Origin: Octopus vulgaris | Taxonomy: Eukaryota | Direction of reading: 5' to 3' | NCBI GenBank assembly: GCA_951406725.2 | Contig: OX597834.1 | Span: forward strand, 4,030,001 to 4,094,000 | DNA length: 64,000 nucleotides | In this document: positions 1 to 64,000 of the stretch, piece after piece | Layout: the number at the start of each line of letters is the position of its first letter | Numbering within the stretch: the first letter of the stretch is position 1 | Made by a program: the position numbers and the translations under genes | Notes under the pieces: model-generated | The model's database searches: none | What the model saw: only the letters and a program-made list of their open reading frames with translations | What the model was told of the DNA's origin: nothing

Positions 1-215
1 CCATACTCTTAACCCCAAGATTCTGAGTTCGATTCCAGGCAGTGACCTGAACAATAGCAACAACAACATCGAAAAATACCTTAGGAATGAGAATCCAGGT
101 TCGAAATTTCTGCAAGACACCTGATGAAGCCGAAACGTTGTGTTAACAACAAACAAGATGAGGAGAAATATCCGTCAATTGTAAATAATGTACATAATTC
201 CTCATCTCTTAAATA
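1..215 (+). mobile_element. tRNA-headed short repeat carrying a minimal hammerhead motif
   Basis: B-box-like GAGTTCGATTCC at 26-37. The body is homologous to 51462-51622. Confidence 0.7.
116..144 (+). ncRNA. Minimal type I hammerhead ribozyme relic (stem II collapsed)
   Basis: GACAC-CTGATGA-agcc-GAAAC-GTT-GTGTT. Both core boxes are intact and stem I pairs GACAC/GTGTT. Confidence 0.65.
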
Positions 216-1733
216 TAGAACTGAATGATGTTTACAAAAATGGACATAAAAAGAAGAAGGCAAAGTCAAGAGAAAGAAAGAAAGAAAAAAAAGAGAGGAG
301 GGTGTGTGTGTGTGTGTGAAAGAGAGAGAAATGCATGGAAAATGAAGAAATTTTAGATACTAATAGAATAAATACTATTCTGTTGACAAATAAAGCTAAA
401 CAGAAAAATACTTTTATCTTTTTCTGACTGTTCAAGGTATGAGTCATTAAAAGTAATCTCCCTCGGATATCGTCTCATTTCCATGTATATTAGTACCACC
501 ATCACTATATCGTTATCCGTAAGGTAATATATGTAAATGAAGACAACGGTCAACAGAAGATTGCTTTATACAAACAACAACAAACATACACACACATGTG
601 CACAAATAAAAAACAAAAAGATAACATAATACAAATAAAAATAACAGTAAATAAAAAAAACGAAAGCATGAAATAGAAAATGTTTCTTTTTTGAAAAGAA
701 AGGCAAAATAATGGCAAAAAAAAAAAAGTTTTAAAAAATAAATTAAAAAATATACAACAAAAGAAACAAAATAAATAAATAAATGTACAAACAAGCCAAA
801 AGTGCAAGAATCATTTAAAGGAAGCTGAAGCAAAGCGAAGCAATAGAAAAAAACAAGCTACAGGCAGGAAGAAGATAAAAAAACGTAAATAAGGGCAATA
901 ATTGCAACAAGATTATTATCATTATTAAATAATAATAATAACAATAATACTAATAATAATACTAATTATGATATTCAGCCACATGCAGTTCTCTTTTCTA
1001 CGAGGGGAGCGGGGCGTATTTTGGGCCCATTTGATCACAACATCACAAGCGGCACAAATACACAATGCTACAGACGGTAACACAACAGGCCCAGATGTCT
1101 TGGAGACACATCAGCAATGCAATACAAACTGAAGATTGTCCGGCTGGCGGTGGAACGCCTGTCCTATGTCTTGGACAACTGAAATTCTCCGGTTTCGACA
1201 TTTCCGAATATGCGCGCGCGTGTGTGTGTGTGTCAGCACACATGCACTCATACATATAAATGATTTCGGCATGTTGGGTTGGTAGTTAATAATTAGTAAT
1301 GTTTAGTAGTGTTTAGTAAGGAAAGCAATAAGAAATCATGCAGTTTCAAATTTAGGGGATTTTCTTAGGGTACAAAAAAATTAAAGGAAAAAAAAAAAAA
1401 AGAAGAAGAACCTAAATATAAAAGGAAATTATAAAAAAATACCATACCTATACCAAGCACATCTACGGTGGAGTGCGTGTGTGCATATGTATATCTGTGT
1501 GTGTATATATATACATATATATACACACACACACATGCATACACGCACACACATTCACACACGCACACATATATTATTTATTCATTTATATATATATATA
1601 TATATATGTATGGGTGTGTGAGTGTGAGGGAACATGCATGTAACCTTGATAAATATGTATCCATCAAAGAAGAAATAAAGAAACACAACCACTAAAACAA
1701 AACAAGCAGAGAAAGAACATTGAAAATAGAAAC

Positions 1734-1769
1734 CCGGAGAGAATTTCGGCTCTAGATCCCTTCCAGGAA
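1734..1769 (-). CDS. Candidate 36-nt symmetric microexon (VPGRDLEPKFSP)
   Basis: Strong acceptor (ttgctgttgttgttgctatttctgcAG), phase 1-1 and frame-compatible with the 7487 donor. The donor G|GTTTCT is weak. Confidence 0.35.
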
Positions 1770-2326
1770 CTGCAGAAATAGCAACAACAACAGCAACAGC
1801 AAAAATCAATGCCATTCTGAGTGATGACTTCTAAGAAGACATCAGGCCAGGTGTTGCGAAGAAAAAGAAAATAGGTGCAACCGCTTCCAAACAGAATTGG
1901 TAAGTAAGAATTTAGAAGGACGAAACATAACGATGGGGCTCGACTAAGCTGGTCCCAGTGCTTTTGATAATAACGATCGATGGTACATCACAAAACAGTA
2001 ACTATACAGTATGGGAAAAGAAGTGATTCCTCCCCTGCTTAATTTTTCTCTCAACATATTTTGTCATTCATTGCTCATCAAATGCAGGATAATCCCATTT
2101 CTTTTTAACCTTGCATGTCCAATGCATTTAAGGTTTATATCTTGCTGTCCTGTAGAACTACTTTTCACTCAGACAGAGAGAAATCTTTTGTTACCATCAG
2201 AGGTAATGGCTCTCTCAACATTCTGCAGCTTGTTTGTAGTTTAGCATCTGTACTTTCAAAACAACATCATCTGCTGCTAATTCAGTTACCGAAGAAATAG
2301 AGGGTATTTACTTCTTTTAGGCAGAT

Positions 2327-2697
2327 GGTATTTCGTCTGCCGTTACGTTCTGAGTTCAAATTCCGCCGAGGTCGACTTTACCTTTCATCCTTTCGGGGTC
2401 GATAAATTAAGTACCATTTATGCACTGGGGTCGATGTAATCAACTTAATCTGTTTGTCTGTCCTTGTTTGTTCCCTCTGTGTTTAGCCCCTTGTGGGTAG
2501 TAAAGAAATACGTATTTCGTCTGCCGTTACATTCTGAGTTTAAATTCTGCCGAGGTCAACTTTGCCTTTCATCCTTTCAGGGTCGATAAATTAAGTACCA
2601 CTTACGCACTGGGGTCGATATAATCAACTTAATCTGTTTGTCTGTCCTTGTTTGTCCCCTCTGTGTTTGGCCCCTTGTGGGTAGTAAAGAAATAGGT
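2327..2697 (+). mobile_element. Tandem pair of 5'-truncated tRNA-derived SINEs with a Nin/Deu-like central domain
   Basis: Two head-to-tail copies of gttctgagttcaaattccgccgaggtcgactttgcctttcatcctttcggggtcgataaattaagtacc...gtaaagaaata. Confidence 0.85.
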
Positions 2698-5231
2698 ATT
2701 TACTTCTTTTAGGCATCCGCCTGGGCATTAGAGAAAATCTATCTCCCATAGGTTCCTAGTGTTTCCTGCTCTTGCATATCTGCCACATACAAAGTGTGCT
2801 TTCTCTGCTATACTACTGAATCTCTCTCTTGTGTGTCCTTAGTTTGCACTGGGTACACCAGATGGAACCTCTACCTACACCATTTCAACATACTGAACTA
2901 GACTGAAGAAGTACAAAATGTTTGAAGAAAAAAATATGGTGCACAAAAAAAGACCCCAAAACAAATGATGTAAAGAAATCAAGTAACAAAAGAGAAATGA
3001 AATGATGCCAAACACCAGGAGCAGACAGGGATATTAACAGACATCGTAGAAAGAATGAGAGGAAAGACAATAGAAGGTTGCCAGGAATTGCCAAAATTGA
3101 AAATTTCAAAATAAAAACAGTGGAATAAGACATTCATCTTAAAAACCAAAATGGTTGAGGCTATGAAATGGATCTTCCAAAAATAATCGAAATAACTGAC
3201 CATAAAAATGGTATTAATCATATGCTTTCTTACTATAAGAGCCTAGTGTTAACACTACGAAGATCTATCAACACCTAGAGACAAATAGCTAAGAACCAGA
3301 ATAGGTTCATATAAAGGTCAGAGTATAACGTTAACATTAGAAAATTGCTGACAGAAAAACAAGATTATGATAGACCCAGGCACTAATTAGATATGCATAA
3401 ATTGCAACCAGTGGTTATATGATTAAAATTTTCAGTTCACAATTGTATGGTTCTGAGTCTGATCAGTCTAATCCTTAAATCCTTAAAAATGTTTTAGCAC
3501 GAAGGCCGCGGCCATGCTGGGGCACCACCGCTGAATAGAAAGCAAATAGAAAGTCTGTATAGAAAGTAAAATTGGGTAAACTGAATCCACAAAAAAAAGG
3601 CAGTGACCTGGGCTGTACCTGTCCTTGGGTGGTAGATTTAATCTGTTATCCAATTTGTGAATACCACCTGATCCTTGGGTGTCTTTAACGGAATCTACTA
3701 TGTTGCAAACATTCAGGCCTCTGAGAGTAACTTCTAAAATATAATTTCCTTCTCCTCCCAGCCCCAAACCAGTCGTAAAGTTCCTGTAAAAAGGATTCAT
3801 GAAAACTTGCATTCCCAAATGGAGACAAAAAAAATACCAAATCACAAGGAAGGAAACTATTTACGTTCCACCTGGCTCTTGTCCTACTAAACATTTCTGA
3901 ATTCCCAGAAAGGTTTGAAGGTTGATAGAATCAAGATAGATCTCTTGCTATATACATCATATAGCATTAGAAAATATTTGAGAAACTGTAAAATCTTTAA
4001 TATCAGTCAATCAATCAATTACAGTTCACAGTCTGAGTGCACAGCAAAAGGGACAACCTCTGCCCCCCCATCTTTTTTCAGTCGTCAACTAACCATCTTC
4101 TTCCCAATCCTTTTTTTATGTTGGTCCCCCACCCATTTCTAGTGTCCCTGCAGTATTAGCAGTTGTTAAAATAGAGAAAGAAAAAACAACAACAACTAAA
4201 CAAAAAGCTATCTAAGACTATAATTACTTGATACAGCATGCATTTTCAGAAAGGTTCTCTTCGTAAATGAAACAGATTAACACAAAAAAATAACACTGCA
4301 TTCACCTGATTATATGATGTTGGGCATAATGATGTGAAATGAAAACCCTAACAGATGAATAAGGAGGAGTTTCTGACACTGACAAAATTTCCAAGGAATC
4401 ACTTCAAGTCCATGTGTGAATGCTAGATACTTGGTGAAGAAAGACAAGTTGTTCTTGACAGGACTTGCACTTAGCGTCTGCCAATCAATTTCTTTTTGAC
4501 AAGCCAGAAAGAAAATATTTATAGCGAAGATGTGCTTTCTTTTTTGTGTTTCAGAATGTAAAGAAATGATAGAAAATACTGATTAAACTTCACCGCTGCC
4601 AGTTTATGTTTTACAAGGCACAAAGGCACTGTATTATTTGATAGCAAAATGGAAAGTGATATACATGCTTTTCTCAAGAGCATTAGTGGGCAAAAGTAAA
4701 ATGGAAGGCTTCAACTAGAGAACAAGAATATATGACGACTCCAGCATCATGTAAATAACAAAAATAAAAATTTTGAAAACTTGCAAAAAGTTACAAATTT
4801 CACACACTGGAGGACGTAACTAGCAAGCAAAACATAAAACAAAAAAAGCCAAGTTAACAAAGAAGGATTTGAAATCCATAACAATTAACAGCTTCTAACA
4901 ATTGGTACATGACCACAAATTTTATTTGATCACCAAAACTGACCTTGGCAGGATTTGCCTAGAACGCAGAGGGAGGCAATAATGCTCCGAGAGCGATACA
5001 ACAATCTTCTAACTTTTCCATAAGGCAACAATTTGGGTTTTTAGGGCTTTATGTTTTTTGTGGGAGGGGCCATGTGTGCACATAAATGTATGTGCATTAA
5101 AAATTAAACATATTTTATCACTCAAAGATGAATGATAAGCTGAGCATTTTCATCTGCTACTCTAGTGATTCCATTGCCCAATACTCTTAATAACAACACA
5201 ATTTATATAGGATTGCACCTATTTATATAGT

Positions 5232-5555
5232 GACGGCAAGTGGCTTAGTGATTAGGGTAATCAGCTTAGATTCATAAGGTCATGAGTTCAATTCTTGGCG
5301 ACACATTGTGTCCTTGAGCAAGACACTTTATTTCACATTGCTTCAGTTCACTCAACTGGCAAAAATGAATTGTACCTGTATTTCAAAAGGCCGGCCTTGT
5401 CACAGTTTGTGTTATGCTGAATCTCCCTGAGAACTACATTAAGGGTATGTATGTCTGTGGAGTGCTCAGCCACTTGCACATTAATTTCACAAGTAGGCTG
5501 TTCTGTTGATCTGATCAACTGGGACTTCCATCACTTTAAATGACAGGGTCCCAGT
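5232..5555 (+). mobile_element. tRNA-derived SINE with V-domain-like motif
   Basis: A box tggcttagtga, B box gagttcaattc, then ttgtgtccttgagcaagacactt. Confidence 0.75.
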
Positions 5556-6563
5556 CAATTTATATAGATGGGGAAACAAAATATATTTACCGAGAACACG
5601 GACACGGAGAAACTCATTCAGAAAGCAAAGTCTGCAAAGAAGCAACTATTATTTAGGCCCCTGTTCAAATTTGATTAAGTAGCACTATAATCAAGGGCCT
5701 TCTAGCCAGAGTTGACCTGTCTATTTTTCCATTTTTTTGGCAGGGTTTTTTTTTGACAGGTATAATGTATCTATGACTATATTATCCAATGAAGCCTTTA
5801 TTTTTTTTTTTAAAAAACCTACAAGGGTTTGATAAAAGAAATAGGAATGTTTTTTTTCAAGAATGCTGAGCAAATGTATTTGGCTTACCCATTACAATAA
5901 AGAATATATAAAATACAGCAGGAACAAAACAAATTAGGATCATAATTAAAACGAAATTACTGGCTACAAAGACAATTATTAGGGGAAAGGAATGAGAAGT
6001 AATCAAAACAAAACAAGAAATTGAAACAAAAAATAAAGCAAAAAAGAAACTGCAATGGATTTAAGAAATTATGCAAGAAACATTAGTGATGATAATGAGG
6101 ATAACTTAGATATTTTAATAAGACTCCTTTTGAGGTGGGGGTGGGTATTTTTTTTTTTTAAAGAAAAGACACATTTTCATAAAAAATGAAACTGATTGAG
6201 GAAATGAAAATTAATGATATGACTGATGTAGTTTGCGCAAACGACAAGTAGAAATTATTTTCCCCTCTTTTAAAGAACAGACTTCAATATATGATTAGCA
6301 TTTTCTTTCAGCGGCCTTAGATACAAATTACACCAGGTATAAATTGAAATGAAGTCGTATCAGAAACAGTAGTGATAATTTAAAATTATAATGATAATAA
6401 TGAATCAAATTTATATGAGCTGAGTAGTAATGAAAAAATCATATATTTTCAAAAAGTATTATGCAAGATTTCGTTTCAGAGTAATGCATCAAATCTGCAG
6501 CTCTTCTGTTTATAACAAATAAACAATAAAAAAAGTCATTAAATTAATATTATATTCACTAGG

Positions 6564-6614
<51 letters not shown>

Positions 6615-6618
<4 letters not shown>

Positions 6619-6925
6619 GGAATAAATCCAAACTTACAGGGAAAAATTAGATTTAGGATTAAATCCAATTTTATAGTATAAATATATTATATTGTATTAA
6701 ATTAGAGATAGAACCATTATTAGGCAAATCAAATAGTGAAAAACATAAGCCAATACATAAAATTAATTTAAAAATATAAAATTAAAAAATTATTTAATTA
6801 TTTAATTATTAAATAATTTTTTAATTTTTAAATTTTATATTTTTAAATTAATCTTATGTATTGGCTTATGTTTTTCACTGTTTGATTTGCCTAATAGTGG
6901 TTTTATCTCTAATTTAATATAATTA
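6615..6925. mobile_element. (TA)n-embedded fold-back element, probable Penelope-like remnant
   Basis: Inverted arms of about 100 bp span 6696-6918. The terminus agggaataaatccaaacttacagggaaaaatt is shared with 26519 and, in reverse complement, with 17840-17880. Confidence 0.65.
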
Positions 6926-6935
6926 TATATATATA

Positions 6936-6966
<31 letters not shown>

Positions 6967-7486
6967 CCACACACACACACACATGTATATACATATCCAC
7001 ACACACACACACACACACACACATTTTAAGAGAGCTTTTGGTAGCAAAATGAAATGATGGCAGTCAGGAACTACAGTTCCTAAATATGATTGAAAAGAAA
7101 TAGAAAAAAATTTGAAACACAATTTCAGAAAAATTGGGAAAATTATCCCAGCGAGACTTTGAGAATGAAGATTTAGTTCTTGTTTAGTCCCCGACTCAAG
7201 CTTCATTGAGTAGGACCTATAATAAAAGGTGTTCCAGCCATGATTTTTTCCTCCTCTTCCCCCACCTTCTTAAGAAAATCAAGAATTCCCAAATTACGAA
7301 TTACAGAGAAAATAACTGCCACAATAACATCAAAGGCAAGTAACAGAGATTAAAACCAATGAGAAGCAACACAGAAGAAAAGAAAAGATAAGACGAGAAC
7401 CCCTACATCAGCTGGAAACCGGATACATATTTACCACAGAAACATCTTCATGTTAATTGGTTAGAAAATTAGAAGGGTTAACCTAC

Positions 7487-7772
7487 CAGATGATTTAACA
7501 TCAACACAACAGTGCCGTCTGACCATACTGCAGGCAGAGACTGCACGACGCTGTGGTCGGACATAGGTATCCGAGTCAGAATCATTGGCTGAGCATCGCA
7601 GAAGCGTACTATGAGAAGATGATCTCTTGCGGTCTAAAGGCAAACAGATTTCACGTGGTGTACGGCTACCAAAGCCATAAATGCGCCCACCTCTATGTCG
7701 GCCTGATTGTTTCCACTGTTCGTAACGGGCAACTCGTTCTTGGGCTCTTTGCAAAATGGCTTCTCTTCGGAC
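7487..7772 (-). CDS. MAP7: Ensconsin/MAP7 exon following the coiled coil, 286 nt, phase 0-1
   Basis: Splice sites ttttggtAG|GTC CGA...TCA TCT G|GTAGGT. The peptide VRREAILQRAQERVARYEQWK...IYGFGSRTPREI...RRAVSACS continues the coiled coil in frame and carries the ensconsin-like FGSxTPR motif. Confidence 0.88.
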
Positions 7773-7955
7773 CTACCAAAATAAAACAAAAAAAAATTTT
7801 AGAGAGAAATGTCAATACATACATACATATATATATATATAATGCAAAAAAGAAAATGGAGAAACAAATTTAGTTTGTTCATCAACTTTCGGATATTAGA
7901 ATGTTGGATTATTTATTCATTTAACAAAAATAAGAACCTCAATAGCATACATATA

Positions 7956-8186
7956 TATTTCTTTACTGCCCAGAAGGGGCTAAACATAGAGGGGACAAAC
8001 AAGGACAGACAAAGGAATTAAGTCGATTACATCGATCCCAGTGCGAAACTGGTACTTTATTTATCGACCCCGAAAGGATGAAAGGCAAAGTCGACCTCGG
8101 TGGAATTTGAACTCGGAACGTAACGACAGACGAAATACGGCTACGCATTTCACCCGGCGTGCTAACGTTTCTGCCAGCTCGCCGCC
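7956..8186 (-). mobile_element. Full-length Nin/Deu-like SINE
   Basis: Reverse complement of the 2327 family, including the head ggcggcgagctggcagaaacgttagc. Other minus copies lie at about 12100-12170, 26230-26400, 44238-44468, 48078-48240 and 48508-48760. Confidence 0.85.
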
Positions 8187-8290
8187 TTATTAGCATACAT
8201 ATCATCATCATCATCGTTTAACGTCCGTTCTCCATGCTAGCATGGGTTGGACGATATATATCTTATAATTCAATACATATAAGAATACAA

Positions 8291-8335
<45 letters not shown>

Positions 8336-10269
8336 TAAAAACCCCAAATACATAATTTTGCAGCTATTTGTGAAACATTCTGCTAGTGCTGTATACTTTG
8401 AATTCTAAGAACTATTATCCAAAGAGCAATACAGAGGGTGGCAAAACATTAAAACAATTTCATTAAAGTTTCAACAACCCCATGAGATTGTCTGTGTATG
8501 AGTGTATGAGTGTACACATGCACAATCCTGATATGGAAAGTATCTGTGTGTATGTATATATGTATATGGGTGGGGCGGAGGTGCACAATGAGAGAGACTT
8601 ACTATATTACAGGAGATTATTGTTTGCAAACAATAAAAAGTTTGCAATGGTACAACAATACACTATAATACAAACACTGGATTATAGACCTGTTGTAATT
8701 TGGTCATCCATTGTCTGATATGATATTTTGGAATAAAATTCTTTCTTCAGATATTCTTAGATGGAGTTGCTGCTATAATCAGTTTTCCAATGGCTTTTCT
8801 TTATTATATTTTTTGTGGAAGCATCTCAGCAGTGGTATCACGAAGCTCCTTCCGAAATCCTCATGAAAAGTGCGTGAGGTTGGTCATGTCTCAATCTCGT
8901 GTGTGCTGGTACATCCGTAGCGCTGCTTCTATACATGCAGCTTCCTTTTTTCCCTCCTTTTTTCTCTCTTTTCTTCAGGCTTTGTGGGTGAGTTTTAACT
9001 TTCCTATTATAGCTAAACATTTGCAATCTTACATTGGGCAGATAAGTGTAACAAGCTTTTACTGTGCCGGAGCACTGCCTTAAAGGGTTTTAGTCAAAGA
9101 AATTGGCCCCAGGACTTATTCTCTGTAGGCCTAGTATTTATTCTAATCAGTCTCCTTTGCCGGACTGTTAAGTTACGGGGATGTAAATACACCAACATCA
9201 GTCATCAAGCGATTGGGGGGGGCAAAGACACACACACGACAGGCTTCTTTCAGTTTCTGTCAACCAAATCCATTTACAAGGCTTTGGTCAGCCCAAAGCT
9301 ATAGTAGAAGACACTTGTCCAAGGTGCTACACGTGGGACTGAACCCAGAACCATATGGTTAGTAAGCAAGCTTTTTACCACACAGCCGTACCTGTATGTC
9401 TATAAAAAAATTAGGGTTGGTATGTTCATACCACAAAACATTTTTATGTCTGCACCTCCTTGGTCTAGTGGCTAGATGATGTTTTTGTTTCTGCAAATCT
9501 AGATCTCACAAGTGCCATATTAAAAGTGGTTTTATATGGGAATAAGCTGGAGATAAACCTACTTATTTTGCTAATAATTAAGAGTGTTACTGAAGATTTT
9601 ATTTCTTCAGATGATTTCTTTGTTGGGTTTGTCAGAAGTAGAGTGGCCTGTGGTGAGATACATGCCTTAGTAGTAAATTATTTTTAGATTAGACTTAATG
9701 GTAATTTTTCAGTTTTGTTGTTTGACTATTGTGATGAGTTTATTCTATCTTCATGCTCTTATTCTGTGTCCACTTCTGTTAAGAACAACTCCAAGTTTAC
9801 CATCTCTGACCAATTCTATATCAGCTTCCTCTTTTGTTCAGCCAATTTAGAATGTTTAAGTCTACAAATTGAGCAGTCTCAGCCCAGTTAAAGCACCTCA
9901 TTGCTACATTAAACTATTCTTAATCTTATTTTTACCCAGTAAAATTGTCATGAAATAACAGCAATTTTCTGGCATTCATCATTATATTAATGCCAGAATC
10001 AGTAATTGTAGCACGTAGCTTGCTGAACTTCATGGCTTGGGGGTAGAAGGGGTTTGTTGCGGATGTTTTTTGAGACTGAGGGGTAGAATTCTACAATGTC
10101 TAATTATTTAAACATGTAGTTGGGTTTAAGGTTTGTATGCTTGAATCGTTCAATACTGCACCAAGTCCTCCATATCCAATGTTTAAGATTAGCAGCTCTT
10201 CTAATTTGAAGAAAAACAAACGTTGATATTTTCTTTATGCTGCCTATTTCACTTTTGGTAAGGCTAATA

Positions 10270-10750
10270 AATCTGTAAATAGGGTTCTAGAATGAAGTCA
10301 TCTCCTTGTGAACAAAAAGCAACTCCTCAATTCAATGATATTTAGCAGAGTCACCTATGGGAGCTGAATGCTGGATTATATAGAAAATTGACAAAAGGAA
10401 AATTGAAGCATTTGAACAACAGTGTTTTAGACACATTCTCAGAATAAGCTGCATGGATAGAACTAATGACTGGGTCTTTCACAAGATAAACTACCAGGAA
10501 AGACTTAAATACTATCCCAAAAAGAAAATGGACAATCACCAGCTATATACTTGGAAGACAAAACCTTGATACACATGTTCCTGTTAACAGGTGCAGCGTA
10601 TGACAAAACAAGAGGAAGACCTAAAACCAGATTTAGCAATAACATCGACAAAGCTAGTAGTGGAAGTTTTGCAGAACTGTGCAAACTAGCACAGGACAGA
10701 CATGGGTGGACGGTCACAGTGGCTCAATTATTTGAGTCTTCCATCTAAAG
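10270..10750 (+). mobile_element. Decayed RTE-type LINE 3' fragment
   Basis: Remnants TYGS*MLD, ILRISCMD and RGRPKTRFSNNI...LAQDRHGW. Confidence 0.65.
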
Positions 10751-11029
10751 CAGATGGGTTCTGAGTGAAGTTGGCTCTGTCACCCTTCAAGGTCAAAAAC
10801 AGTATACAAAGGTTGAGATATTCTACTTGGTTGGTAATTAGACATTTTGACATTAGACATTTAACATCACTGTACATTCTACACAAGTCTATAGGCAAGA
10901 TTTTGTGATACTGTATAAAATAGTTTGTTACACATTCCGCTATCTGTTTCATATAAGTTCTTTGTCTTACCAGCTTTTCTAAATGGGTGGTGTATGCAGG
11001 TTGAAGGCTACAAGATCTTCCAAATGCGA

Positions 11030-12075
11030 GCTTTCTTTTCAGATACACGATGCTGCAGTCACCCCCATCCCAAGAGTCTGACGGGCCCACACCTTCCACG
11101 CCCTCAGAGTTGGCACATTGAAAGATAGGTCTGGTGAGATTGTTGAGATGCTTGAATGGAAATATGTAGATGTGTGCTGCATCCAAGAAGTAAGGTGGAG
11201 AGGAAGTTCTGTTAGGTTCCTCACAGGCAAAAAACATAGGTACAAGATATTTTAGATAGGGAACACTGATGGAGTCAGAGGCGTGGGTATACTTCTTGCA
11301 GAGAAATGGGTTGATAAGGTAATCGAGGTAGTCAGAGACTGATAGAATACTTATGCTTAGATTAGTGCTGCAATATGGATTAGCAGTCATTATCTCAGCT
11401 TATGCTCCTGGTGGACACACTAGTCAGATTGACTACATTCTCACTGGGAAACGGGAAAGATGGCTACTTATAAATGCCAAAACTTTCCCAGGTGAAGAAA
11501 GCACCCCACAACATAGGTTAGTAGTTAGTGACTTCATGATCAGGGCTAAATGGCTGCCCAGAAGACAACCAGCATGGAAAAGAAGGGTCTGGAAGCTTAA
11601 GGATCCTCTGAATGGACAGAGATTTAGAGAATAATACTTGATGCTTTTGACGAAAACGAGGAGAATACAGCATCACATAATGTGGAAGACAACTGGAGGT
11701 TTCTACAGGACAACCTGTTGAGGGCGGCTGACCAGACCTGTGGCTGGTGCAAGGTCCCCTCTCAACCCAAGGTAATGTGGTGGTGGAACAATGTAGTTGA
11801 CAGGGCCATTAGGGAAAAGAAACAGGCATGGAAGGATTGGAAGAGTGGTGGTAGTAGGGAACTGTATCATATCACCAGAAGGGAAGCTAGGAGACGGTTT
11901 AGTTAGCCAGAGGAGCAGCAGAAAAGAAAAAATTTGCCAATGTTCTGTGCCATGAGGACCAAAGACTTGAAGTGTTTCATGTTGCAAGACAGAGAATCAT
12001 AATGTCATAGGAGAGAAATGTGTCCACACGGACGATGGCTCACCTGCATTTAATGAGGCTGCAAAGAGAGAGATT
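11030..12075 (+). mobile_element. RTE-clade LINE fragment (AP endonuclease and linker), decayed
   Basis: Reads GTLKDRSGEIVEML...VCCIQEVRWRG, GVGILL, ISAYAP, SQIDYIL, QHRLVVSDF and WWWNNVV, with stops and deletions. Confidence 0.9.
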
Positions 12076-12489
12076 CTGTCAATCTCTCATCTTACACTGA
12101 TTATTTATTTTATTGACCTCAAAAGAAGGAAAGGCAAAGTTGACCTTGGTAGGATTTGAACTCAGAACTCAGAGAATAGGATCAAACACTGAAAAACATT
12201 TTGTTCAATGCTTTCACGGTTTTTTTTTTGCTATCTTAACTATATATGCTTACAATGAATAAGAGTTTGTAGGGGTCAACGCATTGCAAAAGAAAAATTA
12301 TCCCCACCACCACCACCACCACACACACACACACACCTAAAATGGTTTCTTACATCAACCCCAGTACTTGATAAGTACTTTATTTTACCAACATCTAAAA
12401 TAAATGAAAAGACATTGTGATGGCTTCTTTTGTAAAAACTGCAAATTCATAATACTTTATACATTTTCTCAAAACAAACATTAAATTTC

Positions 12490-12845
12490 ATGATGGTGAT
12501 CTCATTCTTGCTCACAACATCATAAGCGGAAAGTGTAACCTCTCGAAAGAGCTGTTCTTCACTCCTGCTCCAGAACGTCGGCTGCGGGGTTACTCCGAAA
12601 AGCTCTATCTGCGACGATTTCATCTGAATCGAAGGAGAGGAGCTTTCTCCGTCCGGGTTGTGGATCCGTGGTACAAGCTGCCGGACGAGATAGTGAAGAT
12701 GCCAACGACCGCTCGGTTCAAAGTCTCCCTTGACCACAAATAGCCTGAACTCTTTACATGAACACCACCCTGTACATTACTCCATGTCCCCCTACATGGC
12801 CTTGCTTTTTGCATTTTGAACCAAAAAATTAACTTAACTTAACTT
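12490..12845 (+). mobile_element. CR1/L2-group LINE 3' end
   Basis: RGYSEKLYLRRFHLNRRRGAFSVRVVDPWYKLPDEIV...FKVSLD, followed by a (TTAAC)n tail. Confidence 0.85.
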
Positions 12846-13270
12846 ATACACATCTGAAATTTTGAGGAAATACTTGAATCTCAGAGGTTTGTCACTAATC
12901 CCTCGGCAGATAAAATATGAACTTGAAAAACAGGCAAGGAAAATTGGAGAATATTAATTTTCCAACGGACTACTATGTTGATATATAGCCCAGGGTTATA
13001 TAACTTGGTAGGGAAGACTGTATAGAAACAGCACTTCCTTGCATTCTATCCACAGATGCCAATTATTTGGCATTATTTTACTTGTTTCAGTGATGCACTG
13101 CCTTGAAAAGTTTCAAACAAATCAAGTCCAGCACTTATTTTAAAGCCTAGTGCTTATTCTATCGGTCCTTTTTGCCAAACTGCTAAGTTACAGGGACAGA
13201 AGCACACCAATACCGGTTCTCAGGTGCTGATAGGGCGACAAACGCTGACACTCACATAGATGTATATACA

Positions 13271-13313
<43 letters not shown>

Positions 13314-14029
13314 GCCAGGCTTCTTTCAGTTTCTGTCTACCAAATCCACTCACAAGGCTTTGGTTGGCCCAAGGCTTATAGTATAAAACACTTGCCCAAG
13401 GTACCACACAGTGGGACTGAACCTGAAACTATGTGGTTGGGAAGCAAGCTTCTTTACCACACAGCCATGCCTACGCCTACAGCCAAGCCTGCACCAACAA
13501 CCAAGCCCTGAGCATATTGAAAAACAAAGTATTGCTTTGTAGAAGTACAAAATTTGCTGGGATCGGCAATTTCATGGCTGTATTACATTCTTAAAGCTCT
13601 TTTAATTCCTAGGACTCAATTCTACTTGCAGCACTCACTGTATGTTGTTACAAAGCAAAAACAGGTCAATGTTTTTGACCTTTGCAGGTCATCCCACATT
13701 ATTAAGATTGGTGTTCAGTGTTTTGCGTTTAAAGGACAATGTTTGCAGAAAGAGCACCGGAAGGGGAAAAATTCCAGAATGTTTCAGTGCTGAGGAATAT
13801 GAAGTTAGTTAGTGCAGGGTCCAGAAAGTGAAACACAGTGAGAATTACAAAAGGAGAGACAAATATCTAAATATCTGTTTTGGGAGATGCTACATTGTTT
13901 TTTACCAGCTGTTAAATATGTAATTATTATTTCCAAACACATAGTGTTCAGTATTAAGATCTTTATGATTCACTGGCAAAAATGATGGGAAAAAAGTCAA
14001 CCAAAAGTTCTCTATTCTATTATTTCCCC

Positions 14030-14326
14030 GTGACTGACCAGGCTATCAGATACTGCTTCACATTGCTGGTCACAATGTGCTTCGCATTGTATTAGCCTTC
14101 AAATGACGCCACACCGCTGGCTAAGTGAGTATGCCAACAGAAGAAAGAGTGAGAAAAAGTTGTGTCAAAAGAGTACAGCAGGGACCGCCACCACCCCCTG
14201 CCGGAGCCTTGTGGAGTTTTAGGTGTTTTCGCTTAATAAACACTCACAACGCCCGGTCTGGGAATCGAAACCACAATCCTATGACCACGAGTATGCTGCC
14301 ATAACAATTTGGCCATTGCACCTCCA
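14030..14326 (-). mobile_element. tRNA-derived SINE
   Basis: Minus-strand head tggaggtgcaatggcc...ggtttcgattccc, shared with 22588-22935. Confidence 0.75.
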
Positions 14327-14436
14327 CTTATTCTATTATACAGTGATATACTGTTAATGGTCAAGGGTATAAAAAAAAAACCCTAAGAGATTTGAGAGAA
14401 GTAAAAACAAAAAACACAGAGGAACTCAATACTTAC

Positions 14437-14678
14437 TCTCTGGTCTTCTTCCTGTTTGCGACGGCGTTCTTCCACGGCAGCTCTTCTCTCTTCCTCTCTG
14501 CGACGTAGCTCATCAATTTTCCGACGCCTTAATTCTTGCTGTCTTTCCCGATGCTCTTGTGCCAACCGCTGTTGTTCTTTCAACTCTTCTATTTTCTTTT
14601 TCCGTTCATCAGCTAACTTCTCTCGTGCAACTCTGACCCGTTCTTCTCTTTCTCTCTCCTTTTCCTTCCTTACAGTAC
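14437..14678 (-). CDS. MAP7: Ensconsin/MAP7 N-terminal coiled-coil (microtubule-binding) exon, 242 nt, phase 1-0
   Basis: Splice sites tttttgcAG|GT ACT...CAG AGA|GTAAGT. The peptide TVRKEKEREREERVRVAREKLADERKKKIEELKEQ...RRREEERRAAVEERRRKQEEDQR matches the MAP7/ensconsin pattern (ERRRAAVEEKRR in vertebrate MAP7; REERLKYAR...ERQRKIEEL in fly Ens, recalled from memory). Confidence 0.9.
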
Positions 14679-16479
14679 CTGCAAAAACAGAAATTTGGAA
14701 AATGAGCTTCAAACAAATGAAAAGAGGGAAGCAAATGCAAAGATTTGCTCGCAGCCGTTTCGAAATTGCTTTCAAGAGAGCATTTCTTTCAGAGTAGTTT
14801 CTTTTCTTCGTTAATCTTTTGTGCATGCATCGAGATCATTGGTCTGAATCTGAAGGGATAAAGACTTACCAACAACGAAAATTTCCTGAAATTAGAAACC
14901 ATTCTAAAATAAAAATAAAATTCTTAAGAACACATAAAACGACTTTCACTCTTAACAAAAGTCTCTGAGTATCAAACCAATTTCACTCTCTTTCCTGTGG
15001 TCAGTTTCAGTCAAATTTTGTTTTAATTTTTTTTTTTTTTTCAGGTAACTGACCAATAAGGATTATTTATACACATTCCTGAATTCACGACACCACTACC
15101 TGCAACATAAGCAAGCTTCAGATTATGGGTAAAGATGCTCTACTAATGAACCAAATGTGCCCCCACCTTTATGAATTTGTCAATGTGGACTTCAGAGAAG
15201 ATTTATCTCATGTAACAGAAAAGTCTATCTCTATCTATTTGTATCCTCCTTTAGATGAACCTGCAGAGATCCCTTATCTTAATGTCTCCCTGTCCTGCCT
15301 CATTCAGTTGGTTTGTAAGGAAAGTCAATCTCTCCAGTAGTCTTGTATTAATTTAATCCCTGTAACCTAACTATAGCTACAGATTCCTACTTTGTATTTT
15401 CTATATTCTTAAAGTCCATAAATTAAATCTGACAACCTAATTTCTGAGTAATATATAATGGAATTTTCATGTACATTTCCTGGTCACCTATCATCGTTCA
15501 GTTATGTGTCATGGAAAACAAACCATTAGAGCAGATCTTGGGACCACTGCCCTTCTCACTCTTCAACCAAGACAATCCTCCAAGTTGTAGCATGTGTATT
15601 TTATTTCTGCTGTCACTGATTTCATTGCTGATTACTTCAGCAATGTTGTTGAAAACCTGGTCGTATCTACAGATAGTTGCCCTTGCCCAGTGCTTTGTAA
15701 CAACTGCTCAAGATGTGTTCAAAGGTCCTTGTTTTAAAACACAGGGGTCATAGAGGTGTTTTAAAAATGCCCTACATAATTAGATTGGATGGGCTGGTGA
15801 AGGTTTTGTAAACTGCTTGAATCAAGAACTTGATTCATATGTCCTGCTATTCCGCTTCGTCATCATCTAGTTCCACCTCATCTAGGCACCTTGTCTTTGC
15901 CTTGCTTGCTTGCTCTTTATCCACACCATGCTTCTGCCTCTGCTTCCTACCTGTGGTCAGTCATTATGGGGTTCCCAAGTACAGACCTACCCTAAACCAC
16001 ATTCCCAAGAAGAGCTCTGAGTTCCAGCCTCATTCCAGCCCAGTGGATTGCCTTGCAGCCTCCCACTTCTTTCTTGTCTTCATGGCAACACTTGCACTAG
16101 ACACTTTGGTTTCCATTGAACTGGTGTACTACAAGTGTTCTTGTGCCCATATCACCATCAATTCCACCTTGAAAGAACTAAATGGAAACCTGAACTTCTT
16201 ACCACTCCATACAGCTCAACACAACTTAAGCTGATTGGCAAACTAAACTATCTGTGAAGATGGTTTCTGACCTTGAGCTCAAGAGATCTTCCATACAGCC
16301 CCATAAAGACATTGGGGCTTCAAAAATGAACAAAAGCTAGAAGAGGAGGAGGAGGATCTCATGTTGGTAAACCTAGGCCTTGAATCTTTCTAGAAGCCTA
16401 AGCTTGTCCACAGTTTGTGGAAGATATTCCTAAGACAAACTCAGGTCTTCATGGGGGAGATAGCCATAATTTCACTTAG

Positions 16480-16780
16480 CTTGATGTACCTTCTCAAACA
16501 TAGCAGAGAACCAGGAGTTTCAATCATGTCATATCCTCTGTGAAGCTCAACATCTGAAGATTATTTCTCACTGCTTTGTCCTATGTTTTCCTAGGTCAAC
16601 CCTTTCTACAGGTTCCCTCCACAATTAGATCGGCACTTCTTTATGCAGGTGTCCTTGTCCATTGGCCAATTTTTCTCTTAAGACACTTACATGCACATCC
16701 AGCGGAGCATGCTGGTTTCATTTCTTTCAAGCCTTCGCATATCCTCAGTAGTCACAACCGATGTCACAGGCTTTCCAAAG
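16480..16780 (-). mobile_element. RTE LINE C-terminal fragment
   Basis: Homologous to 23520-23820 and 42080-42150 (tgcacatccagcggagcatgctgg; acaggttccctc). Confidence 0.7.
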
Positions 16781-16940
16781 GTCAACTAAAGCTAAGCACA
16801 GATGTTTGCTTTTGGCAAAAGACTTCTCCTACAGCTAGCTTAACAGGAATATAGCATCAGCAGTGATTCTCTCTGGTACAAAACCAAACAGTATCTCATT
16901 AGGGCCAACTCTCCCCTAACATATGTATGTATATATTTAT

Positions 16941-17000
<60 letters not shown>

Positions 17001-17048
17001 CATATATATGTGTGTATATATATATGTGTGCATCTATCTATATATATG

Positions 17049-17089
<41 letters not shown>

Positions 17090-17460
17090 CAAAATCGATC
17101 AACATCAATGGAATTTGTAGTTGTGATACCAGTGCCGGTGGCACGTAAGAGAACCATCTGAACGTGGCCGTAGCCAGCGTCGCATCACCTGGCCTCCGTG
17201 CCGGTGACACGTAAAAACCACCATCCAAGCGTGGCTGTTCGCCAGCCTCGTCTGGGACCTGTGCTGGTGGCACGTAAAAAGCACCCACTACACTCACGGA
17301 GTGGTTGGCGTTAGGAAGGGCATCCAGCACTAGAAACACTGCTAGATCTGACTGGGCCTGGTGCAACCTTCAGGCTTCTCAGACCCCAGTTGAACCATCC
17401 AACCCATGCTAGCATGGAAAGTGGACGTTAAACGATGATGATGATGATGATATATACATA

Positions 17461-17882
17461 AAAATTAGAGAAAACCACATTTTATCATGAACAATTAAAT
17501 TACACCATCTAGAAAATTACAAATAATAGAAATATTAAATATCAAATAACAATAATATACCAATGATTAAGTAATATGCAAAATAATAAATAAAACGTAT
17601 ATATTTGGTAGAATAACTATTTTTATTTTTATTTTTTATTATTTTTATTATTATTTTGCAATTTATTTAATCATCAGTATATTATTGTTATTTGATATTT
17701 AATATTTTTATTATATGTAATTTTCTAGATGGTGTAATTTAATTGTTCATTTTGAATTGTTAAAAGGTGTTTTTTTCTAATTTTTAGATATATATATATA
17801 TATTATATTTTGTAAAATTTGATTTAGTATTTCTAAATTGAATTTTTCCCTGTAAGTTAGGAATAATATTCCCTCAAATTTT
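17461..17882. mobile_element. (TA)n-embedded fold-back element
   Basis: Arms at about 17461-17590 and 17645-17785 (aattaaattacaccatctagaaaattac and its reverse complement), then a tail homologous to 6617 and 26519. Confidence 0.65.
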
Positions 17883-18652
17883 ATATATATATATATATAA
17901 TGTTACAAATGTAACAGTGCAGTAAGAAGTTTACTTCTGAAACACAGTTTTAGATTTATCCCCACTGCATCACAGCTTTAACAACTGTAATGCAGGGAGG
18001 ATAAATCTAATTGTTTTATGCATTTGTTAGATGGAAAGCAAAAGCCGATGTGTGTGTGTGTGTGTGTGTGCGTGCATCTTTGGTTTGTCTCCTACCACTG
18101 CTTGGTACCTGGTGTTGGTTCATTTATGTCACTGTAACTTGGCAGTTTCACAAAGGAGACCGACAGAACATGTACCAGACTAAAAAAATAATCACTGAGG
18201 TCAATTTGTTCAACTAAAAGACTTCCTGTAACCGAAATTAGCATATGTACACAGAGACGTATATGTACATTTATGCACATGTTTTATCTTCTACTTATTT
18301 CATACCAGCTGACATGCTGGGACACTGCCTTAGTCAAACAAATCAACCCCAGGACTTATTATTTCAAACCTGGTACTTATTCTATGGGACTCTTTTGCTG
18401 AACTGCTAAGTTATGGGGACCAAAATAAGTCACTAAGCAGTGATGGAGAGACAAACACACACACACACACATACACAATGGGCTTCTTTCAGTTTCCATC
18501 TACCAAATCCTCTTACAAGGCTTTGGTTGACCCAAGGCTATAGTAGAAGACACTTGCTCAATGTGCCATGCAGTGGGACTGAACCTGGAACCATGTGGTT
18601 GCTTAGCAAGCTACTTACTACACAGCCATGTTTGCACCTATATACACATACA

Positions 18653-18881
18653 GGCGGCGAGCTGGCAGAACTGTTACACGCCGGGCGAAATGCGTAGCAG
18701 TATTCCGTCTGCCGCTACGTTCTGAGTTCAAATTCCGCCAAGGCCAACTTTGCCTTTCATCCTTTCGGGGCCAATAAATTAAGTACCAGTTACGCACTGG
18801 GGTCGATGTAATCGACAATCAGTTTGTCTGTCCTTGCTTGTCCCCTCTGTGTTTAGCCCCTTGTGGGTAGTACAAGAAATA
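18653..18881 (+). mobile_element. Full-length Nin/Deu-like SINE
   Basis: Runs from ggcggcgagctggcagaa to gtacaagaaata. Confidence 0.85.
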
Positions 18882-19300
18882 TATATACACACACATACAT
18901 AAAACAGGTTTCTATATCAAATCCTTCTACCAGATTCACTACCAAAGGGTGGGCCAGCCTGGAAGTATAGTGGAAGACATTTCGCCAATGCGCTGGAGTG
19001 TGGGACAAAACAGAAGCTATGTAGCTGCAAAGCTAGCTTCTTAGCCATACAGGTGTGCTTTGCACCTTTAGAAAAAAAATAGAGAAATCATGACTAATGC
19101 AGTGTTTACGACAGCTGACTGTAGCAAGGATGTGGTGGTGGGTGGTGTAGGATTGTCATTGTAAGGCAGGAGTGGCTGCAGGTTAAAACATGCATGATTA
19201 CCATTTCTATGTGGAGAGTGTGTGTGTATATCTATCCATCTGCCTTACCTGTCTATTTCTCTCTTCGCCCTCCCCCCTATCATATATATATATACATATA

Positions 19301-19581
19301 TATAATACAATGGAGAAACGAATTTAGTTTGTTCATCAACTTTTGTCTAATATCCGAAAGTTGACGAACAAACTAAATTTGTTTCTCCATTTTCTTAATT
19401 GTATTATAAATTTACGGTAAAAATATTTCTTTATCTTCACCCATTTAATACAATAAATGAATTAATTGCATTGCAATTAAAAACATTTATGTATTAAGAA
19501 TCTGGGTACTTTACCAACAGTATATTGGATAAATACTATCCCTTAGTGGCTTACACCCATAACCCCTAACTTACTTTGTAT

Positions 19582-19582
<1 letters not shown>
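19301..19582. mobile_element. (TA)n-embedded fold-back element, second family
   Basis: Arms at 19301-19342 and 19357-19407, followed by a unique tail. The arm sequence recurs at 7840-7948. Confidence 0.65.
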
Positions 19583-19617
<35 letters not shown>

Positions 19618-19678
19618 GACACAGATATATATACATACATATACACATGAAAACACACAAACACACACACACACACAC

Positions 19679-19712
<34 letters not shown>

Positions 19713-20815
19713 AATGGAAGCGTGGCTGTGTGGTAAGAAGCTTGCTTCCTAACCACATGTTTCGTGGTTCAGTCCCACTGCATGGCACCTTCGGTAAGTG
19801 TCTTCTACTATTGCTTTGGGCTGACAAAACCTTTGTGAGTGGATTTGGTAGATGGAAACAGAAAGAAGCCCACCATATAAATATACCTGTAATTACTAAT
19901 AATATTTTATAAGCAATCACTGTGTATTGACTAAGAAAATAGTCTAATATTGGAACTTTAAGCTTATAAAATATTATTATTATTATTTACTCATCATTGC
20001 TTCTCAAATTATCACAGAAAACACACATATATATGTGTATGTATGTTTGTGTCTATCATTGCCCCCCCCCCTGCCCCATACACACACATTGCTTGACAAT
20101 TGTGTTTACATACTATACTCTTTTACTTGTTTCAGTCATTTGACTGCGGCCATGCTGGAGCACTGCCTTTAATCGAGCAACTCGACCCTGGGACTTATTC
20201 TTTCGCAAGCCCAGTACTTATTCTATCGGTCTCTTTTGCCGAACCGCTAAGTAACAGGGACATAAACACACCAGCATCGGTTGTCAAGCGATGCTAGGGG
20301 GACAAACACAGACACACAAACATACATATATATATACATATATATATACGACGGGCTTCTTTCAGTTTCCATCTACCAAATCCACTCACAAGGCTTTGGT
20401 CAGCCCAAGGCTAAAGTAGAAGACACTTGCCCAAGGTGCCACACAGTGGGACTGAACCTGGAACCATTTGTTTGGTAAACAAGCTACTTACCACACAGCC
20501 ACTCCTGCATCTATCTCTGTAAACCTACCAGCTTGGCAAAAGGGACTGATACAATAAGTACTGGGGTCAATATAATCAGGTAAAAAGTTTCGAAGGTGGT
20601 TTCCCCAGCATGGTGGCATGGTTGAAACAAGTAAAAGATATATACACATAAGCCTGGAAAAGGCACAGGGGTGGCATAAGCATGGGTATGGCTGTGTAGT
20701 AAGTAGTTTCATGTTCAATCCTACAGCATGTCAGCACCTTGGGTGAATGTCTTCTACTACAGCCCCAGGCTAACCAAAACCTTGTTAGTGGATTTGGTGG
20801 ACAGAAACTGAAATG

Positions 20816-20862
<47 letters not shown>

Positions 20863-20868
<6 letters not shown>

Positions 20869-21152
20869 CAATATTTAAATATCGATATTATCTTTATTTA
20901 TAAATTTATATATATATCATCATCATCATCATCATCATTTAGCATGGAAAGCGGACGCTAAATAATAATGATGATGATGATGATATATATATAAATTTAT
21001 AAATAAAGATAATATCGATATTTAAATATTGATATTAGCAAGTGGCCAGCATGGGAATAAATACCATGCGCAAAGGTAATAATTTTTCACAACTATAAAT
21101 AAGTCAGGGTTTGACTGCTATTTCGGCATGGTGGTGTCTCTTATTTATAGTT

Positions 21153-21155
<3 letters not shown>
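20863..21155. repeat. Long palindrome with an RTE tail at its centre, plus a second hairpin
   Basis: Near-perfect palindrome 20863-21037. Hairpin cacaactataaataag (21088-21103) / cttatttatagttgtg (21140-21155). Confidence 0.75.
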
Positions 21156-21190
<35 letters not shown>

Positions 21191-21686
21191 TAGATAGATA
21201 GATAGATACATACATACATACATATATACATACACACATACTCACATATAGTAAAAAAAGTGCAGAGGAGGATGACAAATGAATACAGAAAAATCCCATA
21301 CAACAGGTGGAATTGTTCAACCATCATTTTCCGCTCGGAACGTTAAATCCTCCTCCTTCTTTCTTTCTTTTCCTGAGTGTCCAATAATACTATATTTGTT
21401 CCACATCCTCGTGTTGTTGTGTTTTCTCTATGTTCATGTTTGGTTTAACTATATATACATATATATATATATATAAATATACGTGTGTGTGTGTGTATAA
21501 TGAACTTCATTAAACAATAGATCGACAACTAAGTAGATTCCTTTATAGTGATCAAATGTTTGTGCACCCCTAACTTCACGACCCGAACTTGCACTTTTAG
21601 TATTCGGCAATCACATCATTCACTTTCAACTCTGCGCTATTCTCGAATTATCACATTTTAAATATGCTCCCATAATTATGTGTGTG

Positions 21687-21721
<35 letters not shown>

Positions 21722-21724
21722 GGC

Positions 21725-21770
<46 letters not shown>

Positions 21771-21815
21771 GCATACATTTGTGCGTGTGTGAATATGTAT
21801 GGATGTGATGTGTGA

Positions 21816-21865
<50 letters not shown>

Positions 21866-21866
<1 letters not shown>

Positions 21867-22125
21867 AAATATTAGAAAAAACCACCTTTTATCAATTCAA
21901 AATGAATAATTAAATTACACCATCTAGAAAATTACATATAATAGAAAAGTTAAAGTAACAATTAAAAAATTACCTATTATATACATATTATTTTTGTAAT
22001 TTACTTAATCTTTACTTTTTAATTGTTATTTTAATTTTAACTTTTCTATTATATGTAATTTTCTAGATGGTGTAATTTAATTATTCATTTTGAATTGATA
22101 AAAGGTGGGTTTTTTCTAATATTTT
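21866..22125. mobile_element. (TA)n-embedded fold-back element, same family as 17461
   Basis: Near-perfect inverted arms of about 90 bp with (TA)n on both sides. Confidence 0.7.
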
Positions 22126-22319
22126 ATATATATATGTATATATATGTAATATCATCATCATCATCATCATCGTTTAACATCCGTTTTCCATGCTAGCATG
22201 GGTTGGACGGTTCGACCGGGGTTCTGGGAAGCCAGAAGGCTGCACCAGGCTCCAGTCTAATCTGGCAATGTTTCTACAGCTGGATGCCCTTCCTAACGCC
22301 AACCACTCCGTGGTTGGCG

Positions 22320-22352
<33 letters not shown>

Positions 22353-22498
22353 GTATATATATATGTAATATATCTATGTATGTATATATATATACATATA
22401 TATGTGTGTGTGTGTATATATATGTATACATGTGTACATGTATGTGTATATATATGTGTGTGTATATATATGTATACATGTGTACATGTATATATATA

Positions 22499-22534
<36 letters not shown>

Positions 22535-22587
22535 CACGTATGTATATGTATCTATATATACATATATACGCATGTATATGTATATAT

Positions 22588-22935
22588 TGTGGCACTCCGT
22601 CAGAACAGCCTGCTCGTGAAAGTAACGCTCAAGTGGCTGAGCACTCGGCTGACGTGTGTACCCTTAACGTAGTTGTTGGGGAGATTCAGCGTGACAGAGA
22701 GGGTGACAAGATGGGCCCTTTGAAATACAGGTGAAACAGAAAGAGGAACAAAGAGTGAGAGACAGTTGTGGTGGAAGAGTACAGCAGGAATCGCCACCCC
22801 TCCCCCTGCCAGAGCCCCATGGAGCTTTAGGTGTTTTCGTTCAATAAACACTCACAACACCCTGTCTCAGAATCGAAACTGTGATCTTACGACCGCAAGT
22901 CCACTGCTCTAACCTTTGGGCCATTGTGCCTCCAC
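22588..22935 (-). mobile_element. tRNA-derived SINE (mosaic)
   Basis: Head as in the 14030 element, tail as in the 5232 element. Confidence 0.75.
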
Positions 22936-22962
22936 ATGTATGTATGTATATATATGTATATT

Positions 22963-23822
22963 ATCATCATCATCATCGTTTAACGTCTGCTTTCCATGCT
23001 GGCATGGGTTGGACGGTTTGACTGAGGACTAGCAAACCAGATATCTGCACCAGGCTCCAATCTGATCTGGCAGAGTGTCTACAGCTGGATGCCCTTCCTA
23101 ATGCCAACCACTCCAGGAGTGTAGTGGATGCTTTTACGTGCCACTGGCACGAGGGCCAGTCAGGCGGTACTGGCAATGGCCACGCTCAAATGGTGTTTTT
23201 TACATGCCACCTGCACAGGAGCCAGTCCAGTGGCACTGGCAATGACCTCGCCAGTAAGGTGATGCAGGTAACCATCCCACTCGAATGGTGCTTTTTACGT
23301 GCCACCAGCATGGAAGCCAGTTAACTGCCCTGGCATCGATCACGCTCAGATGGTGCTCTTAGCGCTCCACTAGCACGGATTTGATTTCGATTTCACTTGC
23401 CACAGAAGGTCTTCGGAAGCAGAGTTTAGTGTCCAATGAAGGAAAGGTACACATAAGTGGGCTGGTTACACTCCTGGCATAGGCCACGAGGTTATGGTCT
23501 CATTTGGCTTGCCGAGTCTTCTAAAGCATAGCATATTTCCAAAGGTCTCGGTCACAAGTCATTTCCTCGTTGAGGCCTAATGTTTGAAGGTCATGCTTCA
23601 ACAGCTCATCCCAGGTCTTCCTGGGTCTATCTCTTCCACAGGTTCCCTCAACCGCTAGGGTGTGGCACTTTTTCACACAGGTGTCCTCATCCATTCTCGC
23701 CACATGACCATACCAGTGCAGTCGTCTCTCTTGCACACCACATCTGATGCTTCTTAGGTCCAACCTTTCTCTCAAGGTACTTACACTCTGTCAGGTATGC
23801 ACACTAACATTACACATCCATC
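22963..23822 (-). mobile_element. RTE LINE 3' end with 3'UTR and (GAT)n tail
   Basis: RRLHWYGHVARMDE...GRDRPRKTW, followed by a UTR containing the Meta-domain-like ggcattaggaagggcatccagctgtag and a (GAT)n tail. Isolated tails lie at about 8199-8255, 22152-22320, 25387-25566, 39000-39310, 43253-43400 and 62506-62782 (minus), and 17090-17450, 59855-60114, 60666-60908 and 61405-61938 (plus). Confidence 0.9.
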
Positions 23823-23839
23823 AGAACATACATATATAT

Positions 23840-24190
23840 GTAATTATTAGTATAATTATGCCTAAAATCTCCAAGAAGTTAAGGAGATAGACAAAGAACA
23901 TGCTGTTTTTACTCCAGCATGTTCTTTGTATAATTATACTAATGTGTCCATCTGTTCTAATTTAATTAAATTCTATGTCTTTGTGCAGCTGAAGATTGGT
24001 CTGCATCTTAAACATGGTGTAATGACTGCGTTGTTCAATTAAATGGAGTTGCATGAAACAATCGTACTGCATTACCTCTGGATATCCTTGTTGCTTATTT
24101 TGATTTTAATCACCTTATTTTGAAATTGTATGGATAATACCGTACTAAATTCTGGTGTCTCAAGCTTAAGCACCATATTCATCTGAATCT
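23840..24190 (+). mobile_element. (TA)n-embedded fold-back element with hammerhead motif
   Basis: Nested inverted repeats 23846-59/23930-43 and 23891-905/23915-29, then a hammerhead-like motif, a tail and (TA)n. Confidence 0.6.
23984..24071 (+). ncRNA. Type I hammerhead-like motif with a long degenerate stem II
   Basis: TGCAG-CTGAAGA-(59 nt)-GAAAC-aatc-GTA-CTGCA. Stem I is perfect and both core boxes are canonical. Confidence 0.6.
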
Positions 24191-24650
24191 ATATCTATAT
24201 ATATATATATATTGCTCATTTCAGCCATTATATCCAATACATTTGTGTGTGTACACGCATGTTTCCAGTCATGGGGTGGGCAGAATAAAAGAATGATACA
24301 AAAAAAATTAACATTAGAAGTGATAGAGGCATGCACTTTCAAGGTGTTATGACGATGAATAAAGGAATTCTATGCATACATATACACCTGTAGAGAAAGA
24401 ATCATGGGGACGGAGGAGGAAGATGAGAAAGACTGAAAATGTATGTATGTGTGTGTGTATATGAGAGAGAGAGATAGAGAGAAAGACAGGTGCTTTGTGT
24501 TTGTGAAGTTGCATAATGTAAAATTGGTAGGGAGAGTTACTTATCTATCATTTGGCTGGCAACCCACTGGTGTGTATATATAAATATGCATTCGTGTGTG
24601 TGTGTGTGTGTGGTTTTGTGTCAAAGAAGTTCACTTTCCAACCACACAGA

Positions 24651-25022
24651 CGCAGGAGTTGCTGTGTGGTAAGTAGCTTGCTAACCAACCACATGGTTCC
24701 GGGTTCAGTCCCACTGAGTGACACCTTGGGCAAGCGTCTTTTGCTATAGCCCCGGGCCGACCAATGCCTTGCGAGTGGATTTGGTAGACGGAAACTGAAA
24801 GAAGCCTGTCGTATATATGTATGTTTGTGTGTCTGTGTTTGTACCCCTAGCATTGCTTGACTACCGATGCTGGTGTGTTTACGTCTCCGTCACTTAGCGG
24901 TTCGGCAAAAAGAGACCGACAGAATGAGTACTGGGCTTACAAAAAGAATAAGTCCCGGGGTCGAGTTGCTCGACTAAAGGCGGTGCTCCAGCATGGCCGC
25001 AGTCAAATGACAAACAAGTAAA
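24651..25022 (+). mobile_element. tRNA-derived CORE-type SINE with internal microsatellite
   Basis: tRNA-like head (gctgtgtggtaag...ggttcagtccc), CORE-like gtgacaccttgggcaag, and tail ccagcatggccgcagtcaaatga. Other plus copies lie at about 17915-18215, 19720-19880, 20685-20810, 25050-25150 and 63909-64000. Confidence 0.85.
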
Positions 25023-26579
25023 ATAAAATTTTTAAAAAAACCCCGAAAAACATGGTTCCAGGTTCAGTCCCATTGTGTGGCACCTTGGGCAAGTGTCTTC
25101 TACTACAGCCTCAAGCCAATGAAAGTCTTACGAGTTGATTGAGTTGATGGAAGCTGTATGAAGCCATCATGCGTATGTATCACCTGCATCACCTTTATTG
25201 GCAGCCTATTGGATGCTGGTCACTGCTGGTCACAGTGCCCTCCAATTCTTTCTTGCGTCATTCTCTTTCATCTTGACTCAGATCGTATGTGTGTGAGTAG
25301 GTGAGTGTGCTTGTCTCTTTGCCGTGGCATTGCATGACACTTGTCAACATATGTCACTGTCATCTAAGTACTGGCGTTCATTTACGATCATCATCATCAT
25401 CATCATCGTTTAACGTCTGCTTTCCATGCTGGCATGGGTTGGACGATTTTGACTGAGGGCTGGCGAACCAGATGGCTGCACCAGGCTTCAGTCTGATCTG
25501 GCAGAGTTTCTACAGCTGGATGCCCTTCCTAACGCCAACCACTCCGAGAGTGTAGTGGGTGCTTTTGGCCATGGGGGAAAATTACCTTGGATACAAAAGC
25601 TGAGGGCTGACAACAGGAAGGGTATCTGGGTATAGAACATCTGCCTCAATCAACTCTGTGGAATATACACTACACACGAGCCCACACACATACGTGTGTA
25701 TGTGTGTGTGTGTGTGTGTGATCATAGTAATTAGAATTTAACATTCCTTTTTCCAGACTGCCATGGGTTGGATGGTTTGGGAGCTGTGCCAAGTTTTAAT
25801 ATCTGCTTTGTCATGATGTCTACATGAGGATATCCCCCCATCCTAATGCCAGTCACTTCACAAAGTGTACTGGGGGCTTTTGAGATGGCACCAGCATTGG
25901 TGAAATCACCAAGTACATGCAAGACAAGACCTCTCAACTGGGTGGGGTATAGAATTGAGCAAAGATTGAGGAACAGAAGCAGGGGTTTTACTCAAGAGGT
26001 GGAACAGATGGCTTGCCTGTTTGGAAAGAGAGAGGAAAAATGAGATGGGGGACGGCCTAGTGTACAAGGTGAGTTTGAGAGGGAGAATGGGATAGAGGGG
26101 CAGAAAAGGTAGATGCTCAGGTAAGTGAGAATAGTGTGTGACAAATGATTAGAGATGGGGATGAGTTGGATGCAGAGAACATCGGATGCACTGAAGGGTA
26201 CAGAGTGGAAGAAGGCAACAGAGTAACATATATTTCTTTATTGCCCACAAGGGGCTAAACATAGAGGGGACAAACAAGGACAGACAAACGGATTAAGTCG
26301 ATTATATCGACCCCAGTGCGTATCTGGTACTTTATTTATCGACCCCGAAAGGATGAAAGGCAAAGTCGACCTCGGCAGAATTTGAACTCAGAACGTAACA
26401 TAGAAGCATGGGTGTTGGCAGAGGAGTTGTGAGAGAAGACTTATATATGATAATAATAGGTAGCATACGAGTATGTGCACAGGTGTGAGTAAATATATAT
26501 ATATAATAATTATTATTTGAGGGAATAAAATCCAAACTTACAAGGAAAAAGAATTCAATTTGGAAATACTAAATCAAAT

Positions 26580-26670
26580 TACATATATATACACACACAT
26601 ATATATATACACATACATGTACACATGTATACATATATATATACACACATACACACATATATATGTATAT

Positions 26671-26719
<49 letters not shown>

Positions 26720-26772
26720 CATATATATATATATATACATATATATACACACACACACATATATATGTATAT

Positions 26773-26806
<34 letters not shown>

Positions 26807-26925
26807 CATATATATACATACATATATATATATATATTACATATATATACACACACACACATATATATGTATATATACATACATAGATATATTACATATA
26901 TATACATATATATATATATATATAC

Positions 26926-26956
<31 letters not shown>

Positions 26957-26957
26957 C

Positions 26958-27000
<43 letters not shown>

Positions 27001-27033
27001 TATACATATATATATATATATACATATATATAC

Positions 27034-27083
<50 letters not shown>

Positions 27084-28454
27084 TACATATATATACATAT
27101 ATATATATATTACATATATATACATATATATATATATACATATATATACATATATATATATATTACATATATATACATATATATATATATATTACATATA
27201 TATACATATATATATATATATTTATATATTACATATATATACATATATTACATATATAACATATATATACATATATATACATATATACATATATAACATA
27301 TATACATATATATACACATATACATATATATACACATATACATATATATACACATATACACATATATACACATATACACATATATATACATATATAACAT
27401 ATATACATATATAACATATATACATATATATACACATATACACATATACATATATATACATATATACACATATATATACATATATAACATATATACATAT
27501 ATAACATATATACATATATATACACATATACACATATATATATATATACATATATACATATATATACATATATATACATATATATACATATATATATACA
27601 TATATATACATATATATACATATATAACATATATATACATATATAACATATATATACATATATAACATATATATACATATATATACATATATATACATAT
27701 ATAACATATATATACATATATAACATATATATACATATATAACATATATATACATATATAACATATATATACATATATAACATATATATACATATATAAC
27801 ATATATATACATATATAACATATATATACATATATAACATATATATACATATATAACATATATACATATATATACACACATATACACATATATATATATA
27901 TATATACATACACACACACACAAAACGCCGGTGTTGCTCCAGCATAGCTGTAGCTACATGGCTGAAACGAGTAAAAGAAAAGAATAAAGGATTATACATA
28001 GATATACAGATATATATGCTTACATACACACATATTCATACGTAGATATATATATCTTCTTACATACATATATACACATACACATATATATATATATACT
28101 TATACATACACACACACATATATATATATATATGTACATACACATATATATACATACATACATATATATAGACATACATACACATATACATACATACACA
28201 CGTATACATATACATACATATATATACATGCATACATATACATATGTACATATATATTTATATATATACATATATACATGCATACATATACGTATGTATA
28301 TATATACATATATCATACATACATACACGTATGTATATAAATACATATATATATATCATACATACATATTTCATATATACATACACACACACATCCATAT
28401 CTATATACACATACATCCACATATATACATACATATATATTCATGCACACACAC

Positions 28455-28487
<33 letters not shown>

Positions 28488-28490
28488 CAC
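26580..28490. repeat. About 1.9 kb compound (TA/CA) microsatellite-minisatellite array
   Basis: Higher-order units such as acatatatatacatatata and tattacatatatatac, with a SINE tail fragment at about 27925-27990. Confidence 0.95.
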
Positions 28491-29150
28491 TGACCGTCCA
28501 ACCCATGTTAGTATGGAAAGTGCAGCCATAATATAGTGATGATAATGATTAAATATATAATTATATTTATCCCTTGGATGTACTTTCTGGGTGTGTGTGT
28601 GTATGTGCATGCGCCCGTATATGAGTGTATGTGTGTGCTTGCACATGTGTGTGTGTGTGTGTGTGTCCGTCCATGTCCGCGGCTGTCTATCCCTTGTTGC
28701 AGCACGTGAACACTGACACAGACAACCGCATGTAAGTATGTGTTAATTTATCCTAACATAATATACACACAGCCGCACTAATGCCCGTCTATGTGTTCTC
28801 GTGTAAATTTATGCTTGCATGTATGTATGTTTGTGTAGGAAATTTTCAAATGGGGAGACAGACTGCCATCGCTATCAGCAATGACTAATGGTTTGAATCA
28901 TTCACTTCTTTGGTCATTACTAACACTACTACTACTACTACAAGCTGCCTTGGACTACTATGATATGTAATAAAGTGACAACCAAAACTGCTATTGATTC
29001 ATGCAAGAGTAAGGGAAACAGAAATAGCAGCTTATTACACATACATACATGGATAGATTAGAGGTGTATATAGTTTGCAGATCTTGCAAATATACCTGCA
29101 TAGATCTATATTAGGTGTACACAGAATTCTCTCTCCCACCCTCTGTGTGA

Positions 29151-29183
<33 letters not shown>

Positions 29184-30246
29184 GAGGAAGATTTATGTAA
29201 GTTACAGTGATCAATGACTAATTCACTAAAGCCCATACATGAAGGAACACAGACATGTAAAATAGAATTTGTAAGTTGGGAATGATTGATACGTAATTTG
29301 TATTCCCAGGTACTCACGGTTCTAAGCAATTAAGCATTCAGACAAAAGATACCCGCTTAACAGAATATTAAAGAGATAATAATATCAAACAGGTAAAATG
29401 ACAAGGCAAAAAAAAAAGAATATAAAAAATAAAAAAGCTCCCATTTATTTAAAAATTATAGCGATTTACTTTAAATCAGATGGAAACAAAAGTTGATTGT
29501 GGAGGACATTCGGTAGTTACACAGTCAAAGAGGAAGTGATGGGGAGGTGGGGAACCATAGCAACAGCTATAAAGCTTCACTTTGCTGCATTGGCATTCTG
29601 TTATCATTACCGGCATTCCATCACCATTTTGCCAATATCACTACCAAATCATCATCCTCGTCATCATTATCACTCGGAATAACAACATTATCGACATTAT
29701 TATTATTAGCATCTATATAATTGCAACAGATTGCAAATGAACGAGGATAACCGTGTGTGGTACACCTCTGACAATCAAATGATTTATTGTTTACTGCATT
29801 ATTCAGACAAGAAATCTCATTAAGTAAAATAGAGACCCTTCAACGCGAAAAACAGACGCGAGAAGGAAAAATTCTTGTGATAGAGAGAGATTAGTTATTT
29901 AATAGTGAAGTAGATGGATGACAGAGTATAGAAGCAGCTTATGAGCAATCACACAGAATCAGCATTTCTGTTACACAACACATGCATCCACATAAATTAA
30001 TGCAAGTTGAATAGTTTTTCTAAATACAAGTCGAAAGCAGAAGCAATTTTTCTTGTGAAATGAGATAATAATTCTGTGTGCGTATATATGTATGTGTGTG
30101 TGTGTATGGATATATGAATGCACACACATAGATATGCATTAAGGTTCTCACACCTATATAAGCTATAAAATTGAGAGAGAGAGAAACAAGACAACAAATG
30201 CAAAACAAAGTAAAAAAAAAATTGGAATAGTAGTTTAAAAACCTAC

Positions 30247-30316
30247 TTCTCATAGCAGATTTCCAAGACGTCAAGAAGGAGAAACATTTTAGATAACCGC
30301 TTTTCTTAGGTTCCAT
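30247..30316 (-). CDS. MAP7: Putative alternative first coding exon of the MAP7-like gene (MEPKKSGYLKCFSFLTSWKSAMR)
   Basis: ATG at 30316 (acactATGG), 23 codons plus A, then a GTAGGT donor. Phase 1 matches the 14678 exon. There is an in-frame upstream TAG, a polypyrimidine/CAG acceptor at 30351-30352, and a motif cluster about 130-160 bp upstream. Confidence 0.55.
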
Positions 30317-30441
30317 AGTGTTGCACTTTTTAAAGCTGCAGACCAACTACCTGATGGCAGCAGAACAAAAAGAGAAACAAAAAAGTTGGGTACTGCCCAG
30401 CCCGCTGCAGACTACAGCATATCTTAGAGCATGATGTAATA

Positions 30442-30476
30442 GTCACATGACCAGGAAGTTCACTTTCACTTTCACT
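30442..30476. promoter_or_regulatory. Abutting E-box (GTCACATGAC), ETS (CAGGAAGT) and IRF/PRDM1-type (GAAAGTGAAAGTGAA, minus) motifs
   Basis: gtcacatgac-caggaagt-tcactttcactttcact lies in 35 bp, upstream of the putative alternative first exon in a TE-poor stretch. Confidence 0.5.
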
Positions 30477-32365
30477 CTTGTCATGTTCTACACTTTCTTT
30501 CTTCTTCAAGTACATTCATAAACAGTAGCAAAATTTGGCCTCTGAAGAATACTTTTCTTAGACAAATGCAACAGAAACATTACCTGTTTCCAAGGCAAAT
30601 ATACAGTTGCTATTACCAACAGATTTTTACTAATACAATACAGTTACCAACTAATAGGTGTAACAAACACACACATACACACATTTTTTAAGCATGTCTA
30701 TCAATAGGACTGAAATAAATATTAAGAAAGCTTTAACTGTGATAGTAAATTATAAAGAATGTAAACAAATCCCTTCTATGTTTTCTCTCCCTGCTCCTCT
30801 CTCTTTCTTTCACACACACACACACACACATACACACACACATACACACACGGAGACATTACAATATCGGACAACTAGCCATGAGATCACCAGTTTGTGT
30901 CCTTTGACAAATACTGCATTTTGTCAACGTGTCAAACATTACCTTCCTACAGAACCCGCATCAAGTTTTAAGTGAATACTAAAGTTAGTATAATTTACTT
31001 CTATAAAAAACAGTAGCACTGTGGAATTAAGCAAGTGAATTCTTGCTTTGCAGTACAATTCCTCCAGACTAAAAAGTTATCTGCATCAGACAAAGGTGAA
31101 ATTTGTCTTTCATTCGCTTAATGCTACAAAAACCGAAGAGAGAATGTGTGTGTATGTGTGTTGATGCAATATATGAATATATAATAGATATGCATATATT
31201 ATGTCTATATATTAAACACTTTAACTTTTTAAAAAAATAATTTTCTTTTTGTTGCAGTAACAAAATCCACCCCACTATCACTTTCTTAAATTTGCTGTAC
31301 TTGGTAAGTTAGGGTGGCTGGTACTTTTACAATGGTCAGTCAGGACCAAGTTTCTTTACCTAAAATTGTCCTTTTCTTTTATAAAACATACACCAACAAC
31401 AATTCTTTTACAAATAAATGGCAAATAAACAATAATAAATTTAAATACAATCGAAAGATCCTGTTTGATTATAGCTATTAAATTATATGTAAAATTACAT
31501 TTTCAGTCAAATTTCTGCATTATGCCACTGGTCAAAGTTTCTAAGTTCAAAAAAGATAAGATCTGTAGCTGTGACTAAACATTGCAGGTTGAGTGTGAAA
31601 ATGTAGAACTGGAAGATATGAACCCTGCTCTGAGCTACAGTGAAGGCAACCCATCAACAACAACAGTAACTCTACCCAAAGACAATGTAAAGAAGACATT
31701 TAAGGGTTGACAGACAACTCAGCTAGTGCTGGTGGCATGATAAAATAAACCCAGTTTATACAGTAAAGTTTACTGGCGATAGACAAAGGGGTCTAGCCTG
31801 TAAAACAGCCCAAAATATGAAGTCCTGTGACACTTTCTCCCGCGACTACCTGGTGTATTCAGTTACCAGACCAAGTTCCACTGCTCGTCAGGCTGAGAAA
31901 AGCAAACTGTCAAAGCATCAGTCGGTCTCTGATAGGTCTATGGTCAAGCCTGTGGCAATGGAGATGACCAGTGTTCTCAACCCCAGACCATATCCCTGCT
32001 CACCATTATCAGGGCAGAGATGCATATCCACAAGTGTGAGAGCCCTGTGAGTCAGAGTAGCTGTTCCAGCGCATCTCCCTTGCCACCTTTTCCAGTTTGT
32101 CTACTGGGACCACGAGTCAATCTGAATTACAGGAAAGACTATGTTCCACTCCTTCATGTAAAGTTACTCCACATGAATTGCTCTCGCAAGAAATAATTAT
32201 GTGACATGTCTCTCTGACTAAGGAAGATTTGTATCTGTAGAGACAAGTGTAAAAGACATAACTAAGGACTAAGCACTTATAACCACATAGAACTTGCACT
32301 TACCATACTGTTGGTGCATAGAGTAGTAAGGTGGGAATATCTGGCTATGTGCATGAACTATTTAA

Positions 32366-32587
32366 CCCTTTTGTTACCATATTTCTGTTGAGATGCTCTG
32401 TGTTTCTTTCAATTAATTTTAAATATAACAAGGAATTTAGTAAAATAACTTGGTTATCATTCAGCTAGTGTTAGGAACATAAATTGTGGCTAAGGTTTGG
32501 TGGAAGATTTTAATTAAAAACTTATGAAAACAAGACATTTGTACTACAGAGTCGGAGGCGGTTTCAGGCAGGTTGGTAACGAAAGGG
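32366..32587. mobile_element. piggyBac-like (TTAA) MITE
   Basis: TTAA|cccttttgttacca ... tggtaacgaaaggg|TTAA. Confidence 0.88.
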
Positions 32588-32611
32588 TTAAGTGTCATCA
32601 AGTGACTATAC

Positions 32612-32807
32612 CAGTGGTTTTCAACCAGGGTTCCGCGGAACCTTAGAGTTCCGCAAGAAGTTACAAAACTGCTAAAATCGGCAGTAATTTTGAATTCTCC
32701 TGTGCAGATATGTGTGCATAAGACTATTAAATTATTGCAAAAGGGTTCCTCGAGCAAGTGGAATGTTTCCTTGGGGTTCCGCTCCAGCAAAAAGTTTGAA
32801 AACACTG
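32612..32807. mobile_element. hAT-type MITE with perfect 8-bp TSD
   Basis: TIRs cagtggttttcaa / ttgaaaacactg. TSD gactatac at 32604-32611 and 32808-32815. Confidence 0.92.
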
Positions 32808-32899
32808 GACTATACACTCCCACTCAGGTGCAGAGAACAGGACTCAAGCGGCCCCAACCCAACCATCACTAAAAATTCGGGGTTGCAACCATTAATGAA

Positions 32900-34423
32900 A
32901 GATCAGATGAGATTATAGAGATGCTAGAGTGGTGGTGAATAAATGTAGGCTAAATGCAAGAGACAAGATGGAAAGGTGTTTCAGCCGAGGAACACAGGTA
33001 ATAATGCTGGTTCAAATAGAACAGGAAGATTCCTGATGGTGGAGAAAAAGACAAATAATGTAACTGAAGCATCCAGAATATGCAACAGAATGATTGTCTC
33101 TACTTATGCACCACAATCAGGCTTGATGAGTCAAAATACCGTTTTAGTGCAAATCCTAATACAAATCACTTTGATAAGGAATGACAGCAACATTGCAATT
33201 GAGGTTGGTGACGTCATTGGATATATTGCACAGTACCATGATGGCTGCTTTCGAGTACATGGTGGCAATGATTATGGTCATGAGACTGAGGAAGGGTTCA
33301 AGGCTTCTAGAAGTCGTGAGACACAAATGAACTTCACCGGTGAAGAATATATCACTCGAAGACTTGTAATTAGTGACTTCGGAGTAAGAGCTAAACGAAC
33401 TAAGGGATAAAAGTAATTTTGAACAAGGCAAGTGTGGGAACCAGAAAGTTCTTCTGCTACATGTATGTGCAGAACTATTCCAGACGATGTGTATGATGAA
33501 AAGAAGAAATTTGTAACACAGACTACAACTGGGAGTTTTTAGATCACAACCTACCGAAAGTTACAGATGAAGAAGGGTGGGTAGCAAAGAGAAAAGATGG
33601 GCAACAAATGTATACAGCTTCAAGAGAAGCAGAAATTCAGAGGTTTGCCAATGTTCTATGATGAGAAAATCAGAGGTGTACAAATACTGTGTGGAAAAGT
33701 GTGACTGACATGATAATAGTACACCCACCCTCACTAACCATGAGAAGAAAAAGGCTTGGAAATGGTATTATGAGAGACTGCTAAATGCAGAAGATGTAAG
33801 AGAGGAAAAGGAAGAACTACTGAAAGTATACTGAACAGAAGAACCAACGGTCAAAATAGCCATTAACCCTTTCGTTACCAACCCGGCTGAAACCGGCTCT
33901 GATTCTGAGTACAAATATTTTGTTTTCATAAGTTTTGAATTCAAATCTTCCACCAAACCTTAGTCGCAATTTATGTTCCTAACACTAGCTGAATGATAAC
34001 TAAGTTATTTTACTAAATTCTTTGTTATATTTAAAATTAATTGAAAGAAACGCAGAACATCTCAAAATAAGTACAGTAAGGAAAGGGTTAAGGAAATGAA
34101 AATGGGGGATTCAGAAGGGTCATCAAGTACAGTTACTGAAATACTGAAAACATCTGGTAATGTAGGGTTCAAGATAGTTGCTTGCAGGCAAATACAAGAT
34201 GTCGTAACCAATGACTGGTGTAACGGTATAATCGTAAAATGCTACAAGGGTGAAGGAGATGCTTTGGAAAGTCGCAACTACAGAAAGCATCAACTTGATA
34301 GATGAAATTATGAAAGTAAAGGAAAGAGTATTAGCACAAGGGATTAGGAAGATAATCAGCTTAGACGAGAAGCCAGGCTAGAGTAATACTGATGCTCTCT
34401 TCATATTAAGACAACCACAGCAG

Positions 34424-34472
<49 letters not shown>

Positions 34473-34720
34473 ATAGCAAAGAGTAAGCCTCTCTACTTCA
34501 TATTTGTTGATCAGAAGGCCTGTGATAAGGATACCTGATCTGTTATTTGATGATCTTTAAAGAAAATAGGTATAGGTCAAGGGCTCCCAAACGTATAGGT
34601 GAGCTGAAAGATAAACTGGGTGCAAAAGGAATTGGTAGTAGTGATACCAAAGTGAAGACTGCATTGGTATGGACAGGTAATGCATATGGATGATAACACG
34701 TGAGTGAAGAAGTATCCGTA
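32900..34720 (+). mobile_element. Highly decayed RTE LINE (endonuclease to RT), interrupted by a TTAA MITE
   Basis: Remnants STYAPQSG, RRLVISDF, NDWCNGIIVKCYKGEGDALESRNYR and RLHWYG. Confidence 0.8.
33867..34087. mobile_element. piggyBac-like (TTAA) MITE, inverted relative to the 32366 copy
   Basis: TTAA|ccctttcgttacc ... gaaaggg|TTAA. Removing it restores the RTE frame (ATAGCCATTAAGGAAATG, IAIKEM). Related elements lie at about 59828-60285 and 63263-63459. Confidence 0.9.
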
Positions 34721-34989
34721 AACCCAGATGAAAAGAAACAGGTTGTGGCTAATACAGCAGTGTTATGGCTGTGTGTTGTGAAGTTTGATTTTCAACCATA
34801 TACAGGTGGCTTTTATTATAGCATCAGGCCAACCAATGCCTTGTGAGGGAATTTGATAAACTGAAAAACTGAAAAGAGCGCAGTGTGTGTCACTGTCTCT
34901 CTCTCTCTCTCCTTTCTCTTTATGCTCCCAGTCCTGACAGTAACAGTGAAGGTATCATAGCTTCCTAACAAGATCTTAGATCGGTTATA

Positions 34990-36430
34990 ACTTTGATCCT
35001 GAACACAGATAAGACCCGCCTCCTTAGTGATATCAACACCCATATTAGAAGAGATCACAAGACCTGGGATGCAACAGGCAAGATGAACAACAATGGTCTT
35101 CACGGCTTTGAACTCATGAATTTTAACTTGCCATTTGCAACACTGCTTTTTCATCAGAAGGATATCCAAAAGGTTACATGGAAACATCCAAGGTCCAAAC
35201 ACGAGCATATTCTCCATTACATTATCGCCAAGAAACAAGACCTTCTGGGTGTCTACTTTGTCAGTCATGTGAGGCACATAGTGCAGGACAGATATGGGGT
35301 AAATTGAAACTCTGCGTGATGTGTAAAATAAGATCTGCGGGAATAAAAGTTCCTAAATGTATTGATGTGTTGAAATTAAAGGATTTCAATGTGTGTGTGA
35401 GAATCTTTGAAATATTACTGAGAAAGTAGAATTTTACAGAACTTAGCACCAGTTTAACACCAAGGTCTACAGTGTCAGATTTGAGGTTCCTGGTCTCAGA
35501 AACAGAAAGCATGGGGACTGGTTTAAAATTACCTGCAGATTACTAAACTTTTCAAGGATAAAAACATGTTGCACTAAAAATATCTCATTGCATCAGATAA
35601 AAATAACAAAATTCTTACTGCATCTCTCAGGGGAGTAAAATCAGCAAAATGCAACAGATGAAAAACCAATGTTGGTCTGACATTTCCAAAGAAATTCAGA
35701 AAGGTCACAATAATAAAAACTTGAAAACATTATATTACTTAATCAAGCAAATCTTCAGTCCTTAATCTTAATCTGTAGTACCACTCAAGTCTAAGGATGG
35801 TGCCTTTCTTTATAAGGATCATGAGGTTATCATGAAATGTTGGATTGAGCACTTCACAAATCTATTTTATAATCCCTCAGTTGTTGATAAAAATATCATA
35901 AACAATCTGCCTCAAAAAAATTTTTTTAATTAAAAAAAAACAAAAAACAAAGAAATCAATACTGGGAAGGCACCAGATCTTGACAATATTCCCACTGGAA
36001 TCCTCTGCCACGAAAGTGACAGGATTGCTACAGACATCTAACATCAGACATCTAGTCAGGTACTCCTGTCCCTCAGGGCCAGGTTGATGCCATTTTAATT
36101 TCACTGTTCAAAGGAGGGCAATCCAAATTCAGGTGTGAAAATTACAGAAGAATACACCTGCTTGATGCAATTGGTGAGGCTTTTGTAAAACTTTTATTTA
36201 ATTGGCTAACAAAGTAGATATGTCCCTCCATTATCCTGGAAAGTCACTGCAGTTTTAGATCAGGTCAAGGTACAATGGACGTAATTTTTTCTGCTCGTCA
36301 ACCCCAGAAGAAATGCATAGCTCTTTACTGGGTCTCTGTCAATTTAACAAAAGACTTCTACACTATTTATCCTTGGTAAACTTGGATGTCCTCAATTTGT
36401 CAAATTGTTTAAGCATTCCATTGTGATCTG
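34990..36430 (+). mobile_element. Decayed RTE/BovB-like LINE fragment
   Basis: Remnants GKMNNNG, KVTWKHPRSKHEHILHYII, GKAPDLDNIPLE and FRSGQGTMDVIFSARQ. Confidence 0.8.
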
Positions 36431-36789
36431 AAAGCTCATTTTTACAAAGGGCTTGATAAAGGAAATAGGAGAGTCATATTTATCCGTATGAGAAAGAAAG
36501 AAAAGATGTGAGTCCAGTTAGGCATTAACTAAAACTCACTGGGGGCGTTCCGTGTCTCCAAGGATTTGGAGATACGTATTTAGGAGGTGCTCAATGATAT
36601 CCCAGACAACGTCCTTCAGAAGGTTATTCATTCCATCCCTGACCATCTGCGGAAACTGGTTGACACCAACACTGCTTACATTCAAATATAAAGATTTACT
36701 CACATTTTCCCATGTAATAGAGAACATGTAAAAGGGATACAGATTTTACTACCAGTTTTTAATGCCTACTTTCTATTCACCCACCTTCT

Positions 36790-36858
<69 letters not shown>

Positions 36859-36859
<1 letters not shown>

Positions 36860-37675
36860 AGGGTGCAATGAATAAATTGTTTCCATTTTATATTTTTAAT
36901 TTCACGCATGCACACTGTTTTTGATTTTGTTGACTACTTAGCAGTAGGGCATCGTCTGTTAGAAAAACAGTACCATGATGCAATTCACTCTGCCAGAAAT
37001 TTGGAAACGACACGCTGTACTGCTTGACATTCATGCTGAAAGCTCCAATACAAACATTTCAGAGAGTTTGGGTGTCAATCTGAGGAGAGTGCAGAGGATT
37101 CACAAAGATTTGGATGAGTCTAATGGTGATTGCGAAGGTATGGCAGCTTGGAAAACTCACTTTTATTCATATGATAAAAAAAGAACTCCTGAATTTGTTG
37201 GTGAGATCCAGGCCATGATTGACAATGATCCCTCCAAATCAGTCAGGTTCATCACCTGGGACATGGGAGTATCTGAGTTTCTTATCAAGCAGTCAGAGCA
37301 TGAAGACATTCGGTATGCCTCATACAAAGTGAGAAAGGGCCAATTTTTATCCCAAGCCATCAAGGACAAGGGGTAAGACTGTGCTACGAAGCTTTTGAAC
37401 AAACCGAAGCACCCCTTCCAACTAAACATGCTTTGGTTTTTCACTGACAAGAAAAATTTCTGCCAGGATCAGATGATGAACACACAGAACAACCATGTCT
37501 CCAAAACATGTACCAAGAGTGATAAAAATCAAACAGCCAGTCAACAACATGGATGTTGGAGTGATCACTAATGATGGTGATGTTATGCCTCCATTCATCT
37601 TCCCACATGGCCTCAAACGCAACATGGAAGCCTACATCAAGTGCCTCAAGAAGGAAGTGCTGCCCTGTCAGAGGT
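36859..37675 (+). mobile_element. Tc1/mariner transposon 5' part (decayed transposase)
   Basis: TA|cagggtgcaatgaataaattg TIR. HTH region EIWKRHAVLL...KKRTPEF...DNDPSKSVR, then WFFTDKKNF and GDVMPPFIFPHGL. Confidence 0.88.
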
Positions 37676-38255
37676 CCTACATCATTCACAGACTTTTGAA
37701 GACACAATGGGGAAGTCTGCATGACCTATAGAGAAGCTTGCGCCAAACATGGACCACTGGAGGACGATGCTCACTGGGACCAGACCCTGGAGGAAGCAGC
37801 ACTAAGTCAACTGCGCCAGGTATTTTCTATCATGTGGATGACATGTGGCTTGCATGACTTCACAAGCTTTGGGCAATCCACAAAAGCAGCATGGCAGAGG
37901 ACATCTAGAAGGGATTCAAAGTCAAACCTCACTGGAAATTGCCACATTGAGTAACGCCATTCATAATGAGGCATTACTTGACCTGGACACCCGAGTGCAA
38001 GCGATTGGAGGTCAAGGCAATTCCACATTTGGTTATTACATAACTGACTTCACAATTTGGGTAATCATAACTTATCGGGAATTCCTAAAAACAAAATCCT
38101 GTGTAAGACAGTTCAGTATTCTCTGTAAATGCACAAAAACCATTTTAAGGGCTACATACTTTGTACTGTTGTTATTGGATTAGTGAAACAATTATGAGAA
38201 CCAAACCAAAAGGATAAACCCCGCTTTTCCAGGAATTACAGGGTATGTCAGCTAG
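37676..38255 (+). mobile_element. Helitron RepHel fragment with CTAG 3' end
   Basis: TYREACAKHGPLEDDAHWDQTLEEAALSQLRQVF, ending ...cagggtatgtcagCTAG|T. Confidence 0.8.
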
Positions 38256-39309
38256 TATATATATATGAAACATCCACTTTTGCATGTTCACAAGTAACAT
38301 GATATTTCACCATGTTCAAACATGATCACATGGAAGATTGAAAACAAATCACACCTCTTGCATGACCAGTGCCCGGTGTCACGGTACTGAGAGAATAAAA
38401 TGCGTGCATACACATATACATTTATATATCTCTTTTTGTTTCAGTCATTTTTTTCTGTGGCCATGCTAGAGCACCCCCCTTGAAAAGTCTTAGTCAAACA
38501 AATCGACTCCAGGACTCCTTTTTATCTTAAGCCTAGTACTTATTCTATCGCTAAGTTACGGGGACACAAGACATAGAAATACCACTTGTCAGGTGGTATC
38601 TGGGGAACAAACACACACAAAATGACACACACACACACACATTACCAGCATGCTCTAGATAAGTTTATGAGTGAAACACATCAATTATGTAATAATAAAC
38701 CAAGTTATATCACTCGAAAAGATGCCTCTGCACTGCGGAGAACACTGGAATTCACTGTATAGTTTCCCATCCACAAAGGATGCGTTGTAACAATCATTGT
38801 GATAAATAAAGCTTCCACTATATTCTATCTCCCATATCACTTGTTTCTACTATACATATATGTATGACAGGCTTCTTTTAGTTTTCGTCAAGGCTTTGGT
38901 CAGCCCAAGGCTATAGTAGGAAACTTGCCCAAGGTGCCACACAGTGGGACTGAACCTGGAAACATGTGGTTGGGAAGCAATCATTTTACCACACAGCCAT
39001 GTCCGTTTTCCATGCTAGCATGGGTTGGATGGTTCAACCGAGGTCTGGGAAGCCAGGAGGCTGCACAGGCTCCAGTCTGATCTGGCAGTGTTTCTACGGC
39101 TGGATGCCCTTCCTAACGCCAACCACTCCATGAGTGTAGTGGGTGCTTTTTACGTGCCAGACAAGGCTGGCAAACGGCCACGATCGGATGGTGCTTTTTA
39201 CATGCCACCGGCACAGAAACCAGTCGGGTCAGCGCTGGCAACGGCCACATTCGGATGGATCTCTTATGTGCCACCAGCACTGGTATCACAGCTACATTGA
39301 TGTTGATTG

Positions 39310-39342
<33 letters not shown>

Positions 39343-39807
39343 AACGCACACACACACGTGTGTGTGTGCATACGAACACAGAAACGTGTGTCATATTTTA
39401 CCTATTTCAGTCACTAGACTGTGGCCATGCTGGGGCACAACCTCGAAGAATTTTAGTCAAATGAACCAACCCCAGTGCTTATTTCTTCAGCTTGGTACTT
39501 ATCCAAGTGGTCTCTTTGTAATGAACCGCTTAGTTAAAGAAACATAAACAAACCAGCACCGGCTATCAAGTGGTTGCAGCGCACAAACACACAGACAGAA
39601 ATACAAACACACACATACAAACATACGATGGGCTTCTTTCAGTTTCCGTCTACCAAATTCACTCACAAGGCTTTGGTCAGTCTGGGGTTATAGTAGAAGA
39701 CACAAAACACGTCACACAGTGGGACTGAACCCACAACCATGTGGTAGAGAAGCAAACTTCTTACCATACAGCCATATACACATGCACACATACACTCTCA
39801 TATATAC

Positions 39808-39869
<62 letters not shown>

Positions 39870-40053
39870 GTCCAGACCACCAGCCCTCATTCACACGCAC
39901 ATACATATTCTCTTATACACACACGCACCTTTGTGTTGAGGGCTCCTTCGTGTTGGAGGTCATCTTGACCTTGTTATCTCAGACGAGTCAGACGCCATGA
40001 TAGATCGTTAGCCACAACACACATTTTTTTTCTCTCCTTGTTTTTTCTGTGTA

Positions 40054-40091
40054 TCTTTCTGTAGAAGAGCGTAGGCTCGAAACGTAAAAGA
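40054..40091 (+). ncRNA. Minimal type I hammerhead ribozyme motif (core variant CTGTAGA)
   Basis: TCTTT-CTGTAGA-a-GAGC-gtag-GCTC-GAAAC-GTA-AAAGA, with perfect stems I and II. Confidence 0.72.
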
Positions 40092-40293
40092 CTTTTTCTA
40101 TTCCTGAGCGTTATACTAACACATCTGTTTGTTTTGTACACCACCTGTCTTCGGCTTTTGTTTATTTTCGTAAACTTTCCCTTTTTATACATATATATAT
40201 AAAGTTAATCCAAACAAGAAAGCACAAAAAAACACAACAACGCGAGGACGTGGAACAAATATAGTATTATTGGACGCTCAGGAAAGAAGGAGG

Positions 40294-40328
40294 GTTTAAC
40301 GTTTCGAGCGGAGCTCTTCGTCGGAAAC
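40294..40328 (-). ncRNA. Minimal type I hammerhead ribozyme motif (core variant CCGACGA)
   Basis: Minus strand GTTT-CCGACGA-a-GAGC-tcc-GCTC-GAAAC-GTT-AAAC, with perfect stems I and II. Confidence 0.72.
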
Positions 40329-40829
40329 ATAGGAGAAGGAAAGGTCCAGAGAAGGGAAAACAGAGGGAAAAAAAAATCGCCAACGGTACACACGAGGTCA
40401 CATTTTGAAACACACACACGTGCATACAAATACATACATGTCTGTGGAAATGTGTTATCCTTCACCTAGTAAAAGGAAGAAGGGTTAGTTTCAGAAAGGG
40501 CAACCATGGAAAAATGAAAGTAAAAAGGAAAAGAAAGAACACACACACACATCATTTCTAAATGCAGTGTGAAAATAAGTTTAATATTTAATTCCATATA
40601 TATTTTAAGAGTGAGTGTGTGTGAAATTGATATAATTTACAATAAAATTTTTGTTTCATTTTCAGTAAAACACCCAATTACTTCAGAGCATCTCGGACAG
40701 TCACTCCCTCCCAATCCGTTTGGTGTTTTAATTTTCCTCATTTCAAACACAAAAGACACGGAACAACCTAAAGAGAGACAGCCTTCAATACTTCTTTCCA
40801 TATATTCCTTGGTCTCTTCCTTCCACTTT

Positions 40830-42340
40830 AAGTGATCAGCACTTCTTTATCTAACAGACCTTGTCCATATGCATCATTTGACCAAATCAGCACAGTCTTA
40901 CCTCTTGTATTTCTGCATCCATTTCTTCTTATGCCTAACTTTTCTCTCATTACACAAGTGCTCTGTTGCACATGTACATTCACACTGCACATCCAACAAA
41001 AAATACCAGCTTCATTCCTCTCCAGTTTTTGCATGTCCTCTGCATTCAGGGCCCATGTCTCACCACCATGTAACATTGCAGTTCATACACAGGCATCATA
41101 CAATCTTCCTTTTACTCAGATATAGAGAGACATTCGGTTGTCAAGAGAGGTTAAAGCTCTGAACTTTCTCCATCCTATTCTTATAGCAACTACATTTTTG
41201 GTACTTCCTCCTCCACTACTAATTAGGTTACCTAGGTAGCAGAAATTACCTATCTACTAAGACCTTGGTCTTTGCTAAGTTAACCTTAAGACCCTTTGAT
41301 TCCAGGTTTTGCCTCTACACCTGGGACTTCTTTTCTGGTTCTGTTCCAGATTCTACTATGAGGGCATATAGTAATTCCAGTCTTAAATTCCTTTGTTGTG
41401 GCCTGAAGGACTATGATGAATAGGAGGGGGCTGAGGAGCAAGCCTTGGTGAACACCTACCTACCTGTATACTAAATTTGTCACTGTACCCATGGTTAACT
41501 CTTACCTTACTAACAGCACCCCTGTACATGACCTGTACAGCTTTCACAAGCCACTCATCTACCCCTGACTTCCTCAGAGACCACCATATCACACAGTGGG
41601 TACTCTGTCAAAGGCTTTCTCCAAGTCAACAAATGTTCAGTACAATTTATTCTTAGCTACATACTTCTCTTGCAGTGACCAAACTATGAAAACAGCATCA
41701 GTAGTGTTTCTCCCCAAGACAAAGCCAAAATGCATTTCATCTCGTCTAATTCTGTTCCTAAATAACTGGGTTATAACTTTCTCCATAACCTTCATTAACT
41801 GGTCCAGCAATTTGATGCCTCTATAATTCTGTCCAAGGCCTCTCCCTTACTCTCATAGCAGCTGACTGTGATGCTGTTACACCAGTCATTAGGGATAACA
41901 CTTTCCTAAATAACCTAATTAACTATACAGTTGACTAGACCAAACCCAACTCTACCAGATATTTTAAGTGTCTCAACAGGGATTCCTGATGGATCAGGAA
42001 CTTTCCCTGTCTTCATATCGGATACCGCTTACGCCCAACTTCTCTCTCAAGATGCTTACACTCTGTCAAACATGCACACTGACATTGCACATCCAGCGAA
42101 GCATACTGGCTTCATTTCTTTCAAGCCTATGCATGTCCTCGGCTGTCACAGCCCATGTTTCACTGCCATGTAGCAGAGCTGTTCACACACAGGCATCAAA
42201 CAATATGCCTTTCAGTCAGAGAGAGAGGCCCTTTACTGCCAGCAGAGGGAAGAGCTCTCTGAACTTTGCCCAGCCTATTCTTATTCTCACAGCTATGCTC
42301 CCAGAGCAACCACCTCAGCTGCTAACTTGCTCACCTAGAT
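40830..42340 (-). mobile_element. RTE LINE reverse transcriptase fragments (two pieces)
   Basis: Remnants FVDLEKAFDRVP, IWWSLRKSGVDEWLV, FGFVLGRNTTDAVFIV and MLHGGETW. The C-terminal part recurs at about 42040-42340. Confidence 0.9.
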
Positions 42341-42359
42341 ATATATATACTTTTTTACT

Positions 42360-42753
42360 ATTTTACTTGTTTCAGTCATTTGACTGCGGCCATGCTGGAG
42401 CACCGCCTTTAGTCGAGCAAATCGACCCCGGGAGTTATTCTTTGTAAGCCCAGTACTTATTCTATCGGTCTCTTTTGCCGAACCGCTAAGTGACGGGGAC
42501 GTAAACACACCAGCATCGGTTGTCAAGCAATGCTAGGGGGACAAACACAGACACACAAACATATACACAAACACTTTTATATATATACATATATACGACA
42601 GGCTTCTTTCAGTTTCCGTCAACCAAATCCACTCAGAAGGCATTGGTCGGCCCGGGGCTATAGCAGAAGACACTTGCCCAAGATGCCACGCAGTGGGACT
42701 GATCCCGGAACCATGTGGTTGGTTAGCAAGCTACTTACCACACAGCCACTCCT
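42360..42753 (-). mobile_element. CORE-type SINE inserted at the end of an RTE fragment
   Basis: Reverse complement of the 24651 family. Other minus copies lie at about 9060-9390, 13075-13470, 18285-18630, 20118-20507, 38435-39000, 39400-39775, 43535-43948 and 51935-52305. Confidence 0.85.
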
Positions 42754-42949
42754 GCTGTGTTATGCTTGTAAATATATATATTTACAAACATAACAGTATA
42801 CACATAATTATGTGCACAAATTATAATCCATGTATTACGATGTGTGGGGCATGGTTGAGAAAGACACCAGCTACTCTGCCTGCAACACCAAGGCTGAGCA
42901 GCCAGCCAAGATCAAGGAGGTGTTCAAAGAACTTGTCAGGGACAGTGAG

Positions 42950-43215
42950 AGATGCATGCTGCAGGATTACCCCAGACAACAGGACATGTGCAACCTGTGG
43001 AAAGGTGTGTCGTTCAGTTGGAGGATTAAAAACACATGTCAAAAGACTCCATTCTGTGGCACTGGTTCCTTCTGCCAGCCAGCACAATTCTGCATTATGT
43101 AACAAAATGTGCAAATCTTTGGCAGGACTCAACAGTCATATAAGGACTTCACACTGCATTACCAATGACTCATTTCAATGATTCATTCTAGTAATGGCTT
43201 TGCTTGGATACAAGA
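42950..43215 (+). mobile_element. RTE/BovB-type LINE C-terminal C2H2-like zinc-finger remnant
   Basis: TCATCGKVCRSVGGLKTHVKRLH and LCNKMCKSLAGLNSHIRTSH, adjoining a mariner fragment (42830-42960). Confidence 0.6.
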
Positions 43216-43396
43216 AGGAAGCATGCAAATGTGTAGGTTAATGTATGCATGTACATCATCATCATCATCGTTTAACATTCACTTTCCATGCTGGCATGGG
43301 TTGGACGATTTTGACTGAGGGCTGGCGAACCAGATGGTTGCACCAGGCTTCAATCTTGATTTGGCAGAGTTTCTACAGCTGGATGCCCTTCCTAAC

Positions 43397-43440
<44 letters not shown>

Positions 43441-43733
43441 CTGTATCTGTATATATAAATGCATGTATTTTTATATATAATGTTGCATGGGTCAATTTAA
43501 ATTCTAAGTTACATACTTTTTCTTTCTTTCTTTTTCTTTTTACTTGTTTCAGTCATTTGACTGCGGCCATGCTGGAGCACCGCCTTTAGTCGAGCAAATC
43601 GACCCCGGAACTTATTCTTTGTAAGCCCAGTACTTATTCTATCGGTCTCTTTTGCCGAACCGCTAAGTGACAGGGACGTAAACACACCAGCATCAGTTGT
43701 CAAGCAATGCTAGGGGGACAAACAAACACACAA

Positions 43734-43782
<49 letters not shown>

Positions 43783-46384
43783 TACGACAGGCTTCTTTCA
43801 GTTTCCGTCTACCAAATCCACTCACAAGGCATTGGTCGGCCCGAGGCTATAGTAGAAGACACTTGCCCAAGATGCCACGCAGTGGGACTGAACCCGGAAC
43901 CATGTGGTTGGTTAGCAAGCTACTTACCATACAGCCACTCCTGCGCCTATACGTTTACTTATGTCTGCAAATAAACAGCAGTGTACGAGCAATCATGAAA
44001 TATTTCTGTATGAATGTGTATTCAAGTAGTATAGTTTGCATGAGGGATTTTCTGATACAGACGTGTTTTTAATATATTTTTTTAGACCTAAAAATCCACA
44101 ATGTGAATCATAAGAAATAATACAATTTGATGGTCTGTACTTTTACTCTGTATTTCGATATTTCATGGTTAGGTAGTTATGAGCCTCTGTTTGAAGTGTG
44201 AGTACACTTCTACCGTGAAATACACAGTACTTTTACCTATTTCTTTACTGCCCACAAGGGGCTAAACACAGAGGGGACAAACAAGAACAGACAAATGGAT
44301 CAAGTCGATTACATCGACGCCAGTGCGCAACTGGTACTTAATTTATCGACCCCGAAAGGATGAATGGCAAAGTCGACCTCGGTGGAATTTGAACTCAGAA
44401 TGTAACGGAAAACGGAATACGGCTACGCATTTCGCCCAGTGTGCTAATGATTCTGCCGGCTCGCTGCCTTATACAGTACTTTTACCATTAAATACCAGGT
44501 AAAATGCAAACCATGAACTATTATTTTTATAACTCGCATTGTTTTGGCTTAAAAAATTAAGAACTTACACACACACACACACACACACACACACTTAAAT
44601 ATATATAATATGCTGAAATGTGTGAGCGTGTAAGAGTATTAATCAACTGCAAAGTTAAGTAAGTGATTCAAGGTCTCTGAGATTCCCATGCATTGCACTT
44701 TCCAACTAAATTATAAATCAAATTTTCTTTATATGCACAAAAAATAAAAGATGATTGTTAAAAGGTTTATGTGTGTGTGTTTCAGCCATGTAGCTGGTGT
44801 CATGCAGGAGCACCACAGCACAAATAACCTCTGAAGCTGGTGAGATTGATTCTATTAACATCTTGCTTGTAAGTCAATGGTTTACAAGATATGTTCCGAA
44901 AAGGGAGAACTGGGCACAGCATCCTTGAGAGAGGGATGCAAGATAAGCAACGAGAGTAGATGCGACAACTGAACCAAGAGTCGTTATGGGGAAGTGGCAT
45001 GAGGTCAAGCCATCAGAGGACTCCACTAATTATTGGTGTTGAAAATTTAGATATTATTTTGTATAGATAGCTTGAATTACTACCGTGAAATATTGAACCA
45101 TGATTAGAGATGATGGAAATTCTTAATTTTAACATATACAAGCAGACATACATATATACAGACTGGTATACATATAAACCATTACACACACACACACACA
45201 CATGCTTATATTTAAATAAATAAGAATACTCACACATAAATATTCTCATCACAGTGTTTTAAAACAAGTAAAAACATTAATTAGTTCCTCACAATTTCAT
45301 CAAAAAGAGCCGTTAATGTTACGAGACCGCATAAAGTCAAATGTTCAACACAGATTTTTACCTCCGACTGACACAACTTAATTTTTTGTTTTGTTTTTAA
45401 TGTTCTTATTATTATCTTAGTTTACCTTCTTTTTTTTTTTTTGCCTTTAGGTAAACATTAAAACAGGTATAGTCAGAAACTAAGCTTCTACATCATCAAC
45501 AATAGATTTTCTTTTCTCATAACGAGTAGAATGAGAAGCTATAATTATCATTGGTTGGTATTTATGTCATTGTTAATACGGATCAGCAATCAGAGAAAAT
45601 CAAAATCTGAAATTAAGCCTACCTAAGTGATGCTCACCTCTAACTCTCAAAACCAAAGTTAAAGATTAAAAATCTTTACATAAAACTAACCAACGAACTG
45701 TTTCTTTTTACAATTATTATATTTATTTTTTCCGCGTTTTGGGAAGATATTTTGTAATCACTTATTTTCAGAATTCTAATTCATTTTAACTCTTCCTTTT
45801 GCATTTCAGCATCAGTTCAACCAATTCTGCTTCTCCTCAGAAGAAATCCATTCTGTAAATACACTGTAAGCAAGGTTACAAGGAGCCAAGCCTATGATGG
45901 AGGTTTGATTCTTCCTTTTACTTCATATTACTAAACTGAAGTCATTATCTATTACCTCAACTACCAATATTCAAGAGAATGGCACCAGTTACACATCTCC
46001 ATGCTCTGTATTCAAAATATTTCAATATATCAAGATTTTCTTTTACTTCAAAATTCAAATCTTATTGGAGTTGACTGCTATTTAACACACTTGAGCCTAC
46101 ATAATAAATCAATATAATCAACTACACAACTCATCAGGAGAAAAGAAAAAAACATATACTCTGATTAAAGTGACATTATCTAGACAATTGACTGAAAAAT
46201 GATGAGCTTATGCAGGCTGGATCCGAACCCACATATCAACACTAACATGGCTCCATGTACATCCGATTGAGCCAGAATGCTCACTCATAAATTTCAGTCA
46301 AATTTTATGCCTAGATATTTAACTGTCTTGTACTACATTTAATATTTGTAGACAAAGCCAAAGGCTCAATAAGTTATGCTCTTT

Positions 46385-47101
46385 CTCCATAACATCACTA
46401 GTGATCACTCCAAACACCATGATGCTGGCTGGATGTTTGATTTGTTATCACTCTCAGTACATGTTTTAGGGACACAGCAAGCCAACGGTTGTCCTGGCAG
46501 AAATTTTTCTCGTCTGAGAAAAACCAAAGCATGTTCGGTTGGAAGGGGTGCCTCAGTTTGTTCAAAAGCTCCATAGCACAGTCTTTCCTTTTGTCCTTGA
46601 TGGCTTGGGATAAAAAACTGGCCCTTTCTCATCTTGTATGAGGAATATTGAATGCCTTCATGCACTACCTGCTTAATAAGAAACTCAGACACTCCCATAT
46701 CCTTGGTGATGGACCTGACTGATTTGGAGGGATCATTGTCAATCATTGCCTGGATATCACCAACAAATTCAGGAGTTCTTTTCTTATCAGAGCAATCAGA
46801 GTGAGTTTTCCAAGCTGCCATATCTTCGCAATCACCATTAGACTCATCCAAATCTTTCCAAATCCTCTGCACTGTCTTCAAACAGACACCCAAACACTCT
46901 AAAATCTTCATATATGAACTTCTGGCACGAATGCCAAGTGATACAGCATGAGGTTTCCAAATTTCTGGCAGACTGAATTGTGTCATGGTACTGTTTTTCC
47001 CACAGATGGTGCCCAACTGACCCTACTATACTGTGTAGTCAACAATATCAAAAACAATGCACGAAATTTAAAATATAAAATGACGACAATTTACCCATCG
47101 C

Positions 47102-47107
<6 letters not shown>
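46385..47107 (-). mobile_element. Second copy of the same Tc1/mariner family, 5' part
   Basis: ORF 46405-47016 is homologous to 36975-37376, and the TIR abuts (TA)n. Confidence 0.88.
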
Positions 47108-47147
<40 letters not shown>

Positions 47148-47179
47148 GGTATATATATATACACACACACACACACAGA

Positions 47180-48060
47180 CATGACAGAAGTAAATAGACA
47201 CCCCATAAAAAACAGTTTTATGTTTATTCTAACTTGTAATCGTTTATATTTTTTTTTATTAATTGACGTTTTTATGTTTCAGGTTCTGTATGTGACTGTT
47301 TACTCATGCCATGTACAAGAGAAGCCTTGGAACTGTCTGAATTTCAAAGCGACCATATTGTGGTCACTCTGAAGGTGGACATATTTAACATAAAATTGCA
47401 GAAAACCCTGGGATCCCACTTTCTACAGTTAATAATGTGACTGTGCAATTCACCAGAGAGGGGAAGGAGTCCACATCACCTCGCCCAGGTTGACCAGTGC
47501 CCTGTGACAGAACCCTTCTCTTTGTTAAGTGTGGAGGATAAACCTCACTGCAAGGCCTCTGACATAGCAGAACAAGTTGGTATCAATCCCAGAACAGCTG
47601 CCGAGTATCTCCACAAACTTGGTTACTAAAGCAGAGCAGCAAGAAGGAAGCCACTTCTTTGACCAGCCAATATCAAGCAGAGAAAATATTGGGCCAGTGA
47701 GATGGTGGAGAGGCCATTTGCTGTATTTTCTGACATTGGTCAAGTGTGGGTCTGGAGACACTGTAGTCAAGAATTTGATGTGAAAAGATTGCAGCCAACA
47801 ATGAAACATGGCAATTATTCTGTGATGGTCTGGAGAGCAATTTGGAGTAATGATCGAACAGAGCTGGTGGAGTGTGAGGGAAACATAAATTCAGATAAAT
47901 ATATGTCCATATTGCAGAAAAGACTCCTTCCAATCTTCTCAAGTGGTGAAATGATTAAAAAAAGACTATTTTTGGCTAAAATGACCCAAGATTTGTTGGA
48001 AGAGAATGGCATTAAAAAGCTTCCATGAACAAGCCAGTCACCCTATTGAACACCTCATGC
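47180..48060 (+). mobile_element. Decayed Tc1-family transposase (different family)
   Basis: KRLQPTMKHGNYSVMVWRAIW...VECEGNINSDKYMSILQ and the remnant SQSPY*(IEHL). Confidence 0.85.
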
Positions 48061-48808
48061 AGTTGTTCTAATAATATGTATTTCTTTATTGCCCACAAGG
48101 GGCTAAACATAGAGGGGACAAACAAGGACAGACAAACGGATTAAGTCAATTACATCGACCCCAGGGCGTAACTGGTACTTAATTTATCGACCCCGTAAGG
48201 ATGAAAGGCAAAGTCGACCTCGGCGGAATTTGAACTCACAAGGTGAGAGCAAATATGTCCATAGTTCATACCTATTTATGTTACCGTTAATCCCCACCCT
48301 CATCACAAGGCTCCCTTGGACCATTTCTTTTTACAATCCATTCCTCATTTTTACTATCATTCCTTCCCACTGACTGCTCTTTTCCATTCCTCCTCCAAAA
48401 GATACATCTTAAGATTGCCAATACTTTATATTTAACAACCTCTTTTAACTGTTATAATTCTCATTATCCTGTCATATCTGCTGTTGACACCACCCCAGCA
48501 TTTATACCTATTTCTTTATTACCCACAAGGGGCTAAACATAGAGTAGACAAACAAGGACAGACATAGGTATTAAGTCGATTACATCGACCACAGTGCGTA
48601 ACAGGTACTTAACTTATCAACCCCCGAAAGGATGAAAGGTAAAGTCGACCTCAGCGGAATTTGAACTCACAACGTAACGACAGACGAATTACGCCCCCCC
48701 CCCCCCTTGTGCTAACGCATTCCCCCCTCCCTGTGCTAACGTTTCTGCCAGCTCACCTCCCAAGCACTATAGTCATGTCTAAGCACCATCCATCTCTGTC
48801 ACTGTACT

Positions 48809-48846
<38 letters not shown>

Positions 48847-49523
48847 GTCCCTCACACCACTCTCCCACCCTGCACACCTCCATATCTTTCTTTAGCTACT
48901 TATGTGTTTGTTTCTCCTACAGACACACTCCTCCCTTCCTCTACTCCTACTTATCACCTCTTCCTTCCTGAGACATTCCTTTTCTTTCCCCCCTTCTCCC
49001 ATCACCTTGCCATACTGATATTTACCAGACCATGCGACCACCCAAGCAGCCACCCTTACTCCATTCACTTCATTTACCTCTACACCCATCCCTAACCATC
49101 TGTCCCTCTCTTCTCATACTCTAATGAACTTATCTACCCACAATTACCTATTCTCTCTTATACACCATCTTGAGGGTACACTCTGACACATCACCATCAC
49201 CACCATTGTCTTATAACCAGCGACTTTCACTCACCCTTCCATACAGTGGGGTACTTCTATAGCACCTGCACCTGATCCTCTAACATACTTTAGTCTCTCA
49301 AAACCTAGCATACAAAGGTTGGTTTCATCATCTTTAAGCAATCAGAAAACAGGATTTGTGTGTATTTTGCTGTGTACCTTAGAATGAAAGTAAACATTAG
49401 GAAACAAGTTTTAAACAAAGTGAGAGCAATGCATGAGAGATAACATCTAACACATAAAATAGACTTGTGTGTGTGTGTGTGTATTCGTTTTCCATGCAAA
49501 AATGGCTGCGTGGATTGCTTCCA

Positions 49524-49613
49524 TAATTAGGATGTGCGAATAATTTGACCTTGGATACATAATAGGCTCTCCAATTTATTTATTTCATTAAAAATAGATA
49601 ATATTGCTTTATA

Positions 49614-49656
<43 letters not shown>

Positions 49657-49699
49657 TCATCATCATCATCGTTTAGCGTCCATTTTACGATGATGATGA

Positions 49700-49740
<41 letters not shown>

Positions 49741-50118
49741 GTTTAATATTATTAGTGAATGGAATAAATGGAGTTGAACGAAGATTGTACAGAATACCTG
49801 AATGTAATAAAAGATATTCTGTACAATCTTCGTTCAACTCCATTTATTCCATTCACTAATAATATTAAACTTCAATTATCCGCTCCAACGCACGGTTGCA
49901 ACACCAAATGGTCTTATCTCCAACTGTGCTGTTTTCCGCTGTGATTTTTGCTACCCAGGTATCGGTTAAACCTTTGAATAATCTGTTACAAGAAAATTCA
50001 TCTTTCTATTTCAACAAATATATATATATATATATATAAAGCAATATTATCTATTTTTAATAAAAGAAATAAATTGAAGAGCCTATTATGTATCCAAGGT
50101 CAAATTATTCGCACATGC

Positions 50119-50124
<6 letters not shown>
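49524..50124. repeat. Nested inverted-repeat complex in (TA)n
   Basis: Outer arms 49524-49613 / 50036-50124. Inner perfect 60-bp arms 49737-49796 / 49815-49874. (ATC)n/(GAT)n hairpin at 49653-49703. Confidence 0.85.
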
Positions 50125-50156
<32 letters not shown>

Positions 50157-50904
50157 TCACTTCTTTAAAAAGGTTTCTCCAATGTCAACTTCCGGTGTTG
50201 AATTAGCAACAGCAAAATTTTCCGTTTTTATTTGTGAAATCTCTCACTGACTATTTTAATGTTTTCATTTCAAGTTTTAATTCCCTATTTGCCAAGTTCA
50301 CAAATTTCGCTTGAATCTGCACACTTCGCTAATTTCTGTAGTTTTTTATTTATTTATTTTTTGCATGCCATGTTCATGTTCAGCTCTATATATTTGCAGT
50401 CAGTCACACACGAGCACATGTGTTTTTGTATGTATGTTTGTATACATTTATGTATGTGTGTGTGTGAGAGAGAAAGAGAGTGAAGAGGTGTGTTGTCATG
50501 TATACATACATACGTAAATTCATATGCAAACATCTATGTATGTTTGTGTGTGCATGTGTGTGTGAAACAGAGAGTGATGTCTAAGTGGCACTCTCTCTTT
50601 CTCTCTCTCTCTCTCACAAAAATGCATGCATATTTATGTGTGTATGTATACATAACACACTCATCCACTCACTCTCTCTCTCTCTCACACACGTCCATTT
50701 CATCTGATGTTTGATACTGTCTGTGTCTGTGTGCGCCCATGCGTGCAGCGTTCCACATTCGACATTTATTTCAAGCACTCTTGTGAAGATATTCACGTAA
50801 CTCATTTTTTTCATTTAATCCCTATTTTACTTTTCAAAAAGTTTCCAAAGATGTAGATGATCAGTATTCTACAGGGAAGCAAAGACGAGTACAGGTAGAT
50901 GGAT

Positions 50905-51671
50905 TCAATGTTGGATTCTGCAACTCTGTTAACTCTTTTAAGTATGCTTGCAAATATATAAGCAAAGGTTTAGATGCTGCAACATACAACCTTATGCAGT
51001 ATGACAGAGGAAGATACCAATGAGTACCAATGAGGCCCTTTTGGCGCATCTTCGATTTTCCCATTCCTGAGAGGCACCCAGCCATCATTCATCTGGGTGT
51101 CCATCTAAAGAATGGCCAAAGGGTTATCTTCACAAAACAAACAGCCTTGCAACGAGCACCTTCACCAAAAGAAACTACCCTTACTGTCATTTTTTAAGTT
51201 GTGTCAAGAAGATGAAGATGCAAGAAAACTCCTTTACCCACAATTACCCAAGTATTACACCTGGAGAAACAATAAATGGTACAAGAGAAAAGGTGGAGCT
51301 GATGCTCTTGCAAGAGCCAAGCAGAATGCTACTACTTACGGCTCCTTTTGCATGAAGTATGTGGTCCCAAACCATTCCAAGATTCAAGAAGGGTAAATGG
51401 TCATGCGTGTGAAAGTTATAGGAAGCATGCCAGAAATTCTCCTTCAATGCTAAATTCTCCTTCAATTCCAGGCAGTGATAACATCAAAAAATACCTTAGG
51501 AATGAGAACCCAGGTTCGAATTTTCCCCAAGACACCTGATGAAGACTGGAGAGTATAACAGCCAAAACGTTGTGTTAACAACAAACAAGGTGAGGACAAA
51601 TATCCGTCAAATGTAAATAATTTATGTAAGGAACAGTTTCAATCCCGGGCAATGTTGGGTGCCTCTGCTAG
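50905..51671 (+). mobile_element. Helitron RepHel fragment with 3' hairpin and CTAG, containing a nested hammerhead repeat
   Basis: FNVGFCNSV...CKYISKG, WRIFDFPI...HLGVHLKNGQRV and FFKLCQEDEDARKLLYPQLPKYYTW. Terminus cccgggcaatgttggg...CTAG|T at 51644-51672. Confidence 0.85.
51531..51576 (+). ncRNA. Minimal type I hammerhead ribozyme relic (GAAA>AAAA)
   Basis: GACAC-CTGATGA-a-GACTG-gagagtataa-CAGCC-AAAAC-GTT-GTGTT. Stem II is present with one mismatch. Same family as 116-144. Confidence 0.7.
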
Positions 51672-52303
51672 TATGTGTGTGTGTGTATAGACAGATAGAT
51701 AGATAGAGAGAGAGAGACTGATTGTGAAAGAAAGAAAGTGGGATATTTGTCGATCTAAAAGTTGAATTATTTCCCATAGCAAATTATATTTCAGACAATA
51801 TTCTCAAATTTGCTTTTCTTGAGGGCACACCAGTTCAGAGCCTTTTGGGGCTAAACACATACATAACCACATACACTTGCATTTATATAGTAGAAGATAT
51901 GCACACATATGAAAAATAAGTATATATTACTCTACTCTTTTACTTGTTTCAGTCATTTGACTGCAGCCATGCTGGAGCACTGCCTTTAGTCGAGCAAATC
52001 GACCCCGGGACTTATTCTTTGTAAGCCCAGTACTTATTCTATCGGTCTCTATTGCCGAACCGCTAAGTGACAGGGACGTAAACAAACCAGCATCGGTTGT
52101 CAAGCAATGCTAGGGGGACAAACACACACACACATACATACATGACAGACTTCTTTCAGTTTCCGTCTACCAAATCCACTCACAAGGCATTGGTCGGCCC
52201 GGGGCTATAGCAGAAGACACTTGCCCAAGATGCCACGCAGTGAGACTGAACCCAGAACCATGTGGTTGGTTAGCAAGCTACTTACCACACAGCCACTCCT
52301 GCA

Positions 52304-52352
<49 letters not shown>

Positions 52353-52861
52353 TTGCCACATCCAGTTTGGCAGCCTGATGTTTATCCTTCAGGCCCAAGT
52401 TTGGTGTGTGGAACCTGTGACACAGCATCTCTTCTCGTCTGGTTCTGTTTTCCACACCAGAACTTTAAACTTTGGGCTTTGCTTAGAGGACAAATATTTT
52501 CTCCCTCCAGCCCACACCCGATTCAGATTCATTTCACCCCTTCTCCTCCTCTATTACTCTCCACTACATGTACCCACATAATATGCTATACTTTCGTATC
52601 ACGCATACACACAACCAAAAGAAAATACACATGTGCATACTGACACCTCCCTATATGCACACACATTAATTTGTTCTGGATACACGCTTCACAGCATAAT
52701 GTGGTTGATATATGCATCGACATGCGCACATACATATGGTTAGCCAACAAATGCACCCTCGCAACAGAAGAACAGACACACATGTTTACATACACAGCTA
52801 CCAAGTTTAGCCCTTCACACTACACTCTAAAATTGATCCAACAAATACACACACACACACA

Positions 52862-53210
52862 ATTACTCTTTCGTAAAGACCCCCTTTCAGTGATGAATGA
52901 CCATGGGACGGCATCTAGAAAGTTCCCCCTCTAAGACACAAGTCTGGGGCAAGACTGTTTATGGAAGACCAACAGTCACCCATGCATACCAGCCATTCCT
53001 CTCCATGCCACTGATGTTATCCAAGGGAAGGGCAAAGGGGCCGATATAGCTCGGCACCTGTGACATCACAACTCGTTACAACAGCTGAGCAAACTGGAAC
53101 AACGTGAAATGAAGTGTCTTGCTCAAGAACACAACACGCAGCCCTGTCCGGGAATTGAACTCACAACCTCATGATTGTGATCCTGACACTGTAATCACTG
53201 AACCACACAC
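52862..53210 (-). mobile_element. tRNA-derived SINE with V-domain-like motif and a different tail
   Basis: Minus strand reads gagttcaattcccgg...gtgttcttgagcaagacacttcatttcac. Confidence 0.7.
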
Positions 53211-53549
53211 TTTACACATACATACCCTCACACAAACACTGATACGTACACACACATTATTCACCTCTCGTTCTCTCTCTCAATTTTTTGGACAACTAAC
53301 TCAGCTGGTCTCCAGCTTCTGGTCTCCAGCTTCTGGTCAGTCAATGCAATGGCCACCATGTAAGACCACCACATGTGGATGACCATGCCTGGACTCTTCG
53401 TTCCATTTTTCTTTTTCTCTTTCCTCTCTTTTCCTCTCATATATATTCTGGGGAAAGACAATGTCTGAAGCATCATGACTGACAATTTCTACTTTTCCAA
53501 CCATCAAAGCAATCAGTGTTTTGTCCTCTCCCTCAACCAAAGAAACGGT

Positions 53550-53728
53550 GACAATGACCACAACAACAGTAACATCAACAATGGTAATTCCAGCAACAAT
53601 AACAAAAGCAGAAGCAACAGTGACCACAACAACAACAACACACACAGTGACAACAACAACAACAACAACAAACACAGTGACAACAACAACAACAACCACA
53701 GTGACAACAACAACATCATCAACAACAA
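53550..53728. repeat. (CAA)n-derived low-complexity repeat
   Basis: Repeated cagtgacaacaacaac units. Confidence 0.9.
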
Positions 53729-55867
53729 GGAAAGCAGAGAGAACTGGAGAAATAATGAATGGATATATGTTGGCCTTCCATACTATGGAGAGAGAATAGA
53801 AAACAAGAGAAAGGCACATCAGAATCACAAGATGAGGTCACGTCCTTAGGCACCACTTCTCTTACATCTGACACCACCAACATTGTGGTGGGGATTTCTT
53901 CACCCTTATACTGACAAGCGGGATGGATCAGTCAACCTCAGAATAAAGGAGACACACTTCATTAAAAGGAGACCACTCAGCCTTAACCTCCAGAATACTT
54001 CCAGAGCCTTTAATGAAACTTTTTTTGGGGTTTTTTTTTTTTTAACTTTGTGTAGTGTATTAAAATTTCACCATTTCACACTTCACTTTTTCAATTGTTC
54101 TTTTTTCTCCATTTTTTAAAAATTTTTTTCCCTTCTCTTCTCTTCTCTAATTTATTCACCACTTGTTCTTGAGTATTTTAAAAGTTTCTTAACTTAATTT
54201 TCCTTGGTTTATTCAGTTATAATATTTCATCCTCATCCTTTACCTTCCTAACCTTTCCAACTATAAATAAATATATATATATATACACATACATACACAC
54301 ACATATGTATGTATGTGCATATACAACAGTGACAATGACCACAAAGTTTTACTATAATGAATACCAATATTAGGTATAGAACATTTTTTCCCCACTCTTA
54401 GCCATTACCCAAGTCAAACAAAATTAAAAAGGAATCATTACAATAAATTACAATGAAAGAAAAGGGAGCCCCAGTTGCCAAGAATTCTTGCAACAAAGAG
54501 GCGGGGAAAATGTTTGAGGAAATAATCCTGCAAAATTAGAAAACAATCCTGTAAACATAGAATATCAATTGTGGCATGCACGATGCAATGAGTAGAAGCC
54601 CAGTCACCTTAGTCATGAGTAAGACAAACATATCAACAACATGCAGCTGAGTCAGACATGAGCACTCAATACAAAGGTGTGTTTGTTAGTATCAGTTTCT
54701 TGACATTCTGAAATAGAAATTTTGCAAAAGCAAAGCAAAACAACCCAACTCATTTTGTTGATGCACTAAAAATATGCAAATTTCATTGGTCGGGTTAGCA
54801 TGGAAGTAATTTATCATTTCCTCAAGGCTGAGTAAAGGATGATAGCATTCCGGAAGTGACCACCCCCTTCCCTTCTTTAAATCCAAGCTTCACCTCAAAT
54901 AGAGTATGAATAAAAATTTCATGCAATTTCTGTTAAAACAGTTGAATGTCTTTTATAGAAGAAATATAATAATATTCAAATAGTTACTACACGTTCTGAT
55001 GCTTCTTTCACCGTGTGTAAAAATGGATAGAACAGTACAATTCAAAATCAAAAAGTGAAATACTGTACACTGTACTTTTCTTTTTTTACTCTCCCCCAAA
55101 GAAAGGATACATTAGATTGAGAACATCTGATAAGGATCTTGAAAAATATCCAATGGTTGGACTATGTATGACCATAGAGACCACCTTGGAGGTCAGTCTT
55201 CATAAATAGTATTTATTATTTTTAATGTTGATTCTCATTGTTTTCTATTGATTTCCATTTGCCTTGTTTCCTTCTTATCATGCACCAAAAGATGGTTTGT
55301 TGGCATATCTTTAAATCTGAATACAGCAGAGCCACATTGCACAAATAAAGATTTTGTGAGTTAGCTAAAATTACCCTATACTCCTGTAATTGTTTCTATT
55401 CCTGGACAGTGACCATACTGGAGTACCAGCTTTGAAAGTTTTAGCTGATTACATTGAGACTGGTGCCTTGATACTCATTTTACCAACATTCTAAACGGGA
55501 AACAAGTGGTTTGCTAAGAAGGTGTGACTTGGAATACCACAAACTATTTTGCTTTAATATACCAGTTTCGCTTGACACTGCTGCTGTAGATGTGCAGCAT
55601 GTGCACAAAAAGTGTGGAGGGATGACAGGCTACGAAACAGTTTCTATCACATAACACATACAAGGTATTGGCCAACCTAAGGCCATAGGTAAATGCACTT
55701 TAAGATCAAATCGGGAGTCAGATGGCTGTGAAGCAAACTTCATCACATGATCATGTCTGCACCCATCTATTATAAAAACATGGGCTTTTGCTAACTGGAA
55801 TAGTTGCTAATGAATACCTGGTGTTTAGATGCCCTTTATACATCCAACAATGCAAATGTGTAATAGG

Positions 55868-55947
55868 AGTGGTATCTTAAGCGCAAGTGGTATCTTAAGT
55901 GCAAGTGGTATCTTAAGCGCAAGTGGTATCTTAAGCGCAAGTGGTAT
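55868..55947. repeat. 18-bp tandem repeat, about 4.4 copies
   Basis: agtggtatcttaagcgca four times plus a partial copy, with one C>T variant. Confidence 0.95.
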
Positions 55948-57410
55948 GTGTATAGATGAAGCTCATAAATTGCTATTCAGTAATTCAAATCTATATTTCA
56001 TGGCCACTGGATTTTAAAAGTGCTAAACTGCACTTTTATGAGCTAATTTTCAAGAACAATCTTCTGTTTTTTTTAATATGAAACATTTTATACATCTAAT
56101 ATTTATCATCATCATCTAATTAGCAAAATGATGATTGGTCTGATCATATGCCATCTTCAAATATTTTGTGGATATAGTATTCTTTTCAGAGACTGGACCT
56201 CATAAACCTCTTCATGAAAATATGAGTTAACTGGGTCACAGTCCTTCCATTCCAAACTTCACTACAGAATCAAGTCACTGTGCAGTGAATATGACTGGAG
56301 ATACAATACATATTCTGTATCTTGGTGTAAATAAAAGCGCAAGAGCAGTTGTCCAGGACAACTATTATATTTTGCTAAATCAGGTTAACCTTTCATAAAC
56401 TTCAGCATTTTCACAGAGCAACAGACTCATAAATAATTTCTTTTGTTTGGGAATGGAAGTAAGAAAAGTAGTGGAAACAAAGTTACAGTCAAAGCACTTC
56501 TACAACCTAAACAATAGCGGGACTTGAATACAGGACTGAAAGTCAATGAAGTACACACGACTACTGTACTCAAATAAAATTAGGTGAGCTTTACTTCAGG
56601 AAAATTGTCTTGATTAACAATTCAATAGATCTTACTTTTTACAGAAGACTATGAAATTTAGTACATCTTTGAAAATGGTTAGAATAACATTTTAAATGTG
56701 TAATTTGCACAACTTCAAAATAAGAACAATAACAGAAAAGGACCAGAGATTGAAATACCTGAAAAAAAATTTGATGCACTTCTGGTTCTTTGTACTTTTT
56801 TTTAAAAATATAATTAATTAATAAAAATTAAACAAAATGGTTTTATATCTTAGAATATCAAAATACTAATAAAAAAAGATATCAAAAAATAATGAAAACA
56901 TTACTAATATAAAAAAAGATATTTTAAAAAAATAATGAAAACATAAATTTCACAATTTTAAATTCTTCAAATTTATCTTCAAAATGCTTTCAAAAGAATA
57001 ATGAAAACTGGTATCAAGAGATAAGATGCACAGTGTAAGATTACCAAAAGAAGCGAGTATGCAGCAAAAGAAAAGTTACAAACTAATTGTAACAAAAGTT
57101 TTACATGTTTAAAGATATAGTAAACGAGATGCAATTAGAAGACGGAATGGTTTTCAGCAGATAAAACAGAGCAGCAGCAACAGCCAGATGAAGAGGGTGG
57201 ACAAACTAACAACATTTACCAATTACACACACATACATCAATTAGGTGTTATTAGCATTAACTGTATTAAATAAATAAATAATTGATAAGTGAGAAAGAG
57301 TAAAGTTCCAGAAGAATTTAGGAAAAAAAAAGAAAAATCAAATCTGTTAAACAGAACGGCTGGGTATAGAGCACAGAATCATGCCATGTAGAAAGATGGG
57401 TTGCACCTAC

Positions 57411-57557
57411 TCGGATATCCAATCCACCAAGATGGTCCAGTGGGGAACGGTTGGCCTGGCAGTCTACCGACCCTCTTTACATAGCTGCCATCAAGATCAC
57501 TGGTGTCGTTATTACAGCTTCTAGAAAACTCGTCTACCATTGGCTGAGCTCCCGATC
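57411..57557 (-). CDS. MAP7: Upstream coding exon of the ensconsin/MAP7-like gene (147 nt, phase 1-1)
   Basis: The minus strand reads ...tgtgtAG|GA TCG GGA...TAT CCG A|GTAGGT. It is stop-free (SGAQPMVDEFSRSCNNDTSDLDGSYVKRVGRLPGQPFPTGPSWWIGYP) and forms a GC/CpG-richer island in AT-rich DNA. Its phase-1 end joins the phase-1 start at 14678. The peptide is not itself recognisable as MAP7, so the link rests on phase and strand. Confidence 0.7.
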
Positions 57558-58094
57558 CTACACATTAAACAGAATTTATGGACGAATCGAAAGAAGCATT
57601 TTTTTTAGAGAGAGAGGGATTAAGAAAGAAACTAAAGGTCTTTTGTTTAGTAAAGGGAAAGAAGAATGAAATCTATAAAAACAAAAGGATTTTAAAAAAT
57701 ACTACTGTAAGGTGTGTGTGTGTGTGTTCATGCATGTAAGTTCAGAATAAGTATAAATCTGCTTTTACTTTAAAAATATGTGTATGATTATCATCTTCAT
57801 CATATGTGAAAATATAAATAAACAAGAATATAGAGAAAATTATGCAGGTGTATAAATGTGTGATGGACGTATTATAAACTCTTTTAAAAGAAGTGAACAA
57901 ATTAAATTTTCTCAGAAAGAAATTTTAAAATTTTCTTTTTATCTTTCTTATTTTATTTCTCATTATTAAAACCATCAACAAATGTTCAGTATCTTCACTT
58001 GTGATATCTACTGAGCAATATGTATGTGTATATATATATATATATGTATATATATTGTGAAATAGAAAGATGAATAATCTTCAATTCACTAATA

Positions 58095-58295
<201 letters not shown>

Positions 58296-60289
58296 TTCTA
58301 CTGAACAATATATTTGGGGGTGGGGTAGAATGGTGTACTGTGTTTCTGTGTGAACGTGTGTGTGTGTGTTTGTGTGAACGTGTGTGTTTGTGTGAACGTG
58401 TGTGTGTGTGTGTGCACATGTCAGGTTTAATACCTAGAACTACACAATTGGCAGGCTTGATAAATAAAAATGAATGATGACAAAAGAAAACAATGAACAT
58501 AAAATAAAAAGAAAAAAAAGGACAAAAAAAGTGACTTACTTCAGAAAAATAGTGTGGGAGAGCGACATTAATTTAGAAATGATTTTTAGGAAACCGTAAC
58601 AATAACTAGAACATTTCTTCAGTCTATCTATTAACTTATCTAGTCACTATCAATAGATAAGTTTTGGTGCAGATTAATTAAGTTCTAATTAAATCAACTG
58701 ATTTAACTGCGCAACGATCATGTGACCTGATCTAATCTAATTAGCTACTTACTAACTACTTAAAGTGTTCCCAGAACACATTGCCATATTAATATTTACC
58801 TTTTATTGATTCAGCTTCCTCAATTTCATCACATTATATGTAAAGGTAGATCAAACAGCTTTGCTGAATTACTTTTACATGCAAAAACTTCAACCATAAT
58901 CCAAAGTAAATTATCGTGTCTTATACATTTCGTTTTGGGAATTGGTTTGCAAAGAGAGGCAAAACTATTGAAAAGGTTGCAAGACGCAACGGAAATTTTA
59001 GGAAAATAAAAATAAGAAAAATTGAAAATTTTACCGGCGAGTGTGTTACATAATAAGGCACAAAAAGAAAATGACTCTCCTCAGACACAACAGAATGGCT
59101 TATACAAATATATCAAAATTTGTTAACATCCTTAGTATTCTGGTTGCTACCTAGCGTTATAGAGTTATAGACATACACTGCCTTCTTCAATAGCTCTGCC
59201 CAATGGAAAGAGTATCAAACCATGGTTATTAATAGAGTAAAGAAAGTAGGAAAACATACTGGGATAGTTTATTATCTTCAGACCTTAACAACAAAGAGAG
59301 CAATAACTGTCACAGAAACTGGACTGAAAAGAAAAGCCACAGGGAATTTTGCATTGTTTGACTTGATCTAATATTTCTACTTTGCAGTCACAATGAGAAA
59401 AATAGTTCGCCCCAGCATGGCCGCGGCCTTCGGGCTAAAACATTTTTAAGGATTTTACCTAGAGATACAGGGTGTTGGGGCTAAATTTGATTTTTGTTTT
59501 TAATGCTTTCTTTTTTTCATGAACAGCTTGATGTATTGGTGAACAGTCAATGGTGTTGGAGAGCATGAAGATTGAAGTTGTGGTTGAGAAAAAGTCAACT
59601 GACATGGAAGACTGGAAGCCTTTTGAATATTGGAAAAGAATTGCCAGTATCATGATTTATGCCAGGTGCCAAAGATACTGGCATCATGACTGCTGCTCAA
59701 TGCTCTGTGAAGACTGTAAAGGTTCTGAGGCATGACAAGTGACATTGTAAAAACCAAGCCACCTCAAACTGGGCGTGTCTCCAGTCATGGTGACACCATG
59801 CCATCCCACATCTTTGAACAGGGTCCCTTAACCCTTTAGCATTTAGATTTGCCTGGCCCACCGTGCCGGTGGCACATAAAAACACCATCCGATCGTGGCC
59901 ATTTGCCAGACTCGTCTGGCACCTGTGCCGGTGGCATGTAAAAAGCACCCACTACACTCACGGAGTGGTTGGCGTTAGGAAGGGCATCCAGCCGTAGAAA
60001 CATTGCCAGATCAGACTGGGCCAGGTGCAGCCTTCTGGCTTCCCAGACCCTGGTTGAATCATCCAACCCATGCTAGCATGGAAAGCGGACGCTAAACGAT
60101 GATGATGATGATGATTTTGAATTCATCATGCACTATTACGTAGTTTCAAGATTTCGATGATGTGGCTGTTTATTTTTAAAATGACATTGTAGGATAGGTG
60201 TGAGAGGCCAGATATGGCTGATTTGAAGATAAAACAGTTAAGACTATTTTGGCCAGATATGGCCAGTTTGAATGCTAAAGGGTTAAGAT

Positions 60290-61025
60290 TCAATTCAGAT
60301 GTGTCTGTGAAGCTGCTGGAGACTGTGGTCAAACCCTGGCTGAAGAGGGTCACTGCTGGAAGGTCATATGTGTAGCAGCACGAAAGCATCTGAAGTGATT
60401 GATGGAGAGGTTCTATGATTTCACCAGCCTCAATTTCTGGTCAACTGATATTCCTCTGATTATCATCCCACAAGTTAATGGATTATTGTGTGTGGAGCAC
60501 AGTTGAGAAAGACACCAACCACTCTGCCTGCAACACAAAGGCTGAGCTGGTGGCCAAGATCAAGGAGGTGTTCAAAGATCTTTCCAGGGACATAACAAGG
60601 AATGCATGTGCTAGGTTCAGGGGGCCATCATGAGGTCACAGTGGAAGCTCAGGCAGCTACTTTGAATGGCATGTAAAAAGCACCATCTGATCGTGGCCGT
60701 TTGCCAGCCTCGTCTGGCACCTGTACCGGTGGCACGTAAAATGCACCCACTACACTCACAGAGTGGTTGGCGTTAGGAAGGGCATCCAGCTGTAGAAACA
60801 CTGCCAGATCAGACTGGGCCTGGTGCAGCCTTCTGGCTTCCAGACCCCAGTTGAACCGTCCAACCCATGCTAGCATGGAAAGCGGATGCTAAACGGTGAT
60901 GAAGATGATCCCAGGCATAATCTAGCTGATTTTCTTTTTTGATTTTTTCAAAGTACTTTATTTTTGGATGACATATTGTTTTCTTTTCCTTTTAAGCAAA
61001 TTCTCAAATTTAGTTGAATACCCTG
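60290..61025 (+). mobile_element. Tc1/mariner 3' part, interrupted by an RTE tail
   Basis: VVKPWLKRV...YV*Q and DYCVWSTVEKDTN...KAELVAKIKEVF. The 3' TIR ends ...aataccctg|TA. Confidence 0.8.
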
Positions 61026-64000
61026 TATATTATGCAACATAAGTTAAATTTGCTTCAAATAGACCTGTCAAATTGTTTTTTCCTTTTTTAATTCCTGTAC
61101 TCATCCACAACACAACTCATGAATACCAGACAAAAATTTCTTGGCTGAGCATAAAGAACAACAAAATCCTGGCACACTATTTTAACTACCTACTGATGTC
61201 AGCAAAACTTCTGACTCCATATATCACTGAACCAACTTGAATTAGCAACCAAATCTTCCTCAAACCAAACACTGTCATCTTAAAAGAAAGGGACATATTG
61301 TAAGCCTGCTCAATCAGGGTTGACCAGAGACTAAAGCCTATTGTTCAAACCAGGACCACTAAAAACATCAAATATAATGATAATCAACAACGTAAAGATA
61401 TTACAAGCTCAGTAGGCAAATATAGGCAAGTGAAATCGAAATTGGGTTTGAAATCGAACCAAATTCGTCAACTGGCACCCATGCCAACCTCCCTTCATTG
61501 GACACTAAACTCTGCTTGCGAAGACCTGTTGGGGCAAGTGAAATTGAAATTGAACCAAATTCGATGACTGGCACCCATGCCAGTGGAGCGCTAACAGCTC
61601 CATCCAAGCAGGATCACTGCCAGAGCAGCTGTCTGGCACGTGAACAAAACATTCGAGCGAGGTCGTTGCCAGTACCTGACTCCTGTGCAGGTGGCATGTA
61701 AAAAACACCATTTTCGAGCGTGGCCGTTGCCAGTACCGCCAGACTGGCCCTTGTGCTGGTGGCACTTTAAAAGCACACACTACACTCTTGGAGTGGTTGG
61801 CGTTAGGAAGAGCATCCAGCTGTAGAAACTCTGCCAGATCAGATTGGAGCCTGGCACAGCCATCTGGTTCACCAGTCCTCAGTCGAATCGTCCAACCCAT
61901 GCTAGCATGGAAAATGTTAAACAATGATGATGATGATGTACACAACACCTGGCACATGTAGAAGACATAGTGAACAAAACAAACCGATGACAACAAACAG
62001 AATAGTCACAGGTATCATTTGACTAACAAAGAAGCTACAGCTTACAATAAGTCACTGCAAGTCAAAATGTGCAATAAAGGCCCCAGTCAAGCACAGGCAA
62101 TAAGGAACACTAAATCCAGTGACCACATCTAGGCTTTCAACTGGCTATCCATATGGAAAAGGTCTCTGTTAACTCAAGGCTATTAGACTATTAGATTCTA
62201 AGACTATTAGAAAAACAACTTTTTGTTCTTTCACTGGCATAAAAGCCAAAGTATTTGCCATCCCAAACTGCCTGCACTAGTTGGTCTCTGCACCGATTTA
62301 TATCTATTACCAACAGGTTAACTCTACAAATATCCTTGAATATTTTCTTATTTCTAACTTCAGCCTCAAGGCTACTCACCAGATGGAACTAGAATTTTGT
62401 GCTCTCTACTTGTACCTAATATTTTGATCTTTGTTATGCTCCTTAATGCCATGGGAGTCCAGCCCATTCTTCCAGGACTGGAGATTACAAACTTAGACAC
62501 ATACACATCATCATCATCGTTTAATATCCATTTTCCATGCTAGCATGGGTTGGATGGTTCGACCGGGGTCTGGGAAGCCAGAAGGCTGCACCAGGCTCCA
62601 GTCTGATCTGGCAGTGTTTCTACAGCTGGATGCCCTTCCTAACACCAACCACTCCGTGAATGTAGTGGGTGCTTTTTACGTGCCACTGGCACAGGTGCCA
62701 AGGGAGGCTGGCAACGGCCACGATCGATTGGAGCTGTTTTATGTGCCACCGGCATGGAAGCCAGTCAAGGAGGCGCTGGCATATAGAAATATATATTTAT
62801 AGAGATATGAATGTGCAGGTGTTTCTATGATTGTCCACATCCCACTAAAATAGGGCTTTCAGATATATTGTCTGCAACAGAATATACAGACACCAGTAGA
62901 TACAAAACCAAAATCTTGTGCCAAAAAGAGTGCATGTGTGACTTAGTTCCTGTGTGTTTGTAAAAGATATGAAAAGAAAATTATGTTGCGAATGAGTAAA
63001 TTGAACCCATGTTAAACATAGTCTGGAGAATTATGAAGCCTGGTTAGCAGCCACCTAACACCAGAAAGATGGCTTTAATCTTTGGAATGTTAAAAAAAGA
63101 AGAATCTTAGCAAATTAGAATGACATTTTGCATGTGTGTTTATAAATGTGTAAGCTAAGTTATGTTATGTTATAGATAAGGTAAGATTTTAAAAAAGTTT
63201 TGGAGTTTATTGGAGCAAAAAGAAGAATATGAATTTGATAAAAGTAACAGATGAAAATATATTAACCCCTTTGTTACAATAGTTTTGTCAAAATACACTG
63301 ATTTGTTTTAAATAATTTTAAGAATAATTTAGTAAAATAAATTAATAGCTAGTGTTTAGAACATAAATGAATGTGGAATTTTAAAAGAACTTGAAAACAG
63401 GAAGTTTGTATCATAGAGCCAGATGTAGTGTGAGGGAGATTGGTAGCAAAAGGGGTTAACTAAAAGAGGGGTGTGAATACTAACAATAGAAAAAAAAATA
63501 AGCAAAATATGGAAAAAAAGTGCAAAAATAGAAACTTTTTCAACTAATATTATCATACTAGATTATTATTATTATTATTATTATTATTACTACTACTACT
63601 ACTACTATTACTACTACTACTACACAATTTTTAAGAGTGTGATATGTAATAAAACACTGATTTTGTTTATTGAACTGAACAATATTTCAACAATATGTCT
63701 GTTTCCTTCAGGTTCAAGATAAGACAAGAATAATGAAAATTTAGAAATACACAGGAATGCAGAAATTTAAACAATTAACTGGGATGTCCCACATTGCTTC
63801 CAAGACCAAATAAAAAAAAGAGAGAAAAGTCAAGTTTCACTTGTTTATAACTGGTTTTAACCCTTTAGTGTTCAGATTATTCTACCAAACTCTTAGTAAA
63901 AAAATATAGGCGCAGGAGTGGCTGTGTGGTAAGTAGCTTGCTTACCAACCACATGGTTCCGGGTTCAGTCCCACCGCGTGGCATCTTGGGCAAGTGTCTT

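Follow-up and report, generated by a model that had tools for sequence, protein, structure and literature searches.

Minimal hammerhead ribozyme motifs of the Penelope-like type in abundant non-coding repeats within introns of the Octopus vulgaris ensconsin gene

The locus and its repeats

The window that we analysed is a stretch of 64,000 nucleotides from Octopus vulgaris (GCA_951406725.2 OX597834.1:4030001-4094000), and it consists of intronic DNA of the gene for ensconsin (MAP7), whose exons map to the minus strand, with more exons past both ends of the window. A preliminary description, made from the sequence alone, had placed five hammerhead ribozyme motifs within the introns of one gene; all five lie where it put them, and the exons bear out the intronic setting (Table 1). 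Hammerheads A1, C, and A2 are antisense to ensconsin, and D and an additional candidate, E, are sense to its pre-mRNA. The hammerhead copies are presumably passengers, which should not cut the ensconsin pre-mRNA. The Helitron identity proposed from motifs for a remnant at 50787-51460 was not confirmed; two short unnamed proteins match there with 69-80% identity.

Table 1. Features located in the window, numbered from its first nucleotide
Feature	Position	Strand	Remarks
Family A head	1-41	+	3' half of tRNA-Lys(CUU)-like sequence; B-box-like motif at 25-36; A-box would lie off the window's left edge
Family A copy 1, body around hammerhead	42-225	+	3' end approximate
Hammerhead A1	116-144	+	Intact core boxes; helix II deleted (17 nt relative to A2); predicted cut after 139
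Ensconsin exon	7479-7772	-	98% identity to P0002 residues 105-202
Ensconsin exon, coiled-coil region	about 14436-14678	-	
D2, second family D copy	21330-21462	+	5'-truncated inside hammerhead loop II (GGAAC); ends at (TA)n
Candidate B	23984-24071	+	Intact core boxes; stem I of 5-6 bp; 59 nt between boxes; single copy, weakest candidate
Ensconsin alternative first coding exon	30245-30316	-	P0001 residues 1-24, 100% identity
Repetitive stretch between (TA)n tract and element C	39866-39960	+	Joined to C hammerhead region in other contigs
Element C	39990-40185	+	About 196 nt; non-coding; very high copy; ends at (TA)n
Hammerhead C	40054-40091	+	Core CUGUAGA; extra A after A9; helix II GAGC/GCUC; GAAAC-GUA; predicted cut after 40086
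(TA)n tract	40186-40201		Common to 3' ends of C and D, tail to tail
Element D	40200-40410	-	About 210 nt; homologous to C; very high copy
Hammerhead D	40294-40328	-	Core CCGACGA; predicted cut after 40298
Family A copy 2	51455-51624	+	Truncated in B-box region at 5' end and before 3' end
Hammerhead A2	51531-51576	+	G12>A at 51564 (AAAAC, general base lost); helix II with mismatch
Ensconsin (MAP7) exon	57409-57558	-	Residues 105-154 of P0003, 100% identity
Candidate E	63676-63716	-	CUGAAGG (A9>G); 4-bp helix II; GAAAU-AUU; stem I UGAAC/GUUCA; trinucleotide microsatellite 58 nt downstream

Hammerhead motifs in the window

A strict descriptor, with at most one core mismatch, a stem I of at least 4 bp, and GAAA-CG-UH, returned four sites (A1, C, D, and A2), against a mean of 0.0 and a maximum of 0 in 100 block-wise dinucleotide shuffles, none of which reached four matches; the descriptors were composed after the motifs had been seen, and the shuffles take no account of repeats. 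A more lenient descriptor, which also accepts B, gave seven sites against a shuffle mean of 0.32 and a maximum of 2. Sites found by the lenient scan at +80, -8750, and -45771 were rejected as AT-rich noise, the first and last of these being among the seven.

The type I layout (core CUGANGA...GAAA...UH with a short helix I) is present in A1, A2, C, D, B, and E. The core is exact only in A1 and B, and each of the others carries a single mismatch. Helix III is either absent or a small palindrome, which reads ACGU in A1, A2, C, D, and D2 and AUAU in E. An extra base after A9 and a G10.1-C11.1 pair are found in A2, C, and D; E has A-U, and B has U-G...C-A-U.

These motifs fit the published consensus of minimal hammerheads, with its U-rich 5' flank, extra base after A9, palindromic 15.2-16.2 positions, and short helix I, and the G10.1-C11.1 pair of that consensus is matched by A, C, and D. 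Comparisons with published systems, here and below, draw on parts of the papers cited. The minimal hammerheads of metazoan Penelope-like elements (PLEs; Cervera and de la Pena 2014, PMC4209133) share all of these features with the motifs in the window, as well as type I topology, the lack of helix III, the ACGU palindrome, and the presence of many families per genome. They are mostly single dispersed motifs, with some opposite-strand pairs 100-700 bp apart. In contrast, the only core variant described in that part of the paper is U3-A8, where our families have U6 and mostly C4, and no PLE open reading frame is linked to the motifs here. No cephalopod was found in the searched files of that paper's supplement. 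The earlier assignment to PLE-type minimal type I hammerheads was right, and the analysis confirms that the motifs are real, solitary copies of this small hammerhead in introns of an octopus gene.

Rfam found no hammerhead at E-values up to 10 in three small scans around A1, C/D, and A2, and among the 150 of 216 matches listed for the whole window there was likewise none, only microsatellite-driven matches. The count of about four families has to be amended, as C and D are homologous sisters rather than independent families, whereas A, B, and E have no significant homology to C/D or to each other (the best comparison is E with B, with 7 of 200 shuffles as good). Stem I differs between families and still pairs, as had been noted; differences among unrelated families are not phylogenetic covariation, however, and the sole double-sided change comes from the comparison of C with D.

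Family A

The two copies of family A are 81% identical over 145 columns (51480-51624 versus copy 1). Stem I of A1 joins GACAC at 116-120 to GTGTT at 140-144. The head matches positions 32-66 of a phage tRNA annotated as tRNA-Lys-CTT, with weak E-values of 0.9-3. In all, eight weak phage matches from two independent groups were found, four of them on annotated tRNAs (three Lys and one Pyl) and four unannotated in related Aeromonas phages. Neither Rfam nor ARAGORN called a tRNA in the head, and a 25-nt stretch of the family had no matches in metagenomes.

From its sequence, family A probably joins a tRNA-Lys-like head to a PLE-type minimal hammerhead, resembling a ribozyme-bearing SINE. The nearest known arrangement is that of the SINE-like elements Sm-alpha and Sj-alpha of Schistosoma (PMC6765202), short non-coding repeats in which a hammerhead comes after a tRNA-like head of the RNA polymerase III type. 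However, the hammerhead of Sm-alpha is canonical and fast and has tertiary contacts, and the element is often in tandem, whereas the motif of family A is minimal and both copies are solitary and broken. Copies A1 and A2 are without a microsatellite end, so family A may use another reverse transcriptase.

Elements C and D

Family-level data come from contigs of four public runs and concern C and D only. The contigs accumulate over 39985-40190 and 40192-40421, with 27,288-49,971 placed in the three large runs, and the peak summed depth is 6x10^4 to 2x10^5 times that of the unique flank. Contig joints repeatedly return to 39984-39994 and leave from 40394-40410, several via TA-rich linkers, which shows that these unit ends recur. 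The two elements align end to end, 5' ends included, with a score of 108 compared with 57 for the best of 200 shuffles. They are inverted neighbours about 240 bp apart, within the spacing of the published opposite-strand pairs. The earlier suggestion of several non-coding families at high density holds for at least two, C and D, which are very abundant and non-coding. The stretch at 39866-39960 is perhaps the 5' part of longer C variants.

The predicted cut site lies 98-129 nt from the (TA)n end in C, D, D2, and B. A microsatellite follows the cut site by 58-129 nt in five of seven copies, against a background of 9%; for four of six loci the enrichment has P of about 0.001, with a distance window that was picked after the fact. 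Folding of whole units is not above that of shuffles (z of +1.0, -0.04, and -0.62).

An altered uridine turn in families C and D

Core position 6 is U in more than 90% of the contig depth of family C in all four runs, giving a family core of CUGUNGA in which position 7 takes all four letters. A at 40062 stays below 10% in the family, as every counted T>A row is accounted for elsewhere in all four runs. In family D, position 4 is C in 65-92% of the depth and U in 8-35%. The canonical A6 and U4 are therefore not the family consensus in C (U6) or D (C4); both copies of family A have them. The preliminary description held that most copies carry a core or stem lesion. The core changes of C and D, however, are the usual state of their families rather than decay of these copies.

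No natural A6U hammerhead family was found in the publications covered; a paper on variants of the PLE hammerhead from outside that set (Lunse, Weinberg and Breaker 2017) may already describe such cores. The one literature match for A6U concerned twister ribozymes, and by title none of the 20 of 65 matches listed for the core strings dealt with natural hammerhead families. The family C pattern with CUGUNGA had one match in metagenomes and none in prokaryote genomes or viral contigs; its CUGANGA version had none in viral contigs and genomes. The metagenome match is a fish-like contig (L001) with one CUGUGGA minimal hammerhead, a single copy that says nothing about its family. The same positions of the uridine turn are changed in the A6C hammerhead of phage Bcep176 and the U4C hammerhead of a viroid (PMC3088659, PMC7151607), which keep low activity, A6C preferring Mn2+. 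These are rare single ribozymes with full tertiary folds, whereas here A6U extends across a whole high-copy family with a minimal fold.

It is quite possible, if somewhat short of probable, that the hammerheads of C and D are dead, a source with a broken core having been amplified because PLE mobility needs no ribozyme, with the motif now unconstrained. A mutational scan recorded low activity for single changes in the CUGA turn (PMC9901934), A6C cuts rates sharply in Mg2+ (PMC7151607), and Naiad PLEs thrive without canonical hammerheads (PMC8557442). Moreover, conservation at the constrained positions of hammerhead C does not significantly exceed that elsewhere in the unit (1 of 30 variable versus 13 of 160, P = 0.70). 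What speaks against a dead motif is where subfamilies vary within hammerhead C, namely at N7, in loop II, and at H17 (which is A or U and never G), all of them free positions: three of six free positions vary, compared with the constrained positions (P = 0.010) and with those outside the hammerhead (P = 0.012). Among the 40 variant rows listed, N7 is the only site with three alternatives; five further rows exist, and a hand count places C>T and G>A changes from one run (X2) there, possibly in the core.

A bolder reading, which we put forward tentatively and think unlikely as a whole, is that C and D are high-copy non-coding PLE satellites in which A6U and, for the most part, U4C became fixed while selection kept the fold and the catalytic guanines, and that a tRNA-Lys-headed SINE captured a PLE-type hammerhead.

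Candidates B and E

Helix III of candidate B is near-palindromic (ACAATCGT), ACAAUCGU being one mismatch from a palindrome. The layout CUGAAGAU...UGAAAC and the near-palindromic helix III are as in PLE hammerheads of the Hydra clade, and a (TA)n tract lies 129 nt downstream. Hydra-1_Obim (PMC8557442) shares with B the Hydra-type CUGANGAU...UGAAAC layout. That B and E are chance matches in AT-rich DNA is possible, though we find it rather unlikely. Both are single-copy in the window, the 59-nt helix II region of B is poorly paired (by eye only a 2-bp closing stem), E has the A9>G change, and the lenient descriptor returns noise too. However, B passes a zero-mismatch descriptor that had no matches in 100 shuffles, and E passes one with a shuffle mean of 0.08. 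Furthermore, each of the two ends at a microsatellite, the layout of B is that of the Hydra clade, and E has a U-A pair at 15.2-16.2 as in published minimal hammerheads.

Relation to Penelope-like elements

We consider it probable that the motifs mark solitary insertions from several abundant retroelement families of Octopus with a PLE minimal type I hammerhead about 100 nt upstream of the 3' end; C and D would be non-coding PLE derivatives of about 200 nt, the size of a pseudo-LTR. C, D, D2, and B are inserted at (TA)n and have the hammerhead close to the 3' end, whereas A1 and A2 are not at (TA)n. Published octopus PLEs of the same genus (Hydra-1_Obim, Naiad_Obim, and Naiad_Ovul; Craig et al. 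2021, PMC8557442) likewise prefer (TA)n, and the hammerhead of Hydra-1_Obim, at 2403 of 2507 nt, is also about 100 nt from the 3' end. In contrast to our units, these PLEs are autonomous and 2.5-4 kb long, and the hammerhead of Hydra-1_Obim differs in sequence and combines a canonical core with a helix III of 4 bp. None of 67 reading-frame fragments placed a PLE reverse transcriptase or GIY-YIG fragment upstream of any copy; two sub-threshold RVT_1 matches lie outside element D, 880 nt or more beyond its boundary. None of the motifs of A, C, and D occurs among the PLE sequences of the searched part of the PMC8557442 supplement, and no autonomous partner emerged there (the motifs are short, and line breaks can hide matches).

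The two elements could instead be heavily 5'-truncated 3' ends of autonomous PLEs, the hammerhead-bearing end having been left behind, rather than separate non-autonomous units. Most minimal hammerheads are said to be single motifs, probably related to truncated PLEs (PMC4209133), D2 is truncated, and the repetitive stretch that continues 5' of C is joined to it in several contigs. We nevertheless regard this origin as unlikely, since the 5' ends of C and D are homologous and at a similar distance from the hammerhead, and in run X2 the depth on D rises near the 5' end and then falls several hundred-fold. In addition, joints at 40394-40410 lead to TA linkers or another unit, and no open reading frame remnant was found upstream of the copies; 24 of 1,579 loose contig ends are listed, and upstream continuation may be hidden.

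An origin as monomeric offspring of non-LTR retrozymes, with tandem arrays elsewhere giving circular RNAs that are reverse transcribed and dispersed, is very improbable: the unit length of about 200 nt is within the retrozyme range, dispersed monomers of retrozyme families have been described, retrozymes have been proposed as PLE derivatives (bioRxiv 10.64898/2026.07.22.740005), and a few contigs have head-to-tail joints (40093 or 40097 to 39992-39994; 40402 or 40409 to 40187), but these joints are in single contigs with a depth of 44-84 versus millions for the family, the units end about 100 nt from the cut site and not at it, and PMC7229834 ties retrozymes to canonical type I hammerheads and minimal ones to PLEs. 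Non-LTR retrozymes are likewise short non-coding hammerhead-bearing animal repeats, probably derived from PLEs, but their definition requires circular RNA and units in tandem that each carry a type I hammerhead. The window has no same-strand tandem neighbours or head-to-tail units, its hammerheads have a helix I of 4-5 bp and a minimal fold with no canonical loop 1-loop 2 contact, and the retrozyme link proposed at the outset is not sustained. Wherever joints are in tandem or head to head, they come from single contigs of low depth.

As PLE derivatives, the units would be transcribed by read-through or in tandem in the case of C and D, and by RNA polymerase III in that of A. The reverse transcriptase and GIY-YIG endonuclease of an autonomous PLE would act in trans and nick a (TA)n tract, and reverse transcription would be primed at the 3' end of the RNA, with 5' truncation expected to be common. 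Lacking helix III, the hammerhead would need two copies, paired by way of the palindromic ACGU, in order to form, which would confine cutting to tandem or paired transcripts; in predicted two-copy folds the lowest-energy form is not the ACGU-paired dimer. The changes A6U and U4C would have been inherited from source elements, and families C and D would thus have spread with a weakened or silent ribozyme.

Implications

PLE minimal hammerheads are known to be abundant in animals (PMC4209133), and one from a PLE of O. bimaculoides is listed in File S2 of PMC8557442; their presence in an octopus is therefore not new. With 190 Penelope-like families covering 6.83% of the O. vulgaris genome (PMC13282606 supplement), it is doubtful that the present families are, as was supposed, probably unannotated. 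What goes beyond the first reading is the family-wide core changes in C and D and the tRNA-Lys-like head of family A. The cores of C and D are missed by Rfam and by searches that require CUGANGA, and counts of cephalopod hammerheads would consequently be underestimates.

The PLE hammerhead cuts poorly in vitro, and some PLE clades are without it (PMC4209133, PMC8557442). If the cores of C and D are simply dead, these repeats are ordinary PLE relics in a repeat-rich genome. If the altered uridine turn is instead maintained, it may represent a ribozyme, slowed or ion-dependent, that leaves most template RNA uncut, or alternatively a hammerhead reused as a non-cutting element for pairing or for recognition by the reverse transcriptase. 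Sister families whose uridine turn is altered have reached at least thousands of copies, and one of them comprises both U4 and C4 subfamilies; they constitute a natural experiment on the need for cutting.

Hammerhead motifs in the introns of ensconsin

At least five minimal type I hammerhead motifs of about four repeat families had been reported in this window, within the introns of one gene, and the five listed are all present as described. A strict descriptor (no more than one mismatch in the core, a stem I of 4 bp or longer, and GAAA-CG-UH) finds four sites (121, 40059, 40324 on the minus strand, and 51536), compared with none in 100 block-wise dinucleotide shuffles. Looser descriptors additionally pick up 23989, 63711 (minus) and some noise, giving seven sites against a shuffle mean of 0.32. 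Because the descriptors were fitted to the motifs themselves, these counts show only that base composition alone does not yield the layout.

Self-comparison of the window reveals two copies of family A (81% identical), and shows that family D also has another copy here, truncated at its 5' end (D2). Elements C and D are homologous end to end (alignment score 108; best shuffle 57). In the same test, A, B and E show no significant homology to C and D or among themselves. A 45-nt inverted repeat lies approximately 50 nt upstream of candidate B.

Protein queries (32 of the 100 proteins returned) map exons of ensconsin on the minus strand around the motifs, and from the positions of these exons every hammerhead is intronic, as had been claimed. 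The window does not reach residues 1-104 or the bulk of the C-terminal portion of the protein. Five of the seven motif copies are antisense to the gene and both sense copies, D and E, are core-changed, numbers too small for testing selection against ribozymes on the sense strand. Since D and E are solitary and core-changed, an effect on the ensconsin transcript appears unlikely.

The window has a G+C content of 37% and plentiful microsatellites, the longest being a compound (TA)/(CA)-type tract of about 2 kb. SINE-like families are abundant, with 7-13 copies each, and some of them carry B-box motifs and end in (TA)n or (CAT)n. The window also holds an inverted pair of broken transposase-like elements (85% over 407 nt), presumably Tc1/mariner-like, and an open frame, probably the end of a LINE, in which Pfam matches two C2H2 zinc-finger-like motifs at E ~1e-4.

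Features of the window, in window positions
Feature	Position	Strand	Remark
Family A, copy A1	65-192	+	hammerhead at 116
Family A, copy A2	51480-51624	+	hammerhead at 51531
Candidate B	23984	+	
Element C	39990-40185	+	hammerhead at 40054; predicted cut site after 40086
Element D	40200-40410	minus	hammerhead at 40294; predicted cut site after 40298
Family D, copy D2	21330-21462	+	
Motif E	63676-63716	minus	
Ensconsin exon	57558-57409	minus	protein-query mapping
Ensconsin alternative start exon	30316-30245	minus	protein-query mapping
Ensconsin exon	14678-14436	minus	protein-query mapping, ends approximate; MAP7, PF05672; 96-100% match to Octopus vulgaris, O. sinensis, O. bimaculoides
Ensconsin exon	7772-7479	minus	protein-query mapping
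Inverted repeat	23888-23932		
Longest microsatellite	26490-28540		
SINE-like copies, group 1	7944-8190, 2328-2702, 18652-18887, 26224-26399, 44225-44472, 48072-48760		
SINE-like copies, group 2	9065-9393, 13316-13479, 42368-42755, 43542-43951, 51921-52305, 53082-53206		
Transposase-like element	36861-37576	+	
Transposase-like element	46393-47105	minus	
Zinc-finger-like open frame	42537-43181	+	
Broken reading frame	50787-51460	+	
Broken reading frame	37700-37954	+	
Reverse-transcriptase remnant	40828-41850	minus	
Reverse-transcriptase scraps	11332-11906, 23521-23790, 32949-33410		

Families C and D are abundant

Contigs assembled from four public sequencing runs were aligned to 39870-40540 at 80% likeness, with 49,971 contigs from X2 and 833 from X1 (both organism A), 43,514 from X9 (organism C) and 27,288 from X12 (organism D). 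In X2 and X9 the summed depth is in the millions across 39985-40190 and 40192-40421 and about 100 past 40445; the ratio of peak to flank (6x10^4 to 2x10^5) is inflated by short overlapping contigs and is not a copy number. Extrapolated to a 2.83-Gb genome, a size derived from PMC13282606, one copy of family C in 64 kb corresponds to ~44,000 copies (95% range 1,100-250,000), and two of family D to ~88,000 (95% range 11,000-320,000). For both families, a copy number in the thousands to tens of thousands is reasonable.

The unit ends are recurrent, in that contig joints come back to 39984-39994 and depart from 40394-40410, often via TA-rich linkers. The sequence between C and the upstream (TA)n (39866-39960) is also repetitive, and several contigs join it to the C hammerhead region, so longer variants of C may exist.

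Core changes are family traits in C and D

The preliminary description held that most copies carry a lesion in the core or a stem. Core changes are indeed present; however, in C and D they are traits of the family rather than of the individual copy. Contig comparison detects copy-private changes at 40016, 40120, 40154, 40344 and 40359 (97-100% of depth differs) and, among the variants listed, none at 40062, where the C core has U at position 6. The T>A places in the runs (4, 1, 3 and 3) are all accounted for by five other positions, so that A6 makes up less than 10% of the depth in each of the four runs. The register of the C core is fixed because the variable position 7, where A, C, U and G all occur (45-61% non-reference), is its sole free position. 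H17 is A or U and loop II has one variation. At core position 4 of family D, C accounts for 65-92% and the canonical U for 8-35%.

Among the variants listed, hammerhead C varies at three of six free positions and one of 30 constrained ones (P = 0.010). Continued selection on the C and D hammerheads is only suggested by this pattern, since the constrained positions have no measurable extra conservation relative to the rest of the unit (1/30 versus 13/160, P = 0.70), a hand tally of X2 contains one further C>T and one further G>A that may fall in the C core, and the family D variants listed lie at position 4 and in stem I, none at free sites. A fish-like contig from a metagenome collection (L001, 2494-2466, minus) carries one minimal hammerhead with core CUGUGGA and a 5-bp stem I, which could reflect either a mutation private to that sequence or another A6U family.

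A tRNA-like head in family A

Bases 1-41 are spaced like the part of a tRNA between the anticodon loop and the T arm, and positions 25-36 resemble a B box. A2 retains the 3' part of this head adjoining the common body, so head and hammerhead are linked in both family A copies. Eight weak matches (E 0.9-3) of bases 1-48 to phage records form two independent groups, with four on annotated tRNAs (three Lys, one Pyl) and four at unannotated places in related phages; the head aligns weakly to positions 32-66 of a tRNA-Lys-CTT. Neither Rfam nor ARAGORN calls a tRNA on the head, whose A-box portion would lie beyond the window edge. A2 abuts the end of the longer of two broken reading frames, whose motifs we take to resemble Helitron Rep/helicase proteins, an identity that neither Pfam nor homologue searches confirmed. 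In A1, 17 nt of helix II are missing, whereas the loss in A2 is that of G12, which PMC6155905 names as the hammerhead's general base; given these losses, both copies should be inactive.

Proposed mobility

Counted from the predicted cut site, C, D, D2 and B terminate at (TA)n after 98-129 nt, and E after 58 nt at a trinucleotide tract; family A copies have no such microsatellite end. For positions taken at random, the frequency of such a tract 40-130 nt downstream is 9%, with the distance range picked post hoc. As recorded in the PMC8557442 supplement, (TA)n is preferred by published octopus Penelope-like elements (PLEs), and the hammerhead of Hydra-1_Obim lies ~100 nt from the 3' end. C and D, we infer, derive from PLEs as short units that a PLE reverse transcriptase with its GIY-YIG endonuclease would copy in trans into stretches of (TA)n. 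On this view C and D, lying tail to tail, would represent two insertions in a single tract, and D2 would be a common case of 5' truncation. None of 67 fragments contained a PLE reading frame upstream of the motif copies, and no partner for families A, C or D was identified among the PLE sequences of that supplement.

A minimal hammerhead studied in vitro did not cleave as a monomer and cleaved little as a dimer (PMC4209133). Changes in the CUGA turn reduce activity (PMC9901934, PMC7151607), and U4C and A6C variants retain some (PMC3088659).

A broken reverse-transcriptase remnant with two sub-threshold RVT_1 matches is separated from element D by microsatellite and low-depth sequence, and similar scraps occur elsewhere in the window. 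From its motifs we take the remnant to be RTE-like.

Relation to known elements

The observation as a whole is confirmed, and its interpretation partly supported. The suggested link to retrozymes did not hold: these are defined by tandem units, a canonical fold and circular RNA, and the first two were looked for and are lacking here. The motifs are instead of the same kind as PLE minimal hammerheads, described in 2014 as massive and widespread, with opposite-strand pairs 100-700 bp apart (PMC4209133). In O. vulgaris, 190 Penelope-like families have been annotated, covering 6.83% of the genome, and its repeat library also holds 1,279 unclassified SINE consensus sequences; ribozymes are mentioned neither in the text of PMC13282606, which describes the Penelope-like annotation, nor in its supplement. 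The main phenomenon is known, and PLE hammerheads are already recorded in this genus. What may be new are the uridine-turn changes carried by whole families and the family with the tRNA-like head, as variants within the known PLE hammerheads. A search in print, which covered few subscription papers and no figures, found neither a natural high-copy A6U hammerhead family nor a cephalopod tRNA-headed hammerhead SINE. PLE hammerhead variants that may bear on the novelty of A6U are reportedly described by Lunse et al. 2017.

The boldest reading, in which high-copy PLE satellites with A6U or U4C fixed keep a selected fold and a tRNA-Lys-headed SINE carries a PLE-type hammerhead, is tentative and, in our judgment, rather unlikely. 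The altered-turn families offer a cheap test of whether cutting is needed by PLE hammerheads.

Follow-up and report, generated by a model that had tools for sequence, protein, structure and literature searches.

A tRNA-like head in the pseudo-LTR of an octopus Penelope-like element probably served as an internal Pol III promoter

The window analysed here is a stretch of 64,000 nucleotides from Octopus vulgaris, which opens with a repeat made of a tRNA-like head and a hammerhead ribozyme and holds a second, homologous copy further along. The repeat is the pseudo-LTR (pLTR) of a protein-coding Penelope-like element (PLE) and not a free-standing SINE. Its parts are listed below; the hammerhead was annotated with the feature list in the part of PMC4209133 that defines the minimal motif.

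1-223: window copy overall, one arm of a head-to-head PLE pLTR insertion
1..14 (-): inner end of the inverted arm, overlapping the window start and belonging to the same insertion as the forward arm
10..47 (+): 3′ half of the apparently tRNA-derived head; this copy lacks the A box and has the B box at 27-35
50..68 (+): (AAT/AAC)n tract, differing in length among copies, that separates head and ATG
87..89 (+): ATG at which the PLE ORF likely begins
116..144 (+): minimal type I hammerhead; stem I 116-120/140-144, core 121-127, GAAA 132-135
145..223 (+): 3′ part of the pLTR, with the two 3′ end sites of the family near 192 and near 223, which correspond to an optional PLE tail of ~30 nt
51461..51624 (+): second copy, with a B-box remnant, the AAT tract deleted, and a hammerhead with AAAA at 51564-51567

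The initial annotation had placed the first copy at 1..215. Its end lies at 223, and nucleotides 1-14 belong to the inverted arm. Retrieval of the upstream flank showed the copy to be one half of a head-to-head insertion, the inverted arm of which extends 218 nt beyond the 5′ edge of the window (locus L001 1282-1513) and has its own head remnant, (AAT)n tract and a hammerhead with stem II intact. The forward arm begins near nucleotide 10, so that the A box is gone, and no clear target duplication was found at this insertion. The B-box-like GAGTTCGATTCC described in the head is found at 25-36. A further GGTTCGAAA, taken for a second B box, is also present, at 98-106; as a promoter element it is rejected, because it lacks the closing C and occupies codons 4-7 after the likely ATG at 87-89.

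The complementary lesions described for the two copies are confirmed. The first keeps the core CTGATGA (121-127) and GAAA (132-135), together with a palindromic ACGT and a predicted cut between 139 and 140, and has lost stem II to a 17-nt deletion. Its homologue, which terminates at the first 3′ site, keeps stem II with one mismatch and has GAAA changed to AAAA. The deletion of the window type occurs exactly 11 times in the genome (21-nt pattern), and the same loss of stem II (window 121-135) recurs in unrelated copies, some of them ORF-linked (L005, L012, L021, L026 and L028), likely because slippage between short direct repeats has skipped the hairpin more than once. A 15-nt direct repeat (51434-51466) lies where the second copy begins at its 5′ junction. 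Directly 3′ of the same copy (51630-51675) lies a short hairpin with a CTAGT stretch, which we take to resemble a Helitron 3′ end, and a similar stretch precedes the head in locus L113. Elsewhere in the window, an ORF at 42537-43178 (+) gives weak C2H2 zinc-finger matches.

Across the family the hammerhead is of minimal type I, and all of the features given for minimal PLE hammerheads in the relevant part of PMC4209133 are present: CUGANGA and GAAA, an extra nucleotide separating position 9 from 10.1, the pair G10.1-C11.1, a palindromic 15.2-16.2, and stems I and II. The intact core that had been pieced together from the two window copies is real, as an exact 34-nt core occurs 2,048 times in the genome (reversed-pattern control 0). 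The hammerhead is broken in both window copies and intact in six of 19 head-anchored copies. One intact copy, L008, folds into stems I and II at -13.6 kcal/mol; shuffle z-scores of four other hammerhead copies are near 0.

Self-cleavage, which formed part of the initial reading, is doubtful as a contributor to mobilisation. Inserted copies span the cleavage site, and therefore uncleaved RNA was the template for insertion. In the activity data that we draw on from PMC4209133, a single minimal motif gave no cleavage and dimers gave low cleavage. Three unstranded RNA-seq runs, with equal strands and possibly from other species, contain no read that ends at the predicted ribozyme cut site, and show no discrete molecule starts or ends.

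The head aligns in register with genomic tRNAs. The best match is tRNA-Arg(TCG) (46/73, z=8.2, above all 200 shuffles) in a comparison that sampled Arg, Ala, Thr, Cys, Lys and Glu only, so the parent isotype is uncertain. A tRNA profile gave 34 matches in 30 head loci, and the head carries A- and B-box matches, with a predicted fold that is not a cloverleaf. Rfam returned neither a hammerhead nor a tRNA among the 150 of 156 window matches listed, nor on an intact copy. ARAGORN called no tRNA in the window or in any of the 30 head loci, and with relaxed thresholds made at most seven calls in the 30 heads. With Rfam and ARAGORN silent, it is the alignment to real tRNAs that marks the head as being, to all appearances, of tRNA origin.

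Head and hammerhead form one unit, as had been proposed. The hammerhead part follows 113 of 145 heads, in a collection that searches anchored on the hammerhead had enriched, and in a head-anchored set 19 of 30 are linked to it by score, with several more partial by eye. An independent neighbouring insertion of the head is rejected on these counts. Among 80 related metagenome PLE loci, an A plus B box lay within 400 nt upstream of none of 35 hammerhead-like cores (positive control 24/30), and the head thus looks specific to this PLE family.

The order of the unit is ORF stop, 33 nt, tRNA-like head, (AAT)n, ATG, hammerhead, tail and the rest of the ORF. Several copies have an ORF end upstream, and the head of the autonomous PLE lies ~33 nt 3′ of the stop codon. 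The longest stop-free ORF upstream of a head is of 569 aa and matches RVT_1 with E=2.7e-6, which is below Pfam's cut-off. Pfam gave no GIY-YIG match on the family's own ORF; this ORF aligns over its full length, through the GIY-YIG region, with 810-855-aa RT plus GIY-YIG homologues, three of which carry PF01541. [quoted passage not shown] A PDB sequence search returned weak RT matches only. Going by domain layout, the family is probably of the Penelope/Poseidon kind. The nearest relatives (P0001, P0003, P0005 and P0006) are 55-68% identical. Relatives at 53% identity (P0006 cluster), among the closest named matches, are annotated from a barnacle, a possible case of horizontal transfer among marine animals.

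In copies that bear the RT, the 3′ pLTR is forward and the 5′ arm inverted, and partial tandem pLTRs lie ahead of ORF starts. The likely ATG is in frame with the RT ORF in four of the nine tandem copies in which the motif was found, and the frame is fully open in L258. A similar N-terminal peptide runs through the ribozyme in P0003, a relative at 56% identity. None of the 55 best-scoring candidates has an intact full-length ORF and divergence among copies is 6-7%, and the family therefore looks inactive.

Insertion was characterised in 95 arms anchored on the hammerhead, all on chromosome C1 and drawn from the first 100 listed of the 2,048 core matches. An inverted arm adjoins 62 of the 95, and the 3′ ends cluster at two sites separated by ~30 nt (43 and 44 of 95), with no arm running more than 15 nt into the ORF at its 3′ end. 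Target duplications, which the initial annotation had proposed looking for across copies, were found: direct repeats of at least 8 nt flank 35 of 94, as against 1.4% of shuffled pairs, and of 37 target duplications of at least 7 nt, 31 flank whole palindromic insertions. The pLTRs, inverted copies, tail and target duplications match PLE features set out in parts of PMC8557442 and PMC11167929. With the RT plus GIY-YIG ORF, these signatures bear out the earlier suggestion that a Penelope-like enzyme, rather than a LINE, mobilised the repeat. Tandem arrangement was not the rule: copies stand alone or head-to-head and run across the cut site, direct tandems are only occasional, and the head-to-tail arrays bounded by cleavage sites that characterise retrozymes were not found.

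Some pLTR pieces begin inside the (AAT)n tails of other repeats (L109, L155, L150, L158 and L169, which are hammerhead-anchored loci on C1, as well as L101, L154, L181 and L260). Several of these host repeats are LINEs with a zf-RVT domain, and the pattern suggests insertion into, or joining at, AAT microsatellites. L133 and L134, ~1 kb apart on C17, are near-identical copies within long (ATT)n tracts and represent a local tandem duplication. Many ORF-start copies (L232-L258) end only 190-490 nt into the ORF, which suggests that RT also starts internally at sites other than those in the tail.

Forty 10-kb stretches chosen blindly (399,800 bases) contained two insertions and no ORF matches, giving by arithmetic about 14,000 insertions in the 2.8-Gb genome (Poisson range roughly 1,700-50,000). 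Only two of 58 copies not chosen for the core match its 34 nt exactly, a rate that suggests some 60,000 arms genome-wide. Short copies far outnumber those bearing the ORF, as only eight of 93 forward arms pass the head, and solo copies contain ~150-170 nt of ORF. The copies have an A/B-box head, a defined 5′ end and target duplications, as tRNA-derived SINEs do. They do not make up the separate SINE family first supposed. The same head occurs in ORF-bearing copies of the autonomous PLE, and no diagnostic non-CpG variant divides 87 short from 26 ORF-linked copies, the variable columns being C>T or G>A changes of the kind that CpG decay produces, except for one position in a 9-nt repeat. As the two groups are inseparable, there is no distinct SINE lineage; a separate subfamily is rejected, and a non-autonomous lineage distinct from its partner was not found.

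Most copies start at the head. After two duplicate anchors were dropped, 36 of the 44 forward arms that reach +12 stop at -20 to +12 of tRNA position 1, an end density of 4.4 per 100 nt at the boundary against 0.21, 0.37 and 0.27 in other intervals (12-20 times). Ends at -12 to -19 are mostly palindromic junctions that were read through. When either arm is counted, the stop is at the boundary in 48 of 60. In the head-anchored set 26 of 30 score at -8 to 0, or 25 once one copy was found by eye to continue upstream (the query began at -6), and both insertions from the blind 400-kb sample begin at -4/-5. The (AAT)n tract holds a second cluster of 5′ ends, 22 of 95. In the three RNA-seq runs, loose ends are most frequent at -7, where 330-400 reads per run leave the reference, and these reflect read-through of genomic copies, not RNA ends. 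Two other sources of the 5′ end were considered and rejected: an RNase P cut, since copies retain the leader before +1, and hammerhead cleavage, since copies span the cut site.

[quoted passage not shown] The family has no such run in 1,239 plus 1,555 column-majority sense positions (11 and 13 copies; ~2.6 kb), and 30 decayed natural copies have T4 at 0.53/kb. Among related PLE ORFs of at least 400 aa, from 43 of the 80 loci, none of 43 is T4-free (mean 5.0/kb), and 14 at matched T content have 2.6/kb, equal to 6.4 expected for the family ORF; these foreign controls are single copies, whereas the zero of the family comes from a column majority. In the same genome, another GIY-YIG family, with the same T content, has nine T4 runs in 2.9 kb, and an A plus B box in none of 15 copies. 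These external controls are stronger than the internal nulls, under which the absence of T4 over 735 codons has P=0.04 (synonymous permutation), 0.004 (composition) and 0.13 (dinucleotide shuffle). No G4 run is present either (0 vs 2.9 expected). Given the modest internal nulls and the absence of G4, the lack of T4 on its own is only suggestive. A control with LINE ORFs is weak (13 ORFs from about four families; T4/T3 0.21 vs 0.10).

The second GIY-YIG family (L393-L406; L080 6809-7687 (-)) is young and possibly still active, with copies 97-98% identical and intact ORFs of 770-784 aa. It has a repeated 3′ region with CRE-like and CCAAT-like motifs, and a pattern search found no hammerhead core in it.

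What has been observed is the anatomy of the unit, the marks of PLE insertion, a sharp 5′ boundary and an absence of T4. Because most copies start at the head and the element is without T-runs, the copies were likely made from Pol III RNA. The reading that we consider probable is that the spacer of the PLE pLTR holds an A/B-box head which served as an internal Pol III promoter, with a start ~6 nt before tRNA position 1. The initial suggestion of a Pol III-driven repeat is thus upheld in part: a start at the head gains indirect support from the 5′ boundary and the lack of T4, and the RNA-seq is uninformative. Translation of an uncapped Pol III RNA counts against a Pol III origin, which leaves it unexplained.

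Pol III would start ~6 nt before the head, read the whole T4-free unit and stop at a T-run in flanking DNA. The PLE protein would nick AT-rich DNA, and reverse transcription would begin internally at one of the two tail sites; for an anole PLE, the in vitro work described in part of PMC11167929 has shown such an internal start. Where reverse transcription began in the 5′ pLTR, or on the transcript of a solo copy itself, SINE-like copies of ~300 nt beginning at the head would result, and where it began in the 3′ pLTR, long copies, mostly 5′-truncated. A second, inverted arm would often be added at the 5′ end, and the hammerhead would have been left uncleaved in those RNAs that became inserted. 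On a broader proposition our judgement is evenly balanced, namely that an autonomous PLE took a tRNA-derived Pol III promoter, purged all terminators from its 2.9-kb unit and became its own SINE, with one transcript type giving rise both to ORF copies and to tens of thousands of short promoter-bearing copies.

We think it unlikely, while giving it real weight, that Pol II starts transcription of an otherwise ordinary PLE at the pLTR boundary, with the tRNA-like piece being either a relic of capture or an element lying downstream, and solo copies arising where RT begins internally in the 5′ pLTR of the mRNA. A TATA-like motif, as read from the sequence, overlaps the ORF stop 28 nt upstream of the boundary, and would fit both Pol II and TATA-assisted Pol III. 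Penelope of D. virilis, in the account of its pLTR in PMC2377424, has a LINE-like internal promoter there, short and long octopus copies form one family, and a Pol II mRNA would solve translation. However, a Pol II start leaves unexplained why the A/B boxes were kept while the cloverleaf was lost, and why the lack of T4 is specific to this family. The boundary, moreover, coincides with where tRNA genes start, and no intron joint was seen in RNA reads, depth on the ORF side being low.

A division of labour, in which Pol III makes only short SINE-like RNAs, largely from dispersed solo copies, and Pol II makes the mRNA and the long template from its own TATA or by host read-through, seems to us improbable. 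It accords with the small share of forward arms that pass the head (8/93), the want of ORF matches in 400 kb, and the slightly lower divergence of short copies (6.0% against 7.0% for ORF-linked copies, in sets chosen differently). The ORF stretch of ~150-170 nt in solo copies is also near the 172 nt needed by the anole PLE in the in vitro section of PMC11167929. However, the T4-free ORF would then be due to chance, and SINE-specific diagnostic variants are lacking. Very improbable indeed is a boundary that marks no transcript end, made where RT stalls or folds back at the short palindrome before the head: the palindrome could favour fold-back, and many junctions are centred on it, but its hairpin is just 4 bp and the boundary is equally sharp without fold-back there (24/29, among 58 such copies).

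To our knowledge, Pol II (or Pol I co-transcription, as in R2) serves the retroelements that code for protein, and Pol III is confined to non-coding SINEs. If Pol III copying of the octopus element is true, a PLE with a tRNA-type promoter and a terminator-free ORF breaks this rule. It would also be a missing link between PLEs, retrozymes and the ribozyme SINEs of schistosomes, and would show how SINEs of the Sm-alpha type can arise from a PLE. Two questions become open to test, namely which polymerase produces the PLE template and whether the hammerheads of PLEs have a bearing on insertion, and a simple screen suggests itself, for T4-free ORFs with upstream A/B boxes in other genomes.

Classical tRNA SINEs have an A/B-box head, a defined 5′ end, a LINE-derived tail in common with the mobilising element, and target duplications. 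The octopus copies resemble them in the head, the defined 5′ end, the 3′ end held in common with the mobilising element and the target duplications. They differ in that the partner is a PLE which already holds the whole unit, in having no poly(A) tail, and in the frequency of inverted arms. The closest likeness among PLEs, as far as the relevant parts of the two reports go, is to PAc of Anolis carolinensis (PMC11167929) and Penelope of D. virilis (PMC2377424), with a single ORF of RT and C-terminal GIY-YIG, partial-tandem pLTRs, inverted 5′ copies, a two-site tail, an ORF start overlapping the hammerhead region, and insertion without need of cleavage. Unlike Penelope, with its LINE-like internal promoter and intron, the octopus PLE has an A/B-box head and (AAT)n in its spacer; unlike theirs, its 5′ boundary falls sharply at the head and its sense strand is free of T4.

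Metazoan non-LTR retrozymes, in the descriptions drawn on from PMC7761336 and bioRxiv 10.64898/2026.07.22.740005, are likewise hammerhead-bearing non-coding repeats related to PLE pLTRs. In those descriptions they are tandem arrays that make circular RNA and are said to lack promoters, whereas octopus copies start at a promoter-like head and not at the cleavage site. The words tRNA, promoter and Pol III do not occur in the portion of the bioRxiv text covered. In the openly accessible literature covered, which included parts of PMC6962438, no description of an autonomous PLE bearing such a tRNA-derived head came to light; the supplementary sequence files of PMC8557442, PMC4209133 and the bioRxiv preprint could list the family.

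The combination of a tRNA-like head and a hammerhead, first regarded as an unusual class, has a precedent in schistosomes. Sm-alpha has a tRNA part and a hammerhead, and its transcription by Pol III has been reported, according to the passages concerned in PMC6765202, PMC2770079 and PMC4918200. Like the octopus repeat, Sm-alpha and Sj-alpha have a tRNA-derived part followed by a type I hammerhead and reach very high copy number. Unlike it, they are described in these passages as non-coding and often tandem, with canonical active ribozymes and no autonomous partner named. The octopus head sits in an autonomous PLE, its ribozyme is minimal, and its copies are solo or head-to-head. Copying of a PLE by Pol III would be new for the class, and the joining of a tRNA head to a hammerhead is already known from Sm-alpha.
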